NCBI GenBank assembly: GCA_963783575.1
Contig: CAWAOD010000005.1
Location: 128,001 to 192,000 of the forward strand
Length of the DNA stretch: 64,000 nucleotides
Direction: 5' to 3'
Origin: an uncultured Spirochaetota bacterium
Lineage (GTDB): Bacteria; Spirochaetota; Brevinematia; Brevinematales; JAOACQ01
Below the pieces are notes generated by a model. The model worked only from the letters and a program-made list of their open reading frames with translations, searched no databases and was not told the origin of the DNA. Positions 1 through 64,000 of the stretch are shown here, one piece after another. Both the position numbers and the translations under genes were made by a program. Positions within the stretch are counted from its first letter, which is position 1. Each line of letters opens with the position of its first letter.

Positions 1-212
1 GCCAGGCCGCTGTAGATATCGATTGCCAGGAATATGACACAAAGGATGAACCAAACCAAACCATCACCCATCCTGGACATAAACTTCATAAATGTTGTAA
101 AGGATTTAATCCTTCTGTTGGAAAAAAATTGAACAAAATTTTTATCTAAAAAACGCCATCGGATTTTTCTTCTAATTTTTCCTTTTATGGCAATTTTTTC
201 CCTTCTGCTCAA
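1..212 (-). CDS. PAP2-family phosphatase, N-terminal part (runs off the window)
   Basis: Manual translation from TTG at 212 after a GGAG RBS: MSRREKIAIKGKIRRKIRWRFLDKNFVQFFSNRRIKSFTTFMKFMSRMGDGLVWFILCVIFLAID. The SRMGDG plus TM segment is typical of PAP2 N-termini. Confidence 0.55.
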   Translation of the reverse strand, partial: MSRREKIAIKGKIRRKIRWRFLDKNFVQFFSNRRIKSFTTFMKFMSRMGDGLVWFILCVIFLAIDIYSGL

Positions 213-222
213 ATGCTGCTCC

Positions 223-654
223 TTAATTATTTTTTGTTATATAATCTTCAGCGTTTTCCGGTATTTTTATATTTTTAACCAGAAAGTCCGGGGCTTTGAC
301 TATTTTTCTAGTTTCACGGGAAATAAACACATGTTCAGTAAAACCAAGGCAAATTAATTGATTTTCATTTCTGAAAAGCCGGTAATCGATTTTGATTCTT
401 GGACCGCTTAATTTTGTTACGGCGGATTGTATAAGAATATCATCATCGTAAAAAGAAGGCGCTATATATTTTGCGAATGCTTTTGTAACTGGCAGGATAA
501 CGCCGGTCTCCTCAAGGTTTTTATATGTGATTCCGGATTCTCTTAAAAGCTCAGTTCTGCCGATTTCCATCCATATAAAATAATTGGCATAGTATACAAC
601 GCCCATTTGATCTGTTTCGGCGTATCTAACCCTTATATTTGTCTTATTTGTCAT
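223..654 (-). CDS. YbgC/FadM-family acyl-CoA thioesterase
   Basis: RVRYAETDQMGVVYYANY hot-dog thioesterase signature. Confidence 0.9.
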   Translation of the reverse strand: MTNKTNIRVRYAETDQMGVVYYANYFIWMEIGRTELLRESGITYKNLEETGVILPVTKAFAKYIAPSFYDDDILIQSAVTKLSGPRIKIDYRLFRNENQLICLGFTEHVFISRETRKIVKAPDFLVKNIKIPENAEDYITKNN

Positions 655-831
655 TTCTGCCTCAAATAAAATTTATATGTAAAAGGCATTTATTTTATCA
701 TAAATTCCGGAAATTTTCAACAAGCTTTTTAGCATACGTGCTCCAATTTTGGATTTGATGTTCCTGCGCGGTTGATGAGCAGAGCCATTACTGGCTTACC
801 TGCTTTAACTCAATTAATAAGAATAATAAAT

Positions 832-861
832 AAAAAAGCTCCCTTAAAAAAGGGAGCTTTT
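832..861. terminator. Bidirectional Rho-independent terminator
   Basis: AAAAAAGCTCCCT-TAAAAA-AGGGAGCTTTT hairpin just past the stop of the 876-1376 gene. Confidence 0.85.
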
Positions 862-875
862 ATGATTAATTGATC

Positions 876-1376
876 TTATTTATGTTTTCCATTTATCTTA
901 TCTAGAAACCTGTTAAAAGCCGCAACAAGATCCTGTAGTTCATCATTCTTTCTCAGCCTGAATTCGAGAGTCTTTATATCTAATTTCCCTCCCGTTGCTT
1001 CTTCCAGCGTACGCTTTATTCTGTAAATCGGACCAGCCATTTTATGGGAAATGAAAAGACCGAAAATTGCTATTAGTACTATATAAAGGATACTGATATA
1101 AATCAGCGGAGGAGTGTAAATCTGGAATATATTCATCGGATGGCTCAAATCGATTGTATCCTCAATTTTTAATGTTTTACCGGCTTCCATTTTTGTGGTA
1201 TCGATTTGTTTGGCCTTAAAGTAAAGAGGGGCTTTGAAACGGTTTAAATTATATATTCCTACTACACAAAGAGATAATGCCAGACCTAAAATTATCAAAA
1301 CGGAAAACTTTCCAATAAACCTTAGTTGGAAAGGCTTATCAATAAAATAGTGCCATCGGAATTTTTTCTTATTCAC
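876..1376 (-). CDS. Two-TM membrane protein with C-terminal HAMP-like domain
   Basis: YFIDKPFQLRF N-terminus, two hydrophobic helices, SHKMAGPIYR...RLRKNDELQDL HAMP-like motif. Confidence 0.7.
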   Translation of the reverse strand: MNKKKFRWHYFIDKPFQLRFIGKFSVLIILGLALSLCVVGIYNLNRFKAPLYFKAKQIDTTKMEAGKTLKIEDTIDLSHPMNIFQIYTPPLIYISILYIVLIAIFGLFISHKMAGPIYRIKRTLEEATGGKLDIKTLEFRLRKNDELQDLVAAFNRFLDKINGKHK

Positions 1377-1590
1377 AATGTCCTCCTTATTACAAATCTA
1401 TTATTTTTTTACACTTATAATTTAAAGTAAAATAAAATTTTGTCAAGATATAAATGTGTTTTCATAAAAATATTCACAATAATAAAGTTAGGTTTATATC
1501 TACAATTTATTTTAGATTTATATTAATCATTACATATGAATTATAATGATTTAAATTCAGTTACCGATAATTATTAAAAAAGAAAAAAAT

Positions 1591-2586
1591 ATGATTAATA
1601 TAATTCATAAAATAATTATTTCTTCAATAGCTATAATGGTTCTTTCATGCTGTGCAAAGCAAAATCTACAGATTGTCAAAATCGAAGATATTCCGGCTAA
1701 AAAAATTGAACCTGAAATTAAAGTTAATGATGTATGTGAATCAGTTGAATTAGGACCATTTATCTGGCCGGAAAGTCATAACTTAAACTCTATTTCAATA
1801 AATTACTTTACAACAAATGAAGAAAAAACTACAATATTCTTCAGTATGGCCGGTGAAATAGACTGGGTGAGGATTGATGAGACACTTACAAAATATCACA
1901 GTATGGTCTTTGATAATCTTGAGGAAGGAGCTGTTTACCGCTTTGCTATTCAGAACAGCGGAAAATCTAATTACAGGAACGCGTCGATAAGAACTGTTCC
2001 ATATGGCGATGATTATCATTTCTTTTTCATAATTTCAACCATTGATGAAAATAGTTCGATTGATAAACAAATAATTTCAACAAATGAACCTTTAAAAGGG
2101 ATTTATTCAGGACCGGCAACAAATTTCAATGAAACTCCTCCCAATTTTTTAGTATTAATGTCAGGAAAGACAAATGTTAATGAAAAATCATTCTATGAAT
2201 ATTATAAATTGAATAAACATCTTCTTTCATCTACAATAATAGTTCCTATGTTTGAATTTTCCATTCAGAATAAAAAATTCTCATTATCAAAGAACGGATT
2301 GATCAATATAAGATATAAAAATGTTAATATTATAATGATTTATAACGATCAAATCGACAGCCAGCTGGCAGGTAAATATGTTTCTTCAAATATTGATGAT
2401 TATAATTATCTGCTGATAGGTAATATCGGGAAAATTGGCAGGGAAGAGATTATTAAAAAATATTCTATGGTTGTAAATGGCATATTTCAATACAAACAAT
2501 TGGATGATGAGGATGGTAGTATTACGAAATCGAATCAATTCCAGGTTGTAAACATCTCTAGAAAAGCTAAATTTGCGGTCAAATAG
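1591..2586 (+). CDS. Putative lipoprotein with FN3/purple-acid-phosphatase-N-like region
   Basis: Lipobox-like VLSCC; H-x-x-V-F-x-N-L-x-x-G-x-x-Y-x-F FN3-like pattern. Confidence 0.45.
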   Translation: MINIIHKIIISSIAIMVLSCCAKQNLQIVKIEDIPAKKIEPEIKVNDVCESVELGPFIWPESHNLNSISINYFTTNEEKTTIFFSMAGEIDWVRIDETLTKYHSMVFDNLEEGAVYRFAIQNSGKSNYRNASIRTVPYGDDYHFFFIISTIDENSSIDKQIISTNEPLKGIYSGPATNFNETPPNFLVLMSGKTNVNEKSFYEYYKLNKHLLSSTIIVPMFEFSIQNKKFSLSKNGLINIRYKNVNIIMIYNDQIDSQLAGKYVSSNIDDYNYLLIGNIGKIGREEIIKKYSMVVNGIFQYKQLDDEDGSITKSNQFQVVNISRKAKFAVK

Positions 2587-2596
2587 GAGTGAATTT

Positions 2597-3046
2597 ATGG
2601 GATCGGGAATAATACTTTTAGTTAACGGGCCAAATTTAAATATGCTGGGAATCAGAGAACCCGAAAAATACGGGAATAAAAAACTTCAGGATATCGTAGA
2701 TGCTGTTGAAAAGTATGCTGTAAATCTGGGTTATAAGATCAAAAGCTTTCAGTCCAATCATGAAGGGGAACTTATTGATTTTATTCAGAAAGAGGGGATT
2801 ACTGCTTCAGGCATGGTTATAAATGCCGGAGCTTTTACACATACTTCAATTGCATTACGTGATGCTATTCTTTCAATCAAACTGCCTTTCACAGAAATAC
2901 ATATTTCAAATATATTCTGCAGGGAAGATTACCGCCGGCATTCATATTTATCCGATATAGCCGCAGGTTTAATTACCGGTTTCGGTGAAAATTCATATTA
3001 TCTTGGAATAAGGGCAATGATTGATTTTATTCAAAATAACAGATAA
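2597..3046 (+). CDS. aroQ: Type II 3-dehydroquinate dehydratase
   Basis: NGPNLNMLGIREPEKYG, QSNHEG, HTSIALRDA and EIHISN motifs; start chosen at ATG 2597 after GGAG. Confidence 0.95.
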   Translation: MGSGIILLVNGPNLNMLGIREPEKYGNKKLQDIVDAVEKYAVNLGYKIKSFQSNHEGELIDFIQKEGITASGMVINAGAFTHTSIALRDAILSIKLPFTEIHISNIFCREDYRRHSYLSDIAAGLITGFGENSYYLGIRAMIDFIQNNR

Positions 3047-3142
3047 AATATAGTGATATTCAAATTGCGATATCAATAATTGATAGATTGATTCGATATA
3101 AGAACATGATGAATTTTGGCGAAGAATTAATTACAGGATTTT

Positions 3143-3964
3143 ATGGTGAAAATGATTTTTCATATTCTCATTTGTTTATTTTCAACATTTCTCTTTATGA
3201 TTATGAATATATCATATTCCCAGGAATATATTTCATATTCTAAGGAATATGAATCCTTGAAAAGATTGTATTTGACTGGTATGATGGCTTTTACAAGTAA
3301 TAATCTTGCTGAAGCGGAAAAGAATTTTAATGAAATTATTTCAATTACAAATCAAACGGTTAAGGATATTGAACCTTTGAAAGCAAGGGCATATTATTTT
3401 CTTGCCGATATTAATTTTATCGAACAGAAATTTGAAAAATCAATTGATAATTATAAAATAGTTGTACAAAAATATTATAGCGAAGATATTTATACCAAGT
3501 CTCTTTATAAACTTGGAAGAACATTGATTGTTTACGGCCGTTACGATGAAGGTATGGCTGTTCTGAAAGATTATCTGGCAAATTATGAAACCAATGATTC
3601 TCTGGCTGACTATGCTTTATACTGGGTGGGGCGTGCATATGCCGGGAAAGGCGATCAGCAGGGCGCATTGGACTCTTTTCAACTGGTATTGTCAAAATAT
3701 CCTTCTACGACTTTATCATATGAACTTCGGAATACGATAGATGCAATATCAAAAATTGTTGAAACTAAAAACAGACAGAAAGAAATCCTAACCGGAACAA
3801 CTAATAGCATTCAGGATCTAAAAATTAAAAATGAAAGGATGAAACAGGAAAAGGTGATGCTTCAAAAAATGACCGAATTATTACTAATAAAACAGCGGTT
3901 GCTTGAGATAAAATCGGAAAAAGTCGAACTTCTCAGTAGAATAAAAGATCAAGGACTTAGATAA
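3143..3964 (+). CDS. Exported TPR protein (YbgF/BamD-like) with C-terminal coiled coil
   Basis: Signal/TM segment; TPR motifs ARAYYFLAD, SLYKLGR, ALYWVGRAY. Confidence 0.75.
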   Translation: MVKMIFHILICLFSTFLFMIMNISYSQEYISYSKEYESLKRLYLTGMMAFTSNNLAEAEKNFNEIISITNQTVKDIEPLKARAYYFLADINFIEQKFEKSIDNYKIVVQKYYSEDIYTKSLYKLGRTLIVYGRYDEGMAVLKDYLANYETNDSLADYALYWVGRAYAGKGDQQGALDSFQLVLSKYPSTTLSYELRNTIDAISKIVETKNRQKEILTGTTNSIQDLKIKNERMKQEKVMLQKMTELLLIKQRLLEIKSEKVELLSRIKDQGLR

Positions 3965-3966
3965 TT

Positions 3967-5487
3967 ATGATCAATCGCTTTTTCATCATATTATTTTTAA
4001 TGTTAATTTACAGTTTAATATGGATTGTTCCTGCTTACGGAAAGTTTATTGAATTATCTAACGATTATGTCAAAGTTTCAGTTGATTATGATTCCGCGCG
4101 TTTTTATCTGGAAATTTCCAGTAATGATTTCAACAATAAATTTGAAAATAATAAAGCCCTGCTGTTTAAAAAAACACCTCCGACATCTTTTACAACAATA
4201 GCAATCGATAATCAATATTATATTTACGGTAGCGATGCCGGAAACTTTAAGAAAAAACCGCTGCTTGACTCAAAAAAGATCCAGAGCGAATGGATTATTA
4301 AAGATGTCAGTATTATTCAGGAAGTCAGCCTTATAAACGGGCAAAGCACTGGAAATGAAGATACTATGTTAATTGTTTACAAAATTACAAATAAAAAAAA
4401 TAAAAAATCAATGATCGGGCTGAGGATGCTTTTGGATACTGTCGCCGGTGATTTATCGGCAAGGGCGTTCGGAATACCCGGCCAGGGAAAAATCGATAAG
4501 GAGACAAGAATTGTACGGGATGATATTCCGCCTTACTGGTATTACCTTGATAACTATGATAACCCTGTTTTTGGCGCCATGGATACTACAATGGGAGATG
4601 GAATTACAAAGCCGGATAGGATAATATTTGCAGGCTGGGTTAGGTTAACCGATAATCCCTGGGAATTAGTAGTGGACTCCACAAGGGATTTTCGAAGGCC
4701 CGGCACAAGCCAATATAACAGCGCAGCAGCTATGTATTATGATCCAGTTGAGATCGATAAGGATAAAAACATAGGCATTACTAATATATTCGGAAAATAC
4801 AGTCCCAGCTATTTTACTGATAAAGATATGCTTATGTCGCTAAATGTGCCAAAAGAACCTCCTTCACCGCCTATTCCGGTAGCGGTTGAACTTGTTAACC
4901 AGGCTAAAACAGTAATGGATAAGCTGGAATTTGAAATAATCATTCCAAATGGATTCAAGCTATCTGATAATGAAACAAATATAATTGATTTTTTTAAGGT
5001 TGAAACAAATGCTTCTAAGAAGGTTTTGTGGAATTTGATCAACGGCAATATCGGAGGAAAATTTCAGGTAACCGTGAAAGCATCTGGCTGGATTAACAAT
5101 AATGTGCAAACTATTGAAGCGGTAAAAGATTTTACAATCAATTATTTCACTGGAGCGCCTTTACAAACAACAAACCTGGTATCAGGGCCTTTGAGCAATA
5201 CGAATTTTGTTTTGACCAATACAAACGTTATTGCAACAAACATCATATTTACCTTGCCAGCAGTTGTATCGGAACAGGAAAAAAGGCTTATTAAGGAAAT
5301 CGGGCAGCTTGATGATTTGATTAACGATGTTAATAAAAAATATCAGATTTTAATGGGTATATACAAAAACTTGTATATGACAAATGAAATATTTTTAAAT
5401 GAAATAGATACAAATATTCAAAATTTTAATGATAAGTTGCATGATTTTGAATTTAATATGTCGAATGAAAATATGTTAATAAAATAG
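3967..5487 (+). CDS. Exported hypothetical protein (beta-rich core, C-terminal coiled coil)
   Basis: 506-aa ORF with signal peptide, translationally close to its neighbours. Confidence 0.6.
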   Translation: MINRFFIILFLMLIYSLIWIVPAYGKFIELSNDYVKVSVDYDSARFYLEISSNDFNNKFENNKALLFKKTPPTSFTTIAIDNQYYIYGSDAGNFKKKPLLDSKKIQSEWIIKDVSIIQEVSLINGQSTGNEDTMLIVYKITNKKNKKSMIGLRMLLDTVAGDLSARAFGIPGQGKIDKETRIVRDDIPPYWYYLDNYDNPVFGAMDTTMGDGITKPDRIIFAGWVRLTDNPWELVVDSTRDFRRPGTSQYNSAAAMYYDPVEIDKDKNIGITNIFGKYSPSYFTDKDMLMSLNVPKEPPSPPIPVAVELVNQAKTVMDKLEFEIIIPNGFKLSDNETNIIDFFKVETNASKKVLWNLINGNIGGKFQVTVKASGWINNNVQTIEAVKDFTINYFTGAPLQTTNLVSGPLSNTNFVLTNTNVIATNIIFTLPAVVSEQEKRLIKEIGQLDDLINDVNKKYQILMGIYKNLYMTNEIFLNEIDTNIQNFNDKLHDFEFNMSNENMLIK

Positions 5488-5497
5488 CGGTAATTAC

Positions 5498-6593
5498 ATG
5501 AATTATTTTGATAAAAGATTGAAACAGGTTCAAAACCTCATCTCAGATGATCAGGCTATTTTTATAAACAAACAGGAAGAAGTTTTTTATTTTACCGGCT
5601 TCACTGGTGAAGACGCATATCTCTTTATAACCAGAAACCAGGTATATTTTATTACAGACTCGCGTTTTACCGAGCAGGCGGAACAGGAAACAAGGATTAA
5701 ATTTAACATTGAAGAGATTAAGCCTGATTATAAATTGATTCATATTCTAAAAAGTATTATAAAAGATCATAAAATAAAATATATTTTATGTTATAAGAAA
5801 GAAATTGATGCTGATTTTTATGAAAATTTAATAGAATCTCTGAACTCAAACAATAAAGAGTCCAATGAAAGGATTACAATACAAAATTCGGATGTCGTAA
5901 AGGATCTCCGTATTTGTAAAGATGAATTTGAAATAGAGATTATGAGGCAGAATATTATTATGACCGAACTGGGTTACCATTATATAATCCGGTTGATAGA
6001 GGAAGGAAAAAAGGAAATTGATATCGCAGCCGAACTGGAATATTATATAAGGAAAAACGGGGCATTGAGGCCTTCTTTTGATACAATTATAGCTTCGGGC
6101 CAGAAGAAGCACTCTACCGCATGGAAAAGCAAGCGAAAAGATTATAGTACAAAACGAAGTCATCATCCTGGATTTTGGCATACTAAAAAACGGATACTGC
6201 TCAGACTTTACAAGATCGTATTATTTTGGTAAAATAATCGGCCCGAAAATCAAGGAGATCCATTCGGTTGTTCTGGAAGCTTTAAAAGCCGCCGAAAGTA
6301 TCGTAAAACCTGGGATTAAAGCCAGCATTGTTCATAATGCGGCTTATGATGTAATTAAAAATGCCGGATATGAAAAATATTTTCTACATTCGACAGGTCA
6401 TGGGGTAGGGCTTGAAATTCATGAACTGCCCAGGATTTCAGCATCCGATGATACTTTACTGAAAGAAGGTATGGTTTTTACGGTGGAGCCGGGTATTTAT
6501 CTTCCCGAAACCGGCGGAATCCGCCTTGAAGATATGGTCGCGGTTACTAAAACCGGATACGATTTACTGACCCAGTGCAGCTATGATCTATAG
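5498..6593 (+). CDS. Xaa-Pro aminopeptidase (M24B), frameshifted near 6100
   Basis: YFTGFTG...ITDSRF N-domain. After SFDTIIASG the M24 motifs continue in another frame (RSTLPHGKAS, DFG, GYCSDFTR, HSTGHGVGLEIHE, TVEPGIY, GGIRLEDM) to TAG at 6591-6593. Confidence 0.9.
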
Positions 6594-6739
6594 CATGCCG
6601 CTTGACAGTTTTACAAACCGCGCAGAACCATTAAAGCCAGAAAAGGAGCACGGATGCTCCATGATATCTTAACTTTTACTTAATAGCCAGTGGCGAACAT
6701 CAGTTCGCCAAGCGATACGATATCGCAAGGAGAAATAAA

Positions 6740-7303
6740 ATGACATCATCCAATGACTTGAAGAAGGGAACAGTACTTAAACTTGACGGGGAGCTATACG
6801 CAGTGCTCTGGTATCAGCATCATAAACCGGGTAAGGGCGGGGCTATTGTCAGGACTAAACTTAGAAATGTTTTAAAAGATACGGTTGTCGAAAAGACATT
6901 CCGGGCCGGTGAACCGCTTGAGGATGTTTTTGTGGAAACAAAGGAAATGCAGCTTCTTTATAAAGAGGACAACAAATATGTCTTTATGGATAATGAAAAT
7001 TTTGAACAGTATCATGTAGAAGAAAGTTTGATAGGGGATGCGGTAAAATATCTTAAGAATGAAATGGTCTGTAATCTTTCTCTTTTTAAGGGCGATATCA
7101 TTGCTGTTGAGCCGCCGATGTTTGTTGAGCTTGAGGTTGTAGAAACAGACCCCGGCTTAAGAGGTGATACCGCGAGCGGAGGTTCAAAACCGGCAAAGGT
7201 TGAAACAGGCGCAGTTGTTCAGGTGCCATTATTTGTAAGTATTGGAGAAAAAATTAAAATTGATACCAGAGACGACAGATATATTGAAAGGGTTAAATCA
7301 TAA
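6740..7303 (+). CDS. efp: Elongation factor P
   Basis: HHKPGKGGA, PGLRGDT and VQVPLFV motifs. Confidence 0.97.
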   Translation: MTSSNDLKKGTVLKLDGELYAVLWYQHHKPGKGGAIVRTKLRNVLKDTVVEKTFRAGEPLEDVFVETKEMQLLYKEDNKYVFMDNENFEQYHVEESLIGDAVKYLKNEMVCNLSLFKGDIIAVEPPMFVELEVVETDPGLRGDTASGGSKPAKVETGAVVQVPLFVSIGEKIKIDTRDDRYIERVKS

Positions 7304-7321
7304 TGATAAAGGGAGGGTAAT

Positions 7322-7837
7322 GTGATTGATGTTAAAGATATCAGGAAATTATATGACATCTTTAAAGGCGATGAGATCGAATCCGTGGAAATACAGAACG
7401 GCGATGACAGATTAAGTTTTTCAATGGGAAATTTACAGCCTGTTGGAGAGATAAATCAGGAAAATAATACTGGAACTAAAAAAAGCGCTGCGAAAAAATC
7501 AGGAAAATCTGCTAAAGAATCGGATACTTTAGAGCCGGCTGCTTCAATGCCGGTTCAGGAAATAAATGCTGTTTCCGAAGAATCAAAACAGCTTGAAATT
7601 TTTGAACTCAAATCAGGCTGGGTAGGATTCTTTACACGGATGAATCCGAAAACCGGTGAAAGTTATATTAAATTACGGGATGTAATAAAAAAAGATGATC
7701 TTGTCGGTCATGTTAGAGTTCTTGGGGTTCTTCAGGATTTAAAATCGGAAGTTGAAGGCAAAGTTAAAGAAATCCTGGTGGAAGAAGGACAGCCTATTGA
7801 ATACGGCCAGCCGGTTATGCGGTTTGAGCTACAATAA
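7322..7837 (+). CDS. AccB-like biotinyl-domain protein lacking the MKM biotinylation motif
   Basis: Lies between efp and accC; LKSGWVGFF...GKVKEILVEEGQPIEYGQPV fold motifs, but RVLGVLQDL replaces EAMKMMNEI. Confidence 0.8.
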   Translation: MIDVKDIRKLYDIFKGDEIESVEIQNGDDRLSFSMGNLQPVGEINQENNTGTKKSAAKKSGKSAKESDTLEPAASMPVQEINAVSEESKQLEIFELKSGWVGFFTRMNPKTGESYIKLRDVIKKDDLVGHVRVLGVLQDLKSEVEGKVKEILVEEGQPIEYGQPVMRFELQ

Positions 7838-7856
7838 TTAATTTGGGAGTATTGAT

Positions 7857-9194
7857 ATGTTTAGAAAGATACTTATAGCAAATAGAGGCGAAATTGCCGT
7901 AAGGGTGATCCGGGCAGCAAAGGAAATGGGTATTTCAACGGTAACTGTGCATTCGGAGGCCGATGAATATTGTCTTCATACTAAATTATCCGACCAGGAT
8001 GTTTGTATTGGGCCGGCACCATCAAAAGACAGCTATTTAAATATTCTATCAATTTTGAGTGCCGCGGAGATTACAGGGGTTGACGCCATTCATCCCGGAT
8101 ATGGTTTTCTCGCGGAAAATTCCAAATTTTCCAATATCTGTCATGACCATAAAATCACATTTATCGGGCCTTCCGCGGAAGTTATCGATCTTTTAGGCAA
8201 CAAAGCGGCGGCAAGAAAAACTATGCTGGATGTCGGGGTTCCGATAACGCCAGGAACCGGTATCATTCATAACCCGGAGGAAGCCATCGCTTTTTCAAAG
8301 GAAGCAGGTTATCCGGTTATTGTCAAAGCGACGGCAGGCGGCGGCGGGAAGGGAATGAGAGTCGCGTGGTCAGATGAGGAACTTGTGAATATAATACCGA
8401 TAGCCCAGGGCGAAGCAAAATCAGCTTTCGGGAATCCTGATGTTTATGTTGAAAAATACCTGCAAAATCCAAGGCATATCGAAATACAATTTATTGCCGA
8501 CCGTTATGGAAATGCCGTTCACCTCGGCGAAAGGGACTGCTCAATACAGAGAAGGCATCAGAAACTGCTTGAAGAATCCCCGAGTCCCAGGCTTACATCG
8601 GCAATCCGTGAAGAAATGGGGGAGGCGGTAAAAAAGGGCGTTACAAAAGTAGGGTATGTCGGTGTCGGTACTATGGAATTTCTTTTTGATGAAAATGGTA
8701 AATTCTATTTTATGGAAGTAAATACAAGGATACAGGTTGAACATCCCGTGACTGAGCTTGTTACCGGTATTGATATAGTGAAAGAGCAGATAAATGTAGC
8801 TATGGGAGAAAAATTATCATTCACGCAAAAAGACATAAAATTTACGGGGCATGCTATTGAATGCAGAATAAACGCCGAAGACCCGTATATGAATTTTATG
8901 CCGACCCCGGGTAGAATTGAGGATTTTCATCTTCCCGGAGGGCCTGGGATTCGTATTGACACCCATGGCTACAGTGGTTATGAGATCCCAAAATTTTACG
9001 ATTCACTTGTGGCAAAAATGCTTGCTTGGGGGCGTACCAGGGATGAAGCAATAGCGAGGATGAAAAGGGCTTTGGGAGAATTTAAAGCGACAGGAATCAA
9101 AACAACTGTTCCGTTTCATGAAAAGGTTCTCGAAAGTGAGGCTTTTAAAAAAGGGAATTATTCCACAAAGTTTCTGGAAGATTTTAAATTTTAG
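7857..9194 (+). CDS. accC: Acetyl-CoA carboxylase biotin carboxylase subunit
   Basis: LIANRGEIAVR, GGGGKGM, ERDCSIQRRHQK, EVNTRIQVEHP motifs. Confidence 0.97.
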   Translation: MFRKILIANRGEIAVRVIRAAKEMGISTVTVHSEADEYCLHTKLSDQDVCIGPAPSKDSYLNILSILSAAEITGVDAIHPGYGFLAENSKFSNICHDHKITFIGPSAEVIDLLGNKAAARKTMLDVGVPITPGTGIIHNPEEAIAFSKEAGYPVIVKATAGGGGKGMRVAWSDEELVNIIPIAQGEAKSAFGNPDVYVEKYLQNPRHIEIQFIADRYGNAVHLGERDCSIQRRHQKLLEESPSPRLTSAIREEMGEAVKKGVTKVGYVGVGTMEFLFDENGKFYFMEVNTRIQVEHPVTELVTGIDIVKEQINVAMGEKLSFTQKDIKFTGHAIECRINAEDPYMNFMPTPGRIEDFHLPGGPGIRIDTHGYSGYEIPKFYDSLVAKMLAWGRTRDEAIARMKRALGEFKATGIKTTVPFHEKVLESEAFKKGNYSTKFLEDFKF

Positions 9195-9202
9195 GTAACC
9201 GG

Positions 9203-9538
9203 ATGAATAAATTCATAATTAGGAAAAAAAGCATTATTGAACTTGTTGAGCATATTATAGAAAGAAATAAGGATATCCGTTTGTTCAGAATGTATTATTT
9301 TCGAAATATAAGAAATTTTCCAATACGGTTTTCTTATTTGACTACGAATTCGATTTCACTGAAAATCGATATCGATGCGCGGTTTGGAGTCGATATTTTG
9401 AAATCAATGGATAAGGTCTCAGGTGAAATTAAAAGTAATCTTATAAAATATGCTTCGATCACCGCACAATCTATAGAATTAACTGTCAAGGGTATTTTTG
9501 ATGAGGAAAAGAACAAAGAAACTGCTCAGGGTAATTAA
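9203..9538 (+). CDS. Asp23/Gls24-like protein
   Basis: Directly downstream of accC (YqhY position); IDIDARFGVDI...IELTVKGI pattern. Confidence 0.6.
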   Translation: MNKFIIRKKSIIELVEHIIERNKDIRLFRMYYFRNIRNFPIRFSYLTTNSISLKIDIDARFGVDILKSMDKVSGEIKSNLIKYASITAQSIELTVKGIFDEEKNKETAQGN

Positions 9539-10088
9539 ACAGGCATTAAATTATACATTTCTTTGCGCTTCAGTAATAATCGGTATATTTTTGTACAGGG
9601 TATTTCTGGGATATGTGCCGGGAGTAAATATCGCCGATCTTTTTATATTAAAAACCGGAATTCAGGCATTTCCATTCTTCGGAATTTGCGCAGGAATCTG
9701 TATAAGCTTTCCCTTTATCATCATTGCTTTTGAAATCTATTACCGGTTTTCAACATCTTACATATCTTTCATTACTGAAAACGGTTTTGTTCATTTAAGC
9801 GATACAGCGATTGCCGGATTTATCAAAGATGTGGTTGCGGGTTTAGCCGGTGTTGAAACTGTCGAAGCAACTATAGAAATCTTTAAGGAAAACCGTCTTG
9901 GCATACATATATGGCTAGATACCGATGAAAAGAGCGATTTTGTGAGATTCTCCGAAAGGGTTCAGCAGAGGGTATTACAGGATCTTGATTTTAATTTCGG
10001 TATAAAAAAAATTAAGTATTTTCATGTTTATATTGAATCAACCAATATCAATACAGGCACAGCCGGCTATAAAGTGGATTATCATTAA
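9498..10088 (+). CDS. AmaP-like membrane anchor protein
   Basis: Two TM helices then TENGFVHLSDTAI...; follows the asp23-like gene. Confidence 0.55.
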   Translation: MMRKRTKKLLRVIKQALNYTFLCASVIIGIFLYRVFLGYVPGVNIADLFILKTGIQAFPFFGICAGICISFPFIIIAFEIYYRFSTSYISFITENGFVHLSDTAIAGFIKDVVAGLAGVETVEATIEIFKENRLGIHIWLDTDEKSDFVRFSERVQQRVLQDLDFNFGIKKIKYFHVYIESTNINTGTAGYKVDYH

Positions 10089-11276
10089 ATGAATGAAGCA
10101 ATTATCAGGGAAGGCAGAGAAAAATCCATTCTCCTTCATCATCCATGGGTTTTTAAAAATTCCATCCAAAAAATTACAGGCCGTCCGGAAAAGGGCGAGA
10201 TTATCAATTTAACCGATTCAAAGGGCAGTTTTCTTGCCAGGGGTTATTATAATGAGGATTCACAAATTTCAATAAGGCTTCTGGAATGGGATGAAAAAGT
10301 AACGGTGGATGACGGCTGGTGGAAGACTAAACTTGGTCAATCTATTGAAAGGCGTAATCAGTATTTATCCGGGAATAAAAACGATGCCTGCCGTCTTGTT
10401 TATGCCGAATCCGACCTTATCCCCGGCCTGATTGTAGATAAGTACGGGGATTTTATTGTTCTGCAGGTTCTGACTGCCGGGATTGATAAAGTTAAGGATA
10501 TAATTGTCGATAACCTGCGGGAGCTGCTTCATCCGAAAGGGATTTATGAAAGAAGCGACGCTGATGTGAGAAAATTGGAAGGGCTTGATGAAAATTCCGG
10601 CTTACTGGATGGAAAAGAACCGCCGAATGATTTGATAATTTCCGAAAATAACACTTTGTTTTCAGTAAATTTAAAAAAAGGTCAGAAAACCGGATTTTTT
10701 CTTGATCAAAAAAATAATAGACAGACTGTGTCACAATTTTTAAGAAACAAAACTGTACTTGACTGCTTCTGTTATACAGGCGGATTTACAATTCCCGCAC
10801 TTAAACAGGGGGCATTTCATGTCACATCGGTAGATTCATCGGAAGCCGCCCTGAAAATACTTGAGAGAAATCTATCCATAAATCAAATTTCCGATAAATC
10901 CAGTGAAATAATTGAAGGTGATGCTTACCGCGTGTTAAGGAATTTTCGTGACACTTTAAAAAAATTTGACGCCGTCATTCTTGATCCGCCCAAGCTTGCC
11001 CCTACTCGCCAATCTCTTGACCGGGCAATGCGTGCTTATAAGGATATCAATCTGCTTGCTATGAAAATCCTTAAGCCCGAAGGCTTGCTGGCCACTTTTT
11101 CCTGTTCGGGCGGAGTAAAAATTGAAGACTTCAAAAAAATAATAGGTTGGGCTTCTGCTGATGCCGGTAGGGAAGTACATATAATAAAGATTTTGTCACA
11201 GAATGAAGACCATCCGATAAGGGTAAGCTATCCCGAATCCGAATATTTGAAAGGTTTGATCTGCAGGATTCTATAA
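10089..11276 (+). CDS. rlmI: RlmI-type 23S rRNA C5-cytosine methyltransferase
   Basis: HHPWVF, ESDLIPGLIVDKY, GQKTGFFLDQ, DCFCYTGGF, ILDPP and EYLKG motifs. Confidence 0.85.
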   Translation: MNEAIIREGREKSILLHHPWVFKNSIQKITGRPEKGEIINLTDSKGSFLARGYYNEDSQISIRLLEWDEKVTVDDGWWKTKLGQSIERRNQYLSGNKNDACRLVYAESDLIPGLIVDKYGDFIVLQVLTAGIDKVKDIIVDNLRELLHPKGIYERSDADVRKLEGLDENSGLLDGKEPPNDLIISENNTLFSVNLKKGQKTGFFLDQKNNRQTVSQFLRNKTVLDCFCYTGGFTIPALKQGAFHVTSVDSSEAALKILERNLSINQISDKSSEIIEGDAYRVLRNFRDTLKKFDAVILDPPKLAPTRQSLDRAMRAYKDINLLAMKILKPEGLLATFSCSGGVKIEDFKKIIGWASADAGREVHIIKILSQNEDHPIRVSYPESEYLKGLICRIL

Positions 11277-11473
11277 ATCCCGAAAAGAATAATTTTTTAA
11301 CTAACTGACATATCGATCAATTTAATTTGAATAAAATAGTTGTTTTTATTATAATAATAATATTATTATAAATTATTTGTCTAATTCTTATATTAGTTTT
11401 TTACAGTTAACAGATTGCTGTACATTACTAAATCCCTTTTTTTTATTGCATCGGGAAAACAAGGGGGGTATGA

Positions 11474-12403
11474 ATGGAATTACGGAATATTACTGAAAGT
11501 ATTCTGGTGGATCTGGTTGATTCGCTGGAAGATGTTAAGAATAAAATCATTAATAAAAATCAGAAACTTGAATTGATCGCTTATGTATTGAACAGGTTAA
11601 AACCGGTATATGTAACAAGCAGCAAGGGTTTTATGAATGTTCTGGTCAAATTTCAAAATGATCCCCAGTTTTATGCCGATATGATGGTACAGCTTAATGA
11701 TGGATTAATTGCTGTTAAAAACATGATATCCGATCAATTGATTCCTGATGATGATTTTCAATTGCTTAGAAATATTACCGAATATATTGTTGTCGATATG
11801 GTTAATGAATTGGGTGATATTCCGGAAAATCAAAAATTTGAATTATTCTCATATATCTTAAACAGGCTTAAACCTCTTTATATAACCAACGATAAAAAAT
11901 TTCCGGAAATTATAAAGAACTGGAAAAATAATGCTGATTTTGTGAATAATATTAAAAATAAAATCAATGAGGGATTTGTCGCAGTAAAAAAGATAGGGAT
12001 TACGGAGGAAAGGGAAGAAAGGCTTGACTTGAATGCCGCGTACTATGGTTTTCCTAAAATCTATGGAAAGATAATATCATCGATTTCTTTCATGTATCTT
12101 GAGACTGCGAAGGTTACTCTTCTAATCGATTCTCAAATTGCCCAGTCATTATATTCCGATATGGATAACCCGGTCGAGCTTATTCCTGATGACAGAGGTA
12201 TATATTCATTCGCTCCAAAACCGGCCAGGGCGGAAAAAGAAAGCGAAAAAAAACTTTTCATTCTTACAATTTTAATTCAAAAAGAAGGACGAGAATACAA
12301 AAAAATCCTGACCTATGAAACTGAATCCGTTTTGGGAGATGCTGTTTTATTTAATTATCAGGAGAACATCCTTTCGATTGAGGATATTTATGTCCCGTTC
12401 TAA
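11474..12403 (+). CDS. Protein with two tandem ComFB-family domains and a C-terminal beta domain
   Basis: Internal repeat LRNITE...ELxxYxLNRLKPxYxT occurs twice, matching the ComFB LN-x-LPP-x-Y motif. Confidence 0.7.
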   Translation: MELRNITESILVDLVDSLEDVKNKIINKNQKLELIAYVLNRLKPVYVTSSKGFMNVLVKFQNDPQFYADMMVQLNDGLIAVKNMISDQLIPDDDFQLLRNITEYIVVDMVNELGDIPENQKFELFSYILNRLKPLYITNDKKFPEIIKNWKNNADFVNNIKNKINEGFVAVKKIGITEEREERLDLNAAYYGFPKIYGKIISSISFMYLETAKVTLLIDSQIAQSLYSDMDNPVELIPDDRGIYSFAPKPARAEKESEKKLFILTILIQKEGREYKKILTYETESVLGDAVLFNYQENILSIEDIYVPF

Positions 12404-12405
12404 AC

Positions 12406-12978
12406 TCAGCTAAACATCTCCTTTTCCACAATTTCGCAGATAATATGGCCTATCATAATATGGGATTCTTGTATTCTGGGGGTATCTTTTGAGGGAACTT
12501 TGATTAGAAGGTCGCACAATCCGGCCATCTTTCCGCCGGTTTCGCCTGTAAGACCTATGGTTTTGACCCCGATTTTTCCCGACATCTCCAGAGCCGACAA
12601 TATATTTTCCGCGTTGCCGCTCGTTGATAAACCGACAAAAACATCTCCTTTTTTTGCGTTCGCTTCAAGCTGCCTCGCGAAAACCCTGTTAAAAGCGTAA
12701 TCATTACCGATAGATGTCAAAACCGATGTGTTAACAGTCAGAGCTTCCGCTGCAAGAGCTTCCCGCTCCAGATAAAACTTGCCGACAAGTTCTGCCGCAA
12801 GATGCTGAGCATCAGCAGCGCTGCCTCCGTTCCCTGCAAAAAATATCTTACCCTTATTTTCCCTGTATGACTCGATTATCATTTGAGCGGCTTTATTAAT
12901 ATTTTCAATAATTGAAGAACTTTCCAGAATTTTCTGCTTAATTGAAATGCTTTCCTCAATTTTTTGCTTGATATTCAT
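12406..12978 (-). CDS. gmhA: D-sedoheptulose 7-phosphate isomerase
   Basis: GNGGSAADAQH, STSGN, RIQESH motifs; ATG 12978 after GGAG. Confidence 0.95.
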   Translation of the reverse strand: MNIKQKIEESISIKQKILESSSIIENINKAAQMIIESYRENKGKIFFAGNGGSAADAQHLAAELVGKFYLEREALAAEALTVNTSVLTSIGNDYAFNRVFARQLEANAKKGDVFVGLSTSGNAENILSALEMSGKIGVKTIGLTGETGGKMAGLCDLLIKVPSKDTPRIQESHIMIGHIICEIVEKEMFS

Positions 12979-14227
12979 ATTCACTCCTTTGTTTGATTTC
13001 CTGGATAATTGTATTGAATCCGTCATATGTTTTTAAATTATCATTTATAGGATATTTTCCCGCTATGATAAAGCATTTTAAATACGGCAGGCTTTCTATA
13101 TTGTCGCTTTCTTTATCGCCGATCATTAAGCTTCTGTATAAATCAATATTATGCTTATCCGCCGCTTCAAGTATCATACCTGGACCCGGTTTTCTGAGAA
13201 GGCTTTCTTTCTTAAATTTCTCAATAACCGCTTCCTTATGGTATGGACAATAAAAAGAATCCAGAATTCCGATATCATAGTCAAGAAGCTTTTTCTGCAT
13301 CTCTTCCTGAAAATTAATAAATTCCTTTTCTGTAAACCTGCCTTTACCTATGCCAGCCTGGTTGGTTACTATTATAAGCCTGTAATTCATTTTCTGCAGT
13401 TCTTTTAAAAAGGTTATTGCACCAGGGATAAAATTCAATTCTTCCGGCCTGTAGGTATAACCGGTGTCCTCGGTTATTGTTCCGTCCCTGTCCAGAAATG
13501 CGGCTTTAATTTTATCCTCATTTATCCAGCTTTCCAGAACTTTGTCAGCCCTGTAATAATCTTCCGGGACACCGATATCTATGAACCGTCCCCCAAATGG
13601 GATGCCGGAAATTATTTCCTCACTGTTTTTCATTATTCCGGGAAGAACTTCGTTTTCCAGCGAAAGAATACCTTGTTTATTAAAATAACTTATAGCTCGA
13701 TGAGATAGTACATAAATACCGCCGTTGATAAAACCGTCATCCAGATCGCTCCTTTTTTCAACAAATTCAATAACCCTGTTTCCGCTCAGTTTAACCGAAC
13801 CGTATCGCTTAACATCGCTTTTGTATTTCAAAGCCATCGAGATCAAACTGTTTGATAGATGATGATAATCCATAAGATATTTTATGCCGGCGTCAAAATA
13901 GGTATCGCCGTTGATAACGATGAAATCTTCATTCGGGCAGAATCTTTCAGCAGCCTTTTTGACTGCGCCTCCTGTACCAAGCGGATCGGTTTCCCTTGAA
14001 TATTTTATTTGAACCCCGAAGGATCTTCCATCCAAAAAGTAATTTTCGATTATATCACCTTTGTATCCGGTCAGCAAAATAATATCATTGAATCCCTGCT
14101 TCCCCAAATAATCTATCAAATATTTCAGAAAAGGCCTGCCCTGAATAGGAGCCATGGGTTTGGGAGCATCTTTTACAATATGGGAAAGGCGCGTGCCGAA
14201 GCCGCCGGCCAGAATAAATACTTTCAT
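12956..14227 (-). CDS. Fusion of heptose-1-phosphate nucleotidyltransferase (HddC-like) and heptose-1,7-bisphosphate phosphatase (GmhB-like)
   Basis: N-terminal LAGGFGTRL...PKPM, FIDIGVPEDY; C-terminal FLDRDGT, VTNQAG, CPYH, RKPGPGM, MIGDK. Confidence 0.9.
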   Translation of the reverse strand: MKVFILAGGFGTRLSHIVKDAPKPMAPIQGRPFLKYLIDYLGKQGFNDIILLTGYKGDIIENYFLDGRSFGVQIKYSRETDPLGTGGAVKKAAERFCPNEDFIVINGDTYFDAGIKYLMDYHHLSNSLISMALKYKSDVKRYGSVKLSGNRVIEFVEKRSDLDDGFINGGIYVLSHRAISYFNKQGILSLENEVLPGIMKNSEEIISGIPFGGRFIDIGVPEDYYRADKVLESWINEDKIKAAFLDRDGTITEDTGYTYRPEELNFIPGAITFLKELQKMNYRLIIVTNQAGIGKGRFTEKEFINFQEEMQKKLLDYDIGILDSFYCPYHKEAVIEKFKKESLLRKPGPGMILEAADKHNIDLYRSLMIGDKESDNIESLPYLKCFIIAGKYPINDNLKTYDGFNTIIQEIKQRSEYEYQAKN

Positions 14228-14309
14228 CTTAACTCCAGAACAAAAGATAATTCATTAATTTTTCTTTATATAATCCATAATCTGCCGGCAATATGAATCG
14301 AAATCTAAA

Positions 14310-14423
14310 ATCCCTCGACTCCGCTCGGGATGACGGCAACTTCAAATCGAAATTATTAATGATTCCACTAAAAATGCCTTAAAATTGGAAATAAATGTTA
14401 TTCTGATCGTAGTCGAGGAATCT
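14310..14423. repeat. Inverted pair of REP-like elements
   Basis: ATCCCTCGACTCCGCTCGGGATGAC (14310-14334) and a degenerate inverted copy GTTATTCTGATCGTAGTCGAGGAAT (14397-14421); 19/25 identical by hand alignment. Confidence 0.6.
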
Positions 14424-14552
14424 TTGAAGGTTCAATACAATTGAATCCTGTTTGGTAAAATTATGAAGATTTTCTTCAAGATTATTATATTCTTCCCTGA
14501 TTCTTCGAATACATCTCTTTATGGATTCAATTTTATTTAAAATAACGTCCAT
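14421..14552 (-). pseudogene. Truncated HepT/DUF86 (HEPN) toxin
   Basis: MDVILNKIESIKRCIRRIREEY...KQDSIVLNLQR, after which similarity stops at the REP-like repeat; no RxxxxH catalytic motif remains. Confidence 0.8.
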
Positions 14553-14934
14553 ATCCGTCTCCTAATTTTTCCTTTAAAACCGGTGATCTTTCTTCATTTA
14601 ATTTTTCATATTCGCTTAAGGTATTCATTTCAATAAATAGCCTCTCTGAGTCATCACTGCAATAAATCAATTTATTTTTCTTTAAAACCTGAATCTTCAG
14701 GATAGTTGTTACCGTTTTAAAATCTATCAAATGAACATCACGATTAATTAATGCTGATAATTCATTCGCCAATTCGAACAATAAAAGCGAATCCGGCTTG
14801 TCTTTAGTAATAAAAGCTATATCAATATCGCTATCCCGGTTAAAATTACCGTTAACAAAGGAACCAAAAAGATAAACAGCTATCAAGCCCATTTTTTTTG
14901 ATAAAATTTGTATTATTATATTATCAATATTCAT
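14533..14934 (-). CDS. MntA-like minimal nucleotidyltransferase antitoxin
   Basis: YLFGSF...SDIDIA (GSX10DXD); overlaps the start of the HEPN gene. Confidence 0.88.
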   Translation of the reverse strand: MNIDNIIIQILSKKMGLIAVYLFGSFVNGNFNRDSDIDIAFITKDKPDSLLLFELANELSALINRDVHLIDFKTVTTILKIQVLKKNKLIYCSDDSERLFIEMNTLSEYEKLNEERSPVLKEKLGDGYGRYFK

Positions 14935-15020
14935 TATTTATTTCCATGCATAAAATTAAAGACATATTTTAAAATAATTACTATAAAACCGCTATTATTT
15001 GGCAGATACTTTTCAATAAT

Positions 15021-15049
15021 TTGACACCCAAATTAACATTTGTTATAAT
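15021..15049 (+). promoter_or_regulatory. Consensus sigma70 promoter of the tRNA operon
   Basis: TTGACA-17 bp-TATAAT with extended -10 TG, 30 bp before tRNA-Lys. Confidence 0.85.
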
Positions 15050-15078
15050 ACTAACCCTGATGAATAGAAGAATTTACC

Positions 15079-15151
15079 GGGCCGCTAGCTCAGTCGGTAG
15101 AGCATCACACTTTTAATGTGAGGGCCCTGGGTTCGATCCCCAGGCGGCTCA
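15079..15151 (+). tRNA. tRNA-Lys (UUU)
   Basis: GGGCCGC/GCGGCTC acceptor stem, AGCTCAGTCGGTAGAGC D-arm, CTTTTAA anticodon loop, GGTTCGATCC T-arm; CCA not encoded. Confidence 0.97.
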
Positions 15152-15171
15152 ATTACCGTTTTTATGAATAT

Positions 15172-15244
15172 TCCCCTGTAGCTCAGTTGGCAGAGCAGGT
15201 GACTGTTAATCACCGGGCCGTAGGTTCGAGCCCTACCGGGGGAG
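15172..15244 (+). tRNA. tRNA-Asn (GUU)
   Basis: TCCCCTG/CGGGGGA acceptor stem, CTGTTAA anticodon loop, GGTTCGAGCC T-arm; CCA not encoded. Confidence 0.97.
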
Positions 15245-15251
15245 AATTTGT

Positions 15252-15283
15252 AAAAGGGACTGTATAAAAAACAGTCCCTTTTT
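15252..15283. terminator. Bidirectional Rho-independent terminator
   Basis: AAAAGGGACTGT-ATAAAAA-ACAGTCCCTTTTT. Confidence 0.9.
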
Positions 15284-15342
15284 GTTCTTTGAAAGAAAGA
15301 ATTTACTGATTAACCGTTAGGTAAATAGCATTATTCAGTCAT

Positions 15343-15699
15343 TTACAAATCTCTGATTCTGATTTTAGATGGGGTAATAACAACAAACTTGTTATAGAGG
15401 GATTGATTGTATTGAGATATAACCTTAATTAAATTTTTTAAAATCTGTTGCAAGTCTTCATTTACATAACGGATGAAAATGACCCCAACGTTTTTATACT
15501 GGTGAGAAAACACCAGTTCTCCAAAATCGCTGTCTTCTGTTAGCAGTATAGCGTTATTCTTTCGTGCTAATTCGATTACCTTCTCATCAGAGATTCCCGG
15601 TTGTGATTCCATAACGGATAAAACGCTTACTTGGAATTCTCTTAATTGTCTGATAATACGGAAATCAACATTTTCGTCTGCTAGAAAATTAAGAGGCAA
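15343..15699 (-). CDS. DUF5615 (VapC45-like) PIN-domain toxin
   Basis: FLADENV...DEKVI...LLTEDSDFG PIN-like motifs; coupled to the DUF433 gene. Confidence 0.85.
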   Translation of the reverse strand: MPLNFLADENVDFRIIRQLREFQVSVLSVMESQPGISDEKVIELARKNNAILLTEDSDFGELVFSHQYKNVGVIFIRYVNEDLQQILKNLIKVISQYNQSLYNKFVVITPSKIRIRDL

Positions 15700-15913
15700 G
15701 CATTTCCTCCTTACCGATCACATCAGCGGAATAGGAAAGAACAGCATAGATATCTTCAGCCTTGATATTCGGATAAGCTTCCAGCAATTCTTCAATTGAC
15801 ATTCCTTCCGATAGTTTTCTGAGTAACAGCTCAACCGTGATACGTGTTCCTTTTACAATCGGTTTTCCCATCATAATTTCCGGGTTTATTTCCAGCCGTT
15901 CTCTGTAATTCAT
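15689..15913 (-). CDS. DUF433 (VapB45-like) antitoxin
   Basis: INPEIMMGKPIVKGTRITV...EELLEAYP signature. Confidence 0.9.
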   Translation of the reverse strand: MNYRERLEINPEIMMGKPIVKGTRITVELLLRKLSEGMSIEELLEAYPNIKAEDIYAVLSYSADVIGKEEMLAS

Positions 15914-16066
15914 ATTATTACCTCTTTTATACTCATTAAAATATGTTCTTGCCTCATTATTATATTATTTTTTATGGGAAAAAAGCAAAAATTGGGGTTC
16001 TAAAGAATAATTCTATATGCTTTTTGGAAGTAGAAGAAAAATCCACAATTTGAACGCTTTAATGGG

Positions 16067-16214
16067 ATGACGAATACAGCGGCGCATCATTTAGCGGCAT
16101 CGATTGAGGGAGGAGGTTGATTTTAGTATGTCCTTTAGCTATCCGTTTCATTTCAAGTCTTACTCCATCCCACAAAAGCACGCTTTGAGACACCAACCGG
16201 GGGAGATTTTGTAA
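16067..16214. repeat. att-like dispersed repeat copy 1, ending in the tRNA-Asn 3' sequence
   Basis: ACCGGGGGAGATTTTGTAA (from 16196) matches ACCGGGGGAGAATTTGTAA (from 15235) at 18/19. The preceding ~130 bp is homologous to 19505-19634. Confidence 0.85.
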
Positions 16215-16574
16215 TGGCGCATGGCTGGAAAAGCTGTGCGCTTTTTTTTATTGTGAGCTCTCGTAGAGCTGTTTTAACGGCTTATAGGCGGTTTGAAAGT
16301 CCAGAATTTTTCATCCTTTACGCTAACAAAATGAATCGTAAGTCACTATAATCGCCAAAAGGTATTGCCTATCCGAAGGATATTCAAAGTGTTAATCATT
16401 GAAAACCTTTTTTCTTTTTCCCATAGCTAAATTATAATTTTTCCAATCGATAAATTGACCACAGTAAAAACAGGTAATATAATATCTAAAACTTATTATA
16501 AAGAAAATATATATTGCTTTGTTATATGCAAAAATTTAACGGGTTATATATTTCTGAATAAATGGAGTATTAGT

Positions 16575-18212
16575 ATGCATAGAATCTTTATTTTTTCAGG
16601 TGTTATTTTGATTAATTTTATAATTTGCGCCGGATTATTATTTCCTATGGATTCTGGTAACTCATCAATAAAAATGTATAATGATGCCAATAACGCCTAC
16701 TCTTTTTTCTATCCATCCGTTTGGGACTTTAAAGAAGATAAAGATGGACAAAGTTTGGCTTTTAAAAACGAAACTGGGGATAATGCAAGTATCCAGATTT
16801 CTATATTTAATGGAGAAAGTTATTCGTCTTCCTCCGGTAAATGGGGTGTCTTTACCTATCAATATAACAGTAAAAATAAAATATGGAAAATAACTTCCCC
16901 CTCAGATAGTGGGAAAGGTTCTAATGTTCAGGAAATCCAAACTATGCTGACAAAAGGCGGCCTGCCTTACACGGTGGAGGACCGGCAGAATATACATACT
17001 TTTATTTTTGCTCTTCGCCCGGGAATTTACGTGATCGCAGTAACGTTGAACTTTTATCCTGAAACCCAAAGAATAATTTTTATCGATGGTATAATACTTT
17101 CTTCCCTGGCTTCCGACAGGCTGAAAGAAATCATGAGGGAGCTTTCAGACGGTCTTGGCGGTATTTATCAACAAAACATTAATTCAAGAACCAAAGAAGA
17201 AGTGGAAGCATCAAAGAAGAAAAACGTTGTGGATTATTTCCTGCTTTGCACGGATATTATTCCATATTCCAATTTCAATACACCGGTTGAACTACCGTAT
17301 GCGGTACGATCCACATATCCCTATTGGACAAACTTGAATTATAATGAGTTGAAGGAGTCGATTGACAAAGGTTTTAATTTTAGGAAGAGCTTGCTTTCCA
17401 TGTATTTAGATACGGCATCCCCTTCAGGACTTATAATGGATAAAAGAGAAATAGATATTCAGAATGGATATATTTCTATGAAGGGACATAATAAAAACAG
17501 CGATTTTTTAATTAAATTCGTTTATTTTATTAAATCAGACGGAACATGCATTCCCGCATTTTATTATACACACAATGCGCTTGAGGAGCATATCTCGTGT
17601 TATACTTTTTATGAGGGAAAAAGGATCATGAAAAACGAGGAAATTATTTCCGGTTCTCCCTTTGATTTTTATAAAAAGAAGTTCAAGGAACTGGAGAAAT
17701 ACAGTGAAACCAACGTATATTGGTCAATTGAGCTGCCGAGATATGGAACGACAGCCAGCTTATTCATGGGACTTGAGACCGCTGAAATGGCCATAGAAAT
17801 AGCAGAAATTAATAATAATTTGGACATTAAACTTGGGAAATTGCCGCTTGACTTGGTTTGGGATCAGTCAAAGGGAAGGTTTGACCCAAGATATAGTAAA
17901 AACTGGAATGATCCCTCAAATTTTGTATTACTGCCAGGTGATTTCTGGGCTGCAGTGTTTGAAGACGACATGAATTATATTGATTCATATGTGAAAAAAG
18001 GCGGTAATATCAATATCAAGCATTCTATATATGGTTTTACGCCATTGACATGGGCAGCTTCATATGGCCATGAAGAATTGGTGAAATTTCTGATAAAATC
18101 GGGAGCCGGCCCTCAAATCAAGGACGGTGATGGCAAGACTGCTCTTGATAAAGCAAAAACGAATCATCATGATGATATTGTCAAAATACTGGAAGATGCC
18201 GAGGCAAGGTAA
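16575..18212 (+). CDS. Exported protein with C-terminal ankyrin repeats
   Basis: Signal-like N-terminus from ATG 16575 (GGAG RBS); GFTPLTWAASYGHEELVKFLI, GKTALDKA. Confidence 0.75.
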   Translation: MHRIFIFSGVILINFIICAGLLFPMDSGNSSIKMYNDANNAYSFFYPSVWDFKEDKDGQSLAFKNETGDNASIQISIFNGESYSSSSGKWGVFTYQYNSKNKIWKITSPSDSGKGSNVQEIQTMLTKGGLPYTVEDRQNIHTFIFALRPGIYVIAVTLNFYPETQRIIFIDGIILSSLASDRLKEIMRELSDGLGGIYQQNINSRTKEEVEASKKKNVVDYFLLCTDIIPYSNFNTPVELPYAVRSTYPYWTNLNYNELKESIDKGFNFRKSLLSMYLDTASPSGLIMDKREIDIQNGYISMKGHNKNSDFLIKFVYFIKSDGTCIPAFYYTHNALEEHISCYTFYEGKRIMKNEEIISGSPFDFYKKKFKELEKYSETNVYWSIELPRYGTTASLFMGLETAEMAIEIAEINNNLDIKLGKLPLDLVWDQSKGRFDPRYSKNWNDPSNFVLLPGDFWAAVFEDDMNYIDSYVKKGGNINIKHSIYGFTPLTWAASYGHEELVKFLIKSGAGPQIKDGDGKTALDKAKTNHHDDIVKILEDAEAR

Positions 18213-18455
18213 GTTTTTAGAAAAAGCTGTAATAAAATAATAGTTAATTAACATTTTATATATGGCTATTGGAATTATGGTGAAATCATTTTGATAATTA
18301 TCAGGTATAGCCTTTAATATAACTAAAACTAAAATAAAAATTGTTATAGAAGGTTACCAGATTTATTGTGTCAATAAACTTTCCTTCAAACCATTTTTTT
18401 ATATAATGTTTTAACAGAAGTACTATTTTTCCTATTAACAAATCAGAGGTAAAAA

Positions 18456-19283
18456 ATGCGAATCATATTATCAATAGTACTTATTATTTTCGGTTTTTTT
18501 CTTGGTGCAGTTTGTTATTATTATGCCCTGCAAATAAAAACAGGTCTTGTTCATCGGGAAAAATACTCCAGATTTATTGTAGAATCAGGGCGTATACTTC
18601 CGGACATCATCTATACGAATGCTGAAGGAACAGAAAAAAAGGCGCACCTTGATTCTGGAAGTTATAGCCAGTTTAAGCCGGGAGACCAGATTTTTTTCTA
18701 TTTGTACCCTAAGAATCCGGAATTTGCCACTCCTGATAACTTTCTGAATCTTTATTTTCTGCAACTGCTGGGAGGAATTTTTTCAGTACTGGTAATCATT
18801 ATCGGCATTTTTGTTCTTTCAGGAAAGTTATCTCTGATGGGAGCCACCTTTTCAGCATTAGCAGCTCTTATAATCGCCCTGTGGGGTTTTGGAATCCTGA
18901 AAGGAGAATTTATTTTACAAACAAAAGGAACTCTTATAACCGGGAAAGTTGTTGATATTAATAGTAAGAAGGAGTATACCTATACACATACAACTGGTAA
19001 TAATTTAGTAGATAGAAAGAAAGGATGGACTCGATATCTTAAGTTTCAATATTATGGACCGCAAAATCAACTTCTTCAGGTAACAATTGCAGATCAGGAC
19101 AAAGATTACAAAGTTGGTGATGAAATCCCTCTGGTAGCCGATTTTTCTTCGCGTCCAATAGTTGCGATTCATGACTGGAAGAGTTTTATTACGGGACTTT
19201 TCCTGGTTTCGCTTTTCTCTATTATGTTTACAGCTGCGGCAGTTATTTTTTGGTTTGTGTTTATTGGAAAAATCAGACCATAG
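18456..19283 (+). CDS. Membrane protein with two DUF3592-like repeats
   Basis: TM-beta-TM unit twice (FKPGDQIFFYLYPKNP; YKVGDEIPLVADF). Confidence 0.6.
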   Translation: MRIILSIVLIIFGFFLGAVCYYYALQIKTGLVHREKYSRFIVESGRILPDIIYTNAEGTEKKAHLDSGSYSQFKPGDQIFFYLYPKNPEFATPDNFLNLYFLQLLGGIFSVLVIIIGIFVLSGKLSLMGATFSALAALIIALWGFGILKGEFILQTKGTLITGKVVDINSKKEYTYTHTTGNNLVDRKKGWTRYLKFQYYGPQNQLLQVTIADQDKDYKVGDEIPLVADFSSRPIVAIHDWKSFITGLFLVSLFSIMFTAAAVIFWFVFIGKIRP

Positions 19284-19447
19284 AAATGATGGGGCTATCA
19301 TACCTGATCTGCCCGATTGTTCAGTTTTTGGAAGTACCGAAGAAAGAGGCTCTTAAAGAAATAAAAACAGCCATGGAATTATGGATTCAAAACGCGTTAA
19401 AGGATGGAATAAAAATACCTGAACCTAAAGAAAAGGTTATTGCCTGA
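19284..19447 (+). pseudogene. HicB-like antitoxin remnant (5'-truncated, frameshifted)
   Basis: AIIPDLPDCSVFGSTEE in one frame, EALKEIKTAMELWI...IPEP in another. Confidence 0.7.
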
Positions 19448-19504
19448 ATCTACTTATATTTTAAAACGGCATTAAACTTTCGGCAAACTAAGTAACTGTC
19501 CTAT

Positions 19505-19647
19505 GTTGATGAATACAGCGGCACATCATTCATGGTTATCGATTCTGGAAGAAGGCTTATTTTGGTATGGCCTTTTGCTATGCATTTCATTTCGAGCTTT
19601 AGTCCGTTCCATAAAAGCACGCTTTGAGACACCAACCGGGGGAGAAT
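19505..19647. repeat. att-like dispersed repeat copy 2
   Basis: ACCGGGGGAGAAT at 19635-19647 is identical to 15235-15247 (tRNA-Asn 3' end); arm homologous to copy 1. Confidence 0.85.
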
Positions 19648-19859
19648 GGTTGGTGTTTGGGAGTATATACCGGATAACGACTTAAGAGATAGCCCTATAT
19701 CGGGTTGACGCCTGTATAAGACTATTTTTATGCTGTAAGAGCCAGTTATGACCTTGTAAAAGACAAGCCTTAAAGTTCATTCCGTAGATTTTTTTTAAGA
19801 AGCTGATGTAGTTTGTGTGACAAATTTAGGTTATAGACATTAAAGCAGTCTTTCCATAT

Positions 19860-21848
19860 TTATTCTTTCAAAATCATGTCTACGAAAAGAGAAGGATCTT
19901 TTCCTCCTGCAATACCTCCGCCGTATTCCATCCATACCCGCCTTTCACTTCCGTCATTATCGTTCAACAGGAATGAAAAACCAAGATCGAGACCCGGTAA
20001 TATTTTCTCTTTCCTGTTAAAAATAAAGTCCCAGGGTATCGTTACCAGATAAACCGTGTTATTTCCTGTTCTCCGGATTTTACATTCAACGTTTTTCAAA
20101 CTTCCGGGATATTGACCTTTCGGAGCTATCCATCTGAATTTTTCTATTTTTCCTTTGTCGGTGAGCGCGAATCCTATTTCATGGTATCCCTTTCCTCCGG
20201 AAGGATTGGATCTGTATGGATCAAGAGCAAATTGGATGCTGTCCCCATTCCAGATGTTATTTCCGCTTCTGTTCTGAAAATGCCTGTCATCCGTTACGAT
20301 AAATAACCCGTATAGGTAATTATCATCCCATTTCAAATAAGCTTTAGCGCTCAAGTCTTGAGGACCTCCCCAGCCATTCTTCATTACTTTATTATCCATG
20401 CCCAGGGTAAAATCCGGATCATTCGGCAAGCCGCTCAAAATAGAGTCGATATCAGGCTTTTGAGATGTTTTTTTTACTCTGAGAGTCAGAACATCAGTAT
20501 GGTAATCTGCAATCCAGCCGTTTTTAAGCATAACCCTGGCTTTCAAATTTCCCTTAGTGTTTTCAGGCAGCGGGAATTCCCGGGTTATGCCGGGTGACAC
20601 TGAAAAATCCAAAGTTTTTTTATAATCATTATTTTCTATTAGAATTTTTCCGTTGCTTATATCGCTCTTTGTCGGATTGAAAATCTGCAAAGCAATATCC
20701 GCATGATTTGAATCTTTCAAATAAACCAGGGGATTGATTTTCAATTCGATCGGGTCTATCATTTTAATTGAAAGAATATAAGGGCTTTTTTCATTCATTC
20801 CCGGAAATTCAGATTGATAAAAAAGATAAATATTTGTTTTTCTTTCATAAACAGGAATTTTTATCGGGATTTTGATGCTTTCCTGATTTGCGGAGAATTC
20901 GGTTCTTCCCATTAATTTCCAATTATCCGGCAGTTTGAAACTGATTAATCCGCTGTTTGTCATGTCTTTTTTATCCCGGTGAAGATTTAGAACCAGCGTT
21001 TCCTCAGGATAAATATTAATCTCATTTTCTTCCGGTTTAAAGACCGGATGTGTGTAATTGTTCATACATTTATATAAAAATAGTGAAATATGCGAAACCG
21101 CGTCGGCAAAATATTTATTGTCCGAACTGCCTTCCATTACTCCATGTGACGCGCCTTCCATAGTAAATAATTCATTAAAAATTCCGTTATCCGTTAATTT
21201 TTTAGCAAGTTCAACACTTCCTTTATAAGGAACAGTCGTGTCTTTTGTGCCATGAATAAAAATAGTCGGGGTACGGGATAGTTTTAAAAACGGGAATGAA
21301 ATTGATCCATAAATATTTATAATTGCGATCAGGCCGCTTTTATCCGTAAAATTGTTAGCGATTACTCCTCCGGATGAAGCTCCGCCCAAAGCGATTAAAT
21401 TTGTATTTATCCCATACTTTGCACTGTTTTGTTTTACCCAGGTTATAGCGTTTTCCGTATCCTCAATAGCGTCCTTCAAAGCAAATGGCAAAACAAATTC
21501 AGGGTGTTCTTTCAACCGGTAATCGATTGAAACTGCAACGTAACCCCGTTTGGCAAGAGCTTCGGCCAGACCGGCAAGCAGAGTTTTACTGCCCCCGGAA
21601 AAAGCCCCGCCGTGTGCCAGGATAATAACCGGCCGATTGGTTTCCATATCATTAGCCGGTTGATAAATATCCAGTGAAAGATTTTTATTTTGCCGGGTAT
21701 AAACAATATCCTTTTCTAAGTCAATTTTATCAAAAATGGGCATTAAATAACGAAGATTTTTTCCCTCCTTATTTTGCGCAAATCCTTCTGAGGGAAAAAG
21801 AATAATAATTGACGCAACCGTAATCAAATTCAGTAAGATATTTCTCAT
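19860..21848 (-). CDS. Secreted alpha/beta-hydrolase (esterase) with C-terminal CBM9-like sugar-binding domain
   Basis: HGGAF oxyanion motif, GASSGG nucleophile, HGTKDTTVP; C-terminal WDDNYLY...VTDD...WNGDSIQ, NDNDG. Confidence 0.85.
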   Translation of the reverse strand: MRNILLNLITVASIIILFPSEGFAQNKEGKNLRYLMPIFDKIDLEKDIVYTRQNKNLSLDIYQPANDMETNRPVIILAHGGAFSGGSKTLLAGLAEALAKRGYVAVSIDYRLKEHPEFVLPFALKDAIEDTENAITWVKQNSAKYGINTNLIALGGASSGGVIANNFTDKSGLIAIINIYGSISFPFLKLSRTPTIFIHGTKDTTVPYKGSVELAKKLTDNGIFNELFTMEGASHGVMEGSSDNKYFADAVSHISLFLYKCMNNYTHPVFKPEENEINIYPEETLVLNLHRDKKDMTNSGLISFKLPDNWKLMGRTEFSANQESIKIPIKIPVYERKTNIYLFYQSEFPGMNEKSPYILSIKMIDPIELKINPLVYLKDSNHADIALQIFNPTKSDISNGKILIENNDYKKTLDFSVSPGITREFPLPENTKGNLKARVMLKNGWIADYHTDVLTLRVKKTSQKPDIDSILSGLPNDPDFTLGMDNKVMKNGWGGPQDLSAKAYLKWDDNYLYGLFIVTDDRHFQNRSGNNIWNGDSIQFALDPYRSNPSGGKGYHEIGFALTDKGKIEKFRWIAPKGQYPGSLKNVECKIRRTGNNTVYLVTIPWDFIFNRKEKILPGLDLGFSFLLNDNDGSERRVWMEYGGGIAGGKDPSLFVDMILKE

Positions 21849-22074
21849 AGGTAATTCCTCCTTAATATAAAAACTTTTCTACAGGCTCCTTTAATATCTT
21901 AATCCAAGTAATTATTAGTTTTATCGTAACAGTAAAATGATAACCCACTTTCATGTAAAAAAAAATCGGGGGAAAACCCTGATTTTTTAATACACTTTTC
22001 TCGGGGTATGCCCTGATATGCAATTATTAGAGATTAGTCAATTTAACTGAGACCACTGGATTTATGGTTTTTCA

Positions 22075-22130
22075 ATGAACTGCTTAAACGGGCTGATGAA
22101 TAAAGCGGCGCATCAGTTAACGGTTTCAAT
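22075..22130. repeat. Partial copy of the att-like repeat arm
   Basis: GATGAATAAAGCGGCGCATCAGTTAACGG resembles GACGAATACAGCGGCGCATCATTTAGCGG of copy 1. Confidence 0.65.
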
Positions 22131-22452
22131 TTTCCGGCGAACGCAGGCCTGTGCTCTGCAGCTTTTTGAACGCGTCGTCGATCATTTTAAGCCTGTTGTT
22201 GACTTTTTTAACGGAAATTTCAAGGGTATATCCCTCATCCAGCAATTCCTTGATTAGCAGCATTTTTTTTATAGTCTGATAATCGTAACGCCTTGTCTTA
22301 GTCTGGGCATTTAGGGAAGTGATATATCCCTTTGATTCCCAGTACCTTATCTGCCTCTGGGGAATGCCTGTAATTTCAGATACTTCGCCAATTCCTATAA
22401 TCAGCCTGCTTAATAAATCGATATCCGCTTTTTCTATTTTATTCTCTTCCAT
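22126..22452 (-). CDS. MerR-family transcriptional regulator
   Basis: IGIGEVSEITGIPQRQIRYWESKG HTH. Confidence 0.88.
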   Translation of the reverse strand: MEENKIEKADIDLLSRLIIGIGEVSEITGIPQRQIRYWESKGYITSLNAQTKTRRYDYQTIKKMLLIKELLDEGYTLEISVKKVNNRLKMIDDAFKKLQSTGLRSPEN

Positions 22453-22502
22453 GTGTAAATTATAATTTAATAAAATAAAATGTCAATATTTTAGATGCAA
22501 TG

Positions 22503-22531
22503 TTGACATTCTCATTAAATTGTATTATAAT
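22503..22531 (+). promoter_or_regulatory. sigma70 promoter divergent from the MerR gene
   Basis: TTGACA-17 bp-TATAAT; AATGTCAA...TTGACATT dyad overlaps the -35. Confidence 0.6.
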
Positions 22532-22790
22532 TACATCTATTGTATATATGTTACAATTATGGGAAGTATTAATCATGTTTAAATTTATTCTCTTTGAAGT
22601 AAAATTAGGCTGACTGCGTATAGAGGGCAGCCCTGCTATAAAATTAAATTAAACGGAGGATAAAGATATTACACCGGAGATGAAAGCTTTTATGGATAGG
22701 ACGGGAAGGGTCTCATTAAATGCAGACAGCGGCGGGTTTCTTATTCGTAAAGCCGGCGCCTCAGTTACTGCGGTAAGAAGGGGTGGCGCT

Positions 22791-24141
22791 CATAAGAGCT
22801 AACTTGATTCTTGATATTTTTACAAATCATAGCTATAATATTTATATGGAGGCGGCTATGATTAATGAAGATTGGAATATTTTAGTTTCAATGTTTCCAA
22901 TAGGTTGGCGTGAAAAGGCAAAGGAAACGGGTGCATTAAGGGGATTGCGTAAGTGCAAATCTGAGGAGGACTTGCTCAGAACCCTTTTGATTCATCTGGC
23001 TGGCGGGTTTTCTCTAAGAGAAACAGTAGTAAGGGCTCGTGAAGCCAATTTAGCAGATTTATCTGATGTTGCCTTGCTGAAGCGATTAAGAAAGAGTTCG
23101 GATTGGTTGGCGTCATTATGTGAAGGTTTATTTGAGGAGCGAGGTGTGAAACTGGAAAATAAAGATGGATTTGAAGTTCGCCTTCTTGATGCTACTGTAG
23201 TTAAAGAACCTGGAAGGACGGGAAGTTTATGGAAGGTTCATTACAGTCTTAGACTACCTACATTCAAGTGTGACTACTTTCGCGTAACTCAAATGAACGG
23301 TATAGGGACGGGTGAGTCGTTTAAACAATTTGATTTGAAACCGGGTGATTATATTATAGGTGATCGAGGTTATGGTCAGGCTCCGGGAATAAAGTTTGCC
23401 GTTGAGCAGAAAGCTTCTCTATTGGTCCGCATCAGCCCTCATCATGTTGTAGTTAGCGATTCATCCGGTAAGCCATTTAATTGGCTGGATAGATTATCAG
23501 AAGTTTCGAAATCGGGACAAGCATGTTCATGGAATGTTCATTTACAATGCCCTGATAAAACCACTGTTTCCGGTAGAGTTTGTGTTATAAGAAAATCTGA
23601 ACAAGCTATTCTTAAGGCTCACAAACGTATTAAAAAGCATGCTATAAAAAAGAGTCAGAAGTTAAAACCGGAGACACTAATATATGCGGAGTTTGTGATT
23701 GTATTCACAACTTTTGAAGAGTCAAGTTTTCCGCCGGCAGAAATACTGCGATGGTATAGATTACGATGGCAGGTTGAATTAGTATTTAAACGTTTTAAGC
23801 AACTTGCGGAACTTGGGCATTTGCCTAAATATACAGATGAAAGTTCCAAGGCTTGGCTGTATGGCAAATTGTTTGTGGCCCTGTTAAACGAAAAACTTAT
23901 CTGGCAAGCCCAGACTTTTTCCCCCTGGGGTTATGATATTATTAATCAGGGCAGGGATAGTAAGCCGTTGGCGTGAATTTGCATTTATGCTTCATGAAAT
24001 GCAGAGAGTAATTATTCCATGCCTTTCGCTTACCGGTATTTTTATAAATTGGATAAGAATTTCCAGAGGACTTATTAATAAAAAGAGAAGAAGAAAAATG
24101 CAAATTGTGGAATATTTTTCCTTAACAAGTTAGCGCTTATG
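22791..24141 (+). mobile_element. IS4-family insertion sequence (1351 bp)
   Basis: IRs CATAAGAGCTAACTTG / CAAGTTAGCGCTTATG (15/16); 11-bp TSD GGGGTGGCGCT at 22780-22790 and 24142-24152. Confidence 0.95.
22858..23976 (+). CDS. IS4-family DDE transposase
   Basis: LLDAT, GDRGY, YRLRWQVELVFKRFK (Y-x2-R-x3-E-x6-K). A short overlapping ORF (23933-24133) may be a frameshifted C-terminal extension. Confidence 0.92.
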   Translation: MINEDWNILVSMFPIGWREKAKETGALRGLRKCKSEEDLLRTLLIHLAGGFSLRETVVRAREANLADLSDVALLKRLRKSSDWLASLCEGLFEERGVKLENKDGFEVRLLDATVVKEPGRTGSLWKVHYSLRLPTFKCDYFRVTQMNGIGTGESFKQFDLKPGDYIIGDRGYGQAPGIKFAVEQKASLLVRISPHHVVVSDSSGKPFNWLDRLSEVSKSGQACSWNVHLQCPDKTTVSGRVCVIRKSEQAILKAHKRIKKHAIKKSQKLKPETLIYAEFVIVFTTFEESSFPPAEILRWYRLRWQVELVFKRFKQLAELGHLPKYTDESSKAWLYGKLFVALLNEKLIWQAQTFSPWGYDIINQGRDSKPLA

Positions 24142-24469
24142 GGGGTGGCGCTTCCCATGCATTGGACTCGATGAACCACTGGCTCCACTATCAACAGACA
24201 TACATGGTCGGTTCGAGTTACTGGGACATGGTTTACTGCCGTGAAATTGGTGATGCTGAAAAAGACGAGGAGGGAATCAGGACAATGAAAAGACTGGGTG
24301 AAAATATGGTTTTCCTTCTTGAGAAATTGTATAAATAAAAAATAACTGCGGGGATCCAAAAACAGGAGCTTTGTTTTGATTAATGAGTATGATGAAGATA
24401 GTATAGTAACTGGTTGAAAACTTTATCAGAACGAAAGTTAATATATTGAAATTATAAAGACGGAGGGCA

Positions 24470-25198
24470 ATGACAATGGATAAAAGAAAGATAGCCCTGA
24501 TAACAGGAGCAAATAAAGGTATCGGCTACGAAACAGCAAGACAATTGGGGAAAATGGGAATTTTTGTCTTACTTGGAGCAAGAAATGAGGAAAGAGGCTC
24601 TAAGGCAGAGGCGGCTTTGGCAAATGAAGGGATAAATGCGCGCTTTATTTTACTGGACGTTACCAAACAGGATTCAATTGACGCCGCAGCAAGACTAATT
24701 GAAAAAGAGTACGGATTACTCGATGTCCTGATAAATAATGCTGGGATTTTGTTAGAAAAAGGCGCGGTTCCAAGTCAAATTGAATTATTCGTTTTGAAAG
24801 AAACATTTGAGACTAACTTTTTTGGTATGTTTGCAGTGACAAAAGCAATGTTGCCTTTGGTTAAGAAATCTTCTAATGGAAGAATTGTCAATCTTTCAAG
24901 CGGACTCGGTTCATTAACAATGCATAGCGCCCCCGGATCAGTCAGTCAAAACACACTTGCTTATAACTGCTCTAAGACAGCCGTTAATGCATTAACAGTC
25001 CTTTTTGCCAAAGAGCTTAAAGACACAAAAATTAAAATCAATGCTGCGGCTCCCGGCTATACGGATACCGATATAAATAATCATATGGGTACTCGCACAG
25101 TAAATCAAGCAGCTGTAATAATCATTCGCCTTGCCACGTTAGATGAGAATGGACCAACCGGCGGTTTTTTTGATGAAAACGGAGTTGTTCCCTGGTAG
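24470..25198 (+). CDS. Short-chain dehydrogenase/reductase (carbonyl-reductase type)
   Basis: TGANKGIG, NNAG, YNCSK motifs. Confidence 0.92.
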   Translation: MTMDKRKIALITGANKGIGYETARQLGKMGIFVLLGARNEERGSKAEAALANEGINARFILLDVTKQDSIDAAARLIEKEYGLLDVLINNAGILLEKGAVPSQIELFVLKETFETNFFGMFAVTKAMLPLVKKSSNGRIVNLSSGLGSLTMHSAPGSVSQNTLAYNCSKTAVNALTVLFAKELKDTKIKINAAAPGYTDTDINNHMGTRTVNQAAVIIIRLATLDENGPTGGFFDENGVVPW

Positions 25199-25691
25199 CC
25201 GAAAGTCGTGTACATTAATCAAAAGCGTTCGCTGAACTATACGCCATTCTGGAGTCGTTCCCGATGTTTTGTGTTAAAATATATACAAGCCCGGCAGGAT
25301 AGATGGAACGTCTGGTATTGTTAAAAATTAAGTATTAAGTTAAAGGCGAGGCCGGGGTAAGATTTTTGGACTTACTGAAAAACTTGTAATCTCTGTACAA
25401 TTCGGTTTGTACTAAATGTTGTTATCTATAGATAAGCGGATATTCTTCCTGATTTTTCAATGAATCCATTTATAGATCGTTATCCAGATCCGGTTAGTGG
25501 AGATTCCCAGTGGAGTCTCTTTCATTGTTTCATGGACTGCATCGTATTTTTCTTGATCCATGGTTAATTTTAGTTATCCAGATAATATTCTTTCCGTCAA
25601 TATCCGGCCATAAACTAAATGGCATAATCTGAATTATTAAGCTATATTCTCAGTCAACATAACAGATCTTGAAAAATATTTTTAAAAATCC

Positions 25692-25722
25692 TTGACTTAG
25701 AGTTAACTCCAGGGTTTATAAT
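25692..25722 (+). promoter_or_regulatory. MerR-type promoter/operator
   Basis: TTGACT-19 bp-TATAAT with GAGTTAACTC dyad in the spacer, directly upstream of a MerR gene. Confidence 0.85.
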
Positions 25723-25773
25723 TATATTATAATAACAAACTACACGAACCAATATCTAAGGAGGTTTAATCAC

Positions 25774-26157
25774 ATGACTATAGCGGAAGTTGGGAAGAAA
25801 TACGATCTTACACAAGATACGCTGCGTTATTATGAACGTGTCGGACTAATCCCTTTTGTTAACCGTAAAAGCGGAATCAGGAATTATATGGAAGAGGACT
25901 GCAGGTGGATCGAATTCGCAAAGTGCATGAGAAATGCCGGTATGCCGGTCGAAGCTTTAATAAAGTATGTAACACTTTTCCAGCAGGGCGAAGTCACTGC
26001 TCCGGCGAGGAAGCAGCTTTTGATTGAACAGCGTGATCTGATGATGCAAAAGAAGAAGGAATTGGAAAAAACGATCGAGCGCCTGAATATGAAAATCGAA
26101 AGATATGAGCAGACGGTGGTATTGGCGGAAAAAGATTTGAAAAGAACAGAATATTAG
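25774..26157 (+). CDS. MerR-family (AdhR/NmlR-like) regulator
   Basis: TLRYYERVGLIP, WIEFAKCMRNAGMP with conserved Cys. Confidence 0.9.
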   Translation: MTIAEVGKKYDLTQDTLRYYERVGLIPFVNRKSGIRNYMEEDCRWIEFAKCMRNAGMPVEALIKYVTLFQQGEVTAPARKQLLIEQRDLMMQKKKELEKTIERLNMKIERYEQTVVLAEKDLKRTEY

Positions 26158-26184
26158 ATTATTTTTTAATTTGGAAGGAGATAA

Positions 26185-27168
<984 letters not shown>

Positions 27169-27181
27169 AGCTCCGGTCTGA

Positions 27182-28218
<1,037 letters not shown>

Positions 28219-28271
28219 CAAAGTGAATGGAGAATCATTAATTTTAGAAGTCATTTGACCAGGAGGTCATT

Positions 28272-29098
28272 ATGGGTAGTTTAACGGCACTAATTGGATC
28301 TGGTTCAATAGGTGTCGCAATCGCGAGAAGAGTGAGCGCCGGAAAGCATATTCTGCTCTGTGATTTACGGCAGGAAAATGCGGAGGCAGCAGCCGCAGTT
28401 TTGAGTAATGCGGGATTTGAGGTCAGCACTGCGGCCGTCGATGTATCATCGCGCAAAGCAGTTGAGAATCTTGCTGAAAAAGCCTCCAGCCTTGGCGATG
28501 TGACTGGAGTTATTCACGCTGCCGGCGTTTCGCCTTCGCAAGCTCCGGTAGCTGCGATTTTGAAAGTGGATTTGTATGGTACAGCCCTCGTACTTGAAGT
28601 ATTCGGAAACGTCATTGCACGCGGAGGTTCCGGTGTAGTGATTGCTTCCCAATCGGGGCATCGTTTGGGCGCTCTCACGGATGAACAAAATAAGCTTCTT
28701 GCGACAACGCCGGCCGATCAGCTTTTATCGCTTCCAATGCTCCAGCCGGACCAGGTGAAGGATACTTTGCACGCTTATCAGCTCTCAAAACGCGGAAACG
28801 CTTTGCGAGTGATGGCAGAAGCCGTGAGATGGGGTAAGCGGGGCGCCCGTGTCAATACAATCAGTCCCGGCATTATTATCACTCCACTCGCGAAAGATGA
28901 ACTAAAAGGCCCTCGTGGAGAAGGTTACCGCCGCATGATTGAGGCTGCCCTGTCGGGAGAGCAGGTACTTCTGACGAGGTTGCCAATGTCGCGGCGCTTC
29001 TTATGGGGCCGGACGGCGCTTTTATCACCGGCAGCGATATTCTGATGGATGGCGGGGTTACTTCTTCGTTCTTCTTTGGGGAGCTTGCCCCGAAATGA
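28272..29098 (+). CDS. SDR-family oxidoreductase, frameshifted near 28945
   Basis: HAAGVSP, YQLSK, NTISPG; C-terminus CPVGRAGTSDEVA...FITGSDILMDGG continues in another frame to TGA 29096-29098. Confidence 0.85.
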
Positions 29099-29173
29099 GT
29101 AGATAATTGAGTCTACAGGAACGGCTATGATTTGATTTTCACTGGCTATCTTAAATTGATAAGGAGGAAAATT

Positions 29174-29561
29174 ATAAGTACAAACGATCTGAGCAAAAGA
29201 GTAATTTTTCCTATGGGAGATAAACTTGTAAGCAATAATTTCAAAGGAACTGTATGGCTTAAAATGCTGACCCCTTCAGGTTAAGCCTGTCCCATCGGGA
29301 ATGTGACCTTTGAGCCGGGATGCCGCAACAATTGGCACAATCATGCAGGCGGTCAGGTTTTACTTGTGACCGGCGGCTGGGGGTTAAAGGCCTGCATGGT
29401 TTACCAATGCGGATAAAGTGGATTATGAAATTACGGAAAAAGACAAACCGGAAAAAGGCTCAGTGATTTCTCAAAAAAGCCTGGCGGCTTTCATCGTTAA
29501 AATTATTGAGTTTCCTGAAAAGTATATTCGTGAATATCCGGGAGTGAACAAGCCGGAGTGA
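29174..29561 (+). pseudogene. Deletion chimera of a cupin N-terminus and an NAD(P)H-binding protein C-terminus
   Basis: [26 protein letters not shown] (with upstream in-frame TAA) joined to [18 protein letters not shown]...GVNKPE. Confidence 0.7.
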
Positions 29562-29594
29562 AACTGGATGCAGTAACGGCGTAGCGCAAATAGA

Positions 29595-30535
29595 GTCATT
29601 TGATAACATTTGAAACTTCAGTTAGTATTAATGTTAGACCTGTCGTACTTTCTTTAATAATCCTTCTTGCGGGGCCGTCCTCAATCCAGAATATGGAATT
29701 CCGGGTTATTTGGCCAATTAATTTATCAAGAAAAGGATCTGTTACAGATGAAGTAACTTTTATAGTCTTAAATGTTCCTGCCGGAGTTGATATTGTTTCA
29801 TGACCCTAAGACATGTATAGTAAATGGTATCGTTTCTTTTAAAAGCAATGGAATAAAAATATAACTCGTTCCATTATCATTGATATCTAAGAAACGGGGA
29901 AGGAAAATGCTGGAACTACTGTCCCCAAATGGGTACCCTTTCTTAATGGGGATACGGCTTTTTTTTGTACCATTGACCCCATTTACACGATCTACCTCAG
30001 TATAATGAATCATTGATGATTTATCATCATATAAATAATCCATCGATAATGGTCCTTTATAATTATTATTTGTTTCAAGATAATGGAAGTCTTTATGCAT
30101 AGCGACCGATGAACAAAGCGATAAAGATATCTGATACCAATCAGGAAAGTTTTTATAATCAGCAATTTGTTTTTCTCCATAGCTGAGATACTGAATGTAT
30201 TCATAGATATATACTATTTTTCCCCATTTGGGGTTATTCTCATAACGGGATATTAAAGTCCAATTATAAATGTTATCACCTCCATTAAAGCCTTTATAAA
30301 ATAAATATTCTCCATCGTCAATATTTGGGTTGGAACCTTTTTGCGGGACATTATTTCCCGTGGAACAGGAAACGAAGATGATTGTGAGAATTGTCATTAT
30401 AATAAAAATTAAAAGATTTTTCGGGCCCGGTAGGGCGAAAATACTGCCTCTTTTTATATCAAGTTCCTCTCCATTTATAACAGTTGTATTTTTATAGGAT
30501 TTCATTAATCCATTCAAATTAAAAAATATATTCAT
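29595..30535 (-). pseudogene. Lipoprotein-like gene with frameshift near 29800, preceded in frame by an ABC-ATPase N-terminal fragment
   Basis: LNGLMKSYKNTTVINGEELDIKRGSIFALPGP resembles an ABC ATPase start; followed by IIFVSC lipobox. Confidence 0.45.
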
Positions 30536-30553
30536 ATTTAACCTCTCTATTCT

Positions 30554-31090
30554 TTATCAGCCGATCACTGTAACTTTTGATAAATCAGCATCCATGCCTT
30601 TAAGAACTGCATAAGTGATTTAATCCATTGACGCACCGTCAAAGCATATAGTTTTAACAGCACGGAAGTATTTTTTTGAAAATACTATTGGTGAGCAGAA
30701 TGAAACATTTTTTATCAGGGAATTTCTAACAGATGCCCCCTCCAGAAATGACTTATCAAAACAACTCCAATAAATGTCTGATTGTCAAAACTAATTCCAA
30801 GTGCATTTTTCAAACCGGCTTTTTCGAAGGTCCATCATTATCAGTTGTGTTTTATCAAGTTTTGCTCCGCTGAAAATAACATCGCTTGTGCCGGATTTAT
30901 CAAAACGAGTGCCTTTCAGGATTGTATTCCTGAAACTGCGGTTGTTCAAATCAGACATAAGCAGGGATGCTCCCGAATGCTTCGCATTGTCAATTTGTAT
31001 TACTGACATTGCTGATGTTGAATGAGCTGCCGGTAAGGTCCGCCCCGGAAACATCCTTAAAGTCTGTATCCGGAAGGTTGCTTGCCGATC
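30554..31090 (-). pseudogene. Degraded pentapeptide-repeat protein gene
   Basis: Fragments such as SDLNNRSFRNTILKGTRFDKSGTSDVIFSGAKLDKTQL in several frames. Confidence 0.6.
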
Positions 31091-31096
31091 TTGCGG

Positions 31097-31492
31097 CTAC
31101 CCGCGGGCTGAAGACTTGTTCAGGGCCACGGCGGCCAGAATAAGGGACTTCAAAGCTTCCCAGTTCAGCTTGTCCCCCTCGTGAAAGTCGATGGCGCGCC
31201 TTACAGTTCCATCCTGGTTGAACAGGCCGTTAGGATCCTTTAAAGAAGCTCCCTTGGCAAAGGTCATCTTCACATGATCCTTGTACGTCTCGCCTGTGCA
31301 GATCATTCCGTTGTCATACCAGACCGGAGTCCCTCTCCACTTCCACTCCTCCATTACTTCGGGGTCTGCCTCCTTAATCAGTGCGCGGAGCCGGGAGAGC
31401 ATCTCGCCCCTCCAGCCGCCCAGTTCAGCAATTCTCTCGTCTATAAGTTGGGATGGCTGTTTTATGCCTTTCGTAGCCTGTTCCTTTTCCAT
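31097..31492 (-). CDS. DUF1801 (YdeI-like) protein
   Basis: EEWKWRGTPVW, ETYKDHVKMTFAKGASLKDP, RRAIDF. Confidence 0.88.
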   Translation of the reverse strand: MEKEQATKGIKQPSQLIDERIAELGGWRGEMLSRLRALIKEADPEVMEEWKWRGTPVWYDNGMICTGETYKDHVKMTFAKGASLKDPNGLFNQDGTVRRAIDFHEGDKLNWEALKSLILAAVALNKSSARG

Positions 31493-31559
31493 AGAAAAAC
31501 CTCCTTCAAAAGAAGAAAATCTTAAAGCCTGGCTTCAGGGTAATCGGGATTCTCCGGGG

Positions 31560-31931
31560 TTAACGAATTCCTGCGATGAAGAAAGCACAGACATCTGATA
31601 GAAACATCAGGATTGCCGAAGATAGGTGGATATTCGGAAAAGCCTTTCCTGTTTTCCCGGATGCCAGCATCAATATTCCTGTAACCAGTTGGGTCAGAAT
31701 CGCCAAACCCATTATAGCAACCGGAATCCAAATTCCCTCCGTTGCTTTCATCGTGAAAAGCCCATACACTATAAAGCCAAAACCCACTGTGAACCATACA
31801 AAGAAAAAAAGGTGAATGACCAGTTTCACTTTACCGTAAGGTTTTCCTGCCCTGTGAAGAAGAAGTCCGAAGATCATAGCCGTTATCATCAGAATTCCTT
31901 CAGCCAGGAAGGGTAACTGCGTATTATTCAT
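31560..31931 (-). CDS. Small four-TM membrane protein
   Basis: Four hydrophobic segments, GKPY and conserved His; GGAGG RBS. Confidence 0.65.
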   Translation of the reverse strand: MNNTQLPFLAEGILMITAMIFGLLLHRAGKPYGKVKLVIHLFFFVWFTVGFGFIVYGLFTMKATEGIWIPVAIMGLAILTQLVTGILMLASGKTGKAFPNIHLSSAILMFLSDVCAFFIAGIR

Positions 31932-32751
31932 AATAAAATTTCCTCCTAACTCAGGTGTTGCTAATTCATTAATTAATATTAATAATCCCGTTTTAAGATG
32001 TCAAGGGGAATGGTATTTTCAACAAGCATGCCGCTTGACCTTAAAGACACAAAAGGCTTTATTACTTTTTGGCAAAAAGGAATCAAAAGCTTTATTACTT
32101 TCTTTCCTGAATTCGCCAGGAAAGAAAGTAATCAAAGAAAGGAGCGACCCCTTCGTATGGGCACCATTTCTGCAACATCGTGTTGCTGCCGAACTAGCGT
32201 TCGGCTATCTTCATAGTCTATGAAAAGTTCTATTGAACATCCTGTTCTCAAGGTAAGTAAATAATAGATTATTTATTAAGGGGGAATGATATATTAAATA
32301 AAAGCTTTTAGAATTTAGGTGTTGTTATTCGAGATAATTTGTTAAAGCTGTCTTTTAGTAACCGCCTTGTCGCAGTCCCTCCGTGGACTGACTCCTCGGC
32401 TGAAGCCATCCCTGGCTTCAGTATAATAATACAATCGATTATTTTTCAGGAATAACAACGATTGTTATATTGGGTTCTCTTTTAATCATACAAAAGTTCA
32501 ATCAGAAATGGCGCTCATACTGCGGGGGGCAAGGAAGGAACGCCGGAATGAATACACTAGCTTAATATTTTAATAAGTCTGAGTAAGAAAGGAACAGCCA
32601 GAATAAAATAACCGATTCTTTCATCATAAAACAAAGGAATTTGATACTTTATTTTTAAATTATGTTTGGACGGCTGTTCTATATAACTATGGATGAAATG
32701 TACACAAATATTATAAGTTTTTGTAAATACAATAAAACCTAAAATTGTAGA

Positions 32752-34350
32752 TTATTTTTTGGCCATTAATTTTTCATTATTAATTCTTTTTTTGACATCA
32801 TCCTGATTAAAATCCGGTGGAGTTGGTTTAAAGCCTGTTTTATCCTCTAATTGGTAATCCTGCGTTTTTAATTGATAATCTCTTAATTCACTAATATCGA
32901 TTTCTTCAACAAGTAAAACATTATTACTCCCACCTTTGATTTGAAGAATATTTTTCCCCTCAGTTTTAAAAGGTTTTGTAATTCTAGAATCACCAAATTG
33001 AGAAGTATTGGATTGTAAAAAATAGCAATGGAGGTCTCTACTAGTTGCTTCTACAATATTTGAATAATAACTTGTATCTTTATTCCATTCTGAAGCAAAT
33101 ACTAAATCAATTTTTGATTTGAAAATACTTCGATGTACTATATCTGCAAGCTCAAAGCAATAATATATTGAAAAATAAATATTATGCCAATTTATTAAAT
33201 GATATAAATAATTTTTTTCATCAGGTATGGTAAAATGATATCCAGAAATCATTTTCTTTTCTGATGGAGAGTAATGATTCTTTATTCTAAATATAGGTAA
33301 AATATCTTTTCGTCCGTTTATTTTTATGGGAATAAAGCAAATAAGTATATTATAAATTGTATCATTTACTTTAATATGTTCTGATCCTATAATTATCATA
33401 ATTTCATTTATTGCTGAATTTCTTGCCACATCATAGATGTGATCCAAAGACAGACAACTTTCTGGGAAAAGAATTGTATCACAATGTTGTTCATGTGCCG
33501 ATTTTAAAATTTCAACTACTTTATCATAACTACTATGCTTTGAAATTCCTGATTTAATATTTTCTTCAATTTCATTTTCTTCAATCTTAATATTAGCAAT
33601 TCCAACTTTTATTTTATTTTTTTTGTTACTATATATATGAATTTCTAAAATATTAATTTTAGAAATAAATGTAGAATTCTCATTGTATATTTTTTCCTTT
33701 AAATCTTCATAATATTTTTTATCAATAATATTATCGATTTCTTTTTTATTAATATTTGAATAATCTGAGATATTATTATAATTTATCTTATTGTTTGATA
33801 GAAAATAGCACCTTAAAGAATCATCTAAAAAATTATTTTCTTCATAAATACCTTTGTTATCTCTTATTTTTCCTGAGAATAATTTTTCATAAAATTTCCA
33901 AGTAATGATTTCATATAATTTTATATTACGCGGAGAAAAAACTAATGAAAATAGATTAATTTTTGTTTTTTCTTTAATTAGTTCATCATAACTTTTATCA
34001 TAAGAAAAACCTTTATATTTAACAGCATCAAGAAAACCTAGGATTGGTTTCCTTAAAAATTGATATCTAATAAGATTGGAATGTGCAAATATAGATATAT
34101 AATTATTAATTTCATGAATATCAAATTCCCAATTTCCTCCATATTTTATGTAAGTATGGACAAAGTTTTCATTAGCTATAATTTCAAATTTAGTCCTATT
34201 TCTTTGTATAAAGTTATAATTAAGTGAAGTTGCCATTTCAAGGCTTAATATTAAATGTTCAAAAAGAGCGAAATAAATTTTATCACTAATATCTATATTA
34301 TCTGCTTTAATTATTGGAATTTCTTTACAGATTTTTTCAAAATTCTCCAA
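32752..34350 (-). CDS. C-terminal half of an RT-nitrilase protein: helical region plus carbon-nitrogen hydrolase domain
   Basis: Glu-Lys-Cys triad contexts LFPESCL, RIKNHYSPSE, YYCFELAD; NTSQFGDSRI. The frame stays open upstream into the RT ORF (YYQLWEKLFTFFVI). Confidence 0.88.
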   Translation of the reverse strand: MENFEKICKEIPIIKADNIDISDKIYFALFEHLILSLEMATSLNYNFIQRNRTKFEIIANENFVHTYIKYGGNWEFDIHEINNYISIFAHSNLIRYQFLRKPILGFLDAVKYKGFSYDKSYDELIKEKTKINLFSLVFSPRNIKLYEIITWKFYEKLFSGKIRDNKGIYEENNFLDDSLRCYFLSNNKINYNNISDYSNINKKEIDNIIDKKYYEDLKEKIYNENSTFISKINILEIHIYSNKKNKIKVGIANIKIEENEIEENIKSGISKHSSYDKVVEILKSAHEQHCDTILFPESCLSLDHIYDVARNSAINEIMIIIGSEHIKVNDTIYNILICFIPIKINGRKDILPIFRIKNHYSPSEKKMISGYHFTIPDEKNYLYHLINWHNIYFSIYYCFELADIVHRSIFKSKIDLVFASEWNKDTSYYSNIVEATSRDLHCYFLQSNTSQFGDSRITKPFKTEGKNILQIKGGSNNVLLVEEIDISELRDYQLKTQDYQLEDKTGFKPTPPDFNQDDVKKRINNEKLMAKK

Positions 34351-34373
34351 AAAATATTTATCATTATCCGTAA

Positions 34374-35846
34374 TTACAAAAAATGTAAATAATTTTTCCC
34401 ATAATTGATAATAAAAATAATATTCATTCCTATAAAAAATGATGTTAATAATTTTGCCTCTTTCAAACTATCTTTTCCTGGATTATTCTTATAATACTCT
34501 ATTTTTTTAGCCAGGTAAATTGATAGTCCGTATCGTGTTTCTTTGAAATCCTTAAGTGTTTTTAATTTTCCTTTACTGTCATCAAAAATAAATTCATACA
34601 TAGCATTATCTGAATCAATTTCCTCATTTTTGTTATCTGGTAATGATCTAAATTCACTACTGCTTTTTAATAATTCTTCTTTAAACTTATTAATTACTGT
34701 TGAGGGACCATACCTATCAAAATAAAAAACTTGTATTTTTTCTGTTTGTAAAAACAAGTTGTTTTTTTTAATTTTTATTAAGCCCTTATTATTTGGATCA
34801 TCCTCAAATATTTTATCAAACCTCTCATTGATATAATTTTGTAAATTTATATTATCTTTTATATAATCAGTTATTACTAATGATAAGTCATCAACATATC
34901 TTCCATAATAAATTGGTTTTATATTTTCAATTAAATCTTGATCAAAGTCTTTAAGGTACCAGTTACATAAAATACTAGATGACATCAAACCAATTGGTAA
35001 AAAAATTTTTTTGTCATTAACAATATGAGGTTTAAAATCAGTATTAAATTTATATTGATATACTTCATGAGTTTTTATAAAAATTTGTACCAAGGTATTT
35101 AAAACTTTATCTTTTTCGTCATATTTTAGAATATTGACATGCAAGTCATTTAAATCTAATCTTATACTGTGATAACAATCCTTAATATCTAAATTAACAA
35201 TTGAAATGCTATTACCTTTTTCATGTAGATCTTTTGCTTTATTAATGCAATTATCTCTCCATTTTTGATATTGTTTAATATATGGAATAAATAAAGGCCC
35301 GTCATATTTTATGTTTTTACTAGTTGTTAATAATAACCTATTACCATAAACACAATCATTAAAGTCTTTTTCAAGTTTGAACCCTATTTTTAAAATCCAA
35401 AGCACATTTAATATATGAATTTCAATTGGAGCATCAATAAAATATACTTCTTTCTTAATTTTATAATTATTCGTGTTTTTAATGTTATAAGTAATATTAT
35501 TATTTGTCTCTTCATTATTTTCTGTTTCATTAATATCATTATTTTTCATGAATGATTTTGGCAATAGGAATATTCTGATATCACGAAACAATTCATCAAA
35601 GTACGTTAAATTATTATTAATTAAATTTTCATATAAACTTTTTAATCTATGAATTAGAATTGGTTCATTAGTTTTAACCATTTTTCTATTTAAAAATGTC
35701 ATAAATGCTCTTCTAAACAAACTAAAAGAATCTCCTGATTCAAATATTGCCATTCTTTTTCTCAATACTAAATTAGTATTGTCATAATATACTTCCTGCT
35801 TTAGTTTTTTATATGCTATCATTAAATCAGATAATTCAATTGACAT
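34374..35846 (-). CDS. UG/Abi class-3 (DRT1-like) reverse transcriptase, N-terminal half of the RT-nitrilase fusion
   Basis: AYKKLK, DAPIEIHILNVLWI, YGNRL, QYQKWRD, LDIKDCYHSI, LPIGLMSSSILCNWYL, catalytic YYGRYVDD; AGGAG RBS before ATG. Confidence 0.9.
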   Translation of the reverse strand: MSIELSDLMIAYKKLKQEVYYDNTNLVLRKRMAIFESGDSFSLFRRAFMTFLNRKMVKTNEPILIHRLKSLYENLINNNLTYFDELFRDIRIFLLPKSFMKNNDINETENNEETNNNITYNIKNTNNYKIKKEVYFIDAPIEIHILNVLWILKIGFKLEKDFNDCVYGNRLLLTTSKNIKYDGPLFIPYIKQYQKWRDNCINKAKDLHEKGNSISIVNLDIKDCYHSIRLDLNDLHVNILKYDEKDKVLNTLVQIFIKTHEVYQYKFNTDFKPHIVNDKKIFLPIGLMSSSILCNWYLKDFDQDLIENIKPIYYGRYVDDLSLVITDYIKDNINLQNYINERFDKIFEDDPNNKGLIKIKKNNLFLQTEKIQVFYFDRYGPSTVINKFKEELLKSSSEFRSLPDNKNEEIDSDNAMYEFIFDDSKGKLKTLKDFKETRYGLSIYLAKKIEYYKNNPGKDSLKEAKLLTSFFIGMNIIFIINYGKNYLHFL

Positions 35847-36015
35847 AACTTGCTCCTAGTTAATTATTACCAAACTCTAAAATCTTTGTTTTCTTATATT
35901 ACAACCATTCATCTTATTAAAAAATTGATGGGGAAAAAAGCGAAAGGATGCGTGTCTTAGGAGCTTTAAGCCGAATGGTTAAAATTATAAAAATGAATCT
36001 CCATTACCCCCTATC

Positions 36016-36056
36016 AAAAAAAAGAGGGGATAAACTGCAATACGATTTATCCCCTC
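36016..36056 (-). terminator. Rho-independent terminator (minus strand)
   Basis: GAGGGGATAAA...TTTATCCCCTC stem with an A8 tract on the plus strand (U8 on minus). Confidence 0.75.
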
Positions 36057-36191
36057 AAAAGATTATATGGAAATGATAAACTAATTTACCAGGGTAGCAA
36101 TAAATGAAATTCCCATACCTGTCACAAACAGATTTCCCATAGAGAGGCTTGAAGATTACCTTTAATGAAAATTCATTAAAGGAAGGCAGGA

Positions 36192-37745
36192 ATGGTGAAA
36201 AATATTATGTATCAGGACATAAAAAAACTGAAACTTTTGGGGAAAAGTAAAAATGGTGTATCCCGGGAACTGTCAATAGATATTAAGACAGTCCGAAAAT
36301 ATTGGGCTATGAACGATTCCGAATACCAGAAAAGCCTGATGGAATTCTCTTTCCGTGAAAAAGAATTCGAAGGAATAAAAACAGACATATTGAAAGTATA
36401 TGAAAAGAATGATTACATCCGGCTGAATATGTCTGCTGTGTATGACTATTTATTGGAGGTAAAAGGCAAACTACCGGCGAATGAAAATACGATGAGGAAT
36501 TTCGTACATTACCTGATTGAAAGCGGGCAGCTTACCTTGAATGAAAAGCGCCGGTATTACACAAAAGTGCCTGACATGCCATATGGAAAGCAGCTCCAGC
36601 TTGATTTCGGTCAATATACCGACAGATATGGCAGAAGGTATTACATATTTGCCGCGGTGTTATCCGCCAGTCGTTTTAAGTATGCGGCCCTCCAGGAGAG
36701 GCCATTCCGGACAGAAGACCTGATCAATCATCTGTTGGACTGTTTCGCATATATGGGCGGGATACCGCATGAACTTGTCATCGATCAGGACTGCACGATG
36801 GTTGCGAGTGAGAACTCAGGCGATATCATCTACACGAAAGACTTTCAGTATTTCATCGGGGAAATGGGTCTTAAAATGTATGTGTGCCGACCTGCTGACC
36901 CGGAAAGTAAGGGAAAGATTGAAAACGTAGTCAAATTCATCAAGCACGGTTTCTTCTCAGTCCGGGAGTTCAACAGTTTAATGGAAGCGGAAGAAAGCCT
37001 GATGAAATGGCTGGAAAGAAAAGCCAACGGGAGAATATCCCAGGCTACAATGAAAATACCGCTGATAGAGATTGAAACGGAAAGACCATATCTCCAATCT
37101 GTCAGGAATTCGATATTCCGTAAAGACAGGATAGGAGCAAGGGAAGAGCGCAGTGTAAGCGATAAATGCCGGATCGCAGTTGATGCAAGCCAGTATGATA
37201 TTCCCGAAAAATACAGGAACGGTTCGGTGGACATCTACAAGACGGGCAGTCGGCTTTTTGTCTTTGACAGGATAACGGGAGAGCAAATCGCCGAATACCG
37301 GCTTTCAGTGATTCCGGGGCAGATTGTAACCAACAGGGCAATGATCCGGGAAATGGGAAAGACTGTGCAGTTATTGAAAGAAGAAGTAAGCGGGTACTTT
37401 GATATTCCCGGCTGGAAGGATTTTCTTGAATGTAATTTCAGGAAGTTCAATCGTTATGTAAGGGACCAATGTCTTTCCGGAAGAAAATACTTCAGGGACA
37501 AGATAATTGATACCGGGAAGCTTACACAAGCGATCTCAAACTGCCTGGAGAGTGATAGTTATTCCATGAAGGATTTGTGGGATAATTACCTGAACTGTTT
37601 TATAACAGAAAAGGCAGAAATACCCTTGAATGTTGAAAAGATTGTCAGGCCTTCAGTGAATCCTGAACACTATCTTGAAGTAGCTAAATCAGACATCGGG
37701 AAATACCAGAGTTTCTGTGACTCCATCGGGGGCCGGCAATGTTGA
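36192..37745 (+). CDS. istA: IS21 transposase
   Basis: N-terminal HTH, QLDFG, GGIPHELVIDQ, PESKGKIE. Confidence 0.93.
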   Translation: MVKNIMYQDIKKLKLLGKSKNGVSRELSIDIKTVRKYWAMNDSEYQKSLMEFSFREKEFEGIKTDILKVYEKNDYIRLNMSAVYDYLLEVKGKLPANENTMRNFVHYLIESGQLTLNEKRRYYTKVPDMPYGKQLQLDFGQYTDRYGRRYYIFAAVLSASRFKYAALQERPFRTEDLINHLLDCFAYMGGIPHELVIDQDCTMVASENSGDIIYTKDFQYFIGEMGLKMYVCRPADPESKGKIENVVKFIKHGFFSVREFNSLMEAEESLMKWLERKANGRISQATMKIPLIEIETERPYLQSVRNSIFRKDRIGAREERSVSDKCRIAVDASQYDIPEKYRNGSVDIYKTGSRLFVFDRITGEQIAEYRLSVIPGQIVTNRAMIREMGKTVQLLKEEVSGYFDIPGWKDFLECNFRKFNRYVRDQCLSGRKYFRDKIIDTGKLTQAISNCLESDSYSMKDLWDNYLNCFITEKAEIPLNVEKIVRPSVNPEHYLEVAKSDIGKYQSFCDSIGGRQC

Positions 37746-38488
37746 AGATAAGAGAACAAATCATAACTGCGCTTACAACTCTCGGGTTGAAGGGTATGAT
37801 AAAACGGATTGATGAGGAAATTGGTGAGGCTGAAAAGGCAAAAGAGTCTTATCTGAGTTTTCTGCAGAGGCTGCTTTCTCTGGAATTGAATTATAGAGTG
37901 GAAAAACGTTTTCAGCGGAATATGGCAGGAGCACACTTCCCGGTCCGCAAAGATGTGGAAGGTTTTAATTTTGAAAAAGTGAATGGAATATCTAAAATGG
38001 ATGTTTCACAGCTATTGGATTTCTGCTGGATTGATAATCATCATAACCTGTTGTTCTTTGGGTCTCCGGGGCTGGGGAAAACGCATCTGGCAATTAGTAT
38101 CGGAATCCGGGCAGTTGAAAAGGGATATATTGTCTGCTTTGAAAGGATGACTACTCTCATTAAGTTTCTGAAAACGGCGGACATCCAGAGAAGCTCTGCT
38201 TTCAGGCTGAACCGGATGATGAAGTCACACTTATTAATCATTGATGAGATAGGTTACACACCTATCGAAAAGAAGGAGGCAAATCTATTCTTTAGTCTTG
38301 TAAGTGAATTGTATGAAAAGACATCAATTGTGATAACATCGAATAAGGGATTTCAGGATTGGGCTGAAATGATGGGAGACCCGATTATGACAACAGCTCT
38401 TCTGGACAGGCTTTTACATCATTCAAATATTTATAACTTGAGCGGAGAATCTTACAGAATACAAAATTTGAATAAGGAGGTTGAGTAA
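37739..38488 (+). CDS. istB: IS21 ATPase helper
   Basis: GSPGLGKTHLA Walker A, LLIIDEIGY, LLDRLLH, GESYR. Confidence 0.95.
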   Translation: MLKIREQIITALTTLGLKGMIKRIDEEIGEAEKAKESYLSFLQRLLSLELNYRVEKRFQRNMAGAHFPVRKDVEGFNFEKVNGISKMDVSQLLDFCWIDNHHNLLFFGSPGLGKTHLAISIGIRAVEKGYIVCFERMTTLIKFLKTADIQRSSAFRLNRMMKSHLLIIDEIGYTPIEKKEANLFFSLVSELYEKTSIVITSNKGFQDWAEMMGDPIMTTALLDRLLHHSNIYNLSGESYRIQNLNKEVE

Positions 38489-38734
38489 CCATTCTTGCCT
38501 CCTCCTATGGGAAAAACTCTTGTGAAGCATATGGGAAATACTCTTGTGGAAGGGGTGGGAAATTACCCGAGTACAGGTATGGGAAAAACTCTTGACATTT
38601 CCATTATAGCACAATCGCAGCGTTAATGTCAACAGTTAAACCTGCAACTCGCGGAATGACGGGTCTTCTTTTCACCTGCACATCTTGTCTCAATACTTCG
38701 CGGAATGATTCTGGTTAGCTTGGAATTTTAGTAT

Positions 38735-38971
38735 TTCCGAACTGCAAAAAAGTACCTCAGAGGTACCTTTTTGTACTTCCGAACAGGAAAAAGGTACTTC
38801 GGAAGTACTAATTAATACCTCAGAACAAGAAAAAGCCAGTTCTGAAGTACCTTTTTCTTGTTCTTAACTTTGGCTCCGGGTTCTGAACCCGGAGTTTCTT
38901 GTCTTTTTCTCCGGCGTCCGGGTTCTGAAGTATTAAAAGCATGTTCGGGGGTAATTAACCGGAGTTTTGAA
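38735..38971. repeat. 21-bp-periodic array of TTCNGAA-like palindromic cores with variable 14-bp linkers (~12 cores)
   Basis: Units begin at 38735, 38756, 38777, 38798, 38819, 38840, 38861 (20 bp), 38881, 38902 (degenerate), 38923, 38944 and 38965. Confidence 0.85.
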
Positions 38972-38993
38972 CATGGTGAAAGTTTTTAAACCA

Positions 38994-39475
38994 GTGCTGG
39001 AAAAAGTTTCATTTGCAAAGGATTAACACAAAAATTGAATATAAGGTGCTATACAGCAGGTGAAATTATTAAAGAACAAAAGAATTTTGATAAGTAAATG
39101 ATATAAATGATAATCAAAGATTACTTATTGAAGGCATAAAATCACAAATAGATAAAAATCAATATTGTCTTCTGGATGGTCATTATACACTAATAAACTT
39201 AAAAAATGAAATAGTCAGAATTCCATTGGAAACTTTCAGATTAATTTCTCCAATAGCTTTATTATTGAAAATATGTAATGTGAAAGTCATTAAAAATCGT
39301 TTAAGAGATAGAGACGGAAATAATTATGATGAAGATTTATTAAATCGGATGCAGGAAGAAGAAATTTCTTATTTTGAAGAAGTTTCCTAACTGCTTTCTA
39401 TACCAAAAGTTATTATATCCGATAATCAAATTGAAGATATTATCAAATTTCTCATTGCGGATGGAATAATTAATG
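38994..39475 (+). pseudogene. Adenylate-kinase-like P-loop protein, disrupted
   Basis: SAGKSFICK...YTAGEII, frameshift near 39092, DNQRLLI...LLDGHY...IKNRLRDRD...MQEEE, in-frame TAA at 39388-39390, then runs into the start of the PIN-GNAT gene. Confidence 0.75.
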
Positions 39476-40990
39476 AGAGTCTTATTAGACACTAATATTA
39501 TTATTCACAGAGAAGCAAATCGGGTCATTAATCAAGATATTGGAATACTTTTTCATTGGTTAGATAAACTACATTATGAGAAATGTATTCATCCTTATTC
39601 CATCGATGAAATCAGAAAATATCAAGATCAAGATGTTGTTAAAACATTTGAAGCAAAAATTAAAAATTATAATGAATTGAAAACTATTTGCCCCGATAAG
39701 CCGGAAATTATTAAATTAGGAAACCAACTTGATCAAACTGATAATGATAAAATAGATACATCTATTCTTAGTGAATTATATTCAAATAGAGTTGATTATT
39801 TAATTTCAGAAGACAAGAAAATCCATAATAAAGCACGTCAATTAGGAATTTCTCAAAAAGTTTTTTATATTAATTCTTTTCTTGAGAAATTGACATTTGA
39901 AAACCCGGAATTTAAAGATTATAAGGTATTATCAGTTAAAAAAGAATATTTTGGTAACATTGACTTATCAGATACTTTTTTTGATACATTTAAAGAAGAC
40001 TATCCAGGATATGAAAAATGGTTTAATGGGAAGGCCAATGAAATCGCATATGTTTGCCATTCTGATCAAGGTAAGATATTAGCATTCTTATATTTGAAAA
40101 TAGAAAATGAAAAAGAAAATTATTATGATATTGAACCAATATTTTTGCCTAAAAGGCGGCTAAAGATTGGTACATTTAAGGTCATTAATAATGGGTATAA
40201 ATTAGGGGAACGATTTTTAAAAATTATTTTTGATAACGCTCTTAATTTCTCAGTACAAGAAATTTATGTAACAATTTTTAATAAACGGCCTGAACAGCAA
40301 AGTTTAATAACTTTACTTGAAAGTTTGGGATTCAGACATTACGGTATAAAAACTTCTTCCGGCACAGAACAAGTATATGTAAGAGATTTTAGTAAAAAAG
40401 TGAATATAACTGAACCAAGGATGACTTTTCCTTTTATATCATCAAATCAAAATATATTTATAATTCCTATTTATCCACAATACCACACAGAATTATTTCC
40501 AGATTCCATTTTAAGTACTGAATCACCTTATAATTTCGTTGAAAACGAACCTCATAGAAACGCAATTAAAAAAGTATATATATCAAGATCAATTGAGAGA
40601 AATTTATGCTCAGGCGATCTTATACTATTTTATAGAACAAAATATAACGGGCCAGCTTATTTTACATCCGTTATTACCACAATAGGTGTCGTTGAAAGCA
40701 TAAATGACAATATAAAAGATGAAAATGAGTTCATAAGTCTTTGCAGAAAAAGAAGCGTTTTTTCTGATAACGAATTAAAAAGTCATTGGAATTATAACAC
40801 AAGAAATAAGCCTTTCATTGTTAATTTTTTATATGTATACTCTTTTCCAATTCCAAGAATTAATCTTAAGCAATTAACAGAATATGGCATTATATCTCAA
40901 GCTCCAAGAGGATTTGAAAGAATTGAGAAGTCATGTTTTTTAATACTTTTAGAGGTTACAAATGCACAAAGAAGTTTTATTGTCGATTAA
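39473..40990 (+). CDS. PIN-GNAT-PUA/ASCH-like multidomain protein
   Basis: VLLDTNIII...DKID...LISEDK PIN; FFDTFKEDYPGYEKWF, LKIGTFKV, GYKLGERF, IYVT, LGF GNAT; IPIYPQYHTELFP...KKVYIS...GDLILFYRT C-terminal domain. Confidence 0.8.
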   Translation: MRVLLDTNIIIHREANRVINQDIGILFHWLDKLHYEKCIHPYSIDEIRKYQDQDVVKTFEAKIKNYNELKTICPDKPEIIKLGNQLDQTDNDKIDTSILSELYSNRVDYLISEDKKIHNKARQLGISQKVFYINSFLEKLTFENPEFKDYKVLSVKKEYFGNIDLSDTFFDTFKEDYPGYEKWFNGKANEIAYVCHSDQGKILAFLYLKIENEKENYYDIEPIFLPKRRLKIGTFKVINNGYKLGERFLKIIFDNALNFSVQEIYVTIFNKRPEQQSLITLLESLGFRHYGIKTSSGTEQVYVRDFSKKVNITEPRMTFPFISSNQNIFIIPIYPQYHTELFPDSILSTESPYNFVENEPHRNAIKKVYISRSIERNLCSGDLILFYRTKYNGPAYFTSVITTIGVVESINDNIKDENEFISLCRKRSVFSDNELKSHWNYNTRNKPFIVNFLYVYSFPIPRINLKQLTEYGIISQAPRGFERIEKSCFLILLEVTNAQRSFIVD

Positions 40991-41372
40991 ACCAACGTAT
41001 GTTCAAAGAATATTTGAAGGCAGTAAAAAATATGAATTTAGACGAGTTATTTTCAAAGAAAATAATATAGATAAGATTATTGTTTATGCCTCCGCACCAA
41101 TAAGTAAAATTGTAGGAGAATTTACAATAGAAAATATTATCTATGACAAATTAGATTATATTTGGGAATTAACGCAAAAAGAATCAGGCATATCTAAAGA
41201 TAATTACTATGATTATTTTGATTCCAAACATTATGGCTATGCAATTAAAATAAGTAAATACCTGAAATACGAAAATCCGATATGTTTAAAAGAAATTGGA
41301 ATTACTCCCCCTCAATCATTTATGTATATCAGTCTTAATACTCTTTGTGAAAATATCAAAATAGCGTTCTAA
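40962..41372 (+). CDS. ASCH-domain protein
   Basis: LLSIKPTYVQRIFEGSKKYEFRR (GxKxxExR), YASAP, PPQSFMY. Confidence 0.9.
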   Translation: MHKEVLLSIKPTYVQRIFEGSKKYEFRRVIFKENNIDKIIVYASAPISKIVGEFTIENIIYDKLDYIWELTQKESGISKDNYYDYFDSKHYGYAIKISKYLKYENPICLKEIGITPPQSFMYISLNTLCENIKIAF

Positions 41373-41400
41373 AATTGTCAAAATAAAAGGAGCCATAGCA

Positions 41401-42006
41401 TTGACTAATAATACAGATAACGATTACGCCCTTTTTGTATCAGAATTAAAGAATATTTTAAATGATAAAGAAATAATTGATGAAAGTGAAATAAAAAAAG
41501 TTTTTAAAATAGAACGATATGATAAAGGAAAATTTTTTGTGATGGAAGGTAATGTACCCGAAAAAATGGGCTTTATTACGAAAGGTCTTATGAAATATTA
41601 CTATATTGATTTTGATGGAAATGAGTGGATAAAGCACTTTGCTGCAGAAAAAAATATTGTTGCGTCTTATTCCAGCTTCCTGAATCAAATTCCTTCTCCC
41701 TATAGTATAGAAGTAATGGAGGATACGAGTATTTTGTCGATTAATTTTCATTCATATATCAATAAAATAAATAATTCGATGAAATGGTGCACTATTGCCA
41801 GAAAATACACCGAAAGAATTTATTTTGAAAAAGAAAAACGAGAAGCCAGTTTTTTGAAGGAAGACGGCAGTGAACGGTATTCCATTTTTTTGAAAGAATA
41901 TAAACACCTTATCGACAGAATCAGCATGAAGGACATAGCGTCTTTTTTAGGACTGACACATGTTTCCTTATCCCGTATAAGAAATAAAAAACAGGGTAAA
42001 AATTAA
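41401..42006 (+). CDS. Crp/Fnr-family regulator
   Basis: cNMP-binding beta-roll and IASFLGLTHVSLSRIR HTH. Confidence 0.88.
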   Translation: MTNNTDNDYALFVSELKNILNDKEIIDESEIKKVFKIERYDKGKFFVMEGNVPEKMGFITKGLMKYYYIDFDGNEWIKHFAAEKNIVASYSSFLNQIPSPYSIEVMEDTSILSINFHSYINKINNSMKWCTIARKYTERIYFEKEKREASFLKEDGSERYSIFLKEYKHLIDRISMKDIASFLGLTHVSLSRIRNKKQGKN

Positions 42007-42082
42007 CAAATGTTAATGTGCCTTCCATAATTTTCTGTTATACTCTTTTAAATCAAACAAAATTTAAAGGAGGATATGAATT

Positions 42083-43235
42083 ATGGACATTTTTAAAGAG
42101 ACATCGATCGCCGGGATCAAATTGAAAAACCGGATCATCCGGTCGGCAACCCATGAATACTTTAATAAACCAGTACCGGAATTGAAGGAAATTTATACCA
42201 GACTTGCTCTTGGCGGAGCCGGAGCCATAATTACGGGTTTGACTGGAATTGACCCGGAACAGATTGGGTTTCCAAAGATGCCATTGTTATACAATAAGGA
42301 AGAACGTAATGAATGGAAGAGTTTTTTGAAGGATCTTGCGCCGTACAAAACCCCAATTATCCTGCAACTGACCCATAGCGGGGGAAAATCGATAGGAAAA
42401 AATGGAAAATCACCTTCTCCTTATAAGTATTATTTTAAGGAAAGTGATGAGATCACGCAGGAACAGATAAAAAAGGTAATAAATGATTTTGCGATCTTCG
42501 ATCGAATTGGCAAAATCGGCCGGTTTTGACGGCGTCCAGATACAGGCTTCACACGGTTATCTGTTATCCGAATTCCTTTCTCCGCGATTGAACCGGAGGA
42601 CAGATGACTGGGGCGGAAACACTGAAAATCGCTTCAGGATCATCAGGGAAATTATTTCAGAATCCAGGAAAAGGGTCGGCGATTTTCCCTTACTTGTAAA
42701 AATTTCCGCTTATGATACGGATGAAGGAGGTATGAGGATAGAAGAATCGATAAAGATCGCAAAATTGCTGGAAGAGGCAGGATGCGATGCCTTAGAAATT
42801 TCATGCGGTAACCTCAACGGATTCGATACAATAAGATCTGAAAAACCGCCGGTCGAAATGATTTTAAATCTTCCCAATTACAGAAACCTTCCTCCTGAAA
42901 AAAAACAATTTGCCGCAATCGAAATTAATAAAAATTTTATTCAGCACGAGAGATCGAAAATTATAATGTCGAAGCCGCATCAGAAATTAAATCGTCCGTT
43001 TCCATGCCGGTCATTGTAGTGGGCGGAATCCGAAAACTTGATAAAATAAATGAAATTATTAGTATCAGGAAAAGCAGATTTCGTTTCAATGTCCAGGCCT
43101 TTCATCATTGAACCGGATATCGTCAACAGATTTAAAAACGGACAAAATAAATCATCCTGTATAAATTGCGCCTACTGCTCGCCTGGTTTAGCCGACAAAC
43201 TGAAATGTTCATATGGAAAGTTTGTGCCTGATTAA
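42083..43235 (+). pseudogene. NADH:flavin oxidoreductase (old yellow enzyme family) split by three frameshifts
   Basis: LKNRIIRSAT, AGFDGVQIQASHGYLLSEFLSP, NRRTDDWGG, VVGGIR, SRPFIIEPD, CINCAYC in different frames; breaks may be sequencing errors. Confidence 0.8.
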
Positions 43236-43606
43236 AAAGATGGGCTGCATAATGAAAAGGATACAATTCTGCATATATAAATCGAAAAGTAAAGCTTTTA
43301 TATGGCATCCTTGCCAATAAGTTACCTTTATTAAGCTGATCCCTGCACAAGAACAGCCGGCCAGGCTTTTTATAGAATTGAAGAAAATATTCTTTTAGTT
43401 AGTCAATCCACTATGTTAATCATAAAACTGTGCAGTTTCGTCTTGCCCGGACATATACTTATCGAAACTGCAAAATGCCGGGTTTGCTTTCAATTACGCT
43501 TTCCCCGGCATTAAATCGGTTATTTTATTCCGGCTGTTCATCTTTTACAAGGCTTTTGTAACGGCGGCAAAGGTTACATTTGATAATAGCTGAATAACTT
43601 AGTGGA

Positions 43607-43721
43607 GTCAAACTGTACTTTTTGAGAGCGGCTTGGAGGAGCGTCCCGCCGATCTGTACGGAACGAAGTTCCGGGCGAAACATGATGTGAGTTAAGGCGG
43701 GCTCAAAAAGAACAGTTTGAC
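43607..43721. repeat. 115-bp element bounded by 21-bp inverted repeats
   Basis: GTCAAACTGTACTTTTTGAGA vs reverse complement GTCAAACTGTTCTTTTTGAGC (19/21). Confidence 0.7.
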
Positions 43722-43725
43722 GGAA

Positions 43726-45112
43726 CTATTTTATTAAAAAGCTGTTTTTAACCTTCGTACTAATTCCGAGTTCCTTCATTTTCTTATATAAATCCTGCCG
43801 GTGAAGCCCTATCTGGCTTCCTGTCCGGGTTATATTGAAATTGTTCTGTTTCAGGTAATATATGATGAATTCCTTCTCAAATTTTGAAGATATGATTTTC
43901 TTCGCCTGCGTTATATTGGCAGGCAATGTTTTGAAATCATAATCCTCTCCGGCGGCCGTTTCATTGTCATCCCCGGTTGATCCCTTATTTTCATTTTGCA
44001 GGTCGCCGGTTTCAATCCATTCCCTTTTGCTGAAAATAACCGATTTTTCAACTGTATTTCTTAGTTCCCTGATATTTCCGGGCCATTCGTATTCCTGAAA
44101 ATAATCAAGCAATTTTTCATCAAAGCCGATGATATTTTTTTCATATTTTTTCGAAAAATCTTTCAGGAATACCTGTGCAAGCGGTTTGATTTCATCTTTT
44201 CTTTCTCGCAGTGGCGGGATGTGAATTCTTATAAGATTCAAACGGTAAAGCAAATCTTCGCGGAATTTATTATTTTCGACCTCATTTTCGATATTTTTAT
44301 TGGTAGCGGAAATAACCCTCGTTTTGATTTTGACGGGAAGACTGCCGCCGACCCTGGTAATTTCATTTTCCTGCAGGACCCTGAGGAATTTTGCCTGCAG
44401 ATCCACAGGCATTTCGGCGATTTCATCGAGAAAAATGCTTCCTTTATCGGCCGATTCAAAAAAACCGATTTTTCTTTCGCTTGCCCCGGTATATGATCCT
44501 TTCTCAGCGCCGAAAAGGGCGCTTTCTATAAGGTTTTCGGGAATGGCGGAACAGTTTACGGGAACAAAATTCCCGGTTCTTTCGGAATACTTGCTGGATC
44601 ATCTTCGCTATTACTTCTTTTCCTGTTCCGGATTCCCCTGTTAACAAAACCGGAACATCTGTTTTTGAAATGGTTTTTACCTTTTCAATTATCGAATTCA
44701 TTACGGATGAAAAAAAATAGCCGTCCTGTGGTATTGTGATCCCTGATTTTAAAATAAAACTTTCTTTGATATGGCTGACGCGGTTTAACAATTCGTCATT
44801 ATCAAAAGGTTTTTTTACATAATCATAGGCTCCGTTTTTTATCGCTGTAATCGCCAGGTTTTCATTGCCGAAGGCGGTTATGAATATGACCTGGGTCAGT
44901 GGATATTGCCGTTTAATTATTGAAAGAAGCTCAAGCCCGTTCCTGCCCTTGAGCTGGTAATCAAGGATGATTATTTCAAAAAAGTCCTTTTTTATAATTG
45001 CAAGGCATTCCTCGAACGAGTTCGCGAAGACCGTATCATAGCCGTTATGCTTCAACAATGATGAAAGCGCGATGCACAATGCCTTTTCATCATCCACTAT
45101 AAGTATTTTCAT
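43726..45112 (-). CDS. Sigma54-dependent response regulator (NtrC/AtoC type), frameshifted near 44590
   Basis: ILIVDDE receiver, [21 protein letters not shown] (GAFTGA variant), [16 protein letters not shown]-terminal HTH. Confidence 0.88.
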
Positions 45113-46475
45113 TTTTTGCTTCACCTTTATAAAAAGATAGTTTGAATACGGTCTTATTCCTGGTGCTTCCGACAAGTTCAATATTTCCCATATGGTCGTT
45201 CATTATTTCCTTGCACACGGAAAGTCCCATGCCGGTACCGTTGTTTTTCGTGGTCCAGAACGCATCGAAAATTTTATCCTTGTCGCGGAAATCTATCCCG
45301 GTGCCGTTATCCTCTATGAAAATATTAACAAATCCAACGGTTTCATCGGAATAAACCGTGATGGTTGTGCAATCAGCTTCTATCGCATTATAAAGCAGGT
45401 TCAGGAAAATCTGGCGGACCTGGTAATTATTAAAATTTACCGTTGTATTCTTCAGCGGCTCGCTCAAAACCAGCCTTATGTTTCTCTTCTCAAAGTCGAA
45501 CATCAGCAATGTTTCAAGCGAGAGGAGCAATTGATGAACACCTATCCGGGAGACATCCTGCTTTTCATCCTTCCTGTAGGTTTTCAAAAACGATTCCGAG
45601 AGTTTTTTTATTTTCCCAAGCTCGTCTGATGTAATCTCTAGGAACTGCCTGACCTCATTTTCCTGCATTATTGAAAATCTGTCAAGCAATTGCTGGTTGA
45701 AGGATTGGATTGCAGTGACCGGGTTCTTTATTTCATGGATGAGGCTGCTAGTAAGTTTCTCAATGATCGTCTTTTTTTCATATATCTGAGTTTTTTTCAG
45801 CGTGTCAAGGTTAATGTAGTATTCATAATCCGATTCAAGCATATTTTTTTTGTAGGAAAGATAAAGTGTGAGTACCGACGCCAAAGCGAGAGAAATAGGC
45901 AAAGTGTCAAGCAGTAACATTTTGTTTTTTATAGTAAAAATAAGGTTAATGAAAACATAGGGGCTGACAGCAACTATTATTATAAAAACGAGCGGCAAAT
46001 CTTTTTTTGATTTTGCTTTTTTCCCGTCCGGTTTCACAACATAGTAGGCGAGAAGAGCAGACCAGAAGATAAGATGATAAATTACTCTGAAAAGAAGGTA
46101 CCCTTTAATAAATACCTGTCTCATAATTGTAAGGTCAATGATGAGTGAAAAAACCGGCACCAGTAATATGGTAAGGTATATTAATTTTAAAGTGTTCTTT
46201 TTATTCACGATTATATAAATGAAAGCAAAAGATGGAATGAAAAAATGGATTTTTTGGGAAAGATCAATATAGGAAAAGGCAGAGTTTTGTAAAATGCCCT
46301 GAGTGTTGTTATTGAGAGTATAAAAAAACACATAAAGAAAAACGGCGAACCAAAGCAATGCATAAATCCTTGTGGAAATAACCCTGGTTCCCATCAGGAA
46401 TATTGTTATCGAGGTGATGAAAATTATACCGCATGAAAAAATGTTTATGAATGCAATTATACTCACGTTATCCAT
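45090..46475 (-). CDS. Membrane sensor histidine kinase
   Basis: Multi-TM N-terminus; HEIKNP, NLLYNA, DNGTG, GTGMGL. Confidence 0.92.
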   Translation of the reverse strand: MDNVSIIAFINIFSCGIIFITSITIFLMGTRVISTRIYALLWFAVFLYVFFYTLNNNTQGILQNSAFSYIDLSQKIHFFIPSFAFIYIIVNKKNTLKLIYLTILLVPVFSLIIDLTIMRQVFIKGYLLFRVIYHLIFWSALLAYYVVKPDGKKAKSKKDLPLVFIIIVAVSPYVFINLIFTIKNKMLLLDTLPISLALASVLTLYLSYKKNMLESDYEYYINLDTLKKTQIYEKKTIIEKLTSSLIHEIKNPVTAIQSFNQQLLDRFSIMQENEVRQFLEITSDELGKIKKLSESFLKTYRKDEKQDVSRIGVHQLLLSLETLLMFDFEKRNIRLVLSEPLKNTTVNFNNYQVRQIFLNLLYNAIEADCTTITVYSDETVGFVNIFIEDNGTGIDFRDKDKIFDAFWTTKNNGTGMGLSVCKEIMNDHMGNIELVGSTRNKTVFKLSFYKGEAKNENTYSG

Positions 46476-46801
46476 CTCTTACCCCATTATTATAAGCCGT
46501 TTTGCTTATTATGGCAATAAGCATGCCTTTAACTAAGTCGAAAGTCATATAGTCGGCAGTCGAAAGTCAGAAATTCGTCAGGAAATCAATAATAGGTGAA
46601 ATATCAAAAAACTGGCCGGCGACTCTTGACTTACTACTTTCGACTAATTTGATTGCCGGCTATATGACTGGCTGACTCATTTTGTCAGTAAAAAATCTTC
46701 ATTGTAGGTAAAAATCCCTCCACTTTTCCCCGATTTTTGTTAAAAATATGGGACTTTTTATGGCATTAAAATTGCAATTAATGTCAGTTGAAGGAGTGAA
46801 T

Positions 46802-47626
46802 ATGTTTAAAGAAGAAAGAATCATAATGTTGAAGGTTTTAGCGATACTGATCGCTGTATTTGCAATGATTGCTTCCATAACCGGAATTGTTTATCCTGAT
46901 ATTTACAAACCTATTGTATTATTTAAAGCTATGTCGTTCATATTTATCCAGGATTTAATTTCATTAATAGCGGCAGTCTTATTATTAATTTTAACTCTTG
47001 CCGGAAAAAAGGAAAATATAAAAATTGGTATTTTCCAGACAGCAATAATAGGGTATATGTTTTATGCTTATGGAATGTATGTGCTGGGAACTCTGTACAA
47101 TTATTTTTATATTTCATATCAAGCCATATTCAGCCTTTCTATTTTTTATTTCATCAACGCCTTTACCGGAATCGAATACGAAAAGCTTGACTTCGGCATG
47201 CTTAAATCTTTACGGCTTATCATCGCCGTATTTTGTGCTGTTACTCCCGTTGTGTTTGCACCCCAGTGGATAAGCCTCATTTTACAATGGGCTCATAATG
47301 GTTTGAGACCAAGCGGAGGCAATTTTAATTTCTTTGTCAGTCTCCCAATACTGGACTTATGTTTTATTATACCGGTTTTCATTTTGAGTTCGATTTTTCT
47401 ATTTCAGAAAAAAATCCTGGGGGTTATATTAAGCGGGATATTACTGATAAAATTTATCACGCTTTTCCTGGCGGTTTCATTAGGATATTTATTACAGCCG
47501 CTCTTTCAAAATGATACAAAAATGGACGTCTTTAATGCGCTTCTATACTCTATAATTGCATTTGCCTGCATAGTTTTAGGCACCTTCTATTTTATTAATA
47601 TGAAAGTAGTAAAAACGGATTCCTGA
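46802..47626 (+). CDS. Polytopic membrane protein (paralog A)
   Basis: About 8 TM; QDLIS, YAYG, LDLCF; homologous to 48242-49060. Confidence 0.8.
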   Translation: MFKEERIIMLKVLAILIAVFAMIASITGIVYPDIYKPIVLFKAMSFIFIQDLISLIAAVLLLILTLAGKKENIKIGIFQTAIIGYMFYAYGMYVLGTLYNYFYISYQAIFSLSIFYFINAFTGIEYEKLDFGMLKSLRLIIAVFCAVTPVVFAPQWISLILQWAHNGLRPSGGNFNFFVSLPILDLCFIIPVFILSSIFLFQKKILGVILSGILLIKFITLFLAVSLGYLLQPLFQNDTKMDVFNALLYSIIAFACIVLGTFYFINMKVVKTDS

Positions 47627-47748
47627 TTTTGTAAAAAATTTCATAATTATTATGGGTTTTGAAAGGATTTAAAGATAAAATAATTCAAGAAAATTCTATC
47701 GCAGATGGTTACAAGCATTACAGCGAAAATTTTCATGGAGGTAAAATA

Positions 47749-48169
47749 ATGATAGGAGCAATCATTGCGAAGCAAGTAATCAGATCGGGGTTCGACGCCC
47801 TTAATAAAGGCAACCTGGAGAAATTCCTGAAGACATGGAGTGAAAATTGTGTCTTTATTTACCCGGGGAGGGTCAGGGCAGGCGGACAGTTTACAGGGAA
47901 ATCCCAGGTAAAAAAATGGTTTGAGGAATTCATCAAACAATTTCCTCAAAGAAAATTTACGGTAAAACATATGGGTGTTGAAAATATATTTGATATGGCA
48001 GGTAATAATACGATTTTTGCAAATTTGGATTTGGAACTTACAAATAAGGATAGACTTAATGTTATTAACAGTGCCGTTTCTGTAATCAGGATAAAAGGAT
48101 CAAAAGCTGTTAGAGTTGAAAATTATGGACGGCGACGAATATAAAAGAGGCTGGGGAGATATAAAATAA
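47749..48169 (+). CDS. NTF2/SnoaL-like protein (3' frameshift or small deletion near 48125)
   Basis: FDALNKGNLEKFLKTWSENCVFIYPG...GKSQVKKWF. Confidence 0.75.
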
Positions 48170-48241
48170 GGGATTTAAAATAATGCATGCGCTCTGACGG
48201 ATTCTATGTTCGAGAATTAATTTTAAAAAAGGAGAAAGACA

Positions 48242-49060
48242 ATGTTTAAAGAAGAAAAAATCACGACCCTGAAGGTTTTATCGATATCGATCGCCATATC
48301 TGCACTTGTCGCTTCCACAACAGGTATTATTTCCCCTGGAATCTATAAATCTATTGTATCGGATAAAGAAATGCCGTTTATATTTGCCCAGGATTTAATA
48401 TCATTCACAGCTGCAATACTGTTATTGGTTATAACATTTTTTGGAAAAAAGGAAAATGTGAAACTTAACATTATCAGGATAGGAATGATAGGATTTTTGT
48501 TTTATGCTTACGGGCCGTATGTTATGGGAACTCTGTATAATTACTTTTATTTTTTATATATATCCGTATTCGGCCTTTCTATTTTTTATTTTATCAACGC
48601 CTTTACCGGTATCGAATACGAAAGGTTTGACTTCAGCATACCAAATTCCCTTCGGATTATAATCGCGATATATTGCGCCATAGTTGCCGTTTTCTTTGCG
48701 CCGCAGTGGATAGCCGCCATATTGAATAATATTCATACTAATTTAAGGCCGGAGGTAAGCGGTTTTGCTTTCAGCTATTATGTTTATATGCTGGACTTGT
48801 GTTTTGTATTACCGGTTTGCGCATTGGCTTCGGTTTTTCTCTTTCAGAAGAAAACCCTGGGAGTCTTATTGGGAGGAATAATATCGATTAAAGGATTCAC
48901 GCTGATGCTGTCCGTAGCATTGGGCTTTATCTGCCTGCCGCTCTTCCATCAAAACAGCGATGCCGGCAATGTGGCTCTGTTCTCCATATTATCGTTTGTT
49001 TTCCTGGTTTTAAGCTTCTTTTACTTTTTTTATACAAAAGTAAAAAAAGCGGATGCATAA
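48242..49060 (+). CDS. Polytopic membrane protein (paralog B)
   Basis: Shares MFKEE start, QDLIS, FYFINAFTGIEYE, FAPQWI and LDLCF with 46802-47626. Confidence 0.8.
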   Translation: MFKEEKITTLKVLSISIAISALVASTTGIISPGIYKSIVSDKEMPFIFAQDLISFTAAILLLVITFFGKKENVKLNIIRIGMIGFLFYAYGPYVMGTLYNYFYFLYISVFGLSIFYFINAFTGIEYERFDFSIPNSLRIIIAIYCAIVAVFFAPQWIAAILNNIHTNLRPEVSGFAFSYYVYMLDLCFVLPVCALASVFLFQKKTLGVLLGGIISIKGFTLMLSVALGFICLPLFHQNSDAGNVALFSILSFVFLVLSFFYFFYTKVKKADA

Positions 49061-49117
49061 ACCCAATTTTATTATACTTTAATTTATTATGACATAATAG
49101 GTAATGTCAAAATTTTT

Positions 49118-49436
49118 ACCTGCCTGGCCTGCCTACGCCGGGATCTCCGGCAGGTAGATGGAAGACAGGTGAAATAAGGGGAGATTTTAGGAAAAGAAAA
49201 AGAGGTGTTCAGGAATTTCCCCTCCTTGGAGGGGCTAGGGGTGGGTTCCCTCGATAGTTTTTAAGCAGGAAGCCATATACTCGGGAATCGGTCGTCGTGG
49301 TTCGGCAAGCTCACCAACCGAAATTTAGCATTGAAGTAAACTAAACCTGGTCCCTGAGCCTGTCGAAGGGCTATACTATCGAGATGACCCCAACCCCGGA
49401 GCCTGTACTGAGCTTGCCGAAGTGAGGGAGGGGAGG
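49118..49436. repeat. Cluster of nested REP-like palindromic elements
   Basis: CCTGCC...GGCAGG; CCCCTCCTTGGAGGGG; GGTTCGGCAAGCTCACC; CCCTGAGCCTGTCGAAGGG; CTGAGCTTGCCGAAG. A related copy GGTTCGATTTGACTCACC lies near 63622. Confidence 0.6.
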
Positions 49437-49527
49437 TCGTTAAACAAAGCTTTATTTGTAAATGAATTAAGAAATTATAGATTGATATAACATAAAACTT
49501 TTGACATTATGATCACAGGAGGAAAAT

Positions 49528-49899
49528 ATGATCGGTTTTTTGAAAAAGAAAGTTCTTTTCATTGCTGTTAACGTAATTTTGTTGCTGGCTTTTACCGGCT
49601 GTAAGAAGGATATTACTATAAACAATCCCGACATGAAAACAATTATGGACGGTTCTTATACCGGTGAATATGAGGCAGGTCCCGTGAAGGTTAAGATTCT
49701 TGTAAGTGTTACAAATCACACTATTACCATGATAAAAATACTGGAACACAGGACCGGGTTCGGGAAAAAAGCTGAAAAGCTTACAAATATTATTGTGGAA
49801 AAACAGTCACTCAATGTGGATGTTATTAGCGGAGCAACGCTTTCAAGTAAGGTAATTTTAAAGGCGGTGGAAAGCGCCCTGTTGAAGGGAACAAATTAG
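49528..49899 (+). CDS. FMN-binding (flavinylated) lipoprotein
   Basis: Lipobox FTGC; DGSYTG, VDVISGATLSS flavinylation motif. Confidence 0.9.
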   Translation: MIGFLKKKVLFIAVNVILLLAFTGCKKDITINNPDMKTIMDGSYTGEYEAGPVKVKILVSVTNHTITMIKILEHRTGFGKKAEKLTNIIVEKQSLNVDVISGATLSSKVILKAVESALLKGTN

Positions 49900-49907
49900 G
49901 AGGACAT

Positions 49908-50567
49908 ATGATACGCTTTATTATTATGATATTTTTTCTCATAATTTCGGCTTTTATATTCTTTGTCCATTCTTCGGCAAAAAATTTGATAACCCCCATT
50001 CTTTACGGAGGTATAAATGACGGTGGCATCGTGATGATAGGCAAAGTCGACGGTGTAACAGGCGCCACAAAAATGGGAGGCCATGCCGGCCTTCAGGCCG
50101 AGTTTAATTTGTGGGGTAATTATATTCAAACGGGTATTGATTATTTGTATTATGCTGAAGACATCATATATAACGATCCGAAGAACAGCATCAGCGGGAC
50201 AAGGTCATTCGCCTTACAAACGGTCTCCTTTCCGGTTACTTATAATTTACACTTTTTCAACCGGAGTAATGGGACTCCCATTTTAGTTCTGAGCCTTGGT
50301 GTTCAGGGTTCCTATTTCTTATCGCAGGATGTGCGCGATTCTGGAACCCTATCCGGCTATCAATTAAAAAATTACACTTTTGCGCCATTACTCCGCTTTT
50401 CGGTATATCCCTTTAACTTTTTGGATCAATATTCCGCCGGGGTTTATCTTAACGTATCCCGTACTTTTAAATCGCAGTTTTATTCGGATGATTATTATTC
50501 AAAAGATTTTGCTGGTGATGTTGTAACGCTGGATTTAGGGATTGCCTTGAATTATTTATTATGGTGA
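49908..50567 (+). CDS. Predicted outer-membrane beta-barrel protein containing DGVTGAT
   Basis: Signal peptide, alternating beta strands, aromatic C-terminus. Confidence 0.6.
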   Translation: MIRFIIMIFFLIISAFIFFVHSSAKNLITPILYGGINDGGIVMIGKVDGVTGATKMGGHAGLQAEFNLWGNYIQTGIDYLYYAEDIIYNDPKNSISGTRSFALQTVSFPVTYNLHFFNRSNGTPILVLSLGVQGSYFLSQDVRDSGTLSGYQLKNYTFAPLLRFSVYPFNFLDQYSAGVYLNVSRTFKSQFYSDDYYSKDFAGDVVTLDLGIALNYLLW

Positions 50568-50604
50568 TTGTCAATAGTCTGACAGATCGAATTATAAGGA
50601 GATT

Positions 50605-51420
50605 TTGATGAAGCGTTACTTTTTGGTAGCAATTATTCTGATCATTTTCGGCTCAACTTACTCTGAAATAGTCAAAGAAGGATTTTATCTTAATGCGAAT
50701 TTTGACAGCTCTGTAAATCCGGTAGGAATGATGCTGGAAACAACCCTGTTTTACCGCTGGCCTTTGTTCGGAAATAAAGGGATATTGTTTGAAAATTCCA
50801 GGGTAGATACGGGAGTCATGAATTGGCTGACTCCAACGGACAATCTGGCAGGACTTTATTTAAGGTTTGAACCGATCGCTTTTTTTGATATTGCATTTGA
50901 GGGCGGTTATTATGGTATATTTGACGGCTTGAATATCGGTTTCCGGCCTATAGACAGCCCGAAAGAACCTTACGATCCAGATTCCGCAAAGAATCAGCAG
51001 CATCTCGAGCGCTCGGGGATTTGGTGGATGGTTATTCCAACGCTCAAGATGAAATTCTGGAATATTTTAGTTTCGGATTCGCTGACCTTTAATTACTTTA
51101 ATTTGTATTATTCCGGTTATTATGTGGCCATTCATACTGACTCAATCCTTCGCGGGGAGGATGTGAATTTTCTGAACAATATTTATGGGCTTTATCTATG
51201 GAACAAAAGTTTTCTAACCGGATTGAACGATTATTACCTGTTTGTGCCGAATAGCGGCTATGTTTCCCACAGATTGTCCGCAATAATTATCTACAATCCG
51301 GCAATCGGCTGGTTTGCTGATACTTATATCGTTGCCTGGGCCGGCACTTTTCTTCAAGATCATTGCTATGAGGGGAAACTTTTCTTGATGACACAACTCG
51401 GTTTTACCGTAAAACTTTAA
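50605..51420 (+). CDS. Predicted outer-membrane beta-barrel protein
   Basis: Signal peptide, aromatic-rich amphipathic strands, C-terminal QLGFTVKL. Confidence 0.55.
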   Translation: MMKRYFLVAIILIIFGSTYSEIVKEGFYLNANFDSSVNPVGMMLETTLFYRWPLFGNKGILFENSRVDTGVMNWLTPTDNLAGLYLRFEPIAFFDIAFEGGYYGIFDGLNIGFRPIDSPKEPYDPDSAKNQQHLERSGIWWMVIPTLKMKFWNILVSDSLTFNYFNLYYSGYYVAIHTDSILRGEDVNFLNNIYGLYLWNKSFLTGLNDYYLFVPNSGYVSHRLSAIIIYNPAIGWFADTYIVAWAGTFLQDHCYEGKLFLMTQLGFTVKL

Positions 51421-51439
51421 GAAATAAGCTTAAAGCTTG

Positions 51440-51517
51440 ATCATTTCAAGCCTTACTCCGTTCCACAAAAGCACGCTTTGAGAGAGCAATCCGTGGAGAT
51501 TTCCGTAAGACGCATGG
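51440..51517. repeat. att-like dispersed repeat copy 3
   Basis: TCATTTCAAGCCTTACTCCGTTCCACAAAAGCACGCTTTGAGA...ATCCGTGGAGATT...CGCATGG matches copy 1. Confidence 0.8.
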
Positions 51518-51686
51518 TTTATTAAGATGAAATAATAAGAATATTTTTTATCTGCCTGTAATTAAAATTTTCCTAAAACACTTGACAAAAAGTGACTACA
51601 AGTGTAATATTAATGACTTCATATGTAGTCACCGGATAAAGGAGTCTAAGAAGATTAATAAAAAGCCTTTCAGCAGGAGGTTTCGA

Positions 51687-52481
51687 ATGAGTAAAATTAG
51701 AATAATAAGGGTAATAGCTATCTTAATTTTGACGGCTGGTGTCATATTTTCAAAATCAGCTGAAGTAATTCAGCATGTATCAAAAAGACCTGGAAACTTT
51801 TCTAAAGGAGTTTGGATTAAAAAGTACCCAAAAAATTATGCATGTTTCAAATTTGAAACTCCCGATGGATTTACAATCATTTGTGATCCTTTTGAGATGG
51901 ATGAAACAGTATCGGCGGACATTGTGACTGAAAGTCATATAGATGCGGATCACACGAATACATCAAAAATAACAGGTTTCTACAACCTATTTCGAAATCC
52001 GGGTGTATATGAAGAAAATGGAATAAAAGTAACCGGTATCGGCGGATGGCACGATAAAGCAGGCCCCGCAAATGAAACCAACACGATATTTGTTTTCGAG
52101 ATCAACGGTATTAAAATCGCCCATTTTGCTTCTCTGGGTCAGGCGCCAAGTAAGGAGATGTGGGCAAAACTTGATGCTTTTAATTGTATTGACATTTTGC
52201 TGATTCAGGTATTTTCAGACGCTCACGTTTATATCAAATTGATGGTTGGCGAAAGCTGTGAAATTATCGACAGGCTTAATCCCAAGATTGTCATTCCGGA
52301 ACATGGTACGCCGGGTATTAGTAAGAGTATTGCAGAGCACTATCATACGCAGGCTAAACATATAAACTATAACGGGTTTGTTGTTACACAGGAGATGCTG
52401 AAAAATATAAATGGTCATAGAATTTTTGACATGGATAATGGAATAATAGTTATGGATGATGGAACGATAATTACTAATTAA
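51687..52481 (+). CDS. Exported MBL-fold hydrolase-like protein (degenerate motif)
   Basis: CFKFET...ICDPF, ESHIDADH, WHD, IVIPEH; ATG 51687 after AGGAGG. Confidence 0.7.
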   Translation: MSKIRIIRVIAILILTAGVIFSKSAEVIQHVSKRPGNFSKGVWIKKYPKNYACFKFETPDGFTIICDPFEMDETVSADIVTESHIDADHTNTSKITGFYNLFRNPGVYEENGIKVTGIGGWHDKAGPANETNTIFVFEINGIKIAHFASLGQAPSKEMWAKLDAFNCIDILLIQVFSDAHVYIKLMVGESCEIIDRLNPKIVIPEHGTPGISKSIAEHYHTQAKHINYNGFVVTQEMLKNINGHRIFDMDNGIIVMDDGTIITN

Positions 52482-52523
52482 TACCAAAAGACTAGAATAT
52501 TGCACAATAAACTGTGATAATTA

Positions 52524-54384
52524 GTGTCTGAACGGAAATACAGATAATGCAGTACTAGCAAGGGAATTATGGCATAAAATAAAATTGAAGATTTGAATAA
52601 AAAAGCAATACAAAACCGAATAAAAATGCTATAATATATTATCAGATATGGACATGCATCAACCCGACAAAAATATAATTTTTTAAATCTTCGAGGAAAA
52701 ATTTATGAGACAAAACGAAGAAGTACAGAAAAAGATCGGTGAAGTTGATATCAGTGAAATAGTGATTGATTTAACTTGCCGTGAGGTTCCAAAGCTGCTT
52801 ATGGGCCTGAAATATATATATTGCAATCCTGAAATCAAGGACAAAATATTCAAGATATTTGAGGAAATGATACCAGATAAAAAAAAGAAAAGAATCGGAA
52901 GAAAGGGGATGAGTATATGGGAAATCTTTGTGATGGGAATGCTGCGATTGAATTGCAACTGGGACTATGACAAACTCCAGGATCAGGCGAATAATCACAA
53001 AGCTATAAGGCAGATGCTTGGCAAAACTGAGTTTACTGTCGATAGATATGCTTTGCAGACACTCAGGGAGAACATTTCTCTATTCACTCCTGAAATACTA
53101 TCAAAGATTAATGAAGTGGTTGTTAAAGCCGGCCACGATCTTATTGGGGAAAAAGCAAAAAAAGGTTTAAAAGTGAAGGTTGATTCCTTTGTTGTTGAAA
53201 CAGACGTTCATTTCCCGACAGATATCAGTCTTCTGTTTGATGCCATGAGAAAGGTAATTACAGGTATAGTCGGATTCTTTAAAAATGCAGGTCTAACAGG
53301 TTTTCGCCAGGGGAAACATACTATCGGGAAGCTTAAAAAAAAAGTTATGAGCATACAAAGGCTGAAACGATCGACTTCAAAAGATCAAGTAAAGATAGGT
53401 AAAAGTGACAAACGGATAAAAAAGGAATACAGGAATTATCTCAAGGATATCGAAAATATTCTCTTGAAAGTAACAGATTCTCTAAAGATGGTTACAAATA
53501 TACCATTGGAAATGACATTAGAACATTATATTAGGCTGGCTCTAAAGCTGATGGATCAAGTCAACAGACGGGTACTGAAAGGTGAGGTTATCCATCACGA
53601 AGAGAAAATATTTTCGATTTTCGAGCCTCATACAGAGTGGATCAGTAAAGGAAAAGCCGGAGTACCACAGGAACTTGGAGTCCGGGTTTGTGTGGTGCAG
53701 GATCAGTTTGGTTTTATGCTTAATCACATGGTTATGGAAAAGAAGACTGACGAAGCGGTGGCAGTTAGTATTATGGAAGAAACTATTTCTGTATTTAATA
53801 ACATCAGACAGGTGAGCTATGATAAAGGATTTTACAGTCCTGAAAACAAGAGCAAACTGGGAAAAATGGTGGATAAACTGATTATGACAAGGAAAGGCAA
53901 GCTAACGATTGATGAAAAGGAGCGGGAAAAAACAGAGGAGTACCGGGTGGCAAAACGGGCACATAGAGCTGTGGAGTCAGGGATCAGCGCCATGGAAAAT
54001 CATGGTTTGGACAGATGCCTTGACCATGGAATAGTTGGGTTTAAGAGGTATGTCAGTTTGTCTTTTGTCGCCAGGAACATTCAGATTATGGGACATATCC
54101 TTGTGCAGAAAGAGATAAAGAGGCAGGAAAGAGAGGCACGCCTCCCGGGAAAAAAGAAAATTATGAAGGCAGCATAGATTTTCCGGCTAATTTGATATCT
54201 AAGGGTATAGTCTGCCCATAAGCTTTTAAAATGTTATATTTTGGTTTTTTTTGTATTAATTCTTAGATACGGTGCAAAGTATTTAATAAGTTTTGTTTCA
54301 GGAAAAATTTTTGTAATCAGGAAAATAGCATAACTGAGCTTTTGATTTAGAAATTTTTTAAAATTGGAGTTTCCGTTCAGGCAC
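52524..54384 (+). mobile_element. ISNCY (ISDol1-like) insertion sequence
   Basis: IRs GTGTCTGAACGGAAA / TTTCCGTTCAGGCAC (14/15); 6-bp TSD TAATTA at 52518-52523 and 54385-54390. Confidence 0.9.
52705..54177 (+). CDS. DDE transposase (ISNCY, IS5-like fold)
   Basis: VDSFVVETDVHFPTD, SIFEPHTEWISKGK, SYDKGF, RAVESGIS. Confidence 0.9.
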   Translation: MRQNEEVQKKIGEVDISEIVIDLTCREVPKLLMGLKYIYCNPEIKDKIFKIFEEMIPDKKKKRIGRKGMSIWEIFVMGMLRLNCNWDYDKLQDQANNHKAIRQMLGKTEFTVDRYALQTLRENISLFTPEILSKINEVVVKAGHDLIGEKAKKGLKVKVDSFVVETDVHFPTDISLLFDAMRKVITGIVGFFKNAGLTGFRQGKHTIGKLKKKVMSIQRLKRSTSKDQVKIGKSDKRIKKEYRNYLKDIENILLKVTDSLKMVTNIPLEMTLEHYIRLALKLMDQVNRRVLKGEVIHHEEKIFSIFEPHTEWISKGKAGVPQELGVRVCVVQDQFGFMLNHMVMEKKTDEAVAVSIMEETISVFNNIRQVSYDKGFYSPENKSKLGKMVDKLIMTRKGKLTIDEKEREKTEEYRVAKRAHRAVESGISAMENHGLDRCLDHGIVGFKRYVSLSFVARNIQIMGHILVQKEIKRQEREARLPGKKKIMKAA

Positions 54385-54462
54385 TAATTAGTTATATTTA
54401 GATCACCTTTTTTTAATAGTAAAATAAATTTAGTAAAAACATTTATAAGAAGGAAGGGCAAT

Positions 54463-55656
54463 ATGAACAAGGTTAGAATAATTTTATTGATGATAGTTGT
54501 CTTAATTCCCGTAATTAGCGCAACATTTCTGATAAAAGGAAAAATCTTTTCTGAAATAATGAAAACGGATATTCTGGCCGTTTCTAATGAGGGAGCCCTT
54601 ATGGATCTAGCTGAACGAGAAAAAGATAAACAAATGATTCGCAAAGCCGTCGAGGATGTTTTTGATGCTTATAACAGCACAGATGATGCCAGAATCACTT
54701 CAGTCCTTCATCAGTATATAAATCCGGATCAATGCAGGCTTGTTTTAATTCATATACCGGACTACGCGAACAGCATCAATGTAAACGGCAACGTCATTTA
54801 TAAGGACGGAATTGATTTTAGAAATAACAGATTTACTCTGGGAGATAATGACATTTTTACTACTTCTCCTGATCCCCTGTTAACCGGTTATATGAACGGA
54901 TATGCCGATGGGAGCGTTTCGATTCCAGACAAAAAAGTCGAAAAAGGCCCGTGGAAAATCTTTTGCAGCCTATATAAGATCGGAGACAAATGGTTTATCG
55001 AATATCTAATACTTGAAAAGTTTGATATGATTAAACTGGAATACTATACCCAATTACCTAAGGATTACGGGAAAGAACCGGATAAAAAATGGCCTTTGAT
55101 TGTATTCATGCACGGTGCCGGGGAAAGAGGAGGAACGCTTGATGACGTTAAAAAAATTAATCACAGTATTCCGATGGTAGCTTCAACCGCCAAGGATTTT
55201 CCTTTTATTGCAGTGTCTCCTTTGTGCCCTTCACTTTATCCATGGAAAAATTTGCCATACTCAATTAGTAATATGATAGATGAACTATCTGCAAAATATA
55301 ATATTGATGAGGATAGAATTTATTTGACCGGTTTAAGCCTTGGCGGCATTGGCACCTGGAGCATAGCCCTGCAGTTTCCTGATATGTTTGCCGCAATAGC
55401 ACCGGTTTGCGGAAGTGTGGACCCGGATAAGGTGGAAAAACTGAAGAATCTTCCGATTTGGGCTTTTCATGGCGCAAAAGATACCATAGTCCCAATGGAT
55501 GAGGAGCAGAAAGCGGTTGATGTATTAAAGGCTTGCGGTGGCAATATTCGATATACAGTTTATCCTGATGTGGAGCATGATGCATGGAATAAAGCATATC
55601 CGAATATGGAATTGTATGACTGGTTTCTGCAGCATTCACGGATGAAGAATAAATAA
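54463..55656 (+). CDS. Exported esterase/peptidase (alpha/beta hydrolase)
   Basis: PLIVFMHGAGERG, TGLSLGG, FHGAKD, EHDAW. Confidence 0.88.
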   Translation: MNKVRIILLMIVVLIPVISATFLIKGKIFSEIMKTDILAVSNEGALMDLAEREKDKQMIRKAVEDVFDAYNSTDDARITSVLHQYINPDQCRLVLIHIPDYANSINVNGNVIYKDGIDFRNNRFTLGDNDIFTTSPDPLLTGYMNGYADGSVSIPDKKVEKGPWKIFCSLYKIGDKWFIEYLILEKFDMIKLEYYTQLPKDYGKEPDKKWPLIVFMHGAGERGGTLDDVKKINHSIPMVASTAKDFPFIAVSPLCPSLYPWKNLPYSISNMIDELSAKYNIDEDRIYLTGLSLGGIGTWSIALQFPDMFAAIAPVCGSVDPDKVEKLKNLPIWAFHGAKDTIVPMDEEQKAVDVLKACGGNIRYTVYPDVEHDAWNKAYPNMELYDWFLQHSRMKNK

Positions 55657-55742
55657 AGACTTTTGCAGTTATCAGGGGATCGGGCGAATGATAAGTTATA
55701 AATATATTGAATTCAGGTTAAAAAATAAAGGAGGTTATTAAT

Positions 55743-56171
55743 ATGTTAAAAAAAGAAATGGTAATTCTATTGCTGTTTAGCGTATTTATTGAAGCAGGAT
55801 GTTCCAAACAAAATGCCGGGGACATAAAGGCTATCCGGAAAACAGTGCAGGATTATTGCGAAGGATTTCAGACTGGTGATGCCGACAGGATGGCTAAATC
55901 AGTGCATCAGAATTTGGCGAAAAGAATGGTAAGCAGCCCGGAACAAGACAGTGTATTGAACGAATTAAACAAAGATCAAATGATTGAAATAACAAAATCC
56001 ATAGGAAAAGGCGCAAAAATAAAATATGAGATGAAAATACTGGACATAGATGGTAACATTGCTTCGGTAAAAACCAAAGGCCGTTTCATCGATTATTTAC
56101 ATTTGGCAAAATTTAATAATGAATGGGTTATCATAAATGTACTTTGGGAAAATCATACTAATAAAATGTAA
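55743..56171 (+). CDS. NTF2-like (lumazine-binding family) lipoprotein
   Basis: EAGC lipobox; DYCEG...IASVK...DYLHLAKFNNEWVIINVLW. Confidence 0.8.
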   Translation: MLKKEMVILLLFSVFIEAGCSKQNAGDIKAIRKTVQDYCEGFQTGDADRMAKSVHQNLAKRMVSSPEQDSVLNELNKDQMIEITKSIGKGAKIKYEMKILDIDGNIASVKTKGRFIDYLHLAKFNNEWVIINVLWENHTNKM

Positions 56172-56177
56172 ACAGCA

Positions 56178-56279
56178 AGGGAGAAGGTAGATCTTGATAT
56201 GGCTTTTATCTATTCGCTTTATTCAAGCTTTACTCTGTCCCACAAAGGCAAACTTTTAGATACCACCCCGGGGAGATTA
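56178..56279. repeat. att-like dispersed repeat copy 4 (degenerate)
   Basis: TCAAGCTTTACTCTGTCCCACAAAGGCAAACTTTTAGATACCACCCCGGGGAGATT aligns with copy 1. Confidence 0.75.
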
Positions 56280-56439
56280 ATGTTGGCTTACAAATCCATA
56301 CTTGAAAGAACTGCTTAATCTTCGAAAAAAAGTTGCTTTGATCAATATAATCCAGCCATATAGTAGTTTCAATTATCTGTTGTAAAATCATTTCTCATAC
56401 CTTGATCGAATGTTATTTTAAAAAATATTTTTATACATC

Positions 56440-56500
56440 TTGACAAATCCATTTTTTTATTTTATATTAAACATTGCTTATAACATTGTTTAAAACATTG
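56440..56500 (+). promoter_or_regulatory. Promoter and probable operator of the TetR-family operon
   Basis: TTGACA-17 bp-TATATT followed by AACATTG three times at exact 12-bp spacing (56470, 56482, 56494). Confidence 0.65.
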
Positions 56501-56517
56501 ATTTGAAAGGAGATTTT

Positions 56518-57135
56518 ATGAAAAGAAACTTGGATAAATCTACCAGGGAACATATCCTGAAAAAAACAATGGATTTGCTTTTCAGCACTATGCCGGAAAA
56601 ATTGACTTCAAGGGGTATCTCGGAAGCATCCGGCGTTAATGTAGCAGCCATTAATTATTATTTTCAGAGTAAAGATAAACTGGTTGATGAAGCGGTTGAG
56701 ACTGGAACGGAGATTGCCTTCAGAAAGGGAATGGAAATACTCATGACGGAAGGTAATGATCCCAGAAAAAGACTTTCCGATTTCCTGACCGGTTATGCGC
56801 ATGGGTCGATGGAATATCCCAGACTCACCCGGGCAGCTTTTAATAACCTCTTTTTAAAGGAAGCTGAAAGCAATCCTTTCGGCCGCTATAGTAAAGAAAT
56901 GATTGAAAATATCGGAAAGGTTATAGGAGAAGCATCAGGATCAACCGATCAGGAAAAAAATAAAAACAAGGCATTAATGATGGTTGGAAGTGTCATTTTC
57001 CCATTTTTGATCCCCAAAACATTGCTGGAATCGGGGATAATTGATTATGGAAACGCTGAAAAACGGAATATATATATTGACGATATGATAGATTTATTAA
57101 TGGAAAATTATATTAAGGAGACGGGTCATGCCTAA
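56518..57135 (+). CDS. TetR/AcrR-family regulator
   Basis: TSRGISEASGVNVAAINYYFQSKDKL HTH. Confidence 0.9.
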   Translation: MKRNLDKSTREHILKKTMDLLFSTMPEKLTSRGISEASGVNVAAINYYFQSKDKLVDEAVETGTEIAFRKGMEILMTEGNDPRKRLSDFLTGYAHGSMEYPRLTRAAFNNLFLKEAESNPFGRYSKEMIENIGKVIGEASGSTDQEKNKNKALMMVGSVIFPFLIPKTLLESGIIDYGNAEKRNIYIDDMIDLLMENYIKETGHA

Positions 57136-58609
57136 AAAAATTATTATTATTGGAGCAGGTATCGCCGGACTATCAGCGGGTTGCTACGCCAGAATGAATG
57201 GTTATGAAACGGAAACCTTTGAGATGCATACATTGCCCGGCGGTGTTTGTACCGGCTGGAGAAGGAATGGATATACCTTCGATGGCTGTATGCACTGGTT
57301 AATCGGATCATCAACCGAAAATCCTTACCACCGTATATGGGAAGAGCTTGGGGCCCTGGAGGGAAAGAAAATAACCAACCATGAAGAATTCTGCCGGATG
57401 GTTCTAAGGGACGGGCATGTACTTTCGCAGTATGGAAATATTCCACAGCTGATCAACCATCTGAAGGCGGAGTTTCCTGAAGATTCCGGGGAGCTCGATG
57501 CGATGGAGAAGGATATATTATTATTCTGTGAGCTCAGAATGCCGCTGGGATCGGCAAAACCCATGAGTTTATGGAAGAAAATTAAAGGATTCTCAAAGAT
57601 TAAACCTTATCTTCCTCTTTTTAAAAAGTACTCCTGTAATATTGAAACCTTTGTTCGGAAATTTAATAATCCTGACCTTCGGGAATTTATACTCGCCATT
57701 ATACCGATGCCGGATTTTCCAGCAACTTCACTGCTCGGAATAATGTCTGTTTTGCATAAAAAGGAAGCAGGATGGCCTGAAGGAGGTTCTCTTGAGTTCG
57801 CGAAATCTATCGAGAAACGATACACAGACTTGGGAGGAACAATCCATTACGGATACCGGGTTAATGAAATAATTGTAAACCGCGGAAGAGCTACGGGAAT
57901 AAGGCTGGCTGATGGAAGCGTACATTTTGCCGATGATGTGATTGGAGCCGCCGACGGCCATTCCACAATCTTCGGTATGCTACATGGAAAATATGTTAAC
58001 GGCAGGATCAGGAAAGATTACGAAACCATGCCGCTTTATGATCCGATAGTCCAGGTATCCTTCGGGGTCAAAAAAAATATCGATCTTCCAAGGCTGACCT
58101 TTTATTGTTTCCAGGAGGGCGTTAAATTTGGTAGTACCAATGTTGGGTGGCTTTGGCTGAATAATTACGGCTTTGACCCGGCTATGGCCCCGGCAGGGAA
58201 GTGTCCTCTCACTGTGATTTTTATGAGTCCATTCGACATATGGGAAAAATTAAATGATAATAAAGATGCTTACCTCGAGGAGAAAAACAGGGTACTTGCA
58301 GAAATTACAACCTGGCTGGAATCCAGAATCCCGGGAATAACCGATGCCATTGAGGTAACAGATGTCGCGACGCCATTGACAACCGTGCGTTATACCGCGA
58401 ATTACCGCGGTTCTTTTGAGGGATGGCGGCCTACTGTTTGTACCATGCAGAAAAAACTCGCAAGAAAATTACCGGGTTTGAAAAACTTCACCATGATCGG
58501 ACAATGGACTGCCGGTTTTTCCGGACTTCCATCTGTTGCCAGGGACGGAAGAATTGTCATCGAGGAATTGTGTATCAGGGACGGAAAGGAATTTATGACA
58601 AGCATATAA
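57128..58609 (+). CDS. Phytoene-desaturase-family FAD-dependent oxidoreductase
   Basis: IIGAGIAGL, PGG...WRRNGYTFDG, DVATPLT, GQW. Confidence 0.88.
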   Translation: MPKKIIIIGAGIAGLSAGCYARMNGYETETFEMHTLPGGVCTGWRRNGYTFDGCMHWLIGSSTENPYHRIWEELGALEGKKITNHEEFCRMVLRDGHVLSQYGNIPQLINHLKAEFPEDSGELDAMEKDILLFCELRMPLGSAKPMSLWKKIKGFSKIKPYLPLFKKYSCNIETFVRKFNNPDLREFILAIIPMPDFPATSLLGIMSVLHKKEAGWPEGGSLEFAKSIEKRYTDLGGTIHYGYRVNEIIVNRGRATGIRLADGSVHFADDVIGAADGHSTIFGMLHGKYVNGRIRKDYETMPLYDPIVQVSFGVKKNIDLPRLTFYCFQEGVKFGSTNVGWLWLNNYGFDPAMAPAGKCPLTVIFMSPFDIWEKLNDNKDAYLEEKNRVLAEITTWLESRIPGITDAIEVTDVATPLTTVRYTANYRGSFEGWRPTVCTMQKKLARKLPGLKNFTMIGQWTAGFSGLPSVARDGRIVIEELCIRDGKEFMTSI

Positions 58610-58668
58610 CGGCTTCTCATTTAACGGTATCGTTTGAGGGAGGAGATTTATTCCGGTATGGTCTTTTT
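58600..58668. repeat. Partial copy of the att-like repeat arm
   Basis: Minus strand reads KDHTGINLLPQTIPLNEKPLY, versus KGHTKINLLPQSMPLNDAPLY in copy 1. Confidence 0.7.
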
Positions 58669-58999
58669 TAATTGTTCAAAATCCTGTTGTGAGGCTTTAT
58701 CAAACTTATCAAGACACTCGCCGGAATTGACTGCCGACGAGTGTCCTTCCTTATTTTATTCCAAATATCAACCAAACATACGGTATGTCCTTTAATTTGG
58801 TTCATTCACCACATTCCGGCTTAATATGCTCACAGTCCAGATTTTCTTCCAAGCCTCAGTAAACACATTTTTTTACAATCTATCAACTGCTTATCCTTAC
58901 GAAGAATATCCGACCATAAAATGATACCATCGCTAAGTTGTTGGATTTTGACTTGATTTTCATTTCTTCTTATACTAAAATAAGTCTGTTAAAGAATGG

Positions 59000-59929
59000 A
59001 TGAGAAAAATGAAAGATTTTACTAAAAACAGGGATTATTTTTCTAAAAAAGTTGCAGATTCAGTTAGCGCAATATTATCCTATTGGGATAATGACCAGGT
59101 ATGCAGGTTTGTAAATCATGCTTTTTTGGATTGGTTTGGTAAAAAAAGTGAAGATATTATTGATAAATTGACAATAAAAGAATTATTGGGGCCGGTTTAT
59201 CAAATAAGCTTGCCGTATTTAAAAAAAGCATACAGGGGTTTAGTTCAGGAATTTGAACGCGAGATACCATCTCCGGTTGGAGAAGTAAGATATACCATAA
59301 CAACTTATACACCGGTTGTAGAAAATGGAGAAGTTATAGGAATAATTTCCCATATTGCAGATATTACCTATTTAAAAAAAATGGAAATGGAGCTTAAAAG
59401 AGCAAAAGAAAAAGCCGAGGAATCAGCAACGCATGATTTTTTAACAGGCCTGCCAAACAGGGTTTTTCTCCATGATAGAATTCGAAATGGTATTTCGTTG
59501 GCCGAAAGAAATGGAACAATGATAGGAGTATTGCTGATTGATATTGATAATTTTAAAGCGATAAATGATACTTTCGGGCATTTATCCGGGGATGAAGTAT
59601 TGAAAGAAATAGCAAACAGGTTAAAATCAGCGATAAGAAAATACGATACGGTATTCCGGGTCGGAGGAGATGAATTTCTTGTTCTGTCAATTGAAATTAA
59701 AAAAATAGATCAAATTGATATCCTGGCAAAGCGCCTTTTAAAATTAGCCAGATTGCCATTAATTATAAAAAATATGACTATTCAACCCCTATTTAGTATT
59801 GGAATAGCTGTTTATCCTGAAAATACCGGAACTCCTGATGAATTGATAAATAATGCGGATAAAGCATTATATAAATCTAAAGAATCAGGGAAAAACTGTT
59901 ATTATTTTAGTAATTTAACTAATGCATAA
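59000..59929 (+). CDS. PAS-domain diguanylate cyclase
   Basis: PAS fold, HDFLTGLPNR, DIDNFKAINDTFGH, intact RVGGDEF. Confidence 0.93.
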   Translation: MRKMKDFTKNRDYFSKKVADSVSAILSYWDNDQVCRFVNHAFLDWFGKKSEDIIDKLTIKELLGPVYQISLPYLKKAYRGLVQEFEREIPSPVGEVRYTITTYTPVVENGEVIGIISHIADITYLKKMEMELKRAKEKAEESATHDFLTGLPNRVFLHDRIRNGISLAERNGTMIGVLLIDIDNFKAINDTFGHLSGDEVLKEIANRLKSAIRKYDTVFRVGGDEFLVLSIEIKKIDQIDILAKRLLKLARLPLIIKNMTIQPLFSIGIAVYPENTGTPDELINNADKALYKSKESGKNCYYFSNLTNA

Positions 59930-62147
59930 CAAAAATAAATACTATGATAACATCAAAAGTATCATGAGGGAGGGGAGATTATGAAATTATGTGTTATTTT
60001 TAAACAGGGTAATAAGTTATTAAACTTTGAAATAAAAACTTTTGACAATACGAATACTATTAACAGGGGGTTGCAATGAAACAAATTGACCTTCTTTTCA
60101 ATATTCTGGAGCAGAACAACATCTATGAAGACGGATCTGATCTAAACATAATACTAAACAAGATGGTGCATACGATATCCGAGTTTATGAAATCTACTGT
60201 TTGTTCCATATATTGTATAGATGAGCAATCCGGAGAACTGATCCTATTCGCTACCGCCGGCCTCAACCCGGAAGCAATTGGAAAAATTAAGATGAAAATA
60301 ACTGAAGGCCTCGCCGGTCTTGCGCTGAGGGAATCAAGGGTAATTTACGATGAGCGGGGTTCAACTAATCCGAATTTCAAAAGTATTCCCGGAATCAATG
60401 AGGAGAAATACGATATTTACCTTGTTCTGCCCATTGAAAAAGGGATCACGAAAATAGGAATTATCATTCTTCAGCGGGAAATAGGAAAAACTTTTACAAA
60501 AAGCGAAATCAGGTTGTCAAAAGCCGTCTCTTCTTATCTGGCTGTATTGATTGAAAATGCCAGGTTAATGAACGATATAGGCAGCCTGTACAAGGCTAAA
60601 AGTCATAAAATTGTAAAAACCGGGATTGATGCCACTTATAATATCATTCAGGGAAAAACTGCGTCTGAAGGGTATAATTATTCCGAGATATACAAAATCA
60701 GCCAGACAAATCCTTTTTTTATAAAAGAGAGCCTGAATAAGAAATACACCAGGGAAGAATTTATCGAAGCCTGAATTCGACTGAAAAAGAAATAGCCAAA
60801 CTTCAGAAGATGATTGAGAAGGATTTCTCCGAAGCGGCTTCGCTTATTTTCGGAACCTATCTTATGATGCTTCGTGATAGTAATTTCAGCGGAGAAATGC
60901 TGAAGCTGATTGATAGCGGCGAAAATCCCCCCATCGCTATAATAAAAATTGCGAAGAACTATATTAAACTTCTTTTGAATAGTCCCAATGATTATATTAA
61001 AGAAAAGGCGAAAGACATAGAAGACATAACAAAAAGGATTTTGAATAATCTCTTGAAAAAAGAAGACGGCATTTCAGGCATTATGAACAAAATCGTCATT
61101 GCCCCTGAACTTCTTCTTTCCGATCTTTTCCGCCTTTATTCGGAGAAAGCGGGGGGGATTATTCTTCTGAAGGGAGGTGTGACATCCCATTTCTCGATCC
61201 TTGCCCGTACCCTGCACATACCTGTCATAATAGTGGAAGACCCGGGTATCCTGGAACTGCCGGATTCAACCAGGATTTTAATGGACAGCGAGACCGGTAA
61301 TATTTACATTAATCCTTCCAAAGAGATAATAGACGAATACTACCAAATTGAAAAATCAAGAAAAGAACTCCTGCATGAAAATATGAAATTGAAACAAAAA
61401 ACCATTACATTGGATGGAGCCGGAATAAACCTGATGATTAATGTAAATCTTCTGAGAGATTTGAAGATCGCGGAGAAGATACCTTACGAAGGTGTGGGGC
61501 TTTACAGGACGGAAATGCCTTTCCTGATAAGAAAGGATTTCCCAGACGAAGAGGAACAATATAAGATATACAAAATACTCATGGACGGTACCAAAGGCAA
61601 AGAAGTGACTTTCAGAACGCTTGATATCGGAGGGGATAAGGTCTTGCCGTACAATAATTTCCCGAAAGAACAAAACCCTTTCCTCGGCCTTCGTTCTATT
61701 CGGTTTTCATTAAGACAAACCGACATTTTCAAACAACAAATCAGGGCCATTCTCCGCGCCGGATACATGTCGAAAATTAGGATTATGTTTCCGATGATAT
61801 CTTCCATTGAAGAATTTGTTGAAGCGAAAAATATCGTCATCGAATGTTCAAAATACCTGGATAGTAAAAATATCCCTCATCATAATAACCCGGAAATCGG
61901 TATGATGATAGAACTTCCTTCTGTTGTGGAGATGATGGATGATTTTTGCGCCGTATCCGATTTTTTTTCAATAGGAACAAATGACTTCATACAATACATT
62001 TTAGCGGTCGATAGAACTAACGATAACGTTTCAAATATGTATATTGCTCACCACCCGGCGGTTCTCAGGGCGCTGAACCTTATTATTACTTCGAGTATAA
62101 ATCATGGTAAGGATATCTCGATTTGCGGCGACATGGCGAACAAACTA

Positions 62148-63280
62148 GTGCTTAATTGCGTAAGTTAACGATAGTATTTCTTAATTGAGAACCTTTCACT
62201 TCCCGTTTTCTCCACACAAAAGGTTTTGCGGTTTCAGTGTATGCTTTAACAAATGCATCTATTGCTTCTCTCAATTCTTCCGTGTTTTTAAAACTGGCGC
62301 CTCTAAGAGCTTTTCGGCTCATAATACCAAACCATATTTCCACCTGATTTAACCAACTTGCCGAAGTAGGCGTGTAATGAAAAAAAACATTCTTATTCCG
62401 GGATAACCATTCATCGTTCTTTTTGTGAATACAATAATTGTCTAAAATTACATGAATTTCTTTATCTTTTGAAACATCTACCACCACTCTATCCATAAAC
62501 TCAAGAAATTCAATACGTCTTTTGTATTCAGTAGTTTGGGTGTGTATTAACCCTGTAGCTACTTCCAGCGCAGCAAATAGGTTCAGCGTTCCATTTCTTT
62601 TATATGTACTTTTGTATCCTCTTACAATTTTTCCATTATCCGTCTCTACATAGCCGGTTGTCCTTTCCAACGCTTGAATACCAGGTTTTTCGTCTACAGA
62701 TATAACCAATGCATTCATCGGCGGATTTAAATACAACCCAATAATATTTGTGGCTTTTGTCGAAAATTCAGGATCAGTGCTGACACACCAACTTCGCTGT
62801 CGGGATAAGCAAATTCCTTCTTTTCTTAAAACCCTCCATACTGCATGCGTTGATGTGTTTAAATGTTTTGCTAAAGCCGGACCATCCCAAATTGCCTGCC
62901 CGATAGGCGGTGTTTTTTCCAGAGTTTCTAAAACTTTGTCCCTGAAATTCTGCCCATATATTTTTGGCTTTCCTGACCTGGGCAGATCATACAATCCATC
63001 AATTCCTTTTTGCTGAAATCTTTTTTTCCAATCAATAACCGTATTTGGTCTTATGTGAAGGTCAGCCGCAATCTCAGATACATTTTGTCCTTTCAGGCTA
63101 TTGACAATTATTTTCGCCCTCTCTACAAGTCGCGCTTCCATAGTTCGGCTTCTCACCCAACTATCAAGAATAATTTCATCCGCTTTGGTGCATGTTATAA
63201 CTTGCGTTTTCTTAGACATACAACCTCCTTTTTTATGTCTAAGATTATAATTAATAACGCTTATTATTGCAATTAAGCAC
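62148..63280 (-). mobile_element. IS630-family insertion sequence
   Basis: Perfect 12-bp IRs GTGCTTAATTGC / GCAATTAAGCAC; TA duplication at 62146-62147 and 63281-63282. Confidence 0.95.
62152..63219 (-). CDS. IS630 transposase
   Basis: HTH, SVDEKPGIQAL, ILDNY, SWLNQVEIWF. Confidence 0.93.
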   Translation of the reverse strand: MSKKTQVITCTKADEIILDSWVRSRTMEARLVERAKIIVNSLKGQNVSEIAADLHIRPNTVIDWKKRFQQKGIDGLYDLPRSGKPKIYGQNFRDKVLETLEKTPPIGQAIWDGPALAKHLNTSTHAVWRVLRKEGICLSRQRSWCVSTDPEFSTKATNIIGLYLNPPMNALVISVDEKPGIQALERTTGYVETDNGKIVRGYKSTYKRNGTLNLFAALEVATGLIHTQTTEYKRRIEFLEFMDRVVVDVSKDKEIHVILDNYCIHKKNDEWLSRNKNVFFHYTPTSASWLNQVEIWFGIMSRKALRGASFKNTEELREAIDAFVKAYTETAKPFVWRKREVKGSQLRNTIVNLRN

Positions 63281-63668
63281 TAGAATACCTGACCTTCCTG
63301 ATCGGTTCGGGAATAAGGAAGATCAGCATTGAACCCATGAATTTTCCGAAAGTCCAGGAATTCATCTCTAGTATTGATACAAGTCAAGCGGTACTGCAGG
63401 TTCAAGAGGTCTTAAAAATGAGCACAATTAAAGAGATAGAAACAATATTGATGCGTTCCCACACTACCTAAAATAATTATAATTCACAGGCTTCTGTCAT
63501 CTTCAATTCGACTTCCAATAGCCTTTCTGCTATTTTCTCGATGGTTCCTTTTTTCCCTTCTAGAAATTTGACAACTTTTTCGAACATAAACTAACCTTGC
63601 ATTTAATTCTGGCTTTTCAATGGTTCGATTTGACTCACCGCATCAAAATTCATAATCTGGCGTATGCT

Positions 63669-63962
63669 TCACCTCAAATGTAGTTTGAGATAAGTGAATA
63701 CACCGTCTAGTGCATCGGGAACATCTGGGTGAGGCCATGAGGAAAAATCTGATTGACTCCAGATGAAAGGTTTGCCATCATAGTAAGCTGTACCGTAACG
63801 CATCCAAAATCCTCGTACATTGGAGGTCAAGTCAATTTTCCCTGAAAGTCTTTCAAAATCGCGGACCATGCTGGCTGTGATAACTTTAGCGTCAATAGCC
63901 CCGAAAGGTGCGGTTCCAAATTCATCCAGATAAGGTTCTATCGCAAGATCGAAGCGGGACAT
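63669..63962 (-). CDS. Hypothetical protein (weakly GAD-like)
   Basis: 97-aa ORF; FWMRYGTAYYDGKPFIW only loosely resembles GAD-like domains. Confidence 0.3.
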   Translation of the reverse strand: MSRFDLAIEPYLDEFGTAPFGAIDAKVITASMVRDFERLSGKIDLTSNVRGFWMRYGTAYYDGKPFIWSQSDFSSWPHPDVPDALDGVFTYLKLHLR

Positions 63963-64000
63963 AATGTTGTCCCTGGTATTGGGTTCTGCATATGTAATAA

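Follow-up and report, generated by a model that had tools for sequence, protein, structure and literature searches.

The repeats in the window, the whole 64,000-nucleotide stretch of Spirochaetota DNA analyzed here, are identified by sequence comparison as att scars left by large serine recombinase (LSR) elements that target tRNA genes, and the arm of the repeat as the coding sequence of a C-terminal LSR tail of about 46 amino acids under purifying selection. As the sequences show, elements of this clade recombine at a site that lies both within the 3′ end of the LSR gene they carry and within that of tRNA genes, which at most of the loci seen are tRNA-Asn. When it spans attP the LSR reading frame ends in the conserved tail, and after integration it ends in antisense tRNA or at a stop, with the tail stranded at the far end; because the integrase gene runs over its own insertion site, only the free element would have the conserved tail on its enzyme. 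The best explanation overall, to which we give a probability of about 0.5, is a tRNA-targeting LSR clade with a recombination-swapped tail that sets directionality. An attP within an integrase gene was already known from Mx8 (PMC6070905, PMC4383910) and from Dehalococcoides dsiB (PMC3146451). What is new is this family of tails, the sign of selection on it and the docking site predicted for it, and no publication on this tail was found in the main texts of the open-licence literature.

The target tRNA-Asn(GTT) lies at 15171-15245 on the plus strand, with tRNA-Lys (15079-15151) as its upstream neighbour (both by ARAGORN), and its 3′ end, translated antisense in the tail frame, reads LPR-stop as the earlier note had it. 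Immediately 3′ is a terminator-like hairpin (15252..15282, plus strand), a type of flank also seen 3′ of tRNA-Asn in family relatives, and no LSR end is present there. The cargo of the first module (15343..15913, minus strand; Pfam, blastn) is a DUF433 and DUF5615 gene pair, which we take to be toxin-antitoxin-like, and a relative (G002) carries such a pair, 76% identical by blastn, 3′ of a tRNA-Asn. Tail copy 1 (16062..16208, minus strand, 49 open codons) is an attR-type junction with a palindrome score of 8/18. A second terminator-like hairpin (16216..16242, plus strand) lies 3′ of its core, in a flank similar to those of copy 3 and of a copy on contig C14; the similarity of this flank to that of the tRNA-Asn itself was not significant (p 0.16). 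Copy 2 (19504..19647, minus strand, 48 open codons) is 82% identical to copy 1 across 139 nt, and both peptides are as first written. It overlaps an unstranded attP-like imperfect palindrome (19620..19665; 18-bp arms matching at 12/18, 10-nt spacer), whose symmetry centre at 19642-19643 is the presumed crossover, and an LSR 3′-end remnant of 43 codons (19648..19776, minus strand) is in frame with it. The remaining minus-strand copies are more decayed: copy 3 (51430..51501) has a degenerate core and the first 20 or so codons with unrelated sequence beyond, copy 4 (56178..56279) keeps about two thirds of the tail and is frameshifted, and two distal tail fragments lack the core (22075..22131, by blastn; 58600..58678, by blastn and DNA profile).

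The repeat of about 140 bp was recovered at all four main sites and both arm-only fragments, with blastn E values against copy 1 of 5e-16 for copy 3, 6e-15 for copy 4, 3e-6 for the fragment at 22075-22131 and 1e-5 for that at 58600-58678. A DNA profile based solely on 19 relatives found five of the six window copies (E 5e-36 to 2e-6), missing the fragment at 22075-22131, and had zero matches at E≤1 in the reversed genome. The exact tRNA-Asn 3′ core, ACCGGGGGAGAAT, is present at two places in the 4.9-Mb genome, the tRNA and copy 2. The arrangement in the window is a decayed tandem pile-up of element ends with a single LSR/tail junction, at copy 2. Two further degenerate copies, on contigs C14 and C9, are not near the tRNA-Asn gene, as might be expected of a repeat that is dispersed and non-coding, or of a piece of some ordinary gene, with no link to tRNA-Asn integration. 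We consider that explanation refuted, or very nearly so, by the coding signature of the arm, the in-frame LSR remnant and LSR fusions, an LSR running into tRNA-Asn in a relative (G043), the tRNA geometry, the att symmetry, and the lack of any Pfam family match to the peptide.

Over 46 codons, copies 1 and 2 differ by 10 synonymous changes, the number counted in the earlier note, and by 10 non-synonymous ones, for a dN/dS of 0.18 that is not near 1, with 6, 3 and 16 differences at the first, second and third codon positions. In the mirror antisense frame dN/dS is 0.24, and in the four other frames 1.4-2.4. Among 25 distinct tails, pN/pS was 0.39 with the first 14 codons excluded and one tail had an in-frame stop; these relatives were retrieved by peptide pattern, a route that exaggerates the coding signal in them, and the window pair, found from DNA, is free of that bias. 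The first eight or so tail codons double as attP arm, and some of the tail's conservation is therefore at the DNA level. It could be that the tail regulates nothing: the reading frame would simply need an end past attP, and conservation would reflect att-arm DNA plus ordinary structural constraint. That overlap, the several unrelated extension types within the LSR clade, and the trivial reading that McMurdie 2011 also give (PMC3146451) all fit such an account, but the third-position bias continues past the arm at the pN/pS just given, the family extends over divergent LSR homologs, and the tail docks specifically in the structural model, so that we regard it as quite improbable.

LSR domains were found in 6 of 15 longer tail-bearing proteins, and some database proteins begin at MSQSV-like positions. 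Twelve of 50 phmmer matches, long multi-stretch proteins of which five were inspected, were excluded as repeat artefacts. The tail had no match to PDB sequences at E≤10 or to viral contigs and gave no useful lead in the ESM Atlas, where recognition was low. Homology to the longer hairpin and HTH extensions of three other proteins (P0104, P0166, P0167) was unsupported (hhalign probability 0.3).

The earlier note had held that no integrase survives in the window, but the codons at 19648-19776, its only LSR content, are 74% identical to residues 492-537 of P0073, a 537-amino acid LSR that ends in ILPR-stop. Both P0073 and the joined frame at locus L024 have Resolvase, Recombinase and Zn-ribbon domains in order and above all three Pfam cut-offs. 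The recombinase ending in LPR-stop that had been anticipated is P0073, G043 has the form that terminates in the tRNA, and single frames uniting recombinase and tail exist at L024, L025 and L038, those of L024 and L025 running across an attP-like palindrome. Both states were seen at the same junction, with 88% identity between the LSR plus tail of L024 and the G043 LSR ending in antisense tRNA-Asn; as in Mx8 and DsiB, the frame is open across the crossover and has different ends in the two states, and these sequences show that the gene swaps its 3′ end. Among 120 homologs of the L024 LSR, 9 had the tail, 56 had tRNA-antisense-like C-terminal peptides, 20 stopped within four codons and 28 had other extensions. 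The earlier note had integration cut off about 45 amino acids; in many hosts the tail is exchanged for antisense-tRNA residues instead.

This genome, 89.85% complete, yielded no intact LSR, and consequently the window tails are probably relics. PF07508 and PF00239 had zero matches in the genome, the clade profile recovered the remnant alone, and the window has no intact recombinase beside the tRNA, as an autonomous element would. No close LSR was present at E≤1e-20 in 11 genomes of the same family, and more distant ones occurred in 23 of 401 genomes of the phylum.

Repeated integration of related elements at tRNA-Asn, as originally proposed, is supported by the relatives. Their elements are some 16-17 kb long, with the LSR, an ECF-sigma-like gene, a CHC2/Toprim primase and variable cargo such as type III R-M. 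Loci L024 and L025 are circularly permuted relative to L029, which holds the integrated tail end and is 96-99.9% identical to L025; for the joined gene of L025, the permutation is compatible with a tandem pair too, which has the same junction. Like other LSR sites, attP is short and symmetric around a central dinucleotide. The palindrome scored 14/18 and 15/18 at the cognate LSR/tail junctions, of which only two distinct ones were scored, as against 3-6/18 at five junctions where tails are in frame on unrelated LSR lineages and 2-9/18 at 52 others. A tRNA lies downstream on the opposite strand at 8 of 71 tail loci (seven Asn, one Glu).

The AF2 model has an LSR fold with coiled-coil helices in DBD2 (373-421 and 427-461), and its best Foldseek matches are serine integrase-att complexes (E 7e-21). 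With the tail present the body is well folded to about residue 511, and after a disordered linker come tail strands at 544-556 and 560-569 (pLDDT about 82). A tail/body complex model scored 0.68, with 0.00 for the best control, where the mark is reached by 116 of 157 solved complexes and 2 of 215 mismatched pairs; the model joins two halves of one chain with a custom alignment, a set-up that tends to pass. Contacts agreed between runs in at least 72% and partner pLDDT was at least 64. In this model residues 544-551 pair with the strand at 503-511 and contact 353-390 and 455-469, and the tail would form a beta-hairpin, enlarging the DBD2 sheet and resting against the base of the coiled coil. 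The predicted site coincides with that of directionality factors (RDFs), which are predicted to sit at the DBD2-CC junction and most of which contribute a further strand to the beta sheet of DBD2; SCCmec LSRs carry additional C-terminal strands that could block this site (PMC12286644). Such docking would fit an RDF-like tail or plain completion of the fold, with no effect implied.

We suggest, at slightly less than even odds, that the tail fills the RDF site in cis and that integration itself flips directionality control, because a tail-less enzyme replaces one whose RDF site is filled. On the circle, LSR with tail would be made, its RDF site filled in cis and the enzyme primed for attP x attB; integration would then remove the tail, leaving an LSR that is weak or needs a trans-acting RDF. 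Alternatively, integration may switch activity without directionality: the integrated enzyme would be unstable or weak because the tail completes the DBD2 fold, stabilizing the element as in Mx8 or SSV, and full activity would return in the circular form or where two elements join in tandem. This is an appreciable minority possibility, consistent with the modelled pairing of the tail with the DBD2 edge strand, with the proposal for dsiB by McMurdie 2011 (PMC3146451) and with alteration of Mx8 IntP by integration (PMC6070905). Against it, the majority of recorded homologs lack the tail and still reach full length, each of the three Pfam domains being present, the body is modelled as well folded to about 511, and the integrated form must excise the element unless a neighbour provides a tail.

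A less probable variant, which we think unlikely, is that the tail is RDF-like, promoting excision or removing directionality, whether as a fusion at tandem junctions or as a separate product translated at attR with a TTG or ATG near codon 3-4. Besides the predicted site and the MSQSV-like starts, it has in its favour that engineered C-terminal integrase-RDF fusions are functional and that SCCmec LSRs, with their additional strands, are discussed as lacking directionality (PMC12286644). However, an RDF fused on the circle would oppose integration, the short reading frames are gene-caller output, and no promoter or ribosome site is common to the loci at attR because the DNA upstream of the tail varies between them.

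Of the two candidates once offered for the gene crossing attP, recombinase or repressor, the recombinase stood and the repressor did not. Integration also alters a protein C-terminus in mycobacteriophages with attP in the repressor, the analogy first drawn, but here the split gene is an LSR, and closer analogues are therefore Mx8 IntP and Dehalococcoides DsiB. The Mx8 integrase is a tyrosine integrase. Mx8, a temperate phage, likewise has attP inside the integrase gene, and integration gives that gene a new 3′ end and so changes the enzyme (PMC6070905, PMC4383910), whereas here the enzyme is a serine integrase and the portion exchanged is predicted to lie where DBD2 meets the coiled coil. DsiB is a serine integrase of ssrA genomic islands whose gene spans attP, and the available text describes divergent C-termini and reports neither a conserved tail nor any test of selection or modelling of structure (PMC3146451). 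Those islands target ssrA with a module of dsiA, parB and mom, and DsiB has DsiA as partner, in contrast to the tRNA-Asn or tRNA-Glu targets here and the sigma-like, primase and type III R-M genes of L024. SPbeta SprA/SprB, phiC31 and Bxb1 share domain order, fold, a symmetric attP of about 46 bp and the tail's predicted site, but their RDFs are separate proteins (PMC11722253, PMC12286644). In SCCmec Ccr, as described, the C-terminal strands belong permanently to the protein (PMC12286644), and here recombination adds or removes the predicted strands. The word "tRNA" is absent from the available main text of a large LSR survey (PMC10083194).

The window itself contributes a decayed array, its scars and one remnant junction. 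Serine integrases usually depend on a separate RDF for their directionality, and for many LSRs none is known; two natural enzymes that differ by nothing but a 46-amino acid tail, predicted to lie at the RDF site, make the 2011 speculation on dsiB directly testable. Because the integrated-state gene copy lacks the tail, such enzymes may be scored weak or missed in integrase mining. The clade's enzymes target conserved tRNA ends in many phyla, and we put forward, tentatively, that a widespread clade of tRNA-targeting serine integrases sets direction by a recombination-switched tail that fills the RDF site only while the gene spans attP, and that an incoming element may rewrite a resident's enzyme, since in tandem arrays a tail can come to lie in frame with the LSR of an older neighbour, even one of an unrelated lineage.

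The tail, a peptide of about 46 residues encoded by the repeated att scars, is best understood as the C-terminus of a large serine recombinase (LSR). It has no Pfam or PDB match, and its relatives came from peptide searches, with matches in the genomes of 2 relatives out of 40, at 7 loci in genome contigs with titles from several phyla, at 64 metagenome loci, and in 38 of 50 phmmer hits. LSR domains occurred in 6 of the 15 longer proteins bearing the tail, and at three loci (L024, L025, L038) a complete LSR and the tail form one ORF. The earlier note had proposed looking for a recombinase or repressor ORF ending in tRNA-Asn, and recombinase ORFs of this kind exist: in the relative G043 an 88%-identical LSR enters tRNA-Asn and terminates as WLPRPDSNQRQGG followed by a stop at the same tryptophan, and the 537-aa homolog P0073 stops directly after ILPR, the same ending this host's tRNA would give. 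Among 120 listed homologs, sorted by patterns of our own definition, 56 had tRNA-antisense-like ends, 20 a stop no more than 4 codons from the junction, 9 the tail, 6 a DxFR-type tail, 22 other extensions, and 7 unassigned ends. As far as sequence can establish it, the LSR gene is shown to span attP and to receive a different end on integration, like the Mx8 and SSV integrases, which are named as crossing attP in PMC4383910 and PMC6070905. The same LSR clade includes other in-frame extensions: some are long and show an HTH-like pattern (P0104, P0166, P0167, P0138, P0121, P0176), and others are tails of the WLPxxDxFR type (P0081, P0082, P0094, P0097, P0109, P0129). Passages from PMC10083194 and PMC12884075 contain nothing on tails of such kind, and no paper on this tail family appeared among those listed in searches of the open-licence literature.

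All six repeat copies reported in the window are real, confirming the earlier observation of copies and peptides; five of the six were matched by a DNA profile built from 19 relatives alone, with none in the reversed genome. Outward from tRNA-Asn(GTT) (15171-15245) the array consists of a terminator-like hairpin, a DUF5615/DUF433 pair, tail 1, a hairpin, 3.4 kb of cargo, tail 2 and an LSR remnant, and beyond it older cargo, IS elements and decayed tails reach 58.7 kb. The 13-mer ACCGGGGGAGAAT is present in the 4.9-Mb genome at the tRNA and copy 2 only. A profile of the LSR clade had a single match in the genome, at 19621-19788; an open frame of 91 codons runs through 19504-19776, and its first 43 codons are 74% identical to the P0073 end (46 residues with LPR; E 1.6e-11). 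The interpretation in the earlier note is supported as to a recombinase gene crossing attP and its link to tRNA-Asn, and needs correcting where it says that no integrase survives in the window, since this LSR remnant does. In the genome as a whole (89.85% complete), searches turned up neither a Recombinase nor a Resolvase domain. Both tRNA-proximal modules lack the LSR end and are therefore non-autonomous or fixed. Copies 3-6 are frameshifted or truncated, and two degenerate copies lie elsewhere in the genome, on contigs C14 (50535-50650, cleanly deleted in its interior and flanked by sequence resembling the flank of copy 1) and C9 (709246-709317); flanks after copies 1, 3 and C14 are alike (p 0.002-0.014 vs shuffles). 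Tails in this genome are probably relics.

Several other features were observed. A pair 76% identical to DUF433/DUF5615 (15343-15913) follows tRNA-Asn in another genus of the family (G002; L135/L137), with no tail found in the following 12 kb. An RT ORF (RVT_1, 490 aa) and, after it, a 532-aa ORF without Pfam match (32752-35846, minus strand), possibly a defence RT system, adjoin an IS21-type pair (36192-38488), and a 35-nt inverted repeat (89%; 32583-32617 and 43514-43548) encloses 10.9 kb including the RT and IS21-type genes. Split or frameshifted genes for an aldo-keto reductase (27212-28218), NADH:flavin oxidoreductase (42083-43019) and sigma-54 response regulator (43726-45181) would fit either decay of the island or an error in the sequence. 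Elsewhere in the genome, C5:3402-32380 and C15:6573-27747 hold five adjacent tyrosine recombinase gene pairs, two with identical scores, which may be RIT-like elements.

As claimed, copies 1 and 2 can be read on the minus strand without meeting a stop, and the count of 10 synonymous codon changes between them is borne out (10 synonymous and 10 non-synonymous in 46 codons; differences by codon position 6/3/16). Their dN/dS is 0.18 (four other frames 1.4-2.4; mirror frame 0.24), and is free of peptide-search bias because both copies were found as DNA. A set of 25 distinct full-length tails, made up of both window copies plus 23 loci picked from the 71 fetched for their ungapped full length, gave a pN/pS of 0.39 with the first 14 codons left out. 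An in-frame stop occurred in 1 of 25; other frames had stops in 10-25 of the 25. Judged from these substitution patterns, the tail is shown to be under protein-level selection; that it has no regulatory role seems to us very improbable.

Cognate LSR/tail junctions form an imperfect palindrome with 18-bp arms and a 10-nt spacer, at whose symmetry centre crossover would occur. Among 59 distinct junctions from 70 of the 71 loci, the 2 distinct cognate junctions scored 14 and 15 of 18, 5 with other LSR lineages 3-6, and 52 others 2-9; window copy 2 scored 12, copies 1, 3 and 4 scored 8, 4 and 5, and the tRNA 4. It follows that this LSR clade is where the tail belongs, that copy 2 resembles attP, and that a tail fused to some other LSR marks a tandem junction. 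Two loci, L028 and L038, have 218 nt in common at 98.6%, starting at the tail. Besides type III R-M cargo, the parent element has a sigma-like gene and one for a CHC2/Toprim primase. L025, which comes from a contig of 16,702 nt, is circularly permuted relative to the element that has its tail end integrated in L029. A 134-nt inverted repeat (72%) lies within the parent element (L025:486-619 and 8235-8368), and one of its arms immediately precedes the LSR gene.

At 8 of the 71 loci, 30 of which have at least 3 kb downstream, a tRNA (7 Asn, 1 Glu) lies downstream of the tail on the opposite strand, and 3 further loci have tRNAs in other geometry. In 3 of the 8 the flank following tRNA-Asn (about 96 nt in L068, about 50 nt in L086 and 70 nt or more in L082) is repeated just past the tail, and, as happens in the window too, the tRNA-proximal module opens with host-like flank rather than an LSR end. 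Such a repeat would fit either an LSR end replaced by empty-site flank or the insertion of attR-type circles. Tails of L085, L076 and L087 start (W)RP, and with a tRNA-Glu gene 3 kb away from L085, a sister lineage may target tRNA-Glu.

An AF2 model (74 sequences; mean pLDDT 87) has the LSR fold, with a disordered linker at 518-540 and a tail hairpin at 544-569 (pLDDT about 82). Modelled as a chain of its own, the tail gave a complex score of 0.68 (best control 0.00), with contact agreement between runs of at least 72% and partner pLDDT of at least 64; it pairs there with strand 503-511 and contacts 353-390 and 455-469, where the coiled coil has its base. Of 157 solved complexes 116 reach the mark for this score, as do 2 of 215 mismatched pairs. 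Because two parts of a single chain usually pass, the score speaks to location and not effect. An activity switch by completion of the fold is a tentative alternative, and a tail that itself acts like a recombination directionality factor (RDF) is doubtful. According to PMC12286644, RDFs are predicted at the junction of DNA-binding domain 2 (DBD2) and the coiled coil, mostly as an added strand on the DBD2 sheet, and in SCCmec LSRs additional strands at the C-terminus could block this junction; in PMC11722253, the SPbeta RDF is shown to restrain the hinge there. In tandem ssrA islands dsiB overlaps attL and is proposed, in McMurdie 2011 (PMC3146451), to function only when carried by the circle or lying next to a neighbour. 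The reading we prefer, to which we give a probability of about 0.5 as a directionality role of this sign, details included, is that in the circle-encoded enzyme the tail would occupy the RDF site and favour integration, and that the integrated form would be open to the RDF.

Follow-up and report, generated by a model that had tools for sequence, protein, structure and literature searches.

We propose that two adjoining open reading frames (ORFs) in the window (the whole 64,000-nucleotide stretch of DNA analysed here), one for a reverse transcriptase (RT) and the other for a nitrilase, are the halves of a single, partnerless UG5-large gene that is likely to be intact in the living cell, and which we predict to act as a single-gene abortive-infection defence against phages. 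Comparison with fused homologues confirms that the two, as judged from their sequences, represent one gene minus one base; the loss of that base is probably an artefact of assembly.

One gene in two reading frames

The 5′ half (34374..35846, minus strand) is a 490-aa ORF encoding the RT domain and a connector, the last 12 codons of which are out of frame. The 3′ half (32752..34467, minus strand) comprises 571 open codons for a helical domain and the nitrilase domain, within which an ORF with a TTG start (32752–34350, minus strand) would specify 532 aa. A putative ribosome-binding site, AGGAG, can be read 6 nt upstream of the RT ATG (35853..35857, minus strand). The RT half matches the Pfam profile RVT_1 above its cut-off and carries YVDD at residues 317–320 (34898–34887). 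In the other half, the motifs FPES, RIKNHY and YCFEL (starting at 33468, 33288 and 33162 respectively) fall on invariant columns of the homologue alignment, and provide the catalytic Glu (33462–33460), Lys (33282–33280) and Cys (33159–33157), together with a second Glu (33153–33151). A preliminary description of this DNA had reported an RT ORF with YVDD and a nitrilase ORF with an intact E-K-C triad; both are present, the triad being extended to E-K-C-E, and the AT-richness it ascribed to them is equally apparent, with a GC content of 22.3% and 23.1% in the two halves against 36.9% for the contig. The gene retains 112 of 118 highly conserved positions (the homologue median is 116, and 28 of 120 homologues retain 112 or fewer); the six altered positions include a Pro, found in 119/120 homologues, that sits four residues past the catalytic Glu.

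Comparison of the RT half with longer proteins gave 409 matches among 7994 candidates, from which the 120 listed, of 932–1121 aa, were used as the homologue set. On a profile of these fused proteins the RT half covers positions 1–475 and the other half positions 467–1005, such that the two are colinear over its whole length. The junction lies within a motif, F-x-G-x6-x-x-x-W-E-[KR], whose Gly is kept in 116 and whose Trp is kept in all 120 homologues; as the first frame encodes the Gly and the second the Trp, the break must fall between them. When an N was tried at each position and the outcome scored against the 120 homologues, every one of them favoured a one-base insertion over a deletion, with the best place for it at 34413–34415 (mean score 104.8; no other place exceeded 99.5). 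The missing base can therefore be assigned to a T5 run (34413..34417, minus strand, reading A5 on the plus strand) where the helical domain begins. This run precedes the invariant WE[KR] by five codons and corresponds to residue 478 of the protein and to profile position ~474. The preliminary description had joined the ORFs by adding a T to this run, to give one protein of about 1030 aa; the single missing base, the run and the protein (1031 codons once repaired) all stand, but the identity of the base is less certain, since homologues mostly have a polar residue at the affected codon (E 55, D 16, T 13, S 11, N 8 and K 6 among the 120) and an added T, giving Phe, is just one option among several.

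A split at the junction is not characteristic of the family. Single ORFs make up 52 of 63 genome loci; six others are naturally split at profile positions 616–624 (RT ~700 aa, nitrilase ~410 aa) and five are broken elsewhere. The fusion of homologues at this place, as raised in the preliminary description, is borne out by 95 of the 96 loci reaching across it (62/63 from genomes and 33/33 from metagenomes, a further seven of 40 metagenome loci falling short of it); the sole discontinuous locus has four breaks, one of them some 25 positions past the junction. Of 149 proteins related to the RT half, 96 are fused; the others end at profile positions 560–700 (29), at 465–500 (two) or elsewhere (22), with their truncation ends scattered and no pile-up at the junction; sporadic breaks elsewhere in the family (P0216 versus P0217, P0219 versus P0220) are scattered too. 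Three 582-aa proteins that start at the junction were considered as a possible sign of a shared split. This was rejected, as the one traced to its DNA (L109) is a contig-edge fragment, beginning 164 nt from the contig end; its 97% relative (L110) is likewise at a contig edge, and relatives at 87–93% are fused.

Assignment to UG5-large and the stand-alone form

On profile and tree evidence we assign the gene to UG5-large (DRT11 type), a class-3 UG/Abi RT-nitrilase, and not to DRT1/UG1. The PADLOC model RT_UG5-nitrilase (PDLC03780) is the best model for both halves, with 341 bits for the RT half (profile 20–448) and 368 bits for the 3′ half (profile 428–901), whereas Drt1a yields 55 and 35 bits for the halves, against 1317–1890 for true Drt1a. 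A careful tree of RT domains, with 28 rows (19 UG5 besides the window RT and DRT11, four UG1 and three group II intron RTs, and no retron or DGR rows), places the window RT, DRT11 and the other UG5 on one side of a 98/98 branch, and UG1 and the group II intron RTs on the other; a quick tree of 75 rows agrees, with a support of 94. The three intron RTs are YADD-type proteins of the same genome, taken as such by their motif and copy number, and an identity of the window RT with this group was rejected, as they make up a 100/100 branch of their own. On the RT half, generic and retron-type RT profiles reach 20–46 bits against 341 for UG5, the retron comparison being one of profiles and not of tree rows. 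DRT1/UG1 was rejected as an identity on its low Drt1a scores, on its separate RT branch, and on length (1031 codons, against 1200–1300 aa for UG1 as given in PMC9226505). Accordingly, of the earlier placement among class-3 UG/Abi RT-nitrilases such as DRT1, the class is upheld by PADLOC and by the RT tree, and UG5-large takes the place of DRT1/UG1.

DRT11 from Sinorhizobium meliloti RMO17 pSymA carries YVDD, and its length of 1005 aa and its residues K833, C876 and E878 were confirmed in its record. The window gene is like it in being a single RT-nitrilase gene of ~1000 aa with YVDD, the Lys, the Cys and a Glu two residues further on, and in having no membrane partner, the same best PADLOC model, the same side of the RT tree and defence neighbours; it is unlike it in being only 25% (RT) and 28% (nitrilase) identical, and frameshifted in the assembly. 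It falls within an AT-rich UG5-large set with named members mostly from Bacteroidota, its nearest relatives being 35–45% identical. The class-3 RT-nitrilases DRT5L and DRT5S (Neville et al., PMC13275509) can also be likened to it, by description and not by sequence; our reading of DRT5L as UG5-large is taken from the name, the term ‘UG5’ being absent from the main text of that paper. With DRT1 (UG1) it shares an RT, a helical domain and, at the C terminus, a nitrilase in one chain. UG5-small, as described in PMC9226505, likewise presents two ORFs, RT then nitrilase, and no membrane partner, but is split after the helical domain (RT 630–700 aa, nitrilase ~400 aa) and not at residue 478; an identity with UG5-small was rejected on the position of the break, at profile ~474 against 616–624 for natural splits.

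A fold model of a fused homologue (P0020, not the window gene) forms one compact chain (pLDDT 88.6, pTM 0.90) with nitrilases and amidases as its closest structural matches, and the break maps onto the start of its helical domain. The DRT1 entry 9YFD is absent among the Foldseek matches listed for this model. By sequence, solved structures gave a single match to the RT half (E 0.42) and none to the C-terminal half.

That no DRT1b-like membrane gene lies directly downstream, as previously described, holds true: there is no ORF of at least 40 aa within 800 nt of the gene, and the first begins 820 nt downstream, where the DNA is more GC-rich, and has no PADLOC match. No PADLOC match was obtained for the 123-aa membrane ORF at 31560–31931. 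The idea of a hidden partner, itself disrupted by a frameshift, was rejected after a profile of five partner proteins, run against all six frames of the genome, found nothing (best E 0.34). Amongst 85 related loci whose 3′ ends are complete and which leave room behind them, a small membrane-protein ORF stands directly behind the gene in eight and is absent from 77; for comparison, Mestre et al. (PMC9226505) list a membrane partner for 31 of 299 UG5-large members, and ~18% of DRT1 genes are described with the partner Drt1b, most being without (PMC13275509). The stand-alone form is therefore the commonest in this clade, and the suggestion of a stand-alone variant is retained as to the lack of a partner and given up as to novelty, because 77 of 85 related loci are alike and DRT11, also without a membrane partner, is already reported to protect S. 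meliloti at low multiplicity (Sanchez-Nieto et al., PMC13436386).

Genomic setting and the cause of the break

Approximately 220 nt upstream of the RT gene sits an IS21-family element (istA, istB; 36068..38603, plus strand) with a TTATA target duplication; between the two, a perfect hairpin of 11 bp with a T run behind it (36024..36056, minus strand) is, from its form, a likely terminator, although it is missing from our terminator scan, in which the loop limit was 8. Beyond the element lie the relic of an ATP-binding-protein gene (38990..39495, plus strand), whose P-loop is truncated and which carries a frameshift and in-frame stops, and a PADLOC candidate defence pair, PDC-M11A and PDC-M11B (39473..41372, plus strand; 712 and 158 bits), both frames of which are open. 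Together with this pair the RT gene makes a small AT-rich defence islet, within which the relic, having at least three lesions in ~500 nt, gives evidence of genuine decay. The gene was probably acquired horizontally, being AT-rich and absent from the 60 relatives searched. An integron cassette was rejected as its vehicle: arm profiles of the genome's 15 attC-like sites match 13 and 21 places genome-wide, none of which is in the window. No phage matches to the gene were found, and Rfam over 30000–42000 returned no relevant match, just a chance one to a miRNA; the upstream hairpin does not exceed shuffles (z -1.14), and a promoter scan, with 49 hits versus 36 ± 7 in shuffles, does not usefully do so either. 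Repeats at 32090–32531 belong to a dispersed family of ~30 copies, and 5 kb off a MITE-like repeat interrupts an aldo-keto reductase gene.

The assembly comprises 18 contigs and 4.9 Mb, and is 89.85% complete. Of 348 ORFs taken from 400 kb of a relative (G004), 158 have an orthologue-like match here, and 13 of these conserved genes are frameshifted, with 14 breaks between them; in the reverse test, none of 116 G004 loci is frameshifted (Fisher p 0.0008). EF-G, which is whole in 4/4 relatives, is fragmented here; SecA, whole in the three relatives (of four) that have a match, is likewise broken, and further frameshifted genes look like rpsG, polA, uppS and smc. Since a living cell could not do without such genes, the assembly must contain indel errors. 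The error rate, of ~0.09 per kb, corresponds to 0.28 breaks per 3.1 kb (95% range 0.15–0.47) and to a chance of ~24% that such a break would arise from it alone. In a rough calculation, an artefact comes out at 50–97% under the priors assumed; where a real pseudogene is given a prior of 5–20%, the figure is 65–90% at the central rate and 50–94% over its range. The T5 run by itself does not point to an artefact, because breaks are not enriched at homopolymers (4 of the 14 touch a run of at least four, against a background of 22–31%). Against an artefact, ten of the 14 are extra bases and only four are missing bases, and multi-copy IS elements show few indels among their copies in coding parts; a paralogue-based count of frame changes (109/951 loci) was discarded, as IS elements, genuine pseudogenes and queries that are themselves broken are lumped together in it. 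As for close alleles, the C-terminal half was found in none of 60 related genomes, and there is no second copy in its own genome. Weighing the local decay against the rough calculation, we consider an assembly artefact to be the probable, and no more than probable, source of the missing base.

The alternative that carries most of the remaining weight, and which we nonetheless think unlikely, is a real and recent deletion, such that the strain would carry an inactivated UG5-large gene, a common fate of defence genes that are costly and sit on decaying islets; the RT half would then stop before the helical domain, leaving no working defence. The true decay of the neighbouring ATPase gene speaks for it, as do the proximity of IS21 and the MITE-like insertion, the sporadic breaks seen elsewhere in the family, and the composition of the gene itself, which has 56 runs of at least five A or T and a few near-invariant residues changed. 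However, the break is the only one in 3.1 kb, all of the catalytic residues and all but six of the highly conserved positions are kept (features that favour an artefact), and the error rate of the assembly is sufficient to account for a single break of this kind.

Two further readings take the sequence to be correct, and we give little credence to either. It is most improbable that the gene is recoded, through ribosomes slipping by -1 at T_TTT (34416) or polymerases slipping on T5, which would yield a minority full-length protein beside an RT-only product and so keep a toxic nitrilase scarce. A T_TTT tetramer does stand exactly at the best-scoring break, where a -1 slip would make the same protein as an added T, and an AGGA lies ~13 nt upstream; yet this AGGA codes for the Gly kept in 116/120 homologues, no canonical X_XXY_YYZ heptamer precedes the invariant Trp (the sole one, at 34383, comes after it), the downstream structure is not stable (z 0.26, -1.33 and -0.26), and 0/96 junction-spanning loci break at this place. 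Polymerase slippage involves runs of ~9 nt, and T5 is shorter than such slippage-prone runs. A limited literature search found no description of programmed frameshifting in class-3 defence RTs; if recoding were true, it would amount to a built-in brake on a toxic effector, with little full-length RT-nitrilase and much RT-only protein. More doubtful still is the view that RT and nitrilase are naturally the separate products of two genes, as in UG5-small, for which one could cite the possible TTG start at 34350 and the natural splits known in 6/63 loci of the clade. This reading is largely refuted: those splits come ~140 positions later and leave an RT of ~700 aa, the PADLOC UG5_small RT model crosses the break (P0001, 5–456; P0002, 458–590), a start at 34350 would drop WE[KR], whose Trp is invariant, and the traced 582-aa protein proved to be a contig-edge fragment with fused close relatives.

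Proposed mode of action and wider meaning

Returning to the reading of one gene, broken by the assembly and probably whole in the cell, we consider it probably anti-phage by analogy with its characterised relatives. DRT1, DRT5S and DRT5L are reported to prime protein-linked DNA synthesis without a template in vitro; DRT1 is described as needing both of its active sites and as causing abortive infection via the nitrilase, the linked DNA driving formation of tetramers and dormant filaments whose activation needs a phage helicase (PMC13275509). In the account given there, filaments are shown for DRT1 (UG1) only, and its priming residue, Ser402, is not conserved in other class-3 DRTs. For DRT11, both active sites are likewise reported to be needed, and no ncRNA is described (PMC13436386).

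Synthesising these reports, we take it as the likely mode of action that the 1031-aa protein would itself serve as the primer for DNA synthesis, with no template, and that the covalently attached DNA would keep oligomers dormant but armed, as in DRT1. Release of the nitrilase by a phage component would follow; the freed enzyme would either break down an essential metabolite that bears an amide or amine or produce a toxin, and in doing so would stop the infected cell. Similarity to DRT11 being only 25–28%, this is a mechanism borrowed from distant relatives, and the nitrilase substrate and phage trigger of the class would be better studied in intact members.

The case also has a bearing on surveys of defence genes, in that error-prone assemblies cause counts to miss or misfile large single-gene systems; the window gene, for instance, might end up annotated as UG5-small or as a pair of hypothetical proteins. 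As read here, it is instead a new, divergent member of UG5-large, at most ~45% identical to anything found. The family is a large one, of roughly a thousand clusters (996 at 50% identity, E 1e-10), but is rare in the source phylum, where five of 400 other genomes searched hold a match, one of them full length.

Split and divergent UG5 relatives

Natural splits of the UG5 gene were found at six of the loci fetched for RT-nitrilase relatives (L032, L042, L045, L050, L056 and L077), in Pedobacter, Sphingobacterium, Chitinophagaceae and others, with an RT of ~700 aa and a nitrilase of ~410 aa. The model for the fused UG5-large form outscores RT_UG5_small in both of the split loci that were scanned, and in the tree the three split loci that were included sit among the fused genes; fission at these six loci is possibly independent of that in classic UG5-small.

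An RT-nitrilase-like protein of 1167 aa (L105:1-4232, on a Leptospira plasmid; also L096 and L097) lacks the usual YxDD motif and is matched by the UG5 models in its C-terminal half only, a partial match that recurs in open frames of similar length in two genomes of the phylum; its gene is followed by one for a 3'-5' exonuclease. Some UG5-large genes are accompanied by a membrane partner of 220-226 aa (L085:7091-7771; also L061, L078 and L090), which weakly matches the model for Csx27, a CRISPR type VI-B accessory protein (E 1.5e-6).

The islet beside the RT gene

Window positions 38990-41372 hold the relic of an ATP-binding protein, followed by intact PDC-M11A and PDC-M11B, the former with a PIN-like N-terminus. 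On a Nitrosophilus plasmid, genes for acetyltransferases are followed by a homologue of this ATPase. Directly upstream of the relic is a cluster of three imperfect 42-nt direct repeats with interleaved inverted repeats (38726-38930), which occurs once in the genome.

Dispersed repeats and interrupted genes

A dispersed-repeat family with several hairpins, one member of which is at 32090-32531, has ~30 copies genome-wide; in the arrays on contig C5 it adjoins insertion elements and cassette genes. A 143-nt MITE-like repeat (27561-27703; ~20 copies in the genome) interrupts an aldo-keto reductase gene (27212-28218), the break in which is a real insertion and not a frameshift.

Apparent frameshifts affect genes for a Xaa-Pro peptidase (5498-6590), a short-chain dehydrogenase (28272-29045), an NADH:flavin oxidoreductase (42083-43235) and a sigma-54 response regulator (43726-45181). 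The assembly of the same-genus genome G001 is probably error-prone too, since its rpoB (G001:C18:29091-32532) is frameshifted near its start.
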